Part shown: in pieces, positions 1 through 64,000 of the stretch | Position numbering within the stretch: position 1 is the stretch's first letter | Layout of the letters: each line of letters begins with the position of its first letter | Assembly: GCA_965112735.1 (NCBI GenBank) | Contig: OZ218952.1 | Span: 3,658,001-3,722,000, forward strand | Length of the DNA stretch: 64,000 bases | Direction of reading: 5' to 3' | Source of the DNA: Phaeosaccion multiseriatum | Taxonomy: Eukaryota > Protista > Ochrophyta, other classes | Translations under genes and position numbers: made by a program | The notes under the pieces: generated by a model | Told to the model about the DNA's origin: nothing | The model's input: only the letters and a program-made list of their open reading frames with translations | Databases searched by the model: none

Positions 1-1190
1 GGAGAGAAGAGACCTGAGCGGATTCTTGTGGCCGTGGCGGATTTCAGTGGCGTAGGCAAGACCTGCCGGGCCAGAGCGCTGCGGGAGGCAGTGCGGCGCT
101 TTGGACAAGATGGCGCGGCGGCGCTCCCTGACCGGATGCCGGGTGATGCGCCCCTTCAAGCAGTACTGGAGAGGGAAGAGAAGGTGATGCAGGAGGCTGT
201 TGTCTCTATGTCTGCAAACGAGCGTGTTGCTGCCCTGCTCGACCTTCGTCTGGTGCAGTCATCTTTGATGACGCCCGAGCAGCGAAGGCTCGGTCTGGAT
301 GACTTCCTCGCGGGCTACGCCGAGTATGCCTTTACGGCAGAGAAGTACTTGGAGGACAAGGCAGAAGCAAAGGCGGCGGGAAGGGCGGTGGAGCAGGCAG
401 TGGATGGAGCCGGGGGGGCGCCGCCGCGGAAGCGGGCCAAGCCCCTGCCTGACTTTTTCGGTGATGGGGAGGACGACGACAATGATGGCGAGATGGAAGC
501 GCCGGTGCTGACCAGGGAGGAGAAGGACGCAGCCCTTTTCGCAAAGTGTGAAGCAGAGGCTAGGAGGGTCCACAAGCGCTTCAGAAGAATGGCCTCTGGG
601 TTTGATTGGGCAGCCGAGTTTCCAGAGGAGTGTCGCAAGGGGGGAGCTTTGGACGTGGACGAGATTGAGGACCTTGACGCCATCGATAATTTGCTCTCTC
701 TTGATGTGATGAAGGTGTACAAGCGTATGGCGGAGAAGAAGGACGAGTACGGCTGGATTCCGGCGATGGCGAGGGCCCGCTTGGGCAGTGTCATGGCTGA
801 AAGCTTTTGCGAGCGTGTACGCTCCTGTGCTTACAATGTTGTTACGGAGGGTAACTCGCTGCTCAACGCGAAGCAGGTGGAGATGGTGTGTGTACTGCGC
901 ATGAACAGAGACTTTATGGAGTACATGAGGACAGAGTATCGGGCGGGGGACCATGCGTGGAAGACTTGGGTGTCGGGAGCTGATCTTAAGGCCAGGGTGA
1001 TCACTCACTAATGTATGATCGAATCACATGGGCGGGCGAGCGGGTCATGACAAGATCATGCAGATCATGGATCAGATCATGGATCAGATCACGGGCAGGG
1101 ACCAGCAGCAGGATCGGATCATGGGCGAGTTGCTCACATCACACCTGTCACTTTGGGTGGATCACCCACAACAATCATAATATAGATTGT
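1..1190 (+). mobile_element. 3' part of a hAT-superfamily DNA transposon (transposase C-terminus plus subterminal repeats)
   Basis: ORF 28..1011 ends in ...LGSVMAESFCERVRSCAYNVVTEGNSLLNAKQVEMVCVLRMNRDFM, resembling the hAT C-terminal dimerisation motif (S..CER.FS...L....E....L..N). It is followed by ~170 bp dense in GATCA(TG) repeats. The 5' part lies outside the window and no TIR was identified. Confidence 0.7.
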
Positions 1191-1603
1191 CGTGTTAAGA
1201 GATCGGTGGGCGGCCCAAAAAGAGAGATCGATATCTAAAATTCGATTATCGACATCGATTTCTCTTCCCTTTTCTAATTTTTTTTTTTTTATTTTCGCCC
1301 CCTGCTCCCCTCCTCCTTCCGTGTACGGGCCCAACCATGTTGAGAGCAGCGAAGCTGATCACCGCTGCAGGTGGGGCATATGTGTCAACCCAGGTGAGGG
1401 GCTTGCTCCATTGTAGAGAGTGCAGCTGTTCGAGAAACTAACTACCTCTGCTTCAACCGTAGGCCTGGAAAGGGGACAAGAAGCTAGCGGAGGTGCTCGG
1501 GCCATGCGGGAAGCAGATCTATTGGGATCCTTTTGAGGATGTGTGCCAAGAAGGAGGCGAAGAAAAGGGAGGATTGGCACCAGCGACAGCAACGACAACA
1601 GCT

Positions 1604-4600
1604 ATGAAGCCAAAGGCGATTGTTGTCGGCGCTGGTGTGGTGGGCACATCCACAGCCTATGCTCTTGCAGCGCGAGGCTATCGGGTCGTTGTGTTGGAAA
1701 GCGGACGAGCGGAAGGTGAAGAATGGTGAGGCAAAGGGAAGGAGGGGAAGGGAAGAGGAAGGAGGAGGGAAGGAGCATTTTTAATATTTCTTCCTCATTG
1801 TTCTCAGCTCCGCAGTTGCGGCCGGAGGCATGCAGGTGTCCAACCCGGTGGTGGACCCTTCTGCTTGGAGAGCCGTCGTTTCGAACATGTTCACGCGCCC
1901 TGAAGGTATGAACGATACATCAATCAAAGCTCTTCCCTCTTTTCACTCTAAGTCTTGCACCAGAACCTCTGACTGACTCCCCGCCTGTCTGTCTATGTGC
2001 CGGCGCGCCGGCGTGCCTGGCTACCTGCCTGGCTGCCTGCCCCGCCTTTGCTTTCGCGCCGCCACCCCTCCCCTCAGACCGCTTCTTCCACGTGGCTTGG
2101 GGCTCTCTTCTTCTCGACATGCAGTTCTGGCGCTGGATGGCTCGCTTCTCCTTCAGCTCTCTCCTTGAACCGGTACGTACCTGCTCTCTGTCCTCTGTGT
2201 CTTGCGCTCAACTGACTGGGCATCTACTGCCATCCCCCCCCCTCCCCTGGAGCAGCTCATTCCTTCATCTCAGCTCAAGTCGCGCCAGGAGGGTAAGTTA
2301 TGTACTCAACGTTACTTAAGGACATGCATGAGAGATACAACGAACGAACGAACAACCGTAACTCTATGTATGGAGGGTGCGTAAGGAATGTTTACCACCC
2401 ACACCCACCACGCACGCACGCACGCACCCCACGCACCCCACGCACACGCACAATCAAATGTGCTGGACCTTTCCTACAATTGGCGGCGACGCAGGCATGC
2501 TCTCCTTCACCAACTGGGCCATCCGTGAGACACTCGACACCATGGAGGCAGAGGGCATGGACTGCGGTGTGAGTCGAAGAGGGGCGCTCTTTGTGAGTCG
2601 CAGTGAGCCGCCACCGCCACAGCCACAAGCACAGGTGCGTGTACGGTGTGCGCACGGGATGGGATATGCGTACGGGATCGGCTCCACTACAGGGGGCTTG
2701 TTCGCTCTTCCATTTGGGGTGCCTTTGTATTTGTGTGCGCGCGTGTGTGTGCATGTGTGTGTATGTGCGTGTGTGTATGTGTGAGGGAGCGAGGAGAAAG
2801 ATAGAGAGGGGGAAGAGAGGAAGGGGTGCGTGTGTGCTTGTTGCGTTCACTTCCCCTCTCTCTCTATACATCTCTCCCAACTCTCTCTCTCTCTCTCTGG
2901 CGTGTGAAGTGCGGCTGTCTCCGGTCCAGTAGTGGGGCGGTATCTCTCGCGCAGTGACGTACATCACCCCCCTGAGCAATCGTCCCAAGACCCTGCGCCC
3001 TTTACCTTGACAGCCTCTGACATGCTGCACTCTCCGCCTACTTTCTCACTTGCCGCCGCTGCTGCTGCTGCCGCTGCTCAACAGGGGGGCGAGGGGCGCA
3101 CAGAGCTTCACACATGTCTCCCCGTCATGAAGACGACGGTGCAGGTACGTATGACTGAGTCAGTGAGTGTGGCTCTTTGAGGCATCTGGTTGGGTTCCAC
3201 GAATGCTCACATGAAAATTATCTCTCTCTCGCTCCCTCTCTCGCTCCCTCCCTCCCTCCCTTCTGCCCTCGTTTCCTCCCTCCCTCTCTCCCTCCCTTCT
3301 GTCCCTGACTATCTTGCCATGGTCGGGTGACGACGGCCATGATCGATTATTACTCTCCCCCCACCACAACACCAACCCGACGGCCTTGATTGATCGATCA
3401 CTGACTACTGACTGACTGGCCAGGGGGGGAACAAAGATAGGAACTCCATGGAGCCGGAGCAGGTGCTAAGTGGGGAGGAAGTGCTCGCGGTGGAGCCGAG
3501 CTTGAGGCACAACGCACACTACGCCCACGACAAGGTCAGAAGCAGGCAGTCCGTGGGCTGTGGGGTGGGCTGGGTTGGAGCCCCCCTGGGTTGGGTAGAG
3601 TTGTTGCTCTCCTCTTTCTTCGTCCCTCTCAGTCTGGCTCCTTCCTTACTTGTCGCTTCTGCTTCTTCTTCTCGCCCTCACTCCACATGTGTGTTGGTCT
3701 ACTCCTCTCCAAAGCCCAACAAACACACCCTCACACAAAACAAGCATATGTCTGTCTCACTAACGCACCATCTACCGAACTACCGAACAGCCAACATGGG
3801 CGCGATTTGAGCCCGAGGCCGTTGCTGCGGACTCCCTCAAGTTCACCAAACAGCTCGGTCAGAGGTTAGTGATGGTGTCTTCGGTAATGGCACAGCAAGC
3901 AGCTCGGTCAGAGCTGCTGGTGTGAAGTGCCATGGTGTACAAGTCGATTCGTTTTCTTCTTTTCTTTTGTGTTGTGCTTACTGTTCTTGCAGGAGATGTG
4001 CTTGGTCTGAGGCCGCTTCTCTGGTCTCTCCCTTCTCTGTCTTGTTATCTTCTCCTGCCCCATGCCTGCCCTCCCTCCCTTCCTCTCGCTCTCCATCTCT
4101 CCCACTGACATCTGACACCTCACCCCAGGTGTCGTGACAAGTATGATGTTTCGTTTCGCGTGCGGTGCTCTGTCCGCGCCATCGCGAGGGGCGAGCAGAA
4201 GACGAAGAAGGAGGAGGAAGAGGAGGGGGGGGGCGGGGAGAAGGAGAACAAGGCGGGGCGGGGTAAGAAGAGGAAGGCGAGAGCAGGAGCACAGCAGCGT
4301 TGCGCGGGGTTGGTGACGTCCAAGGGCTTCATTGTGGTGGGCGAGGACACGCAAGTGGTGGTGGCGGCGGGCAGCTGGACGCCCCGTCTGCTTTGGACGG
4401 CAGGGCTGGACGCACCTGTGTACCCCATGAAGGGCTACTCCATCGCGCTGGACTTGGAAGAGGAAGAGGAGGAGGAGCAGGAGGGGGAGAAGAAGGAGAA
4501 GCGAGAAGGAAAGAAGGGAAAGCAGGGAAAGTGGTGGGATTTTTTTACCGGCGCTGACAACTCTGCGAAGGCAACCGATGGCGACGGCTCTCCTACCAAG

Positions 4601-5025
4601 AGCGGCTCTCCTTCTCCTTCTCTTCCCTCGCGCATCGTCAGCGACTCCACTTTCTACACCTCCCGACTCGGAAACCGGATACGGCTCACGGGCATGGGCG
4701 AGTTCTCGGGCTACAGCACCTCTCCTACGCCTCATGTCGGTACGTTGGTGATACAGGAGTGGGCGGTGTGGGGAATGTGGGGTGAGTGGGATGGATGCCT
4801 TCCTTCCTGAAGCCCTCAAGCCCTCATCGGGCTGCAATGTGGTGCAATGCCTCTGTGAGCATGTTGCCTGCACCTCATAAGCTCATGAAGGGGGGGGGGT
4901 CGAGTCGAGAACGACGAGGCGATGTAGTGATATAGCGACATGCAGCCAGGGATGGGGGGTTTCCTGTCCTAAATGGGTGTGTGGTTGTTGTTGTGTGTGT
5001 GTGCGCGCGTGTGTAGGTGTTGTCA

Positions 5026-5072
<47 letters not shown>

Positions 5073-5691
5073 ACCACCGGTTGTGCTCACTGATGTCGCT
5101 GTGATTGTTGTCGTCGTTGTTGCCATTACCTACTCCTCCCTCCCTCAAGCCTACTCCTACTCTGCTCCTACTCATATACCCTACTCCTCCCCAACTCCAA
5201 CCCTGCCCTCCACCCTACTCACTTCCTTGCTCCTACCCTACCCACTGGAGAGAGCAGACGCACTGTTCCGAGCCAGGGCCTTGCAGGAGGTGCCCCACTT
5301 GGCCGAGCAGATTCGACAAACACCCACGCGATGCGGTCTGCGCCCGTTTGTGAGTGATGGAGTAACGCTGCTGGGGCAGGTGCCCTCCCTGTCTAATGTG
5401 TTTGTCAATGTGGGGCCTGGGCACAACGGGTGGAAGATCTGTATGGGAGGGGCGAATCTGCTGGCCAGGAACATGGCGATGCATCAACAAGAGCAGCAAC
5501 AGCAACAGGAAGCAGACGTGGTAGGGCAGAGCTATGGTGCTGCTGCTGGGAAAGTGGGGCAACAAGGTGTGGAGGAGGGGGAGCAAGAGCGAGAGAGAGA
5601 ACTGGACGCCTTTGCCAGAGCTCTCTCCCCGGAAGGTAGGGTCCGCCGGGCACCGCTGTGGGCAAGGGTATCCGCGGCCAAGTGGCTCTAG
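1604..5691 (+). CDS. FAD-dependent oxidoreductase, D-amino acid oxidase/dehydrogenase (DAO) family, multi-exon
   Basis: N-terminal Rossmann motif MKPKAIVVGAGVVGTSTAYALAARGYRVVVLE; later exons VVVAAGSWTPRLL..PVYPMKGYS, SRLGNRIRLTGMGEF and CGLRPFVSDGVTLLG..NVFVNVGPGHNGWKICMGGA; GT-AG introns. Confidence 0.9.
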
Positions 5692-6050
5692 CTGAGGGGC
5701 TCCTGCTGCTTTGCGATATATACATACAACCCCTGTAAAGTAGTGCTTTTTGTGGGTGGGGGAAAGGAATTGTAATTTTGTATAGAAATTAGGAGGAGAA
5801 GCTGACTGTGCGGTACACAATGATACGTAATTATGACGGTCGATAGAGAGCCGGGGGGCCTGCCTGACCGGACGTGTAGGCACCCTTGGGTTTGTATCGT
5901 GTGTCATTGTAAGAAAGGAAGGAAGGGCCGGGAATAGTGATAAATAATCATGTCTATCCGCTGCTGCATTCTGCAAGCCACCTTCGAATATAATAGAAAC
6001 CCAAAATTTAGGGGGGGGGGGGGTATTGAGCGCTGAGAGGGCTCCACCCT

Positions 6051-8180
6051 TTACTTTCCACCGCTCACCACCATCACCACCCTCCCCGGGTTGCGCTCAT
6101 CTTCCCACACGTCGACGCCCGCCGTCTCCTGCAAATAGGCCAGCACCCCGGGCTTGAGAACGCTGACGCCGTCCTCACTGCGTCGGCCTCGGCCTGTGAT
6201 GACCTTGATCTCAGCCCCCGGCTTTGCCTCTGAGAGCACGTGACGAAGCGCTGCCTTGCTCGTTCCCCTGCTGAACTCGTGTAAGTCCATCTCCTGCCCC
6301 CCTTTCCTCCAGTGATTGAAGACCCCTTGTGATACGGCCTCTGCGTACAGCTCGTCAGCAGCCTCCTCGTCTCCACCCTCCTGCACAGCGTCAATAGCGG
6401 CGCTGTAGCTGATCACATTTGGCTGGAGTGCTGCCGCCTTCATCTCACTCAACAGCTTCAGGGCCTCCAAGGGCTTTTTGTCGTTGCCACATGCATTAAT
6501 GGCTGCACTGTAGCTGATCACATTTGGCTGGAGTCCTACCGCCTTCATCTCACTGAAGAGCTTCAGGGCCTCCAAGTGGTTGTTGTCTTTGCCACATGCC
6601 GTAATGGCTGCACTGTAGCTGATCACATCTGGCTTGAGTCCTGCCGCCTTCATCTCACTCAATAGCTCCAGGGCCTCCACGCTGTTGTTGTCGTTGCCAC
6701 TCGCAGTAATGGCTGCATTATAGGTGATTTCATTGGGAGCAATTCCTACCTCCTTCATCTCCTTGAAGAGCTTCAGGGCATCCACGCTGTTCTTGTCGTT
6801 GCCACACGCAGTAATCGCTGCACTGTAGCTGATCACATCAGGCTTGTGTCCTGCCGCCTTCATCTCACTCAACAGCTTCAGGGCCTCCACGCTGTTGTTG
6901 TTCTTGCCACACGCAGTTATCGCTGCATTGTAGCTGATCACATCACGCTTAAGTCCTGCCGCCTTCATCTCACTCAATAGCTCCAGGGCCTCCACGCTGT
7001 TGTTGTCGTTGCCACTCGCAGTAATGGCTGCATTATAGGTGATTTCATTGGGAGCAATTCCTACCTCCTTCATCTCCTTGAAGAGCTTCAGGGCCTCCAC
7101 GCTGTTCTTGTCGTTGCCACACGCAGTAATCGCTGCACTGTAGCTGATCACATCAGGCTTGAGTCCTGCCGCCTTCATCTCACCCAACAGCTTCAGGGCC
7201 TCCACGCTGTTGTTGTTCTTGCCACACGCAGTAATGGCTGCACTGTAGCTGATCACATCAGGCTTAAGTCCTGCCGCCTTCATCTCACTCAACAGCTTCA
7301 GGGCCTCCACGCTGTTGTTGTCGTTGCCACATGCAGTAATGGCTGCATTATAGGTGATTTCATTGGGAGCAATTCCTACCTCCTTCATCTCCTTGAAGAG
7401 CTTCAGGGCCTCCACGCTGTTGTTGTCGTTACCACATGCAGTAATGGCTGCACTGTAGCTGACTACATTTGGCTTGAGACCTGCCGCCCTCATCTCCCTC
7501 AATAAACGCAATACTTCCACGTGTTGGTTGCTGGCCTTGGCGCAAGCGTTAATGGTGGAGTTGTAGCTGATTATATCGGGAGCAAGTCCTTCTGCCTTCA
7601 TCTCTTCCAGAAGGGCCAATGCCTCCATGTGTTGGGTGGCCTTGGCGCATGCGTTAATGGTGGAGTTGTAGCTGATTGCATTGGGAGCGAGTCCATCTGC
7701 CTTCATTTCCCTCAGTAAACCCATTGCCTCCATATGTTGGCTAGCCCTGGCGCATGCGTTGATGGCGGAGCTGTAGCTGATCACGTCTGGCCTGAAGCCT
7801 TCCTTCTTCATCTCAGCCAAGAGAACCAAAGCGCCCTTCCACCGCCCGCACTTCCCAATCGCGGTAATCGCAGCACTCAAACAGTACAGATCGGGCTTGA
7901 GGCCCTCTCGCCGTGCGCGCTCCAGAGTAGGTGCAACCTTCTTCCAATCCTTTCTCTTCCCCAGATCCTGGATCTCCTTCATAAGCCGTATCTGCCTCGA
8001 CTTGTCACTTCCCCTAGTAGAGAAGGACCATTGCGGCGGCAGCTGCTTCTGCTGATGGAGACAAGAGTCGGCACGCCGTTCAGCAGCGGTGCCTCCTACT
8101 GCTGCGGGTCCTTTTCTACCTCTGCCAATGCAGGAGGAGTAGCAGGTTCTGACCACCCCCCTCAACGATATCGCTCTCAT
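6051..8180 (-). CDS. PPR-SMR protein A (14 P-type PPR repeats plus C-terminal SMR nuclease-like domain), intronless
   Basis: 35-aa repeats VISYSAAITACG...EALKLLSEMKAAGLKPD; C-terminal MDLHEFS...VITGRGRRS...NPGRVV (SMR signature); Arg/Ser-rich N-terminus resembling a mitochondrial presequence. First ATG at 8180. Confidence 0.92.
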   Translation of the reverse strand: MRAISLRGVVRTCYSSCIGRGRKGPAAVGGTAAERRADSCLHQQKQLPPQWSFSTRGSDKSRQIRLMKEIQDLGKRKDWKKVAPTLERARREGLKPDLYCLSAAITAIGKCGRWKGALVLLAEMKKEGFRPDVISYSSAINACARASQHMEAMGLLREMKADGLAPNAISYNSTINACAKATQHMEALALLEEMKAEGLAPDIISYNSTINACAKASNQHVEVLRLLREMRAAGLKPNVVSYSAAITACGNDNNSVEALKLFKEMKEVGIAPNEITYNAAITACGNDNNSVEALKLLSEMKAAGLKPDVISYSAAITACGKNNNSVEALKLLGEMKAAGLKPDVISYSAAITACGNDKNSVEALKLFKEMKEVGIAPNEITYNAAITASGNDNNSVEALELLSEMKAAGLKRDVISYNAAITACGKNNNSVEALKLLSEMKAAGHKPDVISYSAAITACGNDKNSVDALKLFKEMKEVGIAPNEITYNAAITASGNDNNSVEALELLSEMKAAGLKPDVISYSAAITACGKDNNHLEALKLFSEMKAVGLQPNVISYSAAINACGNDKKPLEALKLLSEMKAAALQPNVISYSAAIDAVQEGGDEEAADELYAEAVSQGVFNHWRKGGQEMDLHEFSRGTSKAALRHVLSEAKPGAEIKVITGRGRRSEDGVSVLKPGVLAYLQETAGVDVWEDERNPGRVVMVVSGGK

Positions 8181-8635
8181 CAAGATTGATTCTTTGGTTA
8201 TAGGGATACTGAAAGGTAAATAAAAAGCAGCTGGTAAAAAGTATCGAAGTAAAAAGGTAGGCCCTGTGAGCCCTGTATCACCAACTCACGGACATGCGTG
8301 CATGCGCCCCCCCCCCGAAATCCGAAATCCCCACCACAACCCTTTCCAAAACCGCTATTTTTACGCCTGTTTTTCATTAGAGCGGGACAGTGATGGTCCC
8401 GTCCCACTTGTGCAGTATGGCGGGCTGCAGGAAGAGGAGAGTAAGGTGCAGAGAGGTGCGTTCAGGGACTGCTGAAGGGGGAACCAAAAAATGGGGGGTT
8501 GGCAGGCACGCCTCTCTGCTGTACTGCAAGCTTCAAACGTCAACGAGTGCCTAGTCTAGTTTCGGAGTTCCTACGACTACATCGTCCACCGCTTCTAACG
8601 AAGTACCCCCCCCCTTTCTTTTTTTTCCTCTCCAG

Positions 8636-11600
8636 TCGTCGTCGTCGTGCCTCAGCGTGACCGGCCTCGTCCTCACAATGGTGGTCTGCTCAGCCCCATG
8701 TGCCCAGGCCTATGTGGTACCAATGGCACGCACTTCTATGCGTCCTGCAGCGCATGTCACCGTGAGGACTGCAGGGGCATCCAGAGCAGGTGAATCGGAA
8801 GGAGGGACGCGCTCCTCACCACCTGTGAGAACATGAGAGACCCTCGTGCCATCTGGTGCCATGTGGTGCTGTCTGAGGCGGGGTATGCGTGAGAAGGAGC
8901 ACATAGGGTCTCTGCTGTTGGAGAGCGATGCATCACGGATACATCACGGACGACTGGACTGCTCATGCCTTCCCTTGTTGTGTTGGGCGCGGCCCATACA
9001 ATCTACAAATCCCTCTTCTCCTCTGCTTGCCATAGCTAATGCTCTGCTCCTGACGGCTGCTGCTGCTTCTGCGGCCTGCCTGCCTGCCCCTCTTACCGGC
9101 TTTCCTCCTCCTTCCCCTTCCCTCCTGCGCGAATCTTTGGCACGCGTACGTCAAATACCCGTATGCTCTTTCCTTTCCTGCCGTACACTAAAGTGACTGC
9201 TCCACCCACGGGAGCGAGGAGCGGGCTATCCCTGCCTGCTCTCGCGAGACTGAGAGCAAGGATTACGCAGCAATGTCCTCTCGTGGGGCCTCTATCTAGT
9301 GCTGCTGCCGCGACACTCGAGCACGACCAAGCCCCTTCCCCCTCCACCGCCGCCGCTCCCGAGGGAGACAATAAGCAGATTAATATGGTGGAGGGCCTGG
9401 GTCGGGGGCTGGCGTGCGACATCAAGGCCAAGGCCCGTGTGTACCCAAGCGAGTTGACAGACTCGTTCAGCATAAAGGTTGTTTCGTCGACGGTCTTTAT
9501 GTTCTTTGCTTGCATCGCTCCAGCCGTGGCCTTCGGAGGTGAGGGAGAGAGGGAGGGAGAGAGAGAGAGAGGGGTTGGGGGGCGGAAGGGACAGATGCAG
9601 AGAGAGTGAACAACATTGCTCGATTCGCATCAGCTGCTGCCACTTGCTTGCCTACTGCTAATGTATCACCAACTGCTTGCTCCTGCTGCCAGGCCTAATG
9701 ACCGTGGCCACGGGTGGCGCCATCGGCACCATGGAAATGCTCACCGCTACGTCCGTGAGTGGCATTGTGTATGCTCTCACCAGCGGACAGCCTCTCACCA
9801 TCATCGGTAGCACCGGGCCGGCCCTCGCCTTTACAGTGGTGCTCTACAGGCTCGCGGCTCAAATGGTGAGGAGCACGAGGAGGAGGAGGAAGAGGAGGAG
9901 GAGGGGTGGGGGTGGGGAGGTGCTAGGCGCGACTACAGCTTCTCCTTTCCCCTCCTCTCCTCTACATCCCCCCCCCCCTCCGACTCACCTCATCCACCCA
10001 CCCCCCGGTTGTTTGTATCCTCGTCCTCCCCCTCCTCCTCCTCCTCCTCCTCCTTCTCCTCTCCTCAGGGATTACCCTTCTTGCCTCTGTACGGATGGGT
10101 AGGGCTATGGTCCAGCGGTATCCTCCTGCTCTGCTCCCTCTTCTCCGTAAGCAACGTTGTGCAGTTCTTCAGCCGCTTCACAGATGACATATTCAGCCTC
10201 CTCATCTCCGTCATCTTCATATGGGAAGCCGTCAAAGATCTCGGAGGGCTCTTCGTCAACCCCGCCGTGCCATTTGTGAACGCCACGTGGAGTCTCATCA
10301 TCGCTTCCACCACCTTCGGGCTTGCCAAGGTTTTGAACTCCCTCCGCCCCACGAAGTACTTTAACAACCCTACACGAGAGCTTCTGGCGGACTTCGCGCC
10401 TACGATAGGAGTGTTTACGGGCGTCTTTATGGGTCTGTGGGGAGCCGCTCGGTGAGTGGGTGGAGTGAGTGAGTGAGTGAGTGAGTGAGTGAGTGGAGTG
10501 AGCCCGTGAGTGAGTGAGTATGAGGATACTGACCGCGGGGAGAAGAGGGAAGGTCTGGCAAAATACATTTACAGTTGCAGTTACAGTTAGGGAGACCCTG
10601 CGCTGTGCTGGTGGGGAAAGCCCATTGTCCATCGACAGCAGCAGCAACAGCTGTCTTATCCTCCCCTTCCCCCTCCTCCTCTTCCTCCTCCTCCTCCTCC
10701 TAGCTACGGCGTGAAGCTGCCCACACTGTCCGTCCCCGTGAGCTTCGCCACCACCTCGGGACGGCCTTGGCTCGTGCCTCTCCTGGACCTACCCGTGTGG
10801 GCCCGCTGGGCGGCGGCGGTCCCGGCGTTGATGGGCAGCATCCTCCTCTTTATGGATCAGGTCAGAGAGAGTGAGGGAGAGAGGGACAGGAACAGGGACA
10901 GCTAGGGATGGGGGGGGATTGGGGAGCATGCTGAAACCCTCTCTCCACCACTTTCTCCCTCTCTCTACCACTTTCTCTCCCTCTCTCCGTCCCTCTCTCT
11001 ACCACTATCTCTCCCTCTCTCACTCTCTCTCTACCGTTTCCTCTCCCTCTCCCTCTCACTTCCTCTCTCTCACCCTCTCTCTACTTCCTCTCTCTCCCAT
11101 CCTCTCTCCCCCCCATACTCTGTCTCTCTCTCCCTCTACTTCTCTCTCTCCCCCCCCCCACGCATACACAGACTATAACGGTGCGCCTGGTGAACAGCAA
11201 GCGTCACAAGATGAAGAAGGGCTACGGAATGCACATGGACATGCTCGCCATCGCCGGCATCACGGCCGGCTGCAGCTGTACGTGTTGGTGACATGGCTGT
11301 GGTCTGTGTTCCTTCATTGACCTATGTCTACATGCCCCCCCACCCCCCGAGATTGACGGTTACTGAACTGAGACTGGAACATGTTGGGTTGTGTGTGTGT
11401 GCGCCCCATTTTCCCCTCTCTTCTCTCTCTCATTCTCCCCCTCCACCCCCCCCCCCCCCGTTTCTCTCGCTCTCGCCCCCCTCTCCGTCTGTCTGTCTCT
11501 TCTCTCTCGCCTCTCTCTCTCTCTCTCTGTCGCTCGCCTGCCCCCCCTCCAGTGACCGGCCTGCCGTGGCTTGTGGCGGCAACGGTGCGCAGCTTGGCGC

Positions 11601-12513
11601 ACGTCAAGGCCCTCGCTGTGTACAAGACAGAAGGAGGGAAGGAGTCCATTGAGCGCATGACTGAGCAAAGGTGAGGGCAGGGAGGGGATGGATGAGAGAA
11701 TGGGTGTACGAGGGGAAGGAGGCGGGGAGGGAGTGGGTGAGTGGGTGAGTCAGTGAATGGGTGGGTGGGTGAGGCAGAGAGTGATGCCTAATCGTGATGG
11801 TGACACTATCCCTGACCCTGCCTCCTGCCCCTTCCCCTCACCTCACTTCACCTGCCCCTCCCCCTCACACACACGCAGAGGAAGCGGCGTGGCTGTCCAC
11901 GTGCTCATGGGCCTCTCCATTCTGTACGGACGCAAGTACCTGTCGAAGGTGCCGCTGGCGGTGCTTATGGGCCTCTTTATGTATCTGGGGGCCAATGGTG
12001 TCAAGGGCAATCAGCTTTGGGAGCGTTGCCAGCTCCTCATCACTGATCCTAAGCGGAGACCGAAGGTGTGTGTGTGTGTGTGTGGGTGGGTGGGTGGGCG
12101 AATGCGCGCGCGCGTGTGTGTGTGTGTGGATGGACCCACTCCTAACCTTTACTCCTCCCACTCACTCCCTCCTCTTACTCCACGCCACTCTTTTCCTCGG
12201 CACTTTCCATCCATCCATCCATCCATCCATCCATCCATATTCAACCGTTACCCCTCCATCTTATCCGGTCCGTCCGTTCTCCTCCTACTCACAGGCCCCG
12301 TGGACGACCAACAAGTTCCCTGTGAAGCGGGCCCACCTCTACACCATCGTGCAGCTCTTGTGTCTGTACGCCATGGTGTTCGTCAAGAGCTCGAAGATCG
12401 GGGTGCTCTTCCCAGTGCTCATTGCCTTACTCGCACCCATCCGGCTCTTGCTGGAGAAGACGGGTCTCTTCACCAAGGATGAGCTGGAAGTGCTGGACTC
12501 GGACAACGAGTGA
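8636..12513 (+). CDS. SLC4/anion-exchanger family bicarbonate (or borate) transporter, multi-exon, possibly plastid-targeted
   Basis: Exons encode STVFMFFACIAPAVAFGG, SGQPLTIIGSTGP, FFSRFTDDIFSLLISVIFIWEA, LLADFAPTIG, KKGYGMHMDM, GLPWLVAATVRSLAHVKAL, EQR and VPLAVLMGLFMYLG. 5' end uncertain; a hydrophobic stretch followed by AQAYV near 8650-8720 resembles a bipartite presequence. Confidence 0.9.
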
Positions 12514-13643
12514 GTTGGACTTGAAGTACAGTAGTGGATTTGGGTTTGAATTTGGGAGGTTTCAGCGTTTGTTTGATTCCCGGTTGGATTGACCTCTTGT
12601 CGAGGATCATTTTTTTGCGACGATACAGTACAAGTAGCGATACTATCGAGCATAGCTACATATAATATGCGTGCGGGTGGGTGGGTGGGGGTGTGGGGGA
12701 GTGTGATACAGCACGACAACTGTGTTGTGCAGAACGCGACAGTCACGAATCAAGTCAAGGAGTGAGGGAGGGAAACCAAATTGATGGAAACAGCAGGCTT
12801 GCCTCTCGCAAGCAAATTTCGACCTCTCCTCTCCTCTGCCATAGCAAATCTTATTTCCATCTCTGTCTATCCGAGGGGGTAGAGAGGGACGAACAGAGCA
12901 GACACAAACAATAGACTACAGCCACCCAAGGTGCGGGTGGGGGAGCATTTTACCCAAGTTGAGTAGCGGGCGCCATAGGAGGTGGGGGGGGTATTCTTTC
13001 TCTCCCTTCACAAATTAATACTACAGCAACACAAGAATAAATGAAAATCGGTTACAATAATAAAATAGAAAAGAAAAAGTGAGAAAAAGAAGTTGGTGAC
13101 CGACTCGACGACTTTCGCCCTCCTCCCTCCTCCCTCCCTCCCTGCTGGCGCTCCGTTCAGCGTGTCCATTCTCTCCGGTCCGAGAAAGGAATTCTTTCTC
13201 TTTCTATGAATGCTCGTATGCCCCACATGCCCCATCGCTCCTCTCTATTTACTCTGTAGCTTCGCTCCTGTAGCTTGGCTCCCCCTCTCCTCTCCCTTCT
13301 ATCACATCTTACTAAGTATTACGTATTTGCTCATATGATATGTACTATCCTCTCGGCTTTGAGAATGCGAAAGCGGTGTCGTTGCCCCCTTGAACTGAAG
13401 AGTCTACCTTGGTACCCCCATAGCATATAGCACAAGAGGCGGGCTCCCACGCTCATTCCGCACGCATGAATTAGACCCCCTTGCATAGGAAGGCACAGCG
13501 TCAAACGAATCACATCTAAGAATCAATCCAACGTATTCCACTTGCCCCATCCGGCGCCTCATGTATTGAAGTGGACGGCGTACGTCAATGCCACGTATTT
13601 ACTTCGCCGGAGCGTTAGCAGGCCTCTTCCTTACGTAAAGAAG

Positions 13644-14043
13644 TTACACAGCAGGAGCATTAGCAGGCTTCTTCTCCGCCACACAGGCGAGGTATGCATC
13701 CAAGGCTGTCTGCGTCACGGAAAGCTGAGCCAACGCTTTCGCAGAGTTTTTGCTCTTCACGGTCTTCTCGAGTTCGGCAAGCTGTAGGGTGGGGGGAGAG
13801 AAGAGTTGGGGGGGGGCATACAAATAGACATAGACACACAAGACACAGACATGCGAGAGCAAGAGGGGCAAGGGACAATGCGCACAATTAGGAACCGCAG
13901 CAAGCAACACTGTGTGCTCATCAGACCGTGGAGCTTTCGTAGCCGCACGCACCTGCTTGAAGAAGTCGGTGGACTTGGCGCCTGCCTCCTTGCTGATCTT
14001 GTCCGGGTACTCGCCGCGCTGTAGACAGACGAGAGAAGACGGG

Positions 14044-14078
<35 letters not shown>

Positions 14079-15518
14079 GCAGACAGAGAGTACGGGAGAT
14101 GCGGGAGAGAGAGACAGAGGGAAGGGACCAAGGAGGGAGGGATAGAGAGAGAGACAGGAGGGAGGGAAGGAAGGAAGGAAGGAAGGAAGGAAGGAAGGAA
14201 CGAGAGAGAGACAGGAGGGGGGGATGGAGAGAGAGACAGGAAGGAGGGAAGGAAGGAAGGAGAGAGAGAGAGTGGCACAGGGAACATGGCGGTAAGGGGA
14301 CGCACTGACGCCGCAACACAACCGGAAGGGGCGGGAAGGAAGCGAGTGAGTCGGCCCCTCTGCATCGAGAGCAATCTTAATCCCATGGGAAGCAACGCGC
14401 CTCCCTCCCTCCCTCCTTCCTTCCCTCCCTCTCTCCCTCCCTCCTTCCCTCCCTCCCTCCTCCATGCAAGTCGGAACGCCGTCATGATCACACCTTGAGG
14501 GAAGAGGCGAGGAGGTCGAAGGCGCTCTGTTGCTCCTTGGCCTTGGGGAAGAAGGATGCAGCTTCGGCCCACGAGCCCTGGTCAATGAGGCCTTGGGAGA
14601 GAGAGGAGGGGGAGAGGGTGAATGAAACAAGCATGCAGAGCTAAGAGATGAAGAGATGCTATGCACAAGAAGCGCCCCCCTCCATTATCCCCTTGTGTGC
14701 CCTTGTGTGGTCCTTACGTAGCCCTACGTACATACCCTTGAGCCCCTTGAAGTCATTGGCGGTCTCCTCCACGCGCGGCCTGTAGCGTTTGTTTGCCGTC
14801 ATTTTGGATGAGAACTTGCCCGTGCTGTCGGCCACACTCGCGCCCACGTTACCGAACAGGGCGGCGGCCCCTGCTGCTGCCCCCACCGCCGCCGAGGAGC
14901 CGCACAAAGTCTGAGGGAGAGCACCAGCATCCGAGTTTGTGTGGGGCATCAAGTATGTGTTTTGTTTTGGTCGCGTGTTAGTACCAAGCCATCAGCCTCA
15001 GCATTAGGAAGCGGTACGTGTGTGTTGTTTTTCCAGTACCAGTGTCCGAGTTGTGGTGTGAGGTTGCATGTCATTCGTTCGGGAGCGAGACGATGACAAG
15101 GGAAAAAGGGGAAGGCGAAGAGGGGTGCTTTTCGCAATTGCATGCGACTGTGAGCAGTGCCGGGTACCTTGATAGCGCCTCGCCGGGTGGTAGGCTGCTG
15201 CGGTGTAGACATGGACATTCGAAATGCATCTCCGCGGCTACTAATGCTACGTGCTGAGAGCCAGAGAGGCAAAGGTTTCAGCGCATGGAGGAGGGAACAA
15301 CATGAACTTCAACGTGTGATGCAATGCAGCATGCAAACACAAAAAGGGTCCGAGAACCAAGAAAGTCCCGCAAGACCGTAGGATTGCGAGCATTTAGGCA
15401 TTCCGACGGGCTTGTTCGCACCTGCTGCTGCTTTGCTTGCTGGAGGAGCGAACGCGAACCCGTTGGCCGCAGGGGCCAGCACCAGAAAGGCGGCTACCAC
15501 AGCACTGACGCGAGGCAT
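13644..15518 (-). CDS. Thylakoid-lumen protein, PsbQ-like four-helix type, multi-exon
   Basis: Signal peptide MPRVSAVVAAFLVLAPAANG-F, twin-Arg TTRRGAIK, hydrophobic stretch ending ASVA-DSTGKFSSK, and helical C-terminus LAELEKTVKSKNSAKALAQLSVTQTALDAYL. Confidence 0.6.
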
Positions 15519-15703
15519 AGTGAGAAAGGTATCTGATTGCACAAACAACAATGAGGCGTGTGTAGCTCTCTTTGTACAATTTTCCCTCCTCTCTCTCCTC
15601 AAGCAAAGCATTATCAGCAAAGGGGGGCGGGCCGGCGGCCCGTTGACTTACTGAGCGCGCCAATCGGTATAAAGCGCCGCTTGCGCTGAGACTCCCCTCT
15701 GCG

Positions 15704-15833
15704 ATGGCATTGACGGAAGAGCAGAGGAAGAAGATCGCCGAGAATAGGAAGGCGGCCTTGCTGAAGCTGGAGGCGCGTAAAGCAGAGAAGGAGAAGCAGC
15801 AGCAAGAGCAGCATCAGCAACAGCAAAAATGGG

Positions 15834-15891
<58 letters not shown>

Positions 15892-16998
15892 CAATGAAGC
15901 CTCCAGGAAGAGACCCCGTCAAGGGGTGGAGCAGAAAGAGGAGAGAAGCTGCAAGGGGTGCGGCCGGGAGGAGGGCGTCTTGGACATGACTGACAGCATC
16001 GACGAGGAGTGTTGGAAGGCCTTCGGTGTGGCCGTGTGCCGGGTCTGTCGAGCTCAGGACGAGGAGTTTGACTATCTCATCAAGAAGGACGTTGCGTCAG
16101 ATTGGTTGTTGCCAGAGGGGACCATTCGGGTGAGAGATGGGATGGAGGAAAGCGAGAGCCCGTGGCGGATGAGCTACTCTGGCAAACCCGGAGAGACTGA
16201 GGCGTTTAAGCTTCCACTCATGCAGTCATCTAACGCATGGTCCCACCCTCTCTCTCCCTCTCTCTCGTCTCTTGACAGGTGCTGCCATTCCTGGAGAAGA
16301 GCAACCCCCGGCACGGCAGCTGGACAAGCATGAAGCTCTATCTCCGCTATCAGGTCGGTCAAGTGTGGAGGCTGCTGTCCCGTCCTTCTTCTCTTCCTTC
16401 TCATATCACATGCCAGAACAAGGCAGAGAGGGAGGAGAGTGCCATTTTTGTGTGGGTCGGTCTTTCTCTCCCCCATCCGTCCTGTCTGCTCCTCTCACTG
16501 GTATGCCAATGAGCCCCGGGTTTACGTCCGGTCTGCCGAGAGAAACATGAAATAGATGTGAATGAATGCATGAACGATGGTACACAGGTGAAGGAGTACT
16601 CGATGGAGCGCTGGGGCAGTATGGAGGCCCTGGAGGAGGAGAAGGCAAAGCGAGCTGCAGCCAAGTACGAAAGCACAGTCAAGAGGACCAAGGGTATCTT
16701 CAAAGCCGCCGCAGAGCTGAGGGAAGGAGGAGGAGGGGAGGATGGCAATGGACGGGGGGGGGGCAAGCAGGGCAAGCGGAGCAGGCAGCACGGTGAGCAG
16801 ATGGGCAGCAGCAGCAGGACGGGCGGGGGCGGATCTTCTTCGGGAGGGGATGCGGGAACGACGTGGGGGGGGGAGGTTGCGGGGAACGGCGACCGTGACG
16901 GAATGCCGTCTTTTGCGCATCTTCTCAAGCCCATGAAGCGGATGAAGACGCCGAAGAACAAAGGATTAACGAACAAGAACAAGACTAGGAACAAATAA
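15704..16998 (+). CDS. XPA: DNA repair protein XPA/Rad14
   Basis: LTEEQRKKIAENRKAALLKL N-terminus, C4 zinc finger (CKGC...CRVC), then LIKKDVASDWLL, NPRHGSWTSMKLYLRYQV and RWGSMEALEEEKAKR. Confidence 0.9.
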
Positions 16999-17938
16999 TC
17001 CTTAAACCACATACGACAACGACGACAACAAGAGAAGAAGAGTGACTCAAAGGTAGGGCTGAAAGGGTGACTCAAACACCGTGTATTACCGTGTGTTTTC
17101 CTGTATGTACGTAAACCTCGATCCCCTGTTGGTGATAGTCACTAACCCTTTCCAGCGGGGGTATTTTGTATTTTTTACCTTTTAGGCCTGTGAAGTATAA
17201 ATAGTAATAGAGTATATGACCAAATGCATCCGGTCTTTCTCCAAGAAAGGCCTTCACTCCCTTGATCGGTTTTCATTTGAAGGTTTACACGAAGCCGGAG
17301 CATCTCAATTATGTTCGTCAGTGAGCTCAGCCTCACACAGGGTGTTGAACACTCCCCACCCAGTGCAGGGTAACATCAGATCTGAGGTCGGCTCCATCGA
17401 GCTAAGAGTGCATGTGGCCACACATGACCAGAGCAGTACGAGGACGGATGGAGTGAAACTGACACTACACTGAAACTGACAGTCGACGAGGCGTTAACTC
17501 TGTTGGAGCCTCGATTGTGAGAGAGCGAAGCCCTCCACCACGAGACCCTGCCCATTTGGTGTGACTCGCATACATGACCTTGGTGGGTAACACGGAAAAC
17601 GGCTTTCTTCTTGCTCTTCTTCTCCTTCTTCCAATGTTCTCCTTCTCCTTCTGCCTCTTCCTCCTTCCTTTTCTTGTCATTGGGTGTGCGTTGCGTCGTC
17701 GTCAATACGAGCTGCTGCTGCTGCAGCAGTTGGTGATACAACAGCAAATTGAGGCTGTTCAGCCTTCTGCCCCAGGCTCCACAATCTCTGTGCACAGCCT
17801 CTTTGGGGCAAGGTAAGGGAAGGAAGGGCCTCTCGTCCTTCATAGCAACGCACAACAGGTATGAGTGTGTGCCCAACCCCTCCCGATTGGTTGCTTGACA
17901 AAGCTTGGGTGGTTTACTTCACAACCTTCCCCTTGTCA

Positions 17939-20908
17939 TCAAACAACATGAGCTGAACCCAACAGAGTCTCTGGGTGCTGCTGCTGAGTCCGCCTCGACA
18001 CACCACGCGGTGGCTGCGGCGACTGCTGCTGCTGGTGGTGGTGGTGCTGCTGCTGCTGCCGCGGCAGGATGGCCTGGTCTTGCTGCTGTATGACCTGCTG
18101 CTGATGTAAGCCCTCGTGTGACAGCTGCTGCATCTGCATGTGATGTTGGGTAGTGCCTCCCCTCCCTCTGCCCCCTCCCCCCCCAGGAGCCGAGAAGCCC
18201 AGGAAGAAGGGCACAATGGGCGGTGGGGGTTTTCTCCTGCTCGGGAGGATGCTCCTCAGCAGCCCGACGTCGCCAAACACCTGCCGAAGAACCAATACCC
18301 AAGGCACAAGGCACAGGAGAGGAAAAACCATGCCACAGTAGAGCGGGGGGGAGGAGGAATCAAGGCACAAGCACGCACAAAAGAGGAGTGGGTGGGGAGG
18401 GGGGTGGGGGCGGGGAAGTGAATAGCTGAGAGATGTACGGAAGAAACAAAACCCCACACACACAGAGAGTGAGAGAGAGACGACACAGAGAGGGACAGCA
18501 AAGACAAGGAAGGTCGCGAGAATGTCGTTGCTCATTACTGTACCTGCTGAAAGTTTCGCTTGGCACCCATATCGAAAGGGTTCATGAAGAGCTCCCCTCG
18601 GTGCCGAGCCCGATTACGCTTGCTATTGTTCTCGTAAAAATCAATGGTGGTTTGGGCGGAGAGAATGAGGTAGACATGCCAGAAGAAGAGGATGGAGATG
18701 GCGATGCCCACAGAGAGAGTGAGCACAAAGGTGAAGATGACTGCGGACTGCTCGTCTCCGTGGATGCGGAGGCGCTTGACGTTGCGGTGGTCGAGACGGG
18801 CGTAGCGGAGGAAGTGGGGGAATGTGATGATCACACAGTACATGCAGCCGGTCCACAAGTAGGCGAGGAACAGCACGAAGTAGCGGTAGTTGTAGTAGCC
18901 GACGCAGTTGTTCATCCACGGGCAGTGGTGGTCCATCTGTGAGTGGTTGGATAGTAGTAGGAGTTGGGAGCAGAATGGTGCGGTGGGGAGAGGGGAGAGA
19001 GGGGGGGGGGAGGGGATGGAGAGGGAAGAGAGAGAAAAAGAGGGAGAAAAAGAAAGAGGGACAGAGACCGCGGCAGAGAGAGAGAGAGAGAATGAGAGAA
19101 GAAGATGAGACAAACAAAAAGTGAGGAGTGAAGCTGCACATGAGAAAGGACGAAGCCGATGTGAGAGAAAATGTCGAATGGGGTCTTTACGCTCACGGGG
19201 CGAGAACCCCGAGGGGGACTTGGGCACGCCGTCGCTATATTTACCACCTGTTGCTCTGGGCTGTCCAGTAGCGCTGCAGAGCCAAGGGGGAGGGCTGGGC
19301 AGTGACTCTAAAAAAGGCAGCCGCACACCAAAGGAAAGGACAGGAAGGGAAAAAGAAACCAATCCAACCCTTATCCCATTCATACAATAGGGGGGTGGGG
19401 TGTGCCCTGCACCAAAAGGACGGCGCTGTACTCCTCCCAGTCACAGACACGCATACACTTGCACACGCACCCACACGCACCCCCCCCCCACCCACACCCA
19501 CACCCACACCCACACCCACGTACACACACATAAACATACACGCAACACAACACAACATACACACACATATACACACATATGCACGCACACGCACACACGT
19601 ACACACACACACGTACACACACACGTACATTGAGGACGCATCCGTCGCACACTTGGCAGTGGTGCGTCCTCTGCGGCTTTGGCCCTCGGCACTTCTTGCA
19701 CGTGCGGCACTGCAGGTCCGGGTTCATGGCCATCGACTGCTCCCGCCGCTGCTGTACTAGCAACTGCTGCTGTTGCTGCCGCCTCCCAGGGGAGTCTTTC
19801 GACTCCTCTCCTCCCCTCCCTTCTTCCAGGAGGGGTAGGTCTTCGTCCGTCCCGGCTCCTCCTCCTCCTCCTCCTCCTCCTCCTCCTCCTCCTCCTCCTC
19901 CTCCTCCTCCTCCTCCTCCTCCTCCTCGTCGTCTTCCTCCCCCCTCTTGCTGATGCTGATACTGCTGCGCCTGCCGCACTCTCCGCCCTTCCTCCACCTC
20001 CCCCTCCCAATATTCGCTACTGCTGCCGCCATCACTGCTGCTATCGCTCTCCACCCCGTCCCAGTTCCTGCTCCTAAGACCGCTCCCCTCTTCGGTGCGA
20101 CCACCGCTTCTGCTGCCCGTGCTGCTGCCACTGCTGCCTCGACTGCTCGATAGACTGCCGTTACCACCCCCTCCCGTCGCCCCTGCTGCCACCAATGCCA
20201 TTTGCTCCAAGACTCGGTCAGGATTGCCTGGGCTGGTGAAAGCGCAATGGAAGTAATTCCAAAACAGATTGAAGGAGATGAAAGCCGCCAACGCGCCGTG
20301 GAGAAAGAACTGTTGCAGTGTACCACCACCACCAGAGGTGGAAGGAAGGAAGGAGGGAACGAGGAAAGGAAGGAAGGAAGGAAGGAACAAGGGAGGGAAG
20401 GAAGGAAGAAGGAGGGAAGGAAGGAAGGAAGGAAGGAAGGAAGGAAGGAACGAAGGAAGGAAGGAACGAAGGAAGGAGGAAGGAAGGGATGAACGGTGTT
20501 ACACACGGGGCAATCTTGAACCATTTCGACGGGCAACGTTTGTCGTTTCATGCCCTATATACTTCAAGACTCTCAGTGGGAATAGACGGCCTTGGTTGCC
20601 AGGCGGCCTGCCCGCGGTCCTTCTGTTCGCAAAGGTTGGCCACATCTGCGCCTTCTCAGGGCCACAAGGGGGAAGGGGTGAAGCACTTTCCATACCCACC
20701 ACCATCGTACCGAGAGAGAGTACTCGCGGGCCACGGCGGGGAGCACAAAGCTGAAAAACAGGTAGTCAATGGTGGAGATGAGGCCCGTCGCGAGCACGAG
20801 CAGCACGGGGCCCATGAGGCGCATGAACCAGTCGAAGGTGCAGCCGAGGCAGACCTGAAGGCACCATCGATCGGGGGCGGGTTTGGGTGGGGTGGGGTTG
20901 GGTGCCAT
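17939..20908 (-). CDS. DHHC-type S-palmitoyltransferase (ZDHHC16-like), multi-exon
   Basis: CKKCRGPKPQRTHHCQVCDGCVLN|MDHHCPWMNNCVGYYNYRYFVLFL, a TTID motif, NPFDMGAKRNFQQVFG and TM segments. A further 3' exon near 17500-17800 cannot be excluded. Confidence 0.92.
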
Positions 20909-21592
20909 CCATTATCATTCGCGAAGGGCGAGGGCGGAGGCGGGGGCCGCGGCGGGGGGTGGTAAGTATGGGGAGGGGGTCGGACAGGTAAGGGGTGGGC
21001 AGAGCGGGGAAAATGGGCTCCGGGAGGGGGGATCGGGGGGGGGTGAAAGTGAAATCAGTCAGGGCAAACGGAAGGGAACTGTCGCACAAAACAGCTCTCG
21101 ACGCCACCCCTTGTCCTCTCTGCAAAGAGGAGTCCCTGGCACATATCTCCTCCGTCTCAGTACCTCCACACACGACGCACCTGAAACCAATACATATACT
21201 CAAAGTTTTGATTGCTTCTCAGGGCCATGCGAAATCGCGTCCACACGGGCACCCGCGGTCTGGCACGCCGAGGCATCTCCTCCTCTTCGCTTCTCTTCGC
21301 GTTGTCTCTTCGCCGACACTCCTTACAACGCTGTATGCTCAAGGCCCGAGCATGTAGCGTGGAGAGAGAACAAAACAAGGGGGGAGGAGGGGGGCCGGTG
21401 GCAGATGGCAACTGACGGTCACAATTTCAGTTTCGTAGGTGATAAAGTAATAAGTCAATGATTCCCCACATCATCATCAAACGCACTTTTTGCCGCTCTC
21501 TTTCGGGGATAAATCGGGACGATATATGGTGGTCTAGCCCGACCCCCTATAGTTTACATTACACATTTTGTTAGGATTCGTTACGAAGAGAG

Positions 21593-22778
21593 ATGAATGC
21601 CGTTTGCGCCTACGCCACCCAGCACACCGGCATCACAAGGGAGCACCACGACGAGCTGTTCCGGGTGGAACCGTCGCTCTACGACCAGGTCGGCGAGGAG
21701 CCCCTACGGAGGGTGTCGCAGCTCTTTTACGATAGAGTTTACGACGACGAGCAGTGGTTCAGGACCATCTTCAGGTGAGAGCAGCAAGGAAAAGAAGAAG
21801 AAAGGAAAGAAAGAAGAATCCGGATTTTCTCCCGCTCTTTCCTCCTTCTTTCCCCTTTCATTCGATTTATCTGCCTTCCCCCCCCCCCCCCCCCCCTCTC
21901 TCTCTCTCTTCCCCCTTCGCCCCCCTTCCCCCCTCTCTCTTCTCCCTCTCTCTTTCTCTCCTCCCTCTCTTCCTCTCCCACTCTCGATCGCTCTGCCTCT
22001 CTCTGACCCCCGATGATCTACCCCCCCCCCCTTTCACGTTTTTCTCATCTCCCCCTTTTTTTGCCCCTCTATTCTTTTCCTCTCCCACTCCCAACCACCA
22101 CCCCCCCCCCCCCCGCAACCCCTCTCCCTCTCTTGTACCCCATCCCAACCCGTCGTCTCTCTCACGCAACCAAGCGCCTCCACCAAGAAGGAGGCAGTCG
22201 CTAACCAGGCAGACTTCCTCGTGGAGAAGCTCGGAGGTCCCTTGTGCTACACCGAGCGGAAAGGCCGAGCACACAAAATCATGTCCAGACACGCCCCTTA
22301 TGACCTCACTCCCAAATCTGCCGCCCGGTGGCTCGAGGTGAGTCGAGATACTGGGCAGATGGCACTTGATTCCCTTCCTCGAGCAGGTTCGCTCTCTGTC
22401 TCAGACCCCTCCTCCTCCTCCTCCTCCTCCTCCTCCTCCTCCTCCCCGAACTGTCGTTTTCTCTCGCCCCCTCTCCTCTCCTTCTCACCCCCCCCCCTCT
22501 TTCTCTTGCCTGCCTGTCCATTCCCCCTTCCCCAATGCTTTTGTCCTTCTCACCCCCCGCCCCCAACTCTCTTTCCGGTCTGCCTGCCTGTCAATTCCTA
22601 CCCCCACCCACAATTTTCAATACTCACTCAGCACATGGAGGCTGCTCTGGCCGACGTGCCCGAGATTAACTCCAGCAACGCCAAGCTGTTGATGCAATAC
22701 TTCTCTCACATGGCCTATCAGCTGATTGCCGGCAAGTCTCTCGTCTCCGCTTCCACTTTCCACTACGAGCCTCGGTAG
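21593..22778 (+). CDS. Truncated (2/2) hemoglobin, group II / GLB3-like
   Basis: LYDQVGEEPLRRVSQLFYDRVYDDEQWFRTIF | QADFLVEKLGGPLCYTERKG..IMSRHAPYDLTPKSAARWLE | HMEAALADVPEI. Confidence 0.88.
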
Positions 22779-23583
22779 AGATGGGAGACAGGGAGGGAGA
22801 CAGAGAGAGAGCAACACACAGGGCCAGCCACACACGGACACGAGAGAGGCGAGAGAAGTGACGCGCACGAGCAGCAGAGAGAGACAGACAGAGGGAGGGG
22901 AGTGGGGGCTTAAGCAGCGGCGCAGACGAAGGGCGAAAGAGAAGTGTGTTCTGCGCTGTAGGGAGGGGAATGAATGGACGAATGACGTTGTAGGGAGGGG
23001 AATGAATGGATGAATGGTGTTGGTGGGGCTGGTTCAGGCGATCTATTACAGAGTGGAAGGGCGTTGGTCCTTCGGCTCACAGGGTTGTTGGTGTGGCGTT
23101 TTTGTGTGCTCTGACTGAGGGCCGAGAGGGGGAGGACATATGGAGGTGACCCGTATGCCTGAGTGAGCGGGGGCCTGAGGCCTTACGTACCGAGTACGAT
23201 GCCTGTGTGTATGACCGCCGAGCGTTACAAGGTCACGCCGGCGAGTCGGTACAGCACAGCTTACACACCACTACTCTTCCGGTCCGAATTTTTGTATTTT
23301 TGTCGTATATTGTAGGTAATTTTAATTGAGGTATTGACGTACGTTCACAAACAAGAAGAGGGGGGATAAATGAAGAGACAAAGCAGGAGCTGTGCTGAGC
23401 ACGTCACGCACGCGCCCACCAAAGGCGCGACATCACACACATCATCCACACAGCCTTCGAAGGCCCGAGGGGGGGGCACCGCAACTTTCGTTTCGGGAGA
23501 ACCCTTCCCTCCCTCCCTCATCCTCAGTTTCACTGATGCGTGGAGGAGGAGGGTGCCAGTGAAGTTGCTGAAGAACTTTCTTG

Positions 23584-26500
23584 CTAAAGCTGCTGCTGCA
23601 GAATCTTCTTGAAGAACGCTTGCTCTCCAAACACGGCTTCCACATCTGCCACACGCACATTCAGCGCAATCTCCCTCTTGTGCGCGTTGCTGCCGCCGTG
23701 ATGCGAGTTGTGCCCGCCTCCCCTCCCAAGCCTGCCCTTGCCCATGCTTCCCCTGTTGCCTCCTCCTCCTGCTCCCCTCCCCTTGCTGCCGTACAGAGAT
23801 GCGTGAAAGCTCTTCTTACCACCGCCGCCCCCGACCTCCCCGACAATGCCGTTCTCGAGGAGAGAGTCCAAAATGCCGCTGAACTGATCGGACGAGGCTA
23901 CTTGCCCTCCAAACGCCTTCTGACACGTGCTGTCATAGGCCGCACGAAGGGCCTGCTGACCCAACGAGGAGGAGCGCTGCTTGCTGCCACTGCTGCCCCC
24001 GCTTGTGGACTTGGAGGAGGCAGCCAAGAAAGCCGCCACACAGGCGAGCATTTGTGCTTGCTGCGGGAGCTTCAGCAACACGTCTCGGTACTTGGAGTCA
24101 TACGCGGTCTTGAAGGCACGCTGAAAGTACGGGAGCGTCACCTTCTTGCTCGCCTCTTCTGACGCTGCTGATGCTGCTGCTGCTGATGCTGCTGCTGCTG
24201 ATGCTGCTGCTGATGCGGCACCTCCCCCCCCCAAGGAGCCCGAGCCCGAGCCACCCTTCGTTCCCTCCCCGGCGGCAGTGAGGCGGAGAGACTCGAGCTG
24301 CTCAGAGAGCTCGTCCGCACGAAGGCCGAGCGCGGTCTCGCACAGACTCAAGGCCCGGCGTGCGTCGCCGGAAATCTTGGCAATCTTGGCAGCGCACCAC
24401 TGGAGAGCAAAATCGTCGCAAGTATCCAGGACGCGCTTAGCGAGGATGGTTCGCAGCTGCTGCTTGTCGTAGGGCCGAAAGACGAGGCGCTCGGGCTCGA
24501 GGTTACGCAAGGCGAGCAGCGTGAGTTGTCTCTCCGGGAGGTCTACTGAGTTGGCGACGCCGATGAGCACAAGGTGGGAGAACTTGCGGTACGCCCACTC
24601 AAAGAGCTGATAAAGTAAGGTGTGCTGCGTGGAGAGCAGGTGGTCCATCTCGTCGATCACCAGCACAATGGGGCTGTCCTTGCCTCCGAGTGTTGCCTCT
24701 CCTCCTCCTCCTCCTCCTCCTCCTCCTCCCTTTCTGCCACTGCTGCTGCTGCTGCTGCTGCTGCTGCTACCGGCACTGGTCCGTCGAGAGGAAGCTGGCG
24801 ACGACCCTCCCCGCCCTCCTCGTCCTGAGGGTGACGAAGAAGAAGAAGAAGAGGAGGAAGAAGGAGAAGGTGGCGGCGGTCCCTCTTCCGGCTGTAGAAA
24901 GCGTTTACTTAGCAGCGACCGCGCCTCCGAGTCGTCCACTCCATCACGTCCTGACACGGCGGCCCACAGCTGAGTAAAGAACGAGTCCCTCCCTCCGAAG
25001 GTGGTGGCGTTGACGCTGCACACTTGCACTTGCCTGTCGATGCTCTCCCACTGCCGTTTCAGAGTGCGCTGCACCTGGGCCATGGTCCTCGTCTTGCCCA
25101 CCCCGGGGGGCCCACTAAGGTATATACTACCTCCCTGAGAGGAGTCCTTCGAGCCCCCGCTGAGACCAGCAACACCACCACCACCATCACCACCACCGCT
25201 GCTGCCGCTGCTGCCTTTCCCTGGTCCTGAGCCAGCCTTCGAGGGGGAGGAGGAGGAGGAGGAGAAGGCCAGATCAACCTCCCTCCTCTCCACGAGGGAG
25301 GAGAACCCCAGGCACTTCTGCACGAAGCCCACTATTTGATCGTGCTCCGCCTTGCGCTCCTCCTCCTGCGGCTGAATCACCAACTGCTGCTGCTGCTTTC
25401 GCTTCTGCTGGGTCTTGCTAATGACCGCAGCGGGCTCGGAGGAGGGAGACAGCGGCACTTTGGCCGAGAGCGCCAGGTGACCACGGGCGGCCTCGACCTT
25501 CTCGAGCTGGCGTCGAATAGCCGTGACAGCATTTTCCATCTGATCCTCCTCCTCTTCCTGCTGCTCCTCCTGCTCCTGCACCTCCTCCTCTTCCTCTCCT
25601 TCTTCCTCTTCCTCCTCCTCCTCCTCCTCCTCCTCCTCCTCCTCCTCCTCCTCCTCCTCCTCCTCCTCCTCCTCCTCAGGATGGTGTCCAATCAAGTCTC
25701 TTATGTACGCGTACGTTGCGTCTTGCTCGTAGAACTTGTCCTTCCCCTCCTGGGCAGTAGCGACCTTCACTACTCCCGGCTTGACGTACCAATAGCCGTC
25801 CAGCAGTCCGGTGGCCTTCTTACACATCCAGCCAAGCTTTGCGAGCTTCCTAAACATTATTGAAAAAGTCTCATTCCCCGTCACTCCGGCCTCGATAACA
25901 GCCTCTCGCTCTTCTTCTCTCGACTGCTGCTGCACATCCCGAGGCTGTTGCGGTGGGTGTGAAGAGGCAACCTGCGAAGTCACCTCTGACGACGAAGTCT
26001 CGGCGGTGGAGCCACTCTCTCGAGGTTCGTCTGTCTTCTCGCATTCCTCGGCCACGTCCTCGCTCTGCTCCTCCTCCTGCCCCTCTTCCTCCTGCTGCCG
26101 CTGCGGCACAGGCGCTTCATCCTCCGATGGTTCAATCTGCGTGAGCGCTACCTCCTCCTCCTCCTCCTCCTCCTCCTCCTCCTCCTCCTCCTCCTCCTCC
26201 TCCTCCTCACCACCACCACCACCACCTTCAACATCGTCGAAGGCGTCGACTGCGCCGTTCTCCTCCTGTGCCTCGACCCGCTCTCGCCCTCCTCCCTCGT
26301 CACTACCGTCCCCCTCCACCTCCATATCCTCCGCATCCTCCTCCTCCTCCTCCTCCTTCTCCTGCTCCTTCCCGTCCACTGCCATCACCTCCTCTTCCTT
26401 CTCCTGCTGCTGCTGTTGCTGCTGCTCCACCTGCTGCTGTATCACCAATTGCTGTCGCTGCTGTTGCTGCTGCATCGCCAACTGCTGCCGCTGCTCTGTC

Positions 26501-27833
26501 TCCTCCCTCACCTCTCTCTCCTTTCGCTGCGGAGGGCTGATGTGGACCTTCAACAGATCCTGAACGTACCTCCGCACCGCAGCTTCGCCCGTAAACATAT
26601 CTACACCCTCCCTGGCATGCTCTCTCTGCACGTCAGGCTTGAAGAACGTCCATTCTTGCTCCCCCATCCCCTCTCCTTCCAGCCTTTGCTGCCCTGCCCG
26701 TCTCGTCCAGTCACACTTCAAGAGCTTCGAAGCGAGGTCCGCGAACACATCCTCTCTTCCTGTGGTCTCCACCCCGAGCAGCGAGCCTCTCTCGTGACAG
26801 ATCCTTCGGTATCGGAGCGTCTCTGGGGACTGACCCCCCGAAGTGGGGCTGGGGCTTGCCCCTGGGGTGCCTGGAGACGTGGAGCGCGCAGCTGAAGCGC
26901 CAGATGCTGAGACTGAGACTGCTGCTGCTGCTGGTGAGGACGGGGATGCTCTCTCCCGATCTCCCTCGCCCTCGGACGACATTTCATCCTCCTCGTAGGA
27001 ATCTCCCTCTTCATCCACCTCCATAGCCGACGGCGCCCGCTGCTGCTGCTGCTGCTGCTGCAGCTGGTGCGTGGTCGAGGAGGGAAGAACAGCATACTCG
27101 ACAGTGGCAGCGGTAGCAGTAGCAGCAGCAGGAGCAACCACAGGAGAGGCGGGAGCAGCCGAAGCGCGCGATGAAGGAACAATAGGGCTCGGGGCGTCTG
27201 GAGACAGCGCCTGACTTGCCACACTCCAGTCCTCCTGAGACACCTCGCTGGCGCCGTCGGTGTACTTCCCACCCGGGGAGAGCACTGGAGCCGCCATCGT
27301 CAAGCCTCTTTGTGGCTCAAGAGCCTCCCCTCCCCTTGCTGCACCGCTGGTGCCACCGCCGCCGCTGGTGCTGCTGCTGGTGCTGCTGCTGGTGGACGCT
27401 CTCGTTCTCGTGTGGGCATCTTCGTCATCATCAGTTGTCGTTGTGCGAGCAGCAGCAAAGCATTGCTGTCTCTCTCCCGCTGCTGCTGCCGCTGCTCGTG
27501 CTCGAGGCGAGTTTGGGGTCGCCGCCAAGGCCTTGTCTGCTATCGACGCTGCCGCCAACGCCGCATCCACCACATGCTTGGATGCCACCTCCGACGGAGA
27601 CAAAGCCGTAGTAACGGAGACGACGGTAGAAGAAGACGACTGACGCTCCTCCTGTGCCGTCGTCGCTGTGGACACGGGCGGGGAGGAGGAGGTGGGAGAG
27701 CTCTCGCCTATGGAGGTGGATCGCCCTGCCTTCCACACCGGAGAGCCCGCGCGGCGCTCGAGCGGCTTCTTCTTCTTCGTTCCCTTCATCTGGTCCTTCT
27801 TCGCGGAGAGACGTGCGCGCGTCGTCGTCGACC

Positions 27834-27875
<42 letters not shown>

Positions 27876-30800
27876 GCCGGTGCTGTATTACCAACTGCTG
27901 CTCTTGCGCCACATCCCTCCCCTCCGCAGTCTTCCTCCGCTTCTGCCTAGCACTTGTGGCGGGCGCAGACGTAACGTCGCCACGCCGTCGCTGCCCTCGT
28001 GCTGCCATGCTCTCTTCTTCCACCAACGCGCACGGAATGATTGCGCGCACCGAGGAACCGGACATTCCGTCCTCCTCGTCAGCGGCTTGCTGCCACACAC
28101 CGTCCGCCGAGTTCTCAAGCACAAAGGCGTTCCTGTCCGCCTCCGTGGTGAAGTAGTGCACGCCCTCCTTCCACGGCTTATCCAAGGAAGCCCCCGGACG
28201 AAAGTACACGTATCCCTCCCTGGAAACCTTGATATTGGACTTGTAAGTCCACCCGTGCTTGCTCAGGTTTGGGAACCTTAAGTCCACCTCCTCGCTGCTC
28301 TTCTCGTCCTCCTTGGCACTGGCGATCACTCCTCGTCCTCGTCCTCGTCCTCCTCCTCCTTCTTCTTGACGGCGTTGCTTCTTCTTCAAACCACCTTGCT
28401 TCCTCCCCTCCGGCTTCTGGGGCGCAGCGGCGACTGCAGCAGCAGCACCATCAGCACCATCAGCAGCCCTGCGGCGCTTCCCTCGGCCGCCTTCAGAAGC
28501 GTCCATAGCTCGAGGCTTCACTCCCTTCACCTCTGAACCCTCCTCTCCATCCCGCTCATCGACGTCCTGGTCCCAAACCGCCACGTTGGCGTCCAAGAAG
28601 TCGTCTCTATCTGCCTCCGTCGTGAAGAAATGCACGCCCTCTTTGCACCACCGCTTGTCCAAGACCGCACCGGGACGGAGGTACATCCAGTACTCCGCAG
28701 AGAGCTTCGGATTCGCCTTACAAGTCCACCCGACGTTCTTGAGCGATATCCAAGTCATCCTCGTCTTCTTCTTCTTCTCCTCCTCCTCCTCCTCCTCCTC
28801 CTCCTCCTCCTCCTCTTCCTCCTCCACCACCACCTCTTGCTTCTTCTTCAAAGCTGCTTGCGTCCTCCTCTCTTTCCTGGCATCACTCTCCCGCTTCTCG
28901 GCCGCGGCCGCCGCAGCAGCCACAGCAGCAGCAGCGGCAGCAGCAGCAGGCGAAGAAGGCTTTCTACAGCGCTTCCCTCGACCGCCTTCAGCAGCGTCCA
29001 TAGCTCGAGGCTTCACTCCCTTCACCTCAGAGCCCTCCTCTCCATCCCCTTCTTCGACCGCTCGCTGCCACACACCGCCCGCCCAGTTCTTTTGCACAAA
29101 GGCGTTCCTGTCCGCCTCAGTGGTGAAGTAGTGCACCCCCTCCTTCCACGGCTTATCCAAGGAAGCCCCCGGACGAACGTACACGTAGGGCTCCCCGGAG
29201 ACCTTCAGATTGGACTTGTAAGTCCACCCGTGCTTGCTCAGGTTTGCGAACCTTAAGTCCACCTCCTCCCCCTCCTCCTCCTCCTCCTCCTCCTCCTCCT
29301 CCTCCTCCTCCTCCTCCTCCTCCTCCTCCTCTACCATAGAGCCATCCTCTGACGCGCTCGCGCTCGGAGAGGAAGGAGTGGCAATGCTGCCGGCACTGTC
29401 CGCCACAGAGGAAGCAGGCGTGGCCGCAAGAGCTGACCGTTCCGAAGCCGCAGGAGAGAGGGAAACCTCGCTACTACTGCAAGGTTCGCCCCGCATCTCC
29501 CGCCGCTCCTGGTGCCTCGCCGTGACATAGTCGATAATGGAGTCTGTGTCCGCGAAGTAGTCCCTCCCATTCTCGTGTACGGCATGGTCCAATTTCCCTA
29601 CCCCGGGCCGCGAATAGATCCACGACACCAGCCCGGTACCTTTCGTTGCGGTCCACCCGTTGTCCTGCAGGAGGTCCCACATGGTTGAGAAGGAGCCGCG
29701 TTTGTCGAGGTGTTGGACGTGGATGCCTCGAATCTCGGCGAAACCATCATCATCCCCGTCACTGCTGCCATCACCACCCTCGTCGCTGACACTCTCATCA
29801 GTAGCACCAGCAGCAGTAACAGCAGCACCACCAGCCGCACCAGCAGCATCAGCAGCGTCGGCAGCGCCGGTCCCAGGCGCATGGACATACATGCGTGGGG
29901 GGCTGCCCGCCGCCGTCTCAGACGGGGCAGGAGAAGCAACAGAAGGAGAAGATGATGCTGCTGCTGTCTCTCCTCTTCCTCCTCCTCCTCCTCCAGCCCC
30001 AAGCCGGGCTGACGTGTCTGAGGGCTGTTCCGTCGGTGCCAATGCCAGCGCCGCAGTCATGGGGCGTCCCCCGTACATCTCGAGGGTTTCCCTCCGGTTT
30101 CCGTTTCCGCCATGGGAAGGGCCAAGAGGGTACCTCACCTCTCCCGGAGAGACAAGTGGAGAGGCCACTGGAGACGAAGCTTCCACAGTTTTGGCTTCCG
30201 AAGGCTGCTGCTCCTGCTCCTCCTGCTGCTGCTGCTGCGTCTGAGAGGTCTTGAGGGTATGGGTGGAGAGCGCCTCCGACCCATGCGGAGTTCGCGAAGT
30301 CGGTGGTACACCGGCAGGGGGGGCGGCGACGATGAACGAGTTGAACATGTACTTTATCCCCAGGTTGTCGAGGGAGGCGGCGACTTGCTCGACATACTGG
30401 GCCTTCTCGTCCGGGTGGGTGGGCCAGTCTCGAATGGAGTCCTGCCCGACCGACTTAAAGAGGCACTTGTGGAGCACAAAGACCACCCCGCCATCCTTGG
30501 GGGGGGGTGGCCGCTGCTCTACGGCTTTGCTGAAGAGCTGAGGGAAGAGGAGGTGATGTGGTGCGGAGTGTGATGGGAAGAGAGGAGGGTCCGCAGAAGG
30601 GCAAGTGAGGAGGCCAAGGAGCAGCAGCAGAAGCAGCAGCAGCAAGGAGTGGGGGGAGAGAAGGCGTGAGAGATGAAAAGGGGGGTGGAAAACTCAAGGT
30701 GAGCGAGCGGGTTGTACAACGCAGTGACGAAACAAGAGAGGAGAGGGGAGCTTGTGCACCACAGCCCGTTAGGCTGGAACATGGCACTTCTCTCTACACA

Positions 30801-31358
30801 TTGGACCCCAGCTACCTATCTAAGGAAATCGGATCATCGAGTCTATAGTGCTGACCAATCAGCCGCCACCCCGCGTCCATACCGCTGCAGACACATGCAC
30901 ACTCCAAACCGGATTCAAATCGAGTCCCCTTCCCGCCAACTCTCACTCTCGAGCAGCAGCTCGCCAACACCGATGGTACGTGAGCTACAGGTCTTCTCTG
31001 CGACCACATCACCACCTCTGCTTCATTCGCTGCGCTAGCGAGCCTCTTGCCTACACCTCTAGCCCTGTTTCCCTCCCCATCTCAATGACACCGTCTTCAC
31101 TCTCACCTTTAGCTCTCTGTCTGCCGCTTCCCATGACCGCAGCCACCAGGCGGGCCACCACTTATCCGGTGCATCTCCAGCCACAAGTACTGCCTCGCCA
31201 TCAGATCTCACCCTTCCACTGCTGCTGGCGCCTTCTCCCACGCTCGAGGTCGATGGGGCTGCTGTTGTCGAACTGACTTGATGACCTCGCTTTGCCGCGG
31301 GCACTGCGAAGTTCCCGCCGCCTCCGCTTCCCGCCAATGATATTGCTACTAGTGGCAT
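23584..31358 (-). CDS. CDC6: Cdc6-type replication-licensing AAA+ ATPase with a very long N-terminal extension
   Basis: Walker A IYLSGPPGVGKT, Walker B VLVIDEMDHL, LYQLFEW, LIGVANSVDL, FRPYDKQQL, SGDARRALSLC and a winged-helix-like C-terminus. One ~7-kb exon (23584..~30540); upstream exons and start codon (31358) are tentative. Confidence 0.8.
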
Positions 31359-31541
31359 GACGTAAGAGTATTTCCTGTCTGTGGGCGTCTACGCGGCTTG
31401 CCTCATTCGCCTCCTTTCGTGTTCTTCCTGAGGTGCTCTTTTTTGGTCCCGAGACGTTTGAATCGAAAAATACAGTTTCAGTTTCAAGCTCATGGGTCCG
31501 GGCTAGGGCCGCGGCCGCGCCAAGGAAGGAAAAAAGCTGCC

Positions 31542-32483
31542 ATGAGCTCAGCCGACGCAGAGCCAGCTTCCTCTTTCCAACTGGAGATGTTCCCGTCCCG
31601 ATGTGTGCACGTGGCTCTCTTCCGAGGCGTGCTGAATGTGGAGCAGGTGGCCACCGCGGCGAGAGACCGCATGGCCGTCATTGACGCCAGTCTTGTGAGC
31701 TGCGTGTTCCAGCTGCTGGTGGCATGCACAGACGCGTGTGCGAAGGAGAGGGACGACAGGATGAAGACCAAGAACATGTTGAGCGAGATCGTGTACACCT
31801 TGTCAGGGAGCAGGAATATCAACAATGTCTTGAGCAACTTTGCATGCCCGGTACGTGCTTGAGGCGAGAGTGTGACCTTGGCTCACGGGCAGGAGAGCTT
31901 TGGGAGGAGACGTGGGGAGGGGCACCCGACCTCCAGTAGCAGCAGCACACAGTGGCTGCGGCGAAAGCGAGGAGAAGGGGCCTATCCTTCCTTGGAGTAA
32001 GAGGGGCAGCAGCAGCAGCGATGTAGGCATAGAGATGGGCAGCAGCTGCGCTTGCCCTACAGTCTCAAGTTCGTGCCTTCGGCCCTCGCACTGAGCAAGT
32101 ATGCGTCAAGGCCTTAACCCCCCCCTACCCCCTTTGCTCAGGTCTATCTGTTCATCTTTGCCAAAAGTGACCCTCCCCCTCTTCCTCTTCCTCCTCCTCC
32201 CTCCCGCTGCGCTCAGGCCACCGAGGGCGGTAGCTTCATGCTGCTGGCAGGTTTCAACGTTGCCCCAGAGGTCCAGCAAGAGATTTTCGGAGTGGTGCAG
32301 GGCAAAAGAGTGATGAACCTTGACGACGAGCTGCGCGGCGGCCTTCTTGAACCCGTCAGGAAGGAGAAGCTCAAGATGCGGTACAAGATAGGAGAAGAAG
32401 AGCTCGCGGCAGGGGCGCCTTCACAGGCACTGGCCGCCATGGAGGGCGCGATTCTCACTCGGATGGCTGCGAGGGACCTGTGA
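31542..32483 (+). CDS. CGI121: KEOPS/EKC complex subunit CGI-121 (TPRKB), two exons
   Basis: VHVALFRGVLN, AVIDASLVSCVFQLLVA, MKTKNMLSEIVYTLSGSRNINNVLSNF, LKMRYKIGEEEL...ILTRMAARDL. Confidence 0.9.
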
Positions 32484-33083
32484 TTGAGAGATTAAGTTAG
32501 GGTGAGAGAGTGAGCGAGTGAATGAGTGACTTTAGTGCTCACCGTGGAGTCTCCAAGAAGGAGAGGGCTTCTTCCTCGACGACGCCTTTGCCTGGGTGAG
32601 ACGACCACCATCTATCCCCTTGTGGGCCTGTGAATCTTTTGGTTCACATGAGAGCGAGAGCGCCGCCATCCTGCCTCCGGGTAGAAAAGACGCGGCAGAC
32701 AGACATGTGCGAATCTCCGGCCACGCGAGCCCTCCGGAGCTACTCAGAGCTACTCAGAGCTACTCAGAGCTACTCACGGCTCTACTACGTGCACCCCGCC
32801 ACCACCGTGGATCGCTCAGGCCAAACGAGAGGGGAGGCGAAGCGAATGTCGCAGCAGCAGCAACACCACCACGTCGACTCGGAAGCGCCACACGGAAGCA
32901 GCTCTCCCCCAAACTTCTTCAGGGCATCGCATATTGTATCGCCGCCAGGGATGGGGTAAAGTGGGCACTCAAAGTTTGTGGGGGGTCTCCACGAGGCTCT
33001 CCGGCTGCTGCACACACGCACCACTCCGGAAGATGATGGTGGTCGTCGTGTCAGGACAAATGCACCGTGGAACCGTGGTACAC

Positions 33084-33260
33084 CGACCCCTGATGCACTA
33101 TCCGCTATCCGCTATCGCCGGCGCCAGCCGGCTTTGGGGGGGGTTGTAGGGGCGTGCTACCCGCTATCGCTGGCGCCAGCCGATCCGCTATCCGCTATCG
33201 GGGGCGGGGGGGCCCGATAGCGCGCTATCGAGAATGTGGGCAATAGTGCGTCAGGGGTCG
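33084..33260. mobile_element. Putative MITE, copy 1
   Basis: 17-bp TIRs cgacccctgatgcacta / tagtgcgtcaggggtcg (1 mismatch); internal ccgctat repeats; homologous to 59341..59475. Confidence 0.7.
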
Positions 33261-33723
33261 AAATTGTGGGCCGACCATCACCAACCAGCCGCGGCCTTTT
33301 GTCGATGGTAGGCCCTATTCCTAAATATACTACGAAGTAATAGTAGACTGCCCCACGGGGCATGTGAAGGCGGTGAAGGGGATCGTCTTCGTGCGTGCCT
33401 CTCCCATGGAGGTCCGATAGTCGAAACGAGTGAAGGTGAAGGCCGGCTGACGCCGGCGGTAGAAGGTAGCACGCCGGCTGGCGCCGGCGCTAGCAGGTAG
33501 CACCGTAGCAGGCAGGCCGACTGGCGCTGGTTGCACGTCAGGGTCGACAATAGAGCCGGCATAAAGGGTGGTGCGGAGAAAAGAAAATCCTTCAAACTGA
33601 AAGTTCGCATTCATGACTTTCACCCGCTCGCGTACCTCAGTCGGTCCCACTCACTGCAATCGTCTGCTGTATAGGCCGGCGTCTTGAGCTTGTCAGCAGC
33701 GAGGGGGGGCTTATAAAGACAAT

Positions 33724-36700
33724 ATGAACAAGAGACTTCTATATGACAGCGAGGGGGAGGAGGAGGAGGTGGAGCACGAGGACAAGGACCTGTACTGGCT
33801 GAGTCTGCTCGGGAACGAGGACAAGCGGAACTGGTGCAATTTGGAGCAAGCGCGGAAAGATGTGGAGGTCGAGATTGTGCACTCGAACCAGCGGAAGCTC
33901 GTGCGCTCTGGCGGGGGGTTCTCTGCTCGGGCTCGAGAGGCGGAGACTCGCAGCACGTTCAACACGGCCTTGGCGGAGATCAACGCCACCAAACTGGCCC
34001 GGCTGCTGCCCAACCCGGGGACCAAGCGGGAGCAGGAGGAGCTGGCGTTGGTGGTTTGGCGGAAGGCCAAGTGGCTGGAGCATCACGTGATCTACAACGT
34101 CTGTGGCGTGGTGCTGTGTACAATCGCGTGCGCGCTCTACGTGTATGAGACGTACCTGCCAACGTTTCCACAGTGGGGTATTACCTTCGAGGAGTGGCTG
34201 CTGTTCTTGTTCAGTGTGCACTTTGTGGTGAAGTTGCTGGGGGCTAATGACTTGCTCTCCTTCCTCTTCAGCGGCAAGTCGGCGCTGCTGGTACTGGCCA
34301 CCATTGTGCCTGGGATGGTGGTGATTTTGGACGAGAACGAAAACGACCCGCTGAATATCGGCTTTCTGCGTGCGCTGGCCCTGTCTTCCTTCGGGCAGCG
34401 GCTCTTCGACTACAAGCGACTGGCTATCAGCGGCGTGCAGCGAGTGGGAGACAACAGCGCCACGAGGTTGAGCATTCTCGCCCAGCAGAGAGTGCTCCAC
34501 CGGCAGATCCTGACCCTGGGCATTTACGTGATTGTGTTTGCGTTTGTATCTGCGGGCATAGTGATTGTCATCGACCACAAGAGCAACGGGCAGAGTATTG
34601 ACGGGATTGGCCCCGACACGGGCGTGCTGCGCTTCAACGAGGCGCTGTACTACATCATCATCACCTTGTCGACCATCGGCTTTGGCGACGTCGTACCCCT
34701 GTCCACCGCTCAGCAGATGACCATCCTGGCCATCATCAGCGCCTTCTTGGTCACCATCCCCGTGCGGGTGGCTATGGTGGCGCTTGCCCACAGCAGGAAG
34801 GGCTCTCGCTACGCCGGCAAGTACTCACACGACAATGTGCGGGAGCGGCACATTGTCGTTTGCGGCAACGTGGGCTTCAGCAGCCTGCTCTCGTGTTTGC
34901 AGGAGCTCTTCCATGCCGACCACGGCAAGGCGGCCATGTGGCTCAAGGTGGTGGTGCTGTCTGCGGATGAGCCCTCGATGGGCATGGTGGCGCTGATGGA
35001 GCTGCCTGACTACAAGGACAAGGTGGCCTACATTCGAGGCAGCCCGCTCAACAGCAGAGACCTGCAGAGAGCCCGGGTGCAGGACGCGGCGAGTGTGCTC
35101 GTGCTCGTGGAGAAGCTGGCGAGGGACACCAAGAAGGAAGACGCACACGCCATGCTCATGGCCATCTCGGTGCTCACACATGTGCAGGCCCAGCGTCGAT
35201 CAGGAGGGGGCCCTCGTCTGCTGGTGGAGCTTCTCAACCCCAACTCCGCCCTCCACATCAGGTCCGCGGGCATCCGTCACGTGGTGAGCTTTGACCAGCT
35301 CAAGCTGTCCATGGTGGCCCAGAGCTGCCTCTGCCCCGGATGGTCTGCGCTTGTGGCCAACTTGGTGCGGTCGCACAGTGCCCTTCCTGCGCAGGCCCTC
35401 CAGCAAGGCACTTGGCTGGGCGAGTACTACCTCGGCGCCACCAAGACGGTCTTCTCCACCCAGCTCAGCCCCGTGTTTGTGGGGCTGCCCTTCTCGGAGG
35501 TGGTTGCAACCGTTTACGAACAGTTTGAGCTCATCATCGTGGCGGTGGAGATGCACGCGACGGGTCTCGTGGTCATCAATCCCGAGGCCCACTACGAGGT
35601 GGAGCTCGGAGACCGCGCTCTGGTGTTGGCTGAGTCGCAGGCGGACGCGCTGAGTGTGTGGGAGTTTTTGGGGGAGGCGTTTGCGAGGGGGGAGGCCGGG
35701 GAGGAGGCGGCGCTGCTGGAGAGTGTGGGGTGCAAGAAGCTCGCTGCGATGAATGGACAAGGCTACGTGGAGAGCATTGGGCAGAACCGCCTGCTGAACC
35801 GCTGCAGGAGAGCGCCTGGCCCGGAGACGCTGCCTGACTTCTTTCTCGTCAAGGCTTATTTGGCTCTCTTCGACAGCACACGCCACCTCGACCCCTACGA
35901 GGTGTACGCTGACTACGAGAGGGCGAGGGGCTTCGAGCCGCAGGTCTTTGCGCATCGAGAGCAGGCGTCTTCGGCCCAGGCCCAAGCGAGGGAGGACAGG
36001 CCGGCGTCCGCTGCCTCCGAGCCCGCTGCTTCTTCTCCTTGGCGAGAGAGCTTGCGGTCCTTTGTGTCGGAGGTGGATGCGCTGCCCGAGGGTATCGAGA
36101 GCGCCGAGGTGGTGGACACGGACAACAACAATGCCTCCGACGGCGGCGGCGGCAGCGGCCTGGTAGACTTGAGGCAGCGTGCGGCGGCTCTTTTGGCAAA
36201 GGGGGGGGGGGGAGGAGGCGGAGGCAGCGGCAGCAGCAGCAGGGGCATCAGCATCAGCTCAGGCACGACCTTTGACACGCCGCTCAAGGACACGAGGCAC
36301 CTTTCGTCCCACCTCCTCGTCCTCGGCTTCCCTGCCCGCCCCTCGCACATGGAGGCCTTCCTTCGGCCGCTGCGGCGAAGCGACCGTCTGGACCTGGCGG
36401 CGAGGCCGTCCATCCTGTTCATGTCACCAAAGGTGGACCGTCTCATCTCCTGCCTGCAGCGGCTGGCGCAGGACGAGGAGGGCATTGATCTGAGCCGCAT
36501 CTACGTCGTGCCGGGACATCCCATGTCTCAGCAGGACCTCATCAACGCGGGCATTGAGCGCTGCAAGACCGTGGTGTGCCTGTCCAATGTCTCTCAGCTT
36601 GTGGAGCGGCCGGACGAGAAGGACGGGTTGATCGACGCGGAGGCCCTCATGTCTTTCATCAAGATGGAGCTGCTCTTGGCACCCGACGCACACTTCATCG

Positions 36701-37398
36701 TCGAGCTGGAGTTTGACGAGAACATGCGCTTCCTTCACACGAGGGGGGAGCTGAGCGCGCTGCAGGCTTTGTCCACTTTGGCGGAGGAGCATTCGTATCT
36801 GTGGCCCAAGTTCGCAGCAGGGAGGGCCTACAGCGCGTCGGCTCTTGACGCGCTTCTGAGCCAGGCGTTTCATCGGCCCAGTCGCATCGCATTGTTTGAG
36901 CAAATGCTGCAGCTCGGTCACCCCAACGTGGCAGTGAGTGGAGAGAGCAATGGAAGGGACCAATCAGCAGCTATCGCTGCGCGGGCCTCGCAGGGACAGC
37001 GGGCGGAAGGGGTGGGCTTCGAGCAGCAGGAGGAGCACAAGGAGGAGCGGTTGGAAGGGCCCGAAGGAGGGGACTATCAGCAGCAGCAGCAGCAGCAGCA
37101 GCGGCCGCAGGAGGAGGAGTTTGGCAAGGTTGAAAACCAGCAGGGGCAGCAGCAGGCAGGAGACTCCGTGGGCATCTACCAGTTTGAGGTACCTCAGTCC
37201 CTACTCGGCCACTGCTTTGGCGAGCTCTACCACGCGCTCATCATGCCGCCCATCCGCGCCACTCCCATCGGCCTGTACCGAGCCAAGGGAACCAGTCAGG
37301 CCCCCGAGCCCTACGTGTACACAGCTCCGAGAGCGGACACGGTACTGCACAAGGGGGACCTTGTGTTTGTGATGGGCCGGCCTGCGGAGCTTCCTTGA
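33724..37398 (+). CDS. BK/Slo-type (Ca2+-activated) potassium channel alpha subunit, intronless
   Basis: TM segments, pore LYYIIITLSTIGFGDVVP, RCK1 (RHIVVCG, YIRGSPLNSRDLQRA, AQSCLCPGWSALVANL), RCK2 (HLLVLG, PKFAAGRAY) and C-terminal PYVYTAPRADTVLHKGDLVFV. Confidence 0.93.
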   Translation: MNKRLLYDSEGEEEEVEHEDKDLYWLSLLGNEDKRNWCNLEQARKDVEVEIVHSNQRKLVRSGGGFSARAREAETRSTFNTALAEINATKLARLLPNPGTKREQEELALVVWRKAKWLEHHVIYNVCGVVLCTIACALYVYETYLPTFPQWGITFEEWLLFLFSVHFVVKLLGANDLLSFLFSGKSALLVLATIVPGMVVILDENENDPLNIGFLRALALSSFGQRLFDYKRLAISGVQRVGDNSATRLSILAQQRVLHRQILTLGIYVIVFAFVSAGIVIVIDHKSNGQSIDGIGPDTGVLRFNEALYYIIITLSTIGFGDVVPLSTAQQMTILAIISAFLVTIPVRVAMVALAHSRKGSRYAGKYSHDNVRERHIVVCGNVGFSSLLSCLQELFHADHGKAAMWLKVVVLSADEPSMGMVALMELPDYKDKVAYIRGSPLNSRDLQRARVQDAASVLVLVEKLARDTKKEDAHAMLMAISVLTHVQAQRRSGGGPRLLVELLNPNSALHIRSAGIRHVVSFDQLKLSMVAQSCLCPGWSALVANLVRSHSALPAQALQQGTWLGEYYLGATKTVFSTQLSPVFVGLPFSEVVATVYEQFELIIVAVEMHATGLVVINPEAHYEVELGDRALVLAESQADALSVWEFLGEAFARGEAGEEAALLESVGCKKLAAMNGQGYVESIGQNRLLNRCRRAPGPETLPDFFLVKAYLALFDSTRHLDPYEVYADYERARGFEPQVFAHREQASSAQAQAREDRPASAASEPAASSPWRESLRSFVSEVDALPEGIESAEVVDTDNNNASDGGGGSGLVDLRQRAAALLAKGGGGGGGGSGSSSRGISISSGTTFDTPLKDTRHLSSHLLVLGFPARPSHMEAFLRPLRRSDRLDLAARPSILFMSPKVDRLISCLQRLAQDEEGIDLSRIYVVPGHPMSQQDLINAGIERCKTVVCLSNVSQLVERPDEKDGLIDAEALMSFIKMELLLAPDAHFIVELEFDENMRFLHTRGELSALQALSTLAEEHSYLWPKFAAGRAYSASALDALLSQAFHRPSRIALFEQMLQLGHPNVAVSGESNGRDQSAAIAARASQGQRAEGVGFEQQEEHKEERLEGPEGGDYQQQQQQQQRPQEEEFGKVENQQGQQQAGDSVGIYQFEVPQSLLGHCFGELYHALIMPPIRATPIGLYRAKGTSQAPEPYVYTAPRADTVLHKGDLVFVMGRPAELP

Positions 37399-37821
37399 AG
37401 GTCGGCTGATTGCCTGGTAGCAGAGGATCAACCCAGCGGAATGGAATGGGTTGTGTATCATATGTACTATATAATAACGGGGGGCGCAGATTTTTTAGAC
37501 GAGTACAAAAGCATTTATGAGTACAAAAGCATTTTATTTTTTTAGAGAAACATTCGAAGGAAGAGGTAGAAATACGTTGATTTTAAATTCAAATAAATAA
37601 GTAGCAAAAGAGTGTGTGTGTGGAGTTGTGATCTTTTACGGAGTGCTTCGTTGTGTGCAGTCTTGAGCCCGGTCTGTAACTTTGGAGGGCATCATTGCGT
37701 GCGGGCACCCACCTCAGCTGCAATCTTCTTTCTCATCACAGTATCACTCGGACGACAGACATAAAGGGGGCAGGTCAGTAGCTTGAGATAAGAGTGTGAG
37801 GGGCGAAGTTCAGTTGATGGC

Positions 37822-40243
37822 GCGCCTCCTCCTCCTCCTCCTCCTCCTCCTCCTCCTCCTCCTCCTCCTCCTCCTCCTCCTCCTCCTCCTCCTCCTCCTC
37901 CTCCTCCTCCTCCTCCTCCTTCGTCACTCACTCACGCACACGCGCACTTACACACTCACTCACTCACGCACGCACGCACGCACTCACTCACTCACTCGGT
38001 CACGCACACGCGCACACGTGCACGTACACACTCGCTCACTTACTCACTCACTCACTCACTCGCGCACTTATGCACTCGCTCACTTCCTCACTCACTCACT
38101 CACTCAATCACTCACTCACTCAATCACTCACTCACAGAATCAATCACTCACACACTCACTCACACACACGCACTTGTGCACTCGCTCACTCAATCACTCA
38201 CTCAATCAATCACTCACACACTCACACACACACTCACACACTCACTCACTCACTCACTCACGCACACACGCACTTGTGCACTCGCTCACTCAATCACTCG
38301 CTCTCTCTCTCACTCACTCTCTCACTTACTCACGCGCGCACTCACTCACGCACGCACTCACTCACGCACTCACTCACGCACTCACTCACTCAATCACTCA
38401 ATCACTCCTTCACTCACTGACTCACTGACTCACTCACTCACTCACTCACTCACGCACACGCGCACTTATACACTCGCTCACTTATGCACTCGCTCACTCA
38501 CTCACTCACTCAAACAATCACTCACTCACTCACACTCACTCAATCACTCACTCAATCACTCACTCACGCACTCACGCACACGCGCACACGCCCACTTCTG
38601 GACTCGCTCACTCACCCACTCACTCACTCATTCATTCACTCAATCAATCACTCACACACTCACTCACACACACACACGCACTTGTGCAATCGCTTATTCA
38701 CTCACACAATCACTCACCCACTCACTCACTCACTTCCTCACTCACTCAATCACTCTTCCACTCACTCAATCACTCATTCACTCACTCACTCACTCACGCA
38801 CGCACGAACTCACTAACTCCCTCACTCACTCACGCACTCACTCACTCGCTCACTCAATCGTTCCCTCCCTCCCTCACTCACTCACTCACTCACTCACTCA
38901 CTCACTCACGACACACGCACATATGCAATCGCTCACTCACTCACGCATTCACTCACTCACTCACTCATGCACGCACGCACGCACTCATTCACTCACTCAC
39001 TCACTGACTCACTGACTCACTCACCCACTCACTCACGCACACGCGCACCTATGCACTCGCCCACTGACTCAGACCCTCACTCACTCACTCACTCACTCTC
39101 ACTCAATCACTTACGCACACACGCACGCACTCACTCACGCACTCACTCACTCACGCACACGCGCACCTATGCACTCCCTCACCCACTCACTCAATCACTC
39201 ACTCCCTCACTCACTCTCTCTCTCATTCACTCTCTCACTCACGCACGCACGATCTCACTAACTCCCTCACTCACTCACGCACTCACTCACTCACTCGCTC
39301 ACTCAATCTTTCCCTCCCTCACTCACTCTCACCCACTCACTCACTCAATCAATCAACCACTCACTCACTCACTCACGCATGCACGCATGCACGCACGCAC
39401 TCACTCACGCCCACGCGCACTTCTGCAGTTGCTAACTCACTCACTCACTCACTCACGACACACGCACATATGCAATCGCTCACTCACTCACGCATTCACT
39501 CACTCACTCACTCATGCACGCACGCACTCATTCACTCACTCACTCACTGACTTCACTAACTCACTCCCTCACTCCCTCATTCCCTCATTCATTCACTCGC
39601 CACGCACTCATTCACTCAAGCATACGCGCACTCATGCAATCTGTAGCGTCGGTGAACCTTCGCTAACTAACTGAGACTCACACTCTTCGTCTGGTTACTC
39701 CCACCCTTCGTAGGAGAGAGAGACGCCAAAATATTATGGATACTGTAGAACGAGAGTAGAGTTTATGAAACGGTGCCTCGGGTTTCCGATTTGGCATGAA
39801 CGAATGGCCTACTGCACACTTCGCCCACTCTTTCACTCACTCACGCACCCACTCACTCGCCCACTGACCCACTCACTCTCTTATTCCCGTACGCACTCAT
39901 TCACTCGCTCACTCACTCTTTCACTCACTCACGTACTCTCCAACCCATGCACACGCGCACTCGCCCATTCTTTCAACCACTCACTCGCACAGTCACTCGC
40001 TCGCTCACTTTCCGACCGACTCACGCACCAGCCCTTGCACTCATTCGCTCACTCACTCACTCACTCACTCACTCACTCACTCACTCACTCACTCACTCAC
40101 TCACTCACTCACTCACTCACTACGCACGCCCGCAGGCACGCACTTAGTCACTCGCTCGCTCACTTTCCCACCAACTCTCGCACCAACACTTGCCTCATTC
40201 ACTCACTCAATCACGCAGGCACGCACATACTCACTCACTCACC
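37822..40243. repeat. (CCT)n followed by two long degenerate (CACT)n/(GAGT)n arrays
   Basis: About 100 bp of (CCT)n, then CACT-based arrays at ~37925-39630 and ~39830-40243, with recurring ACGC variants. Confidence 0.95.
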
Positions 40244-41281
40244 CAACAGCCGCCGCCCCGAAGGCAGATTGTCCAGTCTCGAGCCGAAGAGCAACCTTCC
40301 CTGACCAGCCTGGAAGAGGAGTCTGCTGTTGTTGCTGGTGGTGCTGGTGGTGCTGGTGGTGGTGGTCCGCATCTCCTTTCCTCGTCTTGTTCCGTCTTGG
40401 AAATTCGATTCCATCCCCCCCCCATCTTTTTATTCGAAGTTGTGCACTTCGAAGGCGGCGGCAATAGCAGCAGCGCGAGCAGCGGAGGGGTCATGGCAAG
40501 TTTGGCACGAACACCTCGAGGACGGCACAGAGGGGCCATGATTGCTGTCAACGTCGCTGATCGTTTCCATTTCCAGCCTCTCCATCGACTAAGAGTCGCC
40601 AACACACTTTGGCGCCTCCTCCTCAACCTGTGCACTTCCTCCTCCTCTCCGCTCTCTTCCTGCCTCCTTCATACCATCCCCCTCTTCTTTACCGTTGCCT
40701 TCTTTCCCCCTCCTGTTTCCCGGCATGCTCGTGGATAACCTCTACACCAAACCCGTTGCATCGCGGGGCAAAACACCAACCCTTGCACAGCCCTCTATTG
40801 CCTTGGGAATCGCAGATTTCCGTGCCTTGGGAATCGCAGATTTCCGTGCTCAAAGTACTCCCGGAGGATAACGGTCGAAACTCCTCCGCAGAGTCTCCCG
40901 CTTTACCAAGATGTCTTTTCCAAAGGAAGAAGAGGACAGAAGACCTTCTGTATTCCACAGCCGCCACCACTCAATCTTTCTCTCCCTCTCCGTGATGCTG
41001 GCCGATGAGCCAAGGAGTATCACCGAGGAGGAAGATTATGACAAGAAGAAGGAGCAGGAGAAAGAAGGGGAGTGGATGTGCACGTGTTGGTACCCCAACC
41101 AAACTCACAGCTGATAACACAACACAGTCATAAATAAAGTCCGCCCGCGGCGCCGGCGGCTCTAAATACTCTACAGGGGCAGCTCTCGCTCTCGGAAAGA
41201 GGAAGAGCATTAGGGTAAATATAGCATAGGGGCACACCCCAATGGAAAGAGAGGTTTGAGAGCAGTAGAACGGCAGATACA

Positions 41282-42994
41282 ATGCTGATGATGAGAGCAA
41301 TGTCGTTGAGGGGAGTGGCCAGAGCGTGCTACTCCTCTTGCATTGGCAGGAATAGAAGAGGACCCGCGCCCGCAGTAGGAGGCACCGCTGCTGAACGGCG
41401 TGCCGACTCTTCTCTCCATCAGCAGAAGCAGCTGCTGCAGCAATGGTCCTGCTACTCTACTAGGGGAAGTGACAAGTCGAGGCAGATACGGCTCATGAGG
41501 GAGATCCAAGATCTGGGGAGGAGCAAAGACTGGAAGAGGGTGGCACCTACTCTGGAGCGCGCACGGCGAGAGGGCCTCAAGCCCAACCAGTACTGTTTGA
41601 ATGCTGCTATTTCCGCGATTGGGAAGTGCGGGCGGTGGAAGGGCGCTTTGGCTCTCTTGGCAGAGATGAAGGAGGAAGGCATCAGGCCAAACGTGATCAG
41701 CTACAACTCCACCATGAATGCATGCGCCAGGGCTAGCCAACATGTAGAGGCAATGGATTTACTGAGGGAGATGAAGGCAGAAGGACTCGCTCCCGATGCA
41801 ATCAGCTACAACGTCACCATTAATGCATGCGCCCGGGCCAGCCAACACGTGGAGGCAATGGGTTTACTGAGGGAGATGAAGGCAGAAGGACTCTCTCCCG
41901 ACGTAATCAGCTACTGCGCCACTATTAACGCATGCGCCAGGGCCAACCAACACGTGGGGGCATTGGAATTACTGAGGGAGATGAAGGCAGAAGGAGTCGC
42001 TCCCAGTCAAATCAGCTACAATGCAACAATTGGCGCTTGCGCCAAGGCCGGCCAACCCGTGGAGGCAATGGGCTTACTGAGGGAGATGAAGGCGGAAGGA
42101 CTCGCTCCGGATGTAATCAGCTACAGCTCCACCATTGACGCATTCGCTAAGGCCAAGAACCAACACGTGGAGGCATTGGTTTTACTGAGGGAGATGAAGG
42201 CGGAAGGACTCAAGCCAAATGTGATCAGCTACGGTGCAGCGATTACTGCATGTGGCAACGACAACAACAGCGTGGAGGCGCTGAACCTCTTAAGTGAGAT
42301 GAAAAAGGAAGGACTCTCTCCCAATGTGATAATATACAGTGCAGCAATTTCTGCATGTGGCAACGACAACCACAGCACGGAGGCCCTGATGCTATTCAGT
42401 GAGATGAAGGCGGCAGGTCTCAAGCCAGATGTGATCAGCTACAGTGCAGTGATTACAGCGTGTGGCAACGACAACCACGGCATGGAGGCCCTGATGCTAT
42501 TCAGTGAGATGAAGGCGGCGGGTCTCAAGCCAAATGTGATCAGCTACAATGCAGCGATTACTGCATGTGGCAACGACAACAACAGCGTGGAGGCCCTGAA
42601 GCTATTCAGTGAGATGAAGGCGGCGGGTCTCAAGCCAGATTTGATCAGCTACAGTGCAGCGATTGATGCTCTGCAGGAGGGAGGCGACGAGGAGGCTGCT
42701 GACGAGCTGTACGCAGAGGCCGTATCGAAAGGGTTCTTGAATCACTGGAAAAAACTGGGGCAGGAGATGGACTTGCACGCATTCACCAGGGGAACGAGCA
42801 AGGCAGCGCTTCGTCACGTGCTCTCAGTGGAGAAGGTGGAGGGTGAGATCATAGCAATCACAGGCGGCGAGGATGGCGACAGCGTTCTCAAGCCCGCTGT
42901 GCTGGCCTATTTGCAGGAGAGAGCAGGAGTGGAAGTGTGGGCAGACTATCACAACCCGGGGAGGGTGGTGATGCGGGTTAGTGGAGGGAAGTAG
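41282..42994 (+). CDS. PPR-SMR protein B (10 PPR repeats; SMR with 4-aa deletion in the TGRG loop), intronless
   Basis: Same architecture as A; the SMR reads MDLHAFT...IAITGGEDGDS instead of ITGRGR(R/G)SEDGVS. Confidence 0.92.
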   Translation: MLMMRAMSLRGVARACYSSCIGRNRRGPAPAVGGTAAERRADSSLHQQKQLLQQWSCYSTRGSDKSRQIRLMREIQDLGRSKDWKRVAPTLERARREGLKPNQYCLNAAISAIGKCGRWKGALALLAEMKEEGIRPNVISYNSTMNACARASQHVEAMDLLREMKAEGLAPDAISYNVTINACARASQHVEAMGLLREMKAEGLSPDVISYCATINACARANQHVGALELLREMKAEGVAPSQISYNATIGACAKAGQPVEAMGLLREMKAEGLAPDVISYSSTIDAFAKAKNQHVEALVLLREMKAEGLKPNVISYGAAITACGNDNNSVEALNLLSEMKKEGLSPNVIIYSAAISACGNDNHSTEALMLFSEMKAAGLKPDVISYSAVITACGNDNHGMEALMLFSEMKAAGLKPNVISYNAAITACGNDNNSVEALKLFSEMKAAGLKPDLISYSAAIDALQEGGDEEAADELYAEAVSKGFLNHWKKLGQEMDLHAFTRGTSKAALRHVLSVEKVEGEIIAITGGEDGDSVLKPAVLAYLQERAGVEVWADYHNPGRVVMRVSGGK

Positions 42995-43118
42995 CGGATG
43001 GAGTTCTGGCTTCCTGGCGGTGGCTCGGCTTTCTGATGGCACACCTTTTACATTTTGAATGTAAGATTGATGGCAACACCAGGATCCAACCGTGGCCTGG
43101 CTCCCACTCAAAACTCCT

Positions 43119-43154
<36 letters not shown>

Positions 43155-43622
43155 AACTGCTCTTCCATTCACTACTTTCCCTTCTGCTGCTTCTCTTCAG
43201 TTTGTTATTTTATTGATAGATCATAGAAGCTGAGGTTTGATGAGGTAGAGAAAAGTACCATATAGGAAACGAACGTGTGGAGTGCCATCGCCGCACCCCC
43301 GGGATTCTTGGCCTCTCTCCTGAAGTATAGAGAAGAAAAGAAAGCACAGAGCAGACAATATCAAGGTGAATGCCCGCGAGAGAGAGGGGTGTTACGAAGC
43401 TCTGTGCAGAGAAATCCATACCTGTTTTGGTAGTCTGACGGAGGCACGTTTCCTCTTGCTCTTCTTTCACATGATAAGTCGTGTGTTTGTCTTCTCCCTT
43501 CCTCTTTCTCACCCTTTCTTACTCCTCTCTACTTCTCCCGTTCTTCCTCCTACTCCTCCTCCTACTACGACTGCTGTTCTTGTCGTCCCTCGTCCGCACG
43601 CAAAAGGCAAGGGTGAGAGAGG

Positions 43623-45569
43623 ATGCTGCGAAGCGCTCTGGTCAAAGTCGGGGCGACGGCTGTCTGCAGGGGAGCAGGCCGGGCGGCAGCAGTCGCTAGA
43701 ACAGGGGCAGGAGCAGGAGCAGGATCCACAGCACGGGCATGCCGTGCTCAGGGTGAGTCGCTGAAGCTGCTTTCCCTTGAATAGGTCCACTCGTTTGCTC
43801 ACGACGCTCTCGTTTCCCCCTCTTGTCTGTGTAACCTCCTGCACTTACAGGTCGATGCATGTCCGGCCTGGTGGAGAAGCTGCAAAGCTCAATGACAGAT
43901 GTACCTTTGGCCGAGGCAGTGTGCTTCAAAAAGCATAACCTAAAGTTTACAAGAGCCGATATTACCAAGTGAGGAAGGTCTTGGGATGAAGGAGAATAAA
44001 CTGAGCTGCGGCCCTTAAGTCGCCCCCCATCCTAGTAACGCTCTTCCGAACACTTACTCACGCCATCACGCAATCGCGCACTCCCTTCCCTCTCCCATGC
44101 TCTCCCCTACTCTGCCTTCCCTCCCCTCAACTCTCTACGTAAAAGGTACGGAGACGCGGTGGCTTGCGGGCTCTTGGAGTTGGCCGTCCCCGGCGAAACA
44201 GTGGCCTCATTCTTAGGAGAGGGAACGGAGAAAAGCTTGATGCAGGTAAGAACAGAACCATAGCAAACCACACGTAGAGATTTGATGACTGGTGTCTGCC
44301 TCCTCATTAGGAAACGGTTTGGTTGTCCAGGAGAGGGCATACAGATGTAAATATGCCCTTCGGACGGCACCCCCCCTCTCCACTCGTACCACTCCTTCTG
44401 CATGGGTGGTAACCAACCAAACTATTCCCCCCTGTGTCTTCTTCAAGGCACCCCTCCCGCCCTCACCCACCCCTGTGTGGTTGCCCTCCTCTCCTCCTCC
44501 TCCTCCTCCTCCTCCTCCTCCTCCTCCTCCTCCTCCTCCTCCTCCTCCTCCTCCTCCTCCTCTTCCTCCTCCTCCTCCTCCCCCCCCTCTTCATCCTCAT
44601 CCTTCCCCCCCTCCCCCCCCGTCCTCCGCCTCTGTGCTGCGTCATGCGTGTCTCAGATTGCCGCTGCCAAGAGCGGACTAGTGCTGGCAGAAGCATCCCC
44701 CGCCATAGCTGCCAGCAAGGAGGGTATCGCCAAGGTTCTGCAGCAATCGAAGGCCGCTATTGTGCTGGTAGAAGCGGCAGGTGAGGAGCAGGAGCAGGAG
44801 GAAGAGGAGGCAGAGGAGGGGGAGGAGGAGGAGAGAAGAAGAAGAAGAAGAAGAAGAAGAAGGAGGAGGAGGAGGAGGAGGAGGAGGAGGAGAGGAGGAG
44901 GAGGAGTAAGGGGAGAGAAGGAAGAGGAGGAGCAGAAGGAGGAGAACAAGAAAGAGAAGGGATATCTGAATTTGTCGGTAGTCGCGGTGCCGCCACGCCT
45001 TGCACGTGAATCAACCCCCTCCCAACCCTCTCCCCTCCAAATCTCATCGATTTAATTTAACTCACAATTTGTTGCCTGCTTCGTCCCCCATCCATCACCC
45101 TCCTATCTTCCTACCCGCCTACCTACCCACCTACCTGTCTGCCTACTTGCCTACCTGCCTACCTACCTACGTACCTACCCACCTACTTATATTTCACCTA
45201 CACCCCTCCCCAGACGTGCCAATGCTCAAGGAGGCCGTGGCTGAGTTGAAGAGCTTTGACGACAAACTCGGCCTTCCTTTCCGATCGGAGGCGTTCCCAG
45301 GCCTCCGTGCTGCCGTTCACACGGGCTGGGACTCCCTCCCGGGTGTGACAAATTTCAAGCACATTCTCATATACGACCCCCAACCCGCGTCGCCCCTCAA
45401 GCCGCCGTCGGAGATTCCAGATACCACACCCTTGGCCATGCCCTTTTCGGGCTCGGGGAGCTCTCCGGCGGCGGCCAAGACGCTCACACACGCAGACGTT
45501 CTCAAGGGAGGGGGCAAAGCTTGGCCCACGGTGGCGGCTTTAGTAGACCACAAGTATATCGAGGTGTGA
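43623..45569 (+). CDS. Mitochondrion-targeted protein with a truncated AMP-binding (acyl-CoA synthetase N-terminal-like) domain, multi-exon
   Basis: Presequence-like MLRSALVKVGATAVCRGAGRAAAVAR; spliced exons PLAEAVCFKKHNLKFTRADITK|YGDAVACGLLELAVPGETVASFL..SLMQ|IAAAKSGLVLAE..|FRSEAFPGLRAAVHTGWD..TLTHADVL. Confidence 0.6.
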
Positions 45570-46504
45570 CGTCACGAGTGAATTTGTAAAAGGGAAAGAG
45601 GGGTGATGGCGTCCGCCCGTCGCTTTCTTTTTTTTCTCTTTTTTTTTGGGCATGAATATCGACGGGAAGCACGGCACGGCGGCGAAGGGGCTTTTTACCA
45701 CTCACCACCTTTCACAGCGGCAGAGGCGGAGCAGCAGAAGCAGCAGCAGCAGCAGCAGCGACAGCAGAAGTAGCAGCGGCACAGGCAGCAGCAGCAGCAG
45801 CAGCAGCAGCACATCTGCTCTTGATGTTGGGGCCGATTTGTATGTATGGGTAGGCTGGCGGGAAGAAGAAAAGAGTTGTCGGGGCTCTTAACAGCTTCGG
45901 CAGCATTTCAGCAGCAGAAGGGCAGCTCGCTCCGCGCTTCCGGGGACTCTGCGGCTTGCACACTAGCTGCCGCATCAATTCTATTCCGTCCTGCGTTGGC
46001 AACAGCAGCAGCAGCAGCAGCATCAGCAGGAGAGGCAGTAGTTGGTGACACGGCAGCAAGCAGGAGGGCGATGTTTACAAGGGGCGACAAGTTTCTGTGT
46101 TTGGGGGCTGTGTTTGGGGGCTGTCCTTGGCTCCAGCCCAGAGGGGTCGTGCTGCGGCAGTCGCCCCTCCCTTCAATATACATGCACATATTACGTAACT
46201 TACTGCGTCAGGGTCGTTTTAAATAAGAAGGATTGAAGGACACGTGTTTTTCTCCCCCCCCTCACCCCGCTCCCCGCTCATCGGCCAGCATCACGGCGAA
46301 TGAGGAGAGAAGGAGGAGACCCAAAAAAAAAAAAGGAATCACACCTATTAAGTCAATAAAGTCCGCCCGCGGCGGCCGGCGGCTCTAAATACTCTACAGG
46401 GGCGGCTCTCGCTCTCGGAAAGAGGAAGAGCATTAGGGTAAATATAGCATAGGGGCACACCCCAATGGAAAGAGAGGTTTGAGAGCAGTAGAACGGCAGA
46501 TACA

Positions 46505-48859
46505 ATGCTGATGATGAGAGCAATGTCGTTGAGGGGAGTGGCCAGAGCGTGCTACTCCTCTTGCATTGGCAGGAATAGAAGAGGACCCGCGCCCGCAGTA
46601 GGAGGCACCGCTGCTGAACGGCGTGCCGACTCTTCTCTCCATCAGCAGAAGCAGCTGCCGCAGCAATGGTCCTGCTACTCTACTGGGGGAAGTGACAAGT
46701 CGAGGCAGATACGGCTCATGAGGGAGATCCAAGATCTGGGGAGGAGCAAAGACTGGAAGAGGGTGGCACCTACTCTGGAGCGCGCACGGCGAGAGGGCCT
46801 CAAGCCCAACCAGTACTGTTTGAATGCTGCTATTTCCGCGATTGGGAAGTGCGGGCGGTGGAAGGGCGCTTTGGCTCTCTTGGCAGAGATGAAGGAGGAA
46901 GGCATCAGGCCAGACGCGATAAGCTACAGCTCCGCCATAAACGCATGCGCCAGGGCTAGCCAACATGTAGAGGCAATGGATTTACTGAGGGAGATGAAGG
47001 CACAAGGACTCGCTCCGGATGCAATCAGCCACAACGCCGCCATTAATGCATGCGCCAGGGCCAGCCAACACGTGGAGGCAATGGGTTTACTGAGGGAGAT
47101 GAAGGCAGAAGGACTTGCTCCCGATCATATCAGCTACAATACCACCATTTATGCATGCGCCAGAGCCAGCCAACACGTGGAGGCATTGGGTTTACTGAGG
47201 GAGATGAAGGCAGAAGGACTCGCTCCCGATCATATCAGCTACAATGCAGCCATTACTGCATGTGGCAAGGCCAACAACCAACACGTGGAGGCAATGGGCT
47301 TACTGAGGGAGATGAAGGGAGAAGGACTCACTCCCGATCATATCAGCTACAGCTCCACCATTGATGCATGCGCCAGAGCCAGCCAACACATGGAGGCAAT
47401 GGGTTTACTGAGGGAGATGAAGGGGGAAGGACTGGCTCCCAATACAATCAGCTACAACTCCACCATTAATGCATGCGCCAAGGCCAGCCAACACGTGGAG
47501 GCATTGGGTTTACTGAGGGAGATGAAGGCAGAAGGACTCACTCCCGACGTAATCAGCTACAGCTCCACCATTAACGCATGCGCCCGGGCCAGCCAACACG
47601 TAGAGGCATTGGGTTTACTGAGGGAGATGAAGGCACAAGGACTTGCTCCCGATACAGTCAGCTACAGTAATGCCATTTCTGCATGTGGCAATGACAACAA
47701 CAGCGTTGAGGCTCTGAAGCTGTGGAGTGAGATGAAGGCGGTAGGTCTCAAGCCAAATGTAATCAGCTACAGTGCAGCCATTACTGCATGTGGCAACGAC
47801 AACAACAGCGGGGAGGCCCTGAAGCTGTTGAGTGAGATGAAGACGGCAGGTCTCAAGCCAAATGAGATCAGCTACAGTGCAGCCATTACTGCGTGTGGCA
47901 ACGACAACAACAGCGTGGAGGCCCTGAAGTTACTGAGTGAGATGAAGGCGGCAGGATTCAAGCCTGATGTGATCAGCTACAGTGCAGCCATTACTGCGTG
48001 TGGCAACGACAACAACAGCGTGGAGGCCCTTAAGCTATTCAATGAGATGAAGGCGGCAGGACTCAAGCCTGAAGTGATCAGCTACAGTGCAGCCATTACT
48101 GCGTGTGGCAACGACAAGAACAGCGTGGAGGCCCTGAAGTTACTGAGTGAGATGAAGGCGGCAGGATTCAAGCCTGATGTGATCAGCTACAGTGCAGCCA
48201 TTACTGCGTGTGGCAACGACAACAACAGCGTGGAGGCCCTTAAGCTATTCAATGAGATGAAGGCGGCAGGACTCAAGCCTGAAGTGATCAGCTACAGTGC
48301 AGCCATTACTGCGTGTGGCAACGGCAAGAACAGCGGGGAGGCCCTGAAGTTACTGAGTGAGATGAAGGCGGCAGGATTCAAGCCTGATGTGATCAGCTAC
48401 AGTGCAGCCATTACTGCGTGTGGCAACGACAACAACAGCGTGGAGGCCCTTAAGCTATTCAATGAGATGAAGGCGGCAGGACTCAAGCCAAATGTGATCA
48501 GCTACAAAGCCGCTATTGACGCTTTGCAGGAGAGTGGCGACGAGGAGGCTGCTGACGAGCTGTACGCAGAGGCCGTATCACAAAGGGTCTTGAATCACTG
48601 GAAGAAAGGGGGGCAGGAGATGGACTTACACGACTTCAGCAGGGGAACGAGCAAGGCAGCGCTTCGTCACGTGCTCTCAGAGGCGAAGCCGGGGGCTGAG
48701 GTCAAAGTCATCACAGGCCGAGGCCGAGGTAGTGAGGACGGCGTCAGCGTTCTCAAGCCCGCGGTGCTGGCCTACTTGCAGGAGAGGCCGGGCGTCGAAG
48801 CATGGGAAGACGAACGCAACCCGGGGAGGGTGGTGATGCGGGTCAGTGGTGGTAAGTAG
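46505..48859 (+). CDS. PPR-SMR protein C (16 PPR repeats plus intact SMR), intronless
   Basis: Same architecture; SMR MDLHDFS...VITGRGRGS...NPGRVV; 5' region almost identical to gene B. Confidence 0.92.
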   Translation: MLMMRAMSLRGVARACYSSCIGRNRRGPAPAVGGTAAERRADSSLHQQKQLPQQWSCYSTGGSDKSRQIRLMREIQDLGRSKDWKRVAPTLERARREGLKPNQYCLNAAISAIGKCGRWKGALALLAEMKEEGIRPDAISYSSAINACARASQHVEAMDLLREMKAQGLAPDAISHNAAINACARASQHVEAMGLLREMKAEGLAPDHISYNTTIYACARASQHVEALGLLREMKAEGLAPDHISYNAAITACGKANNQHVEAMGLLREMKGEGLTPDHISYSSTIDACARASQHMEAMGLLREMKGEGLAPNTISYNSTINACAKASQHVEALGLLREMKAEGLTPDVISYSSTINACARASQHVEALGLLREMKAQGLAPDTVSYSNAISACGNDNNSVEALKLWSEMKAVGLKPNVISYSAAITACGNDNNSGEALKLLSEMKTAGLKPNEISYSAAITACGNDNNSVEALKLLSEMKAAGFKPDVISYSAAITACGNDNNSVEALKLFNEMKAAGLKPEVISYSAAITACGNDKNSVEALKLLSEMKAAGFKPDVISYSAAITACGNDNNSVEALKLFNEMKAAGLKPEVISYSAAITACGNGKNSGEALKLLSEMKAAGFKPDVISYSAAITACGNDNNSVEALKLFNEMKAAGLKPNVISYKAAIDALQESGDEEAADELYAEAVSQRVLNHWKKGGQEMDLHDFSRGTSKAALRHVLSEAKPGAEVKVITGRGRGSEDGVSVLKPAVLAYLQERPGVEAWEDERNPGRVVMRVSGGK

Positions 48860-49022
48860 GCTGGCAAGATGGGGGAATTGCGGTGGCACTCTACCCCCGC
48901 ATACCACAGCTGGAGGCCGTAGACCCAAGTTGTCCACATTGGATCCCACAGCTCGTGGCCCACATGCCACACCTTCCCTGCCCTGCTAACAACAGTACTA
49001 TTTACAATTACTTTTTTTTTAC

Positions 49023-49402
49023 TCACACGAGGTGCTGCTGATTGCCCTCCAACCCTTCTTGCCCCACCACCAACCGTGCCATCTCTAGCTCCACGTGGTT
49101 GTTCGCCACCGCAGCTCTCCCTCCCCCTCCTCCATCCGCTTCACCCCCTCCTCCTCCTCCTCCTCCTCCTCCTCCTCCTGACGCTCCGGTTTCCGCAGCT
49201 CCATCTTCCCTGTCCTCCCCCCCCTGCTGGGACGCAAGCAGCGTCCAGCCGCTCATTCTGCCCCGCCCAATACCCCGAAGGAAATGCCTCGCACCCTCCA
49301 CCCCCGTCCGCACGGCCATCCCCAAGCGAACGCGCCCCTGTTGCAATCTGGCGGCTCTCTCCCCATTTCCTCCTCCTCCCCCCCCCCCTGCTGTTGATGA
49401 TG

Positions 49403-49436
<34 letters not shown>

Positions 49437-52400
49437 TTCTCCTCCAGCTACTGCTGCTGCTGCCGCTGCTGCTGCCGCTGCTGATGCCGCTGCTGCTGCT
49501 ACCGCGGCTACACGCGTCTCCCGCAGCCCCTCTCGAACGTTCCCTTTGCAAATCGGACAAAGCACGGACAGACGAAGCCACTCCTCCACGCACTCTGGAT
49601 GGAACACGTGATGGCAAGGCAGGCGCTTGAGTGGATCCCCATCGTCAAACGCAGTCAGACAGACCGCGCATTCGTCGTACTCCTTCTCCGATTCTGTAGC
49701 ACTGACCCTGCTATAAGCGTCTGCACTTCCGCTCCCACCCAGACTGCCTCCGCCATCATTGTGAAGGATGCCGCCTTGCGTGAGTGTCTCGGGGCCCTCA
49801 GAATAAGAATCACTGGCCGAACCCTCACTAACGGTCACCGCCGCCGCCGCTCCTGCTGCTGCTGTTGCTGCTGCTGTATTACCAACTGCTGCTTCTGCTG
49901 CAGCTGGTGCCTGCGGCTCCTGTTGCTGCTGCATCACCAACTGCTGCCTCTTGAAGGGGCGGAAGAAGAGCGTCTCCAGCGCGTTGAGCTCATCGTCTCT
50001 CAATCCAGGCCGCCTCCTGCTCCCTGCAGTCGCCAACCGGGCCAAAAAACCACCACCTCCCCCTCTTGTGGTGTCTCCAGCTGCTCCCCCCATGGTCAGA
50101 GGCTCCACCCACAGCACCCCACACAGGAGGAGGGCCCTCGACACAAGCAGAAACATACTCAATGCCATCATAGCCACAGCCATCATGGCCACCATCACCA
50201 CGAGGGAGGTGGAGATGGCGGGGACGGTGTTGGATCCGCCAAAGCCGCCTTCACTCGGTATCTTGCAGCTCGTGTCTTGGGGGGTGCCCGTGGTGCCGCC
50301 TGCGCACTCTCCACACGAGTCCACCACCGCTTCTCCGTGGCAGCGACCGTCGCAGTCTCTGTGGAGGAGGGGAGGGGGAGGAAGCAACACACACGTATTA
50401 ATGTATGTATGTATGTATGTATGTATGTATGTATGTATGTATGTATGTATGTATGTATGTATGTATGTATGTATGTATGTATGTATGTATGTATGTATGT
50501 ATGTATGTATGTATGTACGTACGCAAGGGTAGGTATACATTGCAAGGCCACGAGTCGAAAGGCCATTTAGAGGCAGAAAGGGGCTGTGGAGGAGTGGGGG
50601 AGTTCATAAACTGTGGCGGGCATGCGGGGATGAGGGGGGTATGAGCCATATCTGTCTCAACACCCAAGTCAGTCAAGTCAGTACGATAGTCAAGTCAGTC
50701 AAGTCAGTCCTTGGGAAGTCGTTCCAATCAATTACAATCAATTCAATCGCTGGAAGCTGTCGTCCCCCCTTGTGCATTTCGCCGCACTCGCCGCATCACA
50801 AACCACGCAACTAACCCCTTCCGGCTCCTCCTCCTCCTCCTCCTCCTCCTCCTCCTCCTTCCTTTCCACTCCTTCTCCCCTCCTCCTTCCTCTCCCCTCC
50901 TCCTTCCTCTTCGTCCTCGTCCTCTTCCCTCCCTCCTCGCCCTCCTCCTTCCCTCTTCCCTCTTCTGCTCACCTCGTCTCGCCCGCCCCGCCACAGACAG
51001 CGCACTTGTCGCACTTGAAGTGATCCATCCCCTCCAAAGGGCTGCAACCGCACCCCTCAAAGTGTCTACTGCCGCCATCCCCCCCCCCGTCCGAGGAAGA
51101 AGAGGAAGACAACGCGGAGGGGTGGTACTTAACCATCAGGGTCTGGCTGTACACGCGATGCATCCTGCTGTTAGCACCGCCTTCGCCGTCGGGCAGTGCC
51201 GTTAGACCATGCACTCCGGTAACCCTGCCTCCTCCCCCTACCCATCCTCCTCCGTCTCCTCCTGTTGCTGCTGCGGCTGCTGCTGCTCCTTCTGCTGCCC
51301 CCCCTCCTCCACCTCCTCCAGCCTCTTCTCCTCCTCCCCCTGCTGCTGCTGCTGCTGCTCCTCCTCCTCGTTCTCCTCCTCCCTTTCCTTCCTCGGACGC
51401 TCCCGCTCCTCTCTCGGCAAACGTCGCCCTTACCTCCACCGATACAATCGTCCCCGTGGCTTGGCCTCCTCCTCCTTCTAGCCAAGCCAAACGAGGCACT
51501 CGACACGATAGTGTGCCTCTAATGTCGCCCCTTCCCTTCTGTACGCCAATCCCCTCCCACAGCCCCGAGTCACTTCCTTCCCAGTCACTTTCCGAGCTCC
51601 TTTCCTCCCCCCCCCTGCCGAACCCTCCTCCTTCCTGCTGCCCTTCTCCTGCCCCCCATTCGTCCTCGAGGCTGCTGTATTGCGTACCTGCTGCCAAGGG
51701 TGGAGCAAAGGTCATGACTGCAGGCGAATCCACCACACCCGCAAAAATACAGCTGGTAGTACAGTAGAGCAGTTGAGACAGCACAGTACGGCACAACAGT
51801 TGGTGATACAACACACCACAGCACAGCAAAGGATGCACGCACGCACGCACGCCCGGGCAAGTAGACACGGGGAAGTGGAGGTGGGTGGGAGAGGGGAGGG
51901 ATGGGGGGGTTAGAGGAGACACATAGACTGCCTCGAAGGAAGGGGAGAGACAGAAGGAAGAGAACGAGGCATAATTCCAGACAGCAGCGAGCCGAGGGAG
52001 AGAAGGAACAGGCCAGGCCGTCTGGCTTTTCCAGGTGTGGAAGAAGCACGCACACGGCATACAGGGAAGAGCGTTGACAGAAATCTGCCACTCCTCCTCG
52101 TCCTCCCCTCACTCTCCTCGCCCTCTCCCTCCTCCTCTTCACTCGTCCAACAAACACACCTGAGCGAAACGTCCACCCCCAAGGCCGCGCAGGTAAAGCC
52201 TTCCCATTGGATGTGCAGTTCGTCGCCAGCCTGTACACACGACTCATCAACGCACCCAATGGTGGGTAAGCGACAGAGCGCCACTTGATTACCAGCCTGG
52301 ACAAGCCCTCCCCCCGCTGCTGCTGCTTCGTCCACAGAGGGTGCACTCTCTGCGTCTTGCCCTCCCCCTCCCCCTCCTGCTCCTCCTTCTCCTCCTCCTC

Positions 52401-55400
52401 CTGCTGCTGCTGCTGGCTCCAGGCGCAGCTGGGTGGACTGCCGAACAAAGTCTCCGCGCCACCCGTAACGCATTCCGACATCGTACTGCGCTTGGTCCTG
52501 CGGATCGGAGCGCAGGGTAGATGACGAGAAGGCATTCCCACTCACTCCAACCAACCAAGAGGCGGGACGGACAGCGTGAGTAGCGCCTCCTCTACCTTCA
52601 GCGGATTCACCGCCGCTGCTGCTCCCTTCGTCCACACCACCTCCTCCGGCCGACCCTTGCCCCTCCTCTGTCGCCTCCTTCCCATGCTCTTCTCCCTGCT
52701 TCTGCTCGTGCCCCGCATCCTCCTCCTCCTCCTCCTCCTCCTCCTCCTTCCCCTCCTCCACCTCCTCCTCCTTCCCCTCCTCCTCCTCCCCCTCCTCCCC
52801 CTGGCCCTGATGCGCTTGTTTCTCCTCGTCCTGCCCCCCTCCAACCTCAATGTACCGATACAGTAGACTGCCATCGGCATGCAGGGAGGCCGCGAACGTG
52901 CTCGGCCCTGCGCTGGGGTTCTTGAGATAGAGGTACACGTCTCTGTACAACACATGGAAGCTCCTCTCCCCCTCCCTCTCTGGCTCCTCAGGCCCTTCAG
53001 AGAGGACCATGACTGCCGATGGAAAGTTGGCGCTTGAGTCTGCCGGGTTCCAATCCGCCTTTAGTATGGGAAGGTACGCCTGCACAACGCCCGACGATGA
53101 GCAGCGGGACGAACGAGCAGAAGGACGGAGTGTGTGTGGAGCGATGTTGTAGCTTGTCTTCTGTTGCGATCCATATCGCACGTACATATATATATAATGC
53201 ATGCAGTAACCGCTCACTCACCCAGCGAGTTCAAGAAAAGCATAGAAGAACCAAATCGCAAGGAGGCATTTAACGGCGCGAACGTTACGATACGCCACGC
53301 CTACTCACCTGTGCTGTGGCCGAGGGCGGGCAGATGGCACCCAAACAGCTCTGCAGGGGGGGGAGGAAGAGTGCCCCGTTTGGTGATACAAAGAGGTTGT
53401 CGAAAACCGTGCCGTACACGGGAAACCGCATGCCAATGGGCCTTCGCAGTTGTTTCAGGTGGTGGCCCACCACAGTTTCAGTTTCAGTTTCAATGGAGAG
53501 AATGAATGGGCACGACGTGAAGGGCGGCAACCGAAGGAAAGAAAGGGCGGGGAACAGGGGAGAGGGAGGCTTATGGTCAGCAAGGAAGGAAAGAAGGCTG
53601 GAGGAAGGACCGACCTACTGACTGCTGTCAGCGCTACTCACTAAATGCTGACAGGCATGACATGACATGACACACGCACAAGCACAGACACACACACACA
53701 CACATACATACACACAGGCACACACACAGACACACACACACGCACATGCTCTTGTCTTACCTCTGCTCCACGGGGTAGTCATCCACCTCCGACACGGACG
53801 AGAGCTGATGCGCCAATTGTATCTTGCCCACAAAGGCCAGCTGGTCAAACTGCTTCGCGTGCTGCACCACCGGGATGTACTCGTATGCCTCTGCCCGCTG
53901 CTTCCGCCAAGGCGACTGGGTGAGGCACGACTGGGCCCCTGCTCCTCCTCCTCCTCCTCCTCCTCCTCGGGATGTCTTCTCCTGTCCAGCCCACGGCTGC
54001 GCAACACAGCGCCGCTTCACACAGTGCACACGAGCGCACACGTCCACAGAGGGGCAGTCCGTATCCGCGCCGCAGCGCCGGGGAGACACCTGCATAAGCC
54101 CGCTCCACTCAGCTCCTCTCCACCCCTCCCCGGCACCAGGTACGGCTGGTGCAGCCACCGCCACTGTCACGCTCACCTGCGCAACGGCATGGGAGAACGG
54201 GTCCTCTTGCTGCTGAGACCCCTTCAACTCCTCCTCCTCCTCCTCCTCTTCCCGTGCCCGCCTCGAGCTCGCCAGGCTGGGCAGCTCTGGTACTCGACAA
54301 ACCACTCTCTCCAGTCGGGTGCCGTCTGCACGAACGTAAGCGGGTGGCGTCTCCTCCTCCTCTCCCTCTCCTCCTTCTCCTCCTCTTCCACCACCATACC
54401 CGGCAGAGCTCCCCTCCCCCCACTCCGAACCGCCCCCGCCCCCCTCGAAGCCAGCGTACTGGTCATACTCATGCTCAAACTCGTCCTCCGCCTCCTCTTC
54501 CTCTTCTCGTGTCTCAGCCTCCGCGTCGCGCAGCTCTGGAGGCAAGCAAAGCTGCAGCTGCACCACTACGAAGCGGTACTGCCTGTCCGGCTTCCCCACC
54601 ACCGTACACACCGAATCACAGGGACACGAATCCTCCGACTCGTCGTCACAAATGGGCAGACACATGCCACTCATGCACATCTCGCCAATGTCGCAGCCTT
54701 CGCCACCGTCGCCTGCTCCTGTTTGCACCGCTCCTCCTCCATCCCCTGCTCCTCCTGCTGCTGCTTGTCCACCCGTGTCAGCCCCCCTCGCCCCCCAATG
54801 GCCGCCACTACTTCCGTCACTCGCCCCTCCTCCTCGTCCTGCAGCCCCCCCACAAGGTCGACTGTAGCGCTCGCAGAGGGTCGGATTGGAGCACTCCATG
54901 CCCCCCACCATGACGCGGATGCTTCCCTCATCGAGGCCGAAGTCTGTCCCTGTGACGGTGACTTGATCGCCCGCACTCGCCTCCGCTGGCACAACGGAGT
55001 ACACGACTGGTCCAGTACTACTACCGCTGTCACCGCTACTAGCACTTTCACTAGTGCTTACGCTCTCCTCGTCCATGCTAAAGCCTCTATCATTCGCTCC
55101 GTTGCTGGTGCTGCTGCGGAGAGTCACGTCAGTCGCATTGGTCGTCTGCCTTCCCTTCTGCCACAACCGCCGGCGGAAGGCACCGGACCCATCGCCTCTA
55201 TTACGATTACTACTACTACTGCTGCTAGTGCTACTATTATTATTGCTACTGGTGGTGGTGGGTGTGTGGCCATCCTTTCTGCAGGTGAAGACGCTCGTTT
55301 CTCCTGCCGCTTGTCGCATGTACACCCCGTGGTTGTGGAAGGTGGGGCCCCACGCGTGCGAACCGCAACCACCATCCTCCCTGCACCACAGTCCTCCCAC

Positions 55401-56102
55401 GCAGCACCCGTCCAAGCCGCTGTCTGATCGCATGTGTCTTCCGAGGCCCTTGGCTACGTCTGCCGCGACATCGAACGACCACATGGAGCCCTGACAGTGA
55501 GAGTTGCTGGTGCTTCTGTTGCTGCTCTTGCGGCCAACCTCCTCGGGTGGGCAGGGCTCGGCACCACCACCACTAGTACTAGTATCAACTCGTTCAGTGC
55601 TGAGCACGAGGTCCATTCGTGTGGGTTGCAGCCCAAACCGCATGCAGGCGGAAGGGTGAGACTCCGCGGGCAGACTGAGGACCCACCACAGTTCCGGGAG
55701 GTACGGGAGGTTCACGGGTGGAGGAGAAGTTGGTACCGATGGCGACAAAGCTCCCTCCGCATCTGCGGTGGTGTCGTTGACAGATATGGCTGCTGGGGCT
55801 CTTCTCCTCGAGGTTGACGGAATCACGTCTCGTTCAACATGGACACCATTGACAGCAGCGGCTGCCGAGCCTATGCCTATTCCGAGCCAGAAATTCACAG
55901 CGGCGAACGCAGCTGGTAAAAGCAGCTGTATCCGACCGCCACGCCGTTGTCGTCCTCCGCTCCTTCCCCCTCTCAATCCGACTCCAGCTCCGTCCCAGGA
56001 GCAGCAAGCGCAGGAGGAGGAGAGAGAGGAGCCAGCTCCTTCCAACTTCGGCCCTACACCCCCATGCGCTATCTTCAATCGAGACCGCTTTCTGGAGGCC
56101 AT
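49023..56102 (-). CDS. Type-I membrane RING-H2 E3 ubiquitin ligase with a large Cys-rich ectodomain, multi-exon
   Basis: RING-H2 [41 protein letters not shown]; [24 protein letters not shown]; [21 protein letters not shown] repeats; IPT/TIG-like [25 protein letters not shown]; N-terminal hydrophobic segment. The single-gene model is inferred from colinear exons. Confidence 0.7.
50397..50516. repeat. (TATG)n microsatellite, intronic
   Basis: About 30 near-perfect units. Confidence 0.95.
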
Positions 56103-56272
56103 CAGCCTAAGGTTCTATTCCTCGTTTGGCTGGAGGTCTATTGAAAGGGGAAGAAAAAAGCAAAAAGGGGGGTTTGACAAGCGTTTGAGTTTCAGCTCGG
56201 TGTTTTTTGGCGGTTCATTGTCTTCATTTGAACCACCACTTCGCTGCCCTTCTTTTCACTCAGTCTTGGGCC

Positions 56273-56772
56273 ATGCCGGGCCATTCTCGACAGGAAGAGG
56301 GGGTGGGGAATAAGGTGATCGCCCCTCCCTCGGCCTTTAAGCGGGCAGCGCCTTCATCTACCACCCCAAAAGTGGCCAAGAAGCTTCGCTTCGCCTCCCT
56401 GCCCATCGAGGAAGACGGGGGGCTGGGCGATGTCCCTGAGCGCCATCAAGGCGGAGGAGCACGGGATACTGCTGCAGAAGGAGTAGAAGGGGTCTCGGGA
56501 GAGGATCAAGGCACCACGTCTCTTCCTATTCGGCGGCGATTGAAGAGGTGCCGAGCCGCCGAGGTGATACACCTCTGCATGGGTGAGTGCTGTGCCTCCC
56601 CGCTTCCCCTGTCCCTTTGATGTGCATTTGCATTTCGTGCTTTGCCCTTTTTCTTGCCTGGGAACGAACCAAATCACCTCTTTCTTTGGTCCATCTCCTA
56701 CCCGTCCTCGCCCAACAGTGGATGACAAAGAGAGCGCGAGAAAGCTCCTACGAGAGTGTAGAAGCAGCGGTT

Positions 56773-56803
<31 letters not shown>

Positions 56804-56920
56804 TGCCACCGAGAGCGAAGGGGCCGGCAACTCCGGCTGGTTCTCTCCTGAGTTTACACACCAGCTCTTCCCTCGCGAGAAGATTGTAGGCTACAGCCAC
56901 GACATGATCACTATCAAGGT

Positions 56921-56971
<51 letters not shown>

Positions 56972-59340
56972 TGTCCCCTTTGTACGGCGCCGTGGCATAC
57001 CTACCTTCAAAAGGGAAGATGAGAGAGGAGGTTGATGTGTGTCCCAATCTCTGTCCTTGCGAATGTACAGGTACTCTACGGGTCGTGCAGCTTGGCTTGC
57101 CTCGTGTCTGTCGAGTGCAAGACGTGTGGGGATGGAGGGGGTGAGGTCGAGCACCACTATCGGGAGGGTGAAGAGGAGGAGTTGGGCGAAGAGGAGGAGG
57201 ATGACGACAGCGAGCAAGAAGGGGAAGAGGAAGACGACGACACGAGAGCAAGAGGGCCCGCAGCAGTTGGTGATACAGCAGTAGGCGCCGAGGCCGGGGC
57301 GCAGGGGAGGGTCGAGCGCTTGGAGGAGAAACCGATGACCCCCTCGGTCATATGCGGGCTGCTTGCGAAATGTCTCCCTCCGGGCTGGACCACAAGTGAA
57401 GACGAGTTTTGCCGACAGCTTCAAAGCGAGCAGCAAGGCGTAGAGGGAGAGGGGGGCGAGGCGGAGGGGCGACAAGGAGCAGGCACAGGAGTCTTCAATA
57501 GAAGCTTCCGACCCTGCGGAGAGAGGAGTTTCTCTTACACTGCGAGGAGCAGTAGCAGCAGCCCGTTTGGAACTGAGTCTGAGTTTGAGGTGTGGAGGGC
57601 GACGGCGCGAGAGCACAAAGGCGCGAAAGAGTACCACGACAGGGTCCAAGGGTTGGCGCTCTTCTTCATCGAAAGTGAGTGTGTGTGTGTGTGTGCAGGA
57701 GAGAGAGAGTGAGTGTGCTTGTGAGTGTGCTTTACTGTGTATGTGTGGCCTTTGGCAACACCCACGTGTGTGGTCTTACGCCCCCCACCCACACTGACGC
57801 CCCCCCTTCAGCGGCGGATTTTGTGGACATCGACGATGACCGGTGGGAAGTTTTTTATCTCTTCAAAGTCACTCGTACCGGTACGCTTAATGCGAGCAGC
57901 AGCAGTGGTGGTGGTGGTGGTGGTGGTGGTGGTGGTGGCGAGCCTGCCTACACTCTGGCAGGCTACTTTACGGTGTTCAACTTTCGCAACCCCATCAAAG
58001 GCGTCTCCATGCGCATTTGCCAGGTCAGTGTCAGGACACGTTCCAGTGTCAAGGCAGTGGCAGTCGGCAGTGGCAGTGGGCTGTGTAACCCCCTTACTAG
58101 CCGCCCCCCCCCGGCCTGACCATCGGCTATGCTTGCCGCTCCCCTCCCTCCTCCCCTCTTACCCTCCCGACTCCTACCCACCCGCTACTGCAATTGTGAA
58201 CCAATCCACCCTCGTTTGTAAATTGAACAACCAACAACCGCAACGAGAAGGCCTTGGTGCTGCCCCCCTTCCAGCGCCAGGGGCACGGAAGGGAGCTCAT
58301 TCGCCACATCTCCGGCCTGGCTCGGGCACGAGAAGCCGTCTTCCAAATCACAGTGGAGGACCCTGCGCCGGCCTTTGTCCATGTAAGTTTCAGCCACTGA
58401 AACACGCTTCCTTCCTTCCTTCCTTCCTTCCTTCCTTCCTTCCCTTCCTTATCTCTCCTGCTGCTGTTGCCACGGGTCCGTGGACGGGACGGGCAGGGAC
58501 GAGCCGTCATCGGTCTGTGAATGTGGAATCTCCGCAACCCGAGTGCCTGTCTGTGCTGTCTGTCAGTCTGTCTGCCTGCCTGTCTGTGACAACAGTAAGG
58601 CTATGTGATCGATGTATGTATTCCCTCTGAACGCTAACGATACAGAGCCCACTTTCTGCCCGCTGCTCTGTGCCTGCTTCTGCTGCGCCACACACACACA
58701 CACACATTGATTGGCGGAGCAGCTGCGAGACGCAACTGACGTGGAGGAGTGCTTCAGCGCTGGCGTCTTCCCTTCGGATGCACTCCTCCTCCTGCGGCCG
58801 GTGCCCCCAACCCCGCCGCCCAAGAGCCTGACCAGCCTGAACAGCAGCAGCACCGGCACCGGCAGCGCTATTCCCCTCCGCGGTCTGAGCAGTGCCGAGG
58901 TGGAGGGCGTAGAGACACGCCTCAAGCTTGTTACTGCGCAGGTGCATTGCGCGTATGAGCTGCTACAGTTGCTGGGAATCAGCAGGAGGCAAGCCGCTGC
59001 CGCAGTAGCACGAGGAGGAGCAAGCGAGGGCGGGGAAGGAGACTGCTCAATCCCACATTGTGATGGCATTGTGGTAGACAACAAACAACACCGGCAGGAC
59101 CAGCAGCAGCAGCAGGAGCAGGAGGAGGAGGAGGATGAGGAGACGAGTGCTCAGTGGAAGCAGTTCCGTCTCATGGTCAAGAGGAGGCTCGTGAAGGAGC
59201 ACAAGGAGGTCCTGTCCACCGATAAGACGGCAAGGAAGCAGCAGTTGGAGGAGCTGTACCAAGACTTGATGTCCTCGCGCTACCGGCCTGCCTTGAAAAG
59301 GCTGGGCCGGAGTGTGCCGCTGACAATGCAGGAGGAGTAG
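56273..59340 (+). CDS. HAT1: Histone acetyltransferase type B catalytic subunit, multi-exon
   Basis: FSPEFTHQLFPREKIVGY, YHDRVQGLALFFIE, ADFVDIDDDRWEVFYLF, MRICQ|ALVLPPFQRQGHG, QITVEDPAPAF and LRDATD. Start codon tentative. Confidence 0.92.
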
Positions 59341-59475
59341 TCTCGACCCCTGATACACTATCCGCTATCCGCTATCGCAGCCGGCTGGGGGAGGGGGGGG
59401 GGGGTTGTTGGGGCGTGCTATCCGCTGTCGCCGGCGCCAGCCGGCGCGCTATCGAGAATGTATCAGGGGTCGAGA
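59341..59475. mobile_element. Putative MITE, copy 2
   Basis: Perfect 17-bp TIRs tctcgacccctgataca / tgtatcaggggtcgaga; interior homologous to 33084..33260; begins directly after the HAT1 stop codon. Confidence 0.7.
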
Positions 59476-59617
59476 AGAGAAGAGAGAGAAGAGACCCCCA
59501 AGTCAAATCTCAAATTGGAAATTGGTATTTGAGTTTAAGCTTGGTCCCCCGTTGCTTCGGTGACAAAGAAAAACAACAAAAGCAAAAGCAAAGCAATACA
59601 GCACAAGCAGCAGAATA

Positions 59618-61410
59618 ATGAAGACGTTTGCACCCGTAGTCAGCTTGGGACTTCTCGTTGCGGCAGGTGCGCTCTCCATCCGTTGATATAATGCAACATG
59701 AATGGATAGATGCTCCGTCTCATGAGAAAAAAAAAACTCTCCTTTTCTTAATGTTATCTTCTCTTCCTCGCCCTGTTCCTTGCAATCTGTACGTGTACGC
59801 CTCCTCGCCTCTTCGCGTTGTCTCGGAGCAGTCTCGGCGAACTCCACCCCGTCGTTCTCGGCGGTAAGTTTGATCACGTGTTCTTCCTAATCTTTCAATT
59901 TCTTTCTTCTTTTTTACTCCGGTTCTGCTTTGACTCCCCCCTAGGCACTCTCTTCGAGCCGTTTAATGTCTGCCTGCGCCTTTTCTTTCTTGCCTTGCCT
60001 CCTCCTGGCCTCCTCGATGCTCTATCGTATCACAACTAGACACGGACGGCACCCCAAGAATGAGAATGATAAAAAAGGATGAAAGAGAAAGCTCTGTATG
60101 ACATTCCTCTTCCCTCTCGCTCCTTACACCTCCGCGCGCCTTTCGCCTTCGGTGATGTCACATTTTCACTCTCCATGTGTCCACACCCGCAATGGCAGGG
60201 CTCCTCGGTAGCCGCCGCGAATGGCCGACTGCAGCAGCAACAGAAGCATGACCTCCGGCAGCAGCCAAAGGGCGCATTGCAAAGGTCGCGATCGTCGGCA
60301 TGGCTGGTCAGGGGTGGGGAGATGAAGAGCCCACCAGATCTCTACGCCACTGCCGTTGCCTTGGGCGAGAAGAAGGCCACGCTTCCCTCCTCCAAAGTAG
60401 CCCTGCTCTCTATGATGAGCGGGTTGCATATTGGCATCGGGGCCCTTCTCGCCATTACGGTGGGCGGAAACATGGCAGGTACGGTACCCTTCTATATCCT
60501 CGTACTGCGAGGTGTCAGGACAGACAAGAGTGTGTGTGATGGTGTATAGGGGGTGCGAGGACAGACAGGCAAGCTCCGGTAGTCGCAGTCAGCTCGTCGT
60601 TAGTTAGGAAAAGTCATGTCTGAACCGCAGTCGCGACGGAGGGAAAGAGAGAAGGAGCGGAGTGTGCGGAGTCGGGGGGGGGGGGGGGTGGAGATTCAAT
60701 TGACTTTCACGGGGGGAGTGGGGCGAATGTGCTGTGGATGTGGACGCACGCAGCTCCTGTGCCTGGGTGATGATCCCCTCTCACCTCACAGGTGAACCGA
60801 GCACATCTCACGACTGTACTCCTAACTCGTATACATTCCCCCCTCCCCCCCCCTGCGTGTCTCCAACACCCCCACCACCTCCCATCCCCTCCCCTCAACC
60901 AACCATCCAACCATCCAACCAACCAACCAACCACCCAACCAACCACCCACCAACCAACCAACCAACCGACTGACCGGAAGGTATGGCGACTACCAACCCC
61001 GGTCTGCAGAAGATCATCTTCGGTCTCTTCGGCCTACCGCTAGGACTCATGATGGTGCTGGTGTGTGGAGGGGAGCTCTTCACTGGCAACACCGCCCTCA
61101 TTGCCGCCGCCTACTACGAGAAGAGGGCCAGTCTCAAGGGCATGCTTCGTAACTGGGTCGTCTCTTACCTGGGTGCGTGCGTGCATGTGTGTGTGTGTGT
61201 GTGTGCGCGCGCGCTTGTGCGTGTGTGCGTGCATGCCTGTGTGTATGCGCGTGTGCGTGCGTGTGTGCGTGTGTGTGTGTCTGTCTGTGCGCCTGCCTGC
61301 CCACTCTATTGGCTTCTTGCCTCTTCTCTCAACTCCCCCCACCTTTACAATTTCGGAACAGCCTCCATTTATCAATGTAGTCCTCCCCTCCTCTGGGCCT
61401 TCTACACGCA

Positions 61411-61479
<69 letters not shown>

Positions 61480-61846
61480 ACACACACACACACACGCACG
61501 CACACACACATGCCACGAACCCTCTCACCACCTGTCGCCCCCCTCCCCCCCTCCCCTTCCACCTACCCACCAGGCAATTTCGTGGGCTGTGTGGCTCTGG
61601 CAAAGTTTGTGACAATGGTCTCCATGGTCGCCGTGCCCTCGGCAGCAGCAGCCATGGCCTCAACCAAGACGTCCTTCCCCTTCATGGTCCTCTTTGGCAG
61701 AGGCATGCTGTGCAACTGGCTCGTGTGCACGGCGGTGTGGCTCGCTTCCGGAGCCTCCACCCTCACCGAAAAGTACCTGGCCATGGTCATCCCCATCTGT
61801 GAGTTTTGAGTTTCAGGTGGACGGGGAGGTGGCGTCTTCAGAGTTT

Positions 61847-61902
<56 letters not shown>

Positions 61903-62366
61903 GCTATTGTTTTTGGTGTTGTTCTTGTTGGTGTTATTGCTCCATCAGTACGAGTGCTCCAGTGATGTGTCGTTTGACTCTGAAAGGCAGTCAGTCACTC
62001 GCTGAACCTCCCCTCCCCCTCTGCTGCTTGTGCCATCTTTCTCTCTCCCCTCTTCTCTCTCTCACCCCCTCTCTGTTTGTGTGTTTCATTTGTGTCTATT
62101 TCTCCCTTTTTCCCTGGCATGCATCTGTCTCTTCGTTGTGTTGCCCCCCCCCCCCCCTCCCAACAGCTGCTTTTGTGGCAATGGGTGCAGAGCATTCCGT
62201 GGCCAACATGTTCCTCATCCCTCTGGGGCTCTTCAACGGCGCCACAGTGACGTGGGCGGACGTTCTGCTCAAGAACATTCTGCCCGTGACGCTTGGCAAC
62301 ATTGTGGGAGGTGCGGTGGTGCAGTCGGGCACTTACGCTGCCATCTACGGCTCCCTGCTCAAGTGA
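59618..62366 (+). CDS. Formate/nitrite transporter (FNT; NAR1/LCIA-like), multi-exon
   Basis: [61 protein letters not shown] and [10 protein letters not shown]; signal-peptide-like first exon [16 protein letters not shown] (5' model tentative). Confidence 0.92.
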
Positions 62367-63138
62367 ACTGGAACTGGAACTCGAACTGGAAACTGGAGCA
62401 AAAAAGCGATGCAGGCATATGGGCGGGAGGGAGGGAGAGCGCTGAACAGCTCCAGACAGATGCCCGTGCGTTAAGTAGCGCCACGGGGGGGTAGGGATGC
62501 TGCAGTAGCTGGGTACGGGCACTCCGCCCCTCAGGGGGGGGGGAAGGGATGGATGGCATGAAGTTGGGTTGGATAGTTTTTTAATTTAATTTAAAAAAAA
62601 ATAATCAACAAATCACCTTAAGTACCCTTATGCACCGATATATGACTAGAATTTATTCTGTGCCTCAGAGTATTATTGTATCTGTTTTGTGCCTAAAAGA
62701 AACGCGATACGGCATTAATGGTGTGCCTCAGCAGAGTCTTTCCTTTTCCATGTGCACCTCCGCCCTCCCTCCCTCCCTCCACCGATTTCCCTATTTTTAG
62801 AATCAATGGATACTATGTACAGCGGATTGCAGTGGATGGGTGGATGCATGGGGAAGCCGGTGGGGTACTTCGGATGGGGCGTCTTCCCCTGCTCGACTGA
62901 TCTAACCGAGAGCGAGGTGCACCCTCTTTCCTCATCCCTCGGGGGCCCTGCTGCCCTGATGGAATAGTTGGGGTAGACAGGCACACCCGCCTTGCCTCCC
63001 TCCCTCCCTCCCTCCCTCCTCTCTCCGTCGAATCTACTACCGAAAGAAGAAAGAAGAAACAACAACAATAGCAGCACCACCAAAACACCCACTACCCTTC
63101 AGCCGACCCGCTGGCTGCCAAGTGCCAACCAAAGAAAG

Positions 63139-63340
63139 CTATGGAGCAGCAGCAGCCTGAGGAATTGGTGGTACAACGAATGTTTGGTTGGGCTCCCGCT
63201 TCTCCACCTTCCACTCGATGACCTTCTGACTGCCAACAGATGGGTCCGCCGACTCGAGCATGACGTTCCACACATGGCCCACGAATGAGTTCACGGTCAC
63301 CAGCTGTGGCAAGAAAGGGTAGAAAAAACACGGAACAAGC

Positions 63341-63396
<56 letters not shown>

Positions 63397-63761
63397 GAGA
63401 GAAGCGGTGGCGACAAGGTCATGCGTATGTCAACAGGAAGAGGACAAAAGGGAAGTTGCAAATTACCCGTCGCTTGCCGCCGCCGCCCCGCCCGTCCCCT
63501 CGCTCTCCTCTCCTCCCATCTCAGCGCCTAAGAGCCTGAGAGAAAAGAGAAGCGTATCTCGCCGCTCTCCCCATCGTCTCTCGCCCCTTCGCCTTTCTCT
63601 CCCCTCCTACCCCCACCCAAGCGTCTGCTCACCTTGCCAGGGGCCATAGTGTCCCACAGCTGATCATCCCCGTAATAGAGTGTCACAGGAGGGTTGGTTT
63701 CGGGGTTCTGGAACACCGCCTTGACAGCGAAGTGCGCAGTGCTTAAAGCTCCAGCCGCGAT
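63139..63761 (-). CDS. 3' exons of a gene running off the window; C-terminal VHL-beta-like domain
   Basis: AVFQNPETNPPVTLYYGDDQLWDTMAPGK|LVTVNSFVGHVWNV resembles the F.N.....V.LYW....T..GH.W pattern. Confidence 0.55.
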
Positions 63762-64000
63762 CTGGAGGCAGGTTGGTAAGTAGGCAGGCAGACAGACAGG
63801 CAGGAAGGAAGGAAGGTAGGCGGGCAGGAAGTGGAGAAGACACAATTAGGCAGGCAGACAGGCAGTCAGGCCGGCAGTCAGTCAGTCAGTCAGTCAGTCA
63901 GTCAGTCAGTCAGTGAATCAGTCAGTGAATCAGTCAGTCAGTCAGTCAGTCAGTGAATCAGTACTCACTCACTACCCTCACCCACTGACCTCGACGTTCC

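Follow-up and report, generated by a model that had tools for sequence, protein, structure and literature searches.

A multi-copy family of PPR-SMR genes with recombining repeat arrays in the alga Phaeosaccion multiseriatum

The stretch of 64 kb on contig OZ218952.1 of Phaeosaccion multiseriatum that was analysed here (the window) contains three uninterrupted single-exon open reading frames encoding PPR-SMR proteins, named A, B, and C. In our judgement they are rather likely to be functional nuclear genes of a recombining, lineage-specific, multi-copy subfamily of P-class PPR-SMR proteins, which would serve as organellar, probably mitochondrial, RNA-binding factors. Normally a genome has only a few conserved PPR-SMR genes, and what the SMR domain does is still debated. 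As an expansion the family is unusual, but the protein type is known and the system is not of a new kind; uniform PPR arrays and PPR-SMR proteins have already been described in heterokonts and dinoflagellates. With tens of very similar copies it would amount to a natural experiment in the evolution of PPR specificity, in which cassettes can be seen to duplicate, copies to exchange sequence, and the TGxG loop of the SMR domain to be present in some natural variants and absent from others.

Gene structure and repeat arrays

The three reading frames were found where the original prediction had placed them (Table 1), including the ATG of A at position 8180; the entry in the ORF list begins one codon further upstream, at a TTG. 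B and C form a tandem with a distance of 3.5 kb, and A is located 33 kb away on the opposite strand. The homology of A to B and C begins at the ATG and ends at the stop codon, and B and C additionally share 150 bp upstream. A tblastn search of the 64-kb window with C as query found no further copies or fragments of the family. Both junctions of C, 5' and 3', recur unchanged in X5, which is another sample of this organism. A search for RNA runs found none.

Table 1. Positions of the PPR-SMR genes and their elements in the window
Feature	Positions	Strand	Basis
Gene A, PPR-SMR, 709 aa, single ORF	6051..8180	-	ORF, Pfam, repeat parsing
A SMR domain, DLH and TGRG motifs	6054..6311	-	Pfam Smr (24.1 bits), alignment
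A cap repeat (VISYSAAIDAVQEGGDEEAADELY...)	6312..6416	-	Parsing
A repeats 1-14 (1 first-type, 3 class-1, 10 class-2)	6417..7889	-	Parsing
A higher-order repeat: 3.4 copies of a 315-bp unit (3 PPRs), 91-95% nt identity	6437..7502	-	Tandem Repeats Finder, identity
About 150 bp upstream of B, common to C upstream region	41133..41281	+	tblastn/sequence comparison; contig depth 2x single-copy
Gene B, PPR-SMR, 570 aa, single ORF	41282..42994	+	ORF, Pfam, repeat parsing
B repeats 1-10 (1+5+4)	41588..42640	+	Parsing
B SMR domain, 4-residue deletion in TGxG loop (ITG----GEDG, near 42865)	42746..42991	+	Pfam Smr (14.6 bits), alignment
About 150 bp upstream of C, common to B upstream region	46355..46504	+	Sequence comparison, contig depth
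Gene C, PPR-SMR, 784 aa, single ORF	46505..48859	+	ORF, Pfam, repeat parsing
C repeats 1-16 (1+7+8)	46811..48493	+	Parsing
C higher-order repeat: 4 copies of a 210-bp unit (2 PPRs), 97-99% nt identity among the last 3	47658..48506	+	Tandem Repeats Finder, identity
C SMR domain	48599..48856	+	Pfam, sequence similarity, AF2 model, Foldseek

The order of the elements is the same in A, B, and C, i.e., a presequence, a degenerate repeat 0, the first repeat, the class-1 block followed by the class-2 block, the cap repeat, and the SMR domain. Repeat 0 is formed by the final 35 aa of the N-terminal part and precedes the repeat that had originally been counted as the first. Parsing in the 35-aa register yielded 14, 10, and 16 PPR repeats for A, B, and C, respectively, each plus the cap repeat; these array lengths stem from the assembly alone, the contigs kept from public runs being short and not spanning the arrays. 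The numbers agree with those proposed before, as do the shared leader, first repeat, cap, and SMR domain, and the class splits of 3+10, 5+4, and 7+8 after the first repeat (1+3+10, 1+5+4, and 1+7+8 with it).

The arrays consist of tandem 35-aa motifs without L or S variants, as is typical of the P class, and the register is strict, with one 36-aa repeat per gene. The Pfam matches to PPR_2, PPR_3, PPR, and PPR_1 have E values of 1e-61 to 1e-141, the very strong ones 1e-99 to 1e-141, and an AF2 model predicts paired helices throughout. The hydrophobic core positions are invariant among the repeats. Positions 9-13 read NACAR or NACAK in class 1 and TACGN or TACGK in class 2, whereas Trp17 is missing from all repeats but the first. 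Tandem Repeats Finder reported a period of 105 bp and the higher-order periods of A and C. The repeats had been called near-identical, which is true for the recent block duplicates of both genes (repeats 12 and 14 of C are identical across 105 nt), but not for the classes as a whole, within which the mean identity is 75-77% at the amino acid level and 83-85% at the nucleotide level.

The SMR domain and the presequence

The C-terminal domain has a real SMR fold, as modelled for C, and to judge by the alignment A and C retain this fold together with the two signature motifs. Measured against the gathering score of Pfam Smr (PF01713) of 25.7 bits, C lies above the threshold (31.1 bits), A just below it (24.1 bits), and B under it (14.6 bits). 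The xDxH motif reads MDLH in all three proteins, and the second motif is ITGRG in A and C and ITG----GEDG in B; the DxH and (T/V)GxG motifs of the family align with those of algal PPR-SMR proteins. A separate AF2 model, which was built with an alignment and covers the tail of C, has a pLDDT of 85 and the structural elements in the expected order. The SMR domain of C is similar in sequence to the Smr domain of N4BP2, which was also the best Foldseek match of the model (E 4.9e-5, TM 0.68). MutS2 Smr (TM 0.73) and YdaL followed at weaker E values (overall TM 0.62-0.73), and ribosome-bound MutS2 Smr (8r55, 8qpp) and the plastid RNA polymerase chain 8r6s_G each matched with an E value around 0.02-0.05. 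Homologous cap+SMR modules are present in 270 representative clusters, and those that carry names come from Chrysoparadoxa, Chrysophaeum, Aureoumbra, and Prorocentrum.

By analogy with plant SOT1 the SMR tail of A and C could cut RNA; alternatively, like the SMR domains of other proteins, it could be non-catalytic or associate with the ribosome. The suggestion that the whole set carries a built-in nuclease was too broad. The fold in the model of C and the motifs in A and C conform to it, but B lacks the TGxG loop, and therefore a nuclease is not retained in all copies.

The first 40 aa of the presequence contain 8 R/K versus 1-2 D/E, and no hydrophobic signal peptide was found in the N-termini, in which no 12-aa window has a mean hydropathy above 1. 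In an alga with a secondary plastid, such an arginine-rich and acid-poor presequence lacking a signal peptide suggests import into the mitochondrion and not into the plastid. Judged by composition alone, the N-termini resemble mitochondrial presequences, and the proteins are probably mitochondrial, as had been predicted. An upstream exon that carries a signal peptide may lie beyond the reading frame as read.

Copy number, recombination and the code residues

The read depth was about 515 at the single-copy flank and 1024 in the stretch common to B and C. It was 20,000-32,500 in the leader region and 34,600-39,800 in the SMR region, which is 40-77 times the single-copy flank, a rough value because it was summed over contigs and overlapping short contigs may inflate it. 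In addition, 12-30 distinct variant contigs were present per site. The depth suggests that the family, already proposed to be multi-copy, is large and comprises tens of paralogues at 90% nucleotide identity or more.

C is a mosaic with a B-like 5' end and an A-like SMR domain. Its 5' part is 99.3% identical to B at the nucleotide level, whereas the identity of its cap+SMR region is 92% to A versus 86% to B. Furthermore, very recent block duplications have occurred, of three repeats in A and of two repeats in C. Mosaic and duplications bear out the view that the family evolves fast. Unequal crossing-over would duplicate blocks of two or three repeats within the arrays, while exchange between paralogues would homogenise the coding sequence only, which would generate mosaics like C and leave the flanks unrelated. 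New codes would result from reshuffled repeat cassettes and from single G/A transitions that exchange AGT and AAT at codon 5 and GAT and AAT at codon 35. The family evolves by recombination and not by point mutation only. The leader (omega 0.37) and the cap+SMR region (omega 0.30-0.44) are under purifying selection. In the repeat arrays 194 non-synonymous and 92 synonymous changes were counted, which with a rule-of-thumb 3:1 ratio of sites corresponds to an omega of roughly 0.7; this high value is also compatible with relaxed constraint.

If the PPR code of land plants applies, the arrays would most likely bind a short, single-stranded organellar RNA rich in A, U, and G, with each repeat reading one base via its residues 5 and 35. 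The pairs of these residues, identical to those listed in the original prediction, are SD,SN,ND,NN,SN,ND,SD,SN,ND,ND,SN,ND,SN,SN in A, NN,ND,ND,CS,ND,SN,GN,SD,SN,ND in B, and ND,SD,ND,ND,ND,SN,ND,SD,SN,SN,SD,SE,SD,SE,SD,SN in C. ND, SN, SD, and NN combine S/N at position 5 with D/N at position 35 and are interconvertible by single G/A transitions. The target strings proposed earlier depend on a code whose calibration comes from land plants, and the reading of 5 among the 40 pairs (CS, GN, SE, SE, and NN read as Y) is uncertain; SE, CS, and GN have no assigned base. The predicted targets of the freshly duplicated blocks are periodic, AUG-AUU-AUA in A and G?G?GA in C. Such periodicity is improbable in ordinary organellar RNA, and therefore specific RNA contacts may be limited to other parts of the arrays.

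Among the closest repeat pairs, residues 5 and 35 account for 17% of the non-synonymous changes versus 5.7% expected (p = 8e-5). Position 5 ranks first and position 35 joint second, tied with position 1, and positions 6, 13, 18, and 25 approach them. The expected excess variation at the code residues does exist, at about 3-fold over uniform, but it is modest and not exclusive, and by itself it does not demonstrate an arms race. In contrast, the comparison of the arrays with TALE repeats could not be upheld, because only 12-13% of the differences between repeats are found at positions 5 and 35, and within-class identity is far from complete.

Competing explanations and known systems

The genes were originally thought to form a diversifying, Rf-like arsenal of sequence-specific RNA endonucleases, in which an arms race against RNA viruses or selfish ORFs of the mitochondrion would select for new 5/35 codes. 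The size, partial clustering, and recombination of the family, the high ranks of positions 5 and 35, and the intact SMR motifs of A and C are in agreement with this idea, and SOT1 of plants shows that RNA cutting by a PPR-SMR protein is possible (cited in PMC12787238). However, every PPR array that reads a non-homopolymeric RNA must vary at positions 5 and 35, so the pattern is unspecific, and the tie with position 1 weakens it further. B is otherwise conserved despite the lost TGxG loop. In addition, ND, SN, SD, and NN are also the four commonest pairs among the 80 relatives examined, drawn from a best-hit list in which several algal lineages are represented. We regard this explanation as distinctly unlikely. 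It is less unlikely, albeit still improbable, that the proteins are ordinary organellar expression factors, i.e., stabilisers, translation activators, or processing helpers like PPR53, ATP4, PPR-SMR1, and GUN1, in which the SMR domain is no site-specific nuclease and the uniformity reflects concerted evolution. The loop loss tolerated in B, the weak structural matches to ribosome-bound MutS2 Smr and 8r6s_G, and the purifying selection on leader and SMR domain would fit. The roles reported for plant PPR-SMR proteins in organelles are in the stability, translation, and editing of RNA and in the splicing of introns, whereas endonuclease activity is cited for SOT1 (PMC12787238; abstract of PMC6793435). 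However, tens of near-identical paralogues contrast with the 1-5 PPR-SMR genes per dinoflagellate species given in PMC12787238, and the very recent block duplications and mosaics indicate a fast turnover that is atypical of fixed housekeeping factors.

A largely neutral or decaying expansion, in which duplication and gene conversion would have produced copies of little function, many of them on the way to pseudogenes, is very unlikely. The high omega of the repeats, the SMR motif deletion in B, and the periodic predicted targets point in this direction, but all three reading frames (570-784 codons) are intact, leader and cap+SMR are constrained, and the hydrophobic core of the repeats is invariant. 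A bolder version of the preferred reading, a recombining family of organellar RNA-binding factors, has only a slim chance: the alga could keep its tens of PPR-SMR genes as a repertoire that shuffles cassettes, in which recombination of the two repeat classes and single transitions at codons 5 and 35 would continually supply an active SMR nuclease with new RNA specificities, and which could police mitochondrial transcripts (selfish ORFs, mitoviruses). If true, the repertoire would correspond in algae to the Rf-like genes of plants, with the nuclease already built in, and scaffolds for designer PPR proteins could be taken from it.

The RFL clusters of flowering plants are likewise composed of multi-copy, intronless P-class PPR genes, with probably mitochondrial products, duplication and recombination; their clustering and the elevated change at their base-specifying residues may have a parallel in the tandem of B and C and in the 5/35 excess. 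For RFL proteins, diversifying selection and the link to mitochondrial sterility ORFs are documented, whereas the 5/35 excess is modest here. RFL proteins are not known to have an SMR domain. A uniform scaffold with specificity from two residues is shared with designer or consensus PPR proteins and TALE effectors. However, differences between TALE or designer repeats are almost confined to the specificity residues, while 87-88% of the differences lie elsewhere in the present arrays. Naturally uniform PPR scaffolds are of interest for the engineering of RNA tools.

PPR-SMR proteins are a small subset of the plant PPR family (PMC3858433). The nearest known proteins are the plant and algal PPR-SMRs (SOT1/PPR53, GUN1, pTAC2, SVR7/ATP4, PPR-SMR1, and heterokont and dinoflagellate proteins), and the cap+SMR region of the family is homologous to that of proteins from the four genera named above. 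The differences are the tens of copies by depth instead of a few, arrays of two cassette types with recent block duplications, and the missing TGxG loop of B. The literature records PPR-SMRs from heterokonts as well as uniform arrays of the SACEK type (PMC3858433, PMC12787238). SACEK-PPR arrays, including PPR-SMRs, are known from heterokonts and dinoflagellates, algae whose plastids derive from red algae (Safonov & Berdieva 2025, summarised in PMC12787238). They share with the present arrays consecutive consensus-like 35-aa repeats in which the turn at positions 9-13 is conserved as x-A-C-x-x. An assignment to SACEK-PPR proper was rejected: the motif is N/T-A-C-A/G-R/K/N instead of S-A-C-E-K, with only A10-C11 shared, and the conserved downstream Trp is confined to the first repeat. 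The motifs suggest that the arrays are a derived variant related to SACEK-PPR, with two derived cassette classes and a shared leader that are specific to this family. The arrays of the public relatives P0001, P0012, P0020, and P0002 reach a similar uniformity, with a mean repeat identity of 0.58-0.66 versus 0.58-0.63 in A, B, and C.

Gene anatomy and the SMR tail

The window is characterized by a G+C content of 52-63%, numerous microsatellites and long uninterrupted ORFs. The intronless genes A, B and C encode proteins that match PPR_2 of Pfam with E-values of 1e-99 to 1e-141 and, parsed in a 35-residue register, have an identical order of parts (see table). The parse returned the same repeat counts as the original prediction, i.e., 14 (A), 10 (B) and 16 (C), the same division into first repeat, class-1 and class-2 repeats (1+3+10, 1+5+4 and 1+7+8, respectively), and 40 of 40 identical pairs of residues 5 and 35, which predict the bound base. 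The three genes and their anatomy are real. A tblastn search with C across the window revealed no copy or fragment beyond A, B and C. Both ends of gene C are present without differences in a second sample of the same organism. The public runs are stored as short contigs, so that array lengths are those of the assembly, and the exact repeat number in the 210-bp blocks of C may reflect an assembly artefact.

Genes A, B and C, the parts of their proteins in N- to C-terminal order, and other features of the window
Feature	Position	Strand or gene	Description
13-C run	6000-6050	-	31 nt past gene A stop codon
Gene A ORF	6051-8183	-	709 residues from ATG
DHHC palmitoyltransferase ORF	18535-19383	-	
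Long ORF	23584-30645	-	2353 codons, uninterrupted, several trinucleotide repeats
Potassium channel ORF	33724-37398	+	single ORF, BK/Slo-type, calcium-activated
(TCAC)n microsatellite	37924-39618 and 39833-40242		about 1.7 kb and 0.4 kb, GC skew -0.67; about 1 kb upstream of gene B
Gene B ORF	41282-42994	+	570 residues from ATG
Gene C ORF	46505-48859	+	784 residues from ATG
RING-finger ORF	49023-50540	-	directly downstream of gene C, convergent
TIG-domain ORF	53757-56102	-	
Leader	N-terminal	A, B, C	about 62-67 residues
Repeat 0	after leader	A, B, C	degenerate
First repeat	after repeat 0	A, B, C	own type, …AIGKCGRWKGAL…
Class-1 block	after first repeat	A, B, C	…INACARASQHVEAMGLLREM…
Class-2 block	after class-1 block	A, B, C	…ITACGNDNNSVEALKLLSEM…
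Cap repeat	after class-2 block	A, B, C	…AIDALQEGGDEEAADELY…
Tail	C-terminal, after cap	A, B, C	82-86 residues

The tail is an SMR domain, which is intact in A and C but not in B. When the tails were scanned alone with Pfam Smr, that of C scored 31.1 bits and thus exceeded the gathering score (25.7), whereas A (24.1 bits) and B (14.6 bits) remained below it. Human N4BP2, whose Smr domain has been solved, aligns with the stretch VITGRGxxSxxGVSVLKPAVLAYL, and its Smr domain is the best PDB match of a model of the C tail (E 4.9e-5, TM 0.68); the MutS2 Smr domain (TM 0.73) and YdaL come next, with weaker E-values. Modelled at full length, C forms an uninterrupted PPR solenoid, and its first 55 residues are disordered. 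A profile search of 1.84 billion representative proteins yielded 270 relatives of the cap and SMR region (best E 9.5e-21), the named ones from Chrysoparadoxa, Chrysophaeum, Aureoumbra and Prorocentrum. A word-indexed protein search with this region alone gave no match, and metagenome scans with the cap+SMR and the SMR alignments gave pattern matches but no confirmed relative. In the alignment with the named algal relatives the xDxH motif is present in A, B and C and the (T/V)GxG motif in A and C, while a four-residue deletion in B has left ITG----GEDG in its place. Gene B is intact despite this loss, and therefore the TGxG loop is dispensable for the intactness of the gene.

Copy number, selection and exchange among paralogues

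Positions 45500-49500 were overlaid with contigs from a deeply sequenced run of this organism (see table), and 12-30 distinct contigs carry variant sites. Summing contig depth gives rough values, which overlapping short contigs may inflate; even so, the family probably comprises tens of members with at least 90% nucleotide identity. Pieces with about 90-93% similarity are present in a related organism and in some plant-associated metagenomes.

Summed contig depth in and around gene C in the deep run
Region	Depth	Relative to flanks
Single-copy flanks	about 515	1x
130-bp stretch upstream of C, common to B	1024	2x
Leader region	20,000-32,500	about 40-63x
SMR region	34,600-39,800	about 67-77x
Class-1 repeats	up to 248,000	about 480x

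The leader, repeat 0 and the cap+SMR region are under purifying selection, with omega values of 0.37 for leader and repeat 0 (A versus B/C) and of 0.30-0.44 for cap+SMR. Over the first 102 codons, nucleotide identity between B and C is 99.3%, yet the cap+SMR region of C is 92% identical to A, but only 86% to B; by these identities gene C is a mosaic. In a tblastn-based comparison within the window the homology between A and B/C spans exactly the region from ATG to stop codon, about 150 bp upstream are additionally common to B and C, and the 3' flanks of the three genes have no similarity. As dS of the coding ends is only 0.15-0.2, co-duplicated flanks ought to remain recognisable. They are absent, and therefore the pattern would be best explained by gene conversion among paralogues that is restricted to the coding sequence. 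The CDS-limited homology had also suggested an origin as retrogenes, which was rejected because neither a poly(A) trace nor a shared UTR was found and because the mosaic favours gene conversion. Tandem Repeats Finder detected higher-order periods of 315 bp in A and 210 bp in C. Identity is 91-95% among the three-repeat blocks of A and 97-99% among the last three two-repeat blocks of C, and there is no difference between repeats 12 and 14 of C across 105 nt, which indicates very recent array growth via block duplication. The existence of a multi-copy, recombining PPR-SMR family is well supported.

Code residues and putative function

The variability of the code residues was analyzed in three ways. 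According to per-position entropy, 5 and 35 belong to a set of about twelve positions that vary and mostly lie at the surface (1, 5, 6, 9, 13, 15, 18, 22, 24, 25, 29-30, 32-33, 35), and the hydrophobic core of the repeats has zero variation. On a minimum spanning tree of all 37 class-1 and class-2 repeats, 14 non-synonymous changes fell on position 5 and nine on position 35, compared to 14, 12 and 11 at the non-code positions 1, 30 and 22, respectively, and ten each at positions 6, 13, 15, 25 and 33. Between the closest repeat pairs, i.e., those with at most ten nucleotide differences, the three highest counts were found at positions 5 (nine), 35 (seven) and 1 (seven), and positions 5 and 35 received 17% of the 94 non-synonymous changes, versus 5.7% expected for an even distribution (p = 8e-5). 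The roughly three-fold excess at these positions is real. The arrays are nevertheless far from the predicted TALE-like pattern, because only 12-13% of the differences between repeats of one class are at positions 5 and 35 and mean identity is 75-77%. In addition, neighbouring repeats must read different bases, and therefore such an excess is expected of any functional PPR array. Relaxed constraint on the repeats is a serious partial explanation: they show 194 non-synonymous versus 92 synonymous changes, i.e., an omega of roughly 0.7 with a rule-of-thumb 3:1 ratio of sites. A code switch takes a single G/A transition, between AGT and AAT at codon 5 and between GAT and AAT at codon 35.

The first 40 residues of A, B and C contain eight Arg/Lys versus one or two acidic residues, mean hydropathy of the N-termini is below 1 in every 12-residue window, and each ATG is preceded by an in-frame stop at a distance of 22-39 codons. 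In algae with secondary plastids, proteins destined for the plastid require an ER-type signal peptide, and the low hydropathy together with the upstream stops argues that A, B and C have none. From its composition, the N-terminus is likelier to be a mitochondrial presequence. A search for RNA runs returned only four runs of unspecified kind, which also cover intergenic DNA and are therefore probably DNA.

The proteins would be imported into an organelle, probably the mitochondrion, and bind short A/U/G-rich single-stranded RNA via residues 5 and 35, the predicted strings being those of the original prediction. The arrays have almost no C-specifying pairs, consistent with an AT-rich organellar target. 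In A and C the SMR tail may cleave RNA nearby, as is reported for plant SOT1; alternatively, it could have a non-catalytic or ribosome-associated role. Specificity might shift through cassette duplication, exchange among paralogues and single transitions. For the blocks that arose by recent duplication the predicted targets are periodic, AUG-AUU-AUA in A and G?G?GA in C, and this makes it doubtful that every repeat engages a base. It is plausible that A and C are sequence-specific RNases; nothing directly supports the proposal that the family diversifies as a defence against viruses or selfish ORFs. A-U-G-A occurs in the targets predicted for A and C, and A-?-G-A in that predicted for B (repeats A5-A8, C6-C9 and B6-B9). 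A start-codon reader was considered and rejected, because the register of the core relative to the class-1/class-2 boundary differs among the three genes and because a code of essentially three letters would produce such a core by chance in about one protein in eight. The common core is probably due to chance.

Comparison with known families and neighbouring features

PMC3858433 describes PPR-SMRs from land plants, green algae, brown algae and diatoms, and PMC12787238 reports one to five per species in dinoflagellates. The latter also summarises the 'SACEK' PPRs of dinoflagellates, heterokonts, cryptophytes and haptophytes (Safonov and Berdieva, 2025), in which consensus-like repeats follow one another in runs; PPR-SMRs are among them. 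Proteins of this type are the best public relatives of C (P0001, P0012, P0020 and P0002). None exceeded 49% identity in a full-length protein search, and hence the organism's own proteome is absent from the searched collection. Their mean repeat-to-repeat identity of 0.58-0.66 equals that of the whole arrays here (0.58-0.63); the median is 0.31 over 80 relatives from the best-match list, in which ND, SN, SD and NN are the four commonest pairs of residues 5 and 35. Therefore, uniform arrays and the S/N x D/N four-way code are not peculiar to this genome. What is unusual is the expansion of the SMR-bearing form to tens of copies, with two derived cassette classes, a shared leader and very recent block duplications. 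A literature search for PPR and PPR-SMR expansions in stramenopiles, brown algae and eustigmatophytes revealed no report of such an expansion. The environmental proteins P0001 and P0012 combine an N-terminal RRM-like region and a very uniform SACEK-type array with a C-terminal DYW-deaminase-like end (HxE…CxxCH), so that the uniform PPR scaffold is coupled there to another effector domain.

Among the neighbouring ORFs, the sole Pfam matches of the 2353-codon ORF are weak ones to an AAA-type ATPase, near residues 1835-2042. The potassium channel ORF contains RCK, BK_channel_a and ion channel domains, and its nearest Atlas clusters are rich in oomycetes, which fits a stramenopile host.
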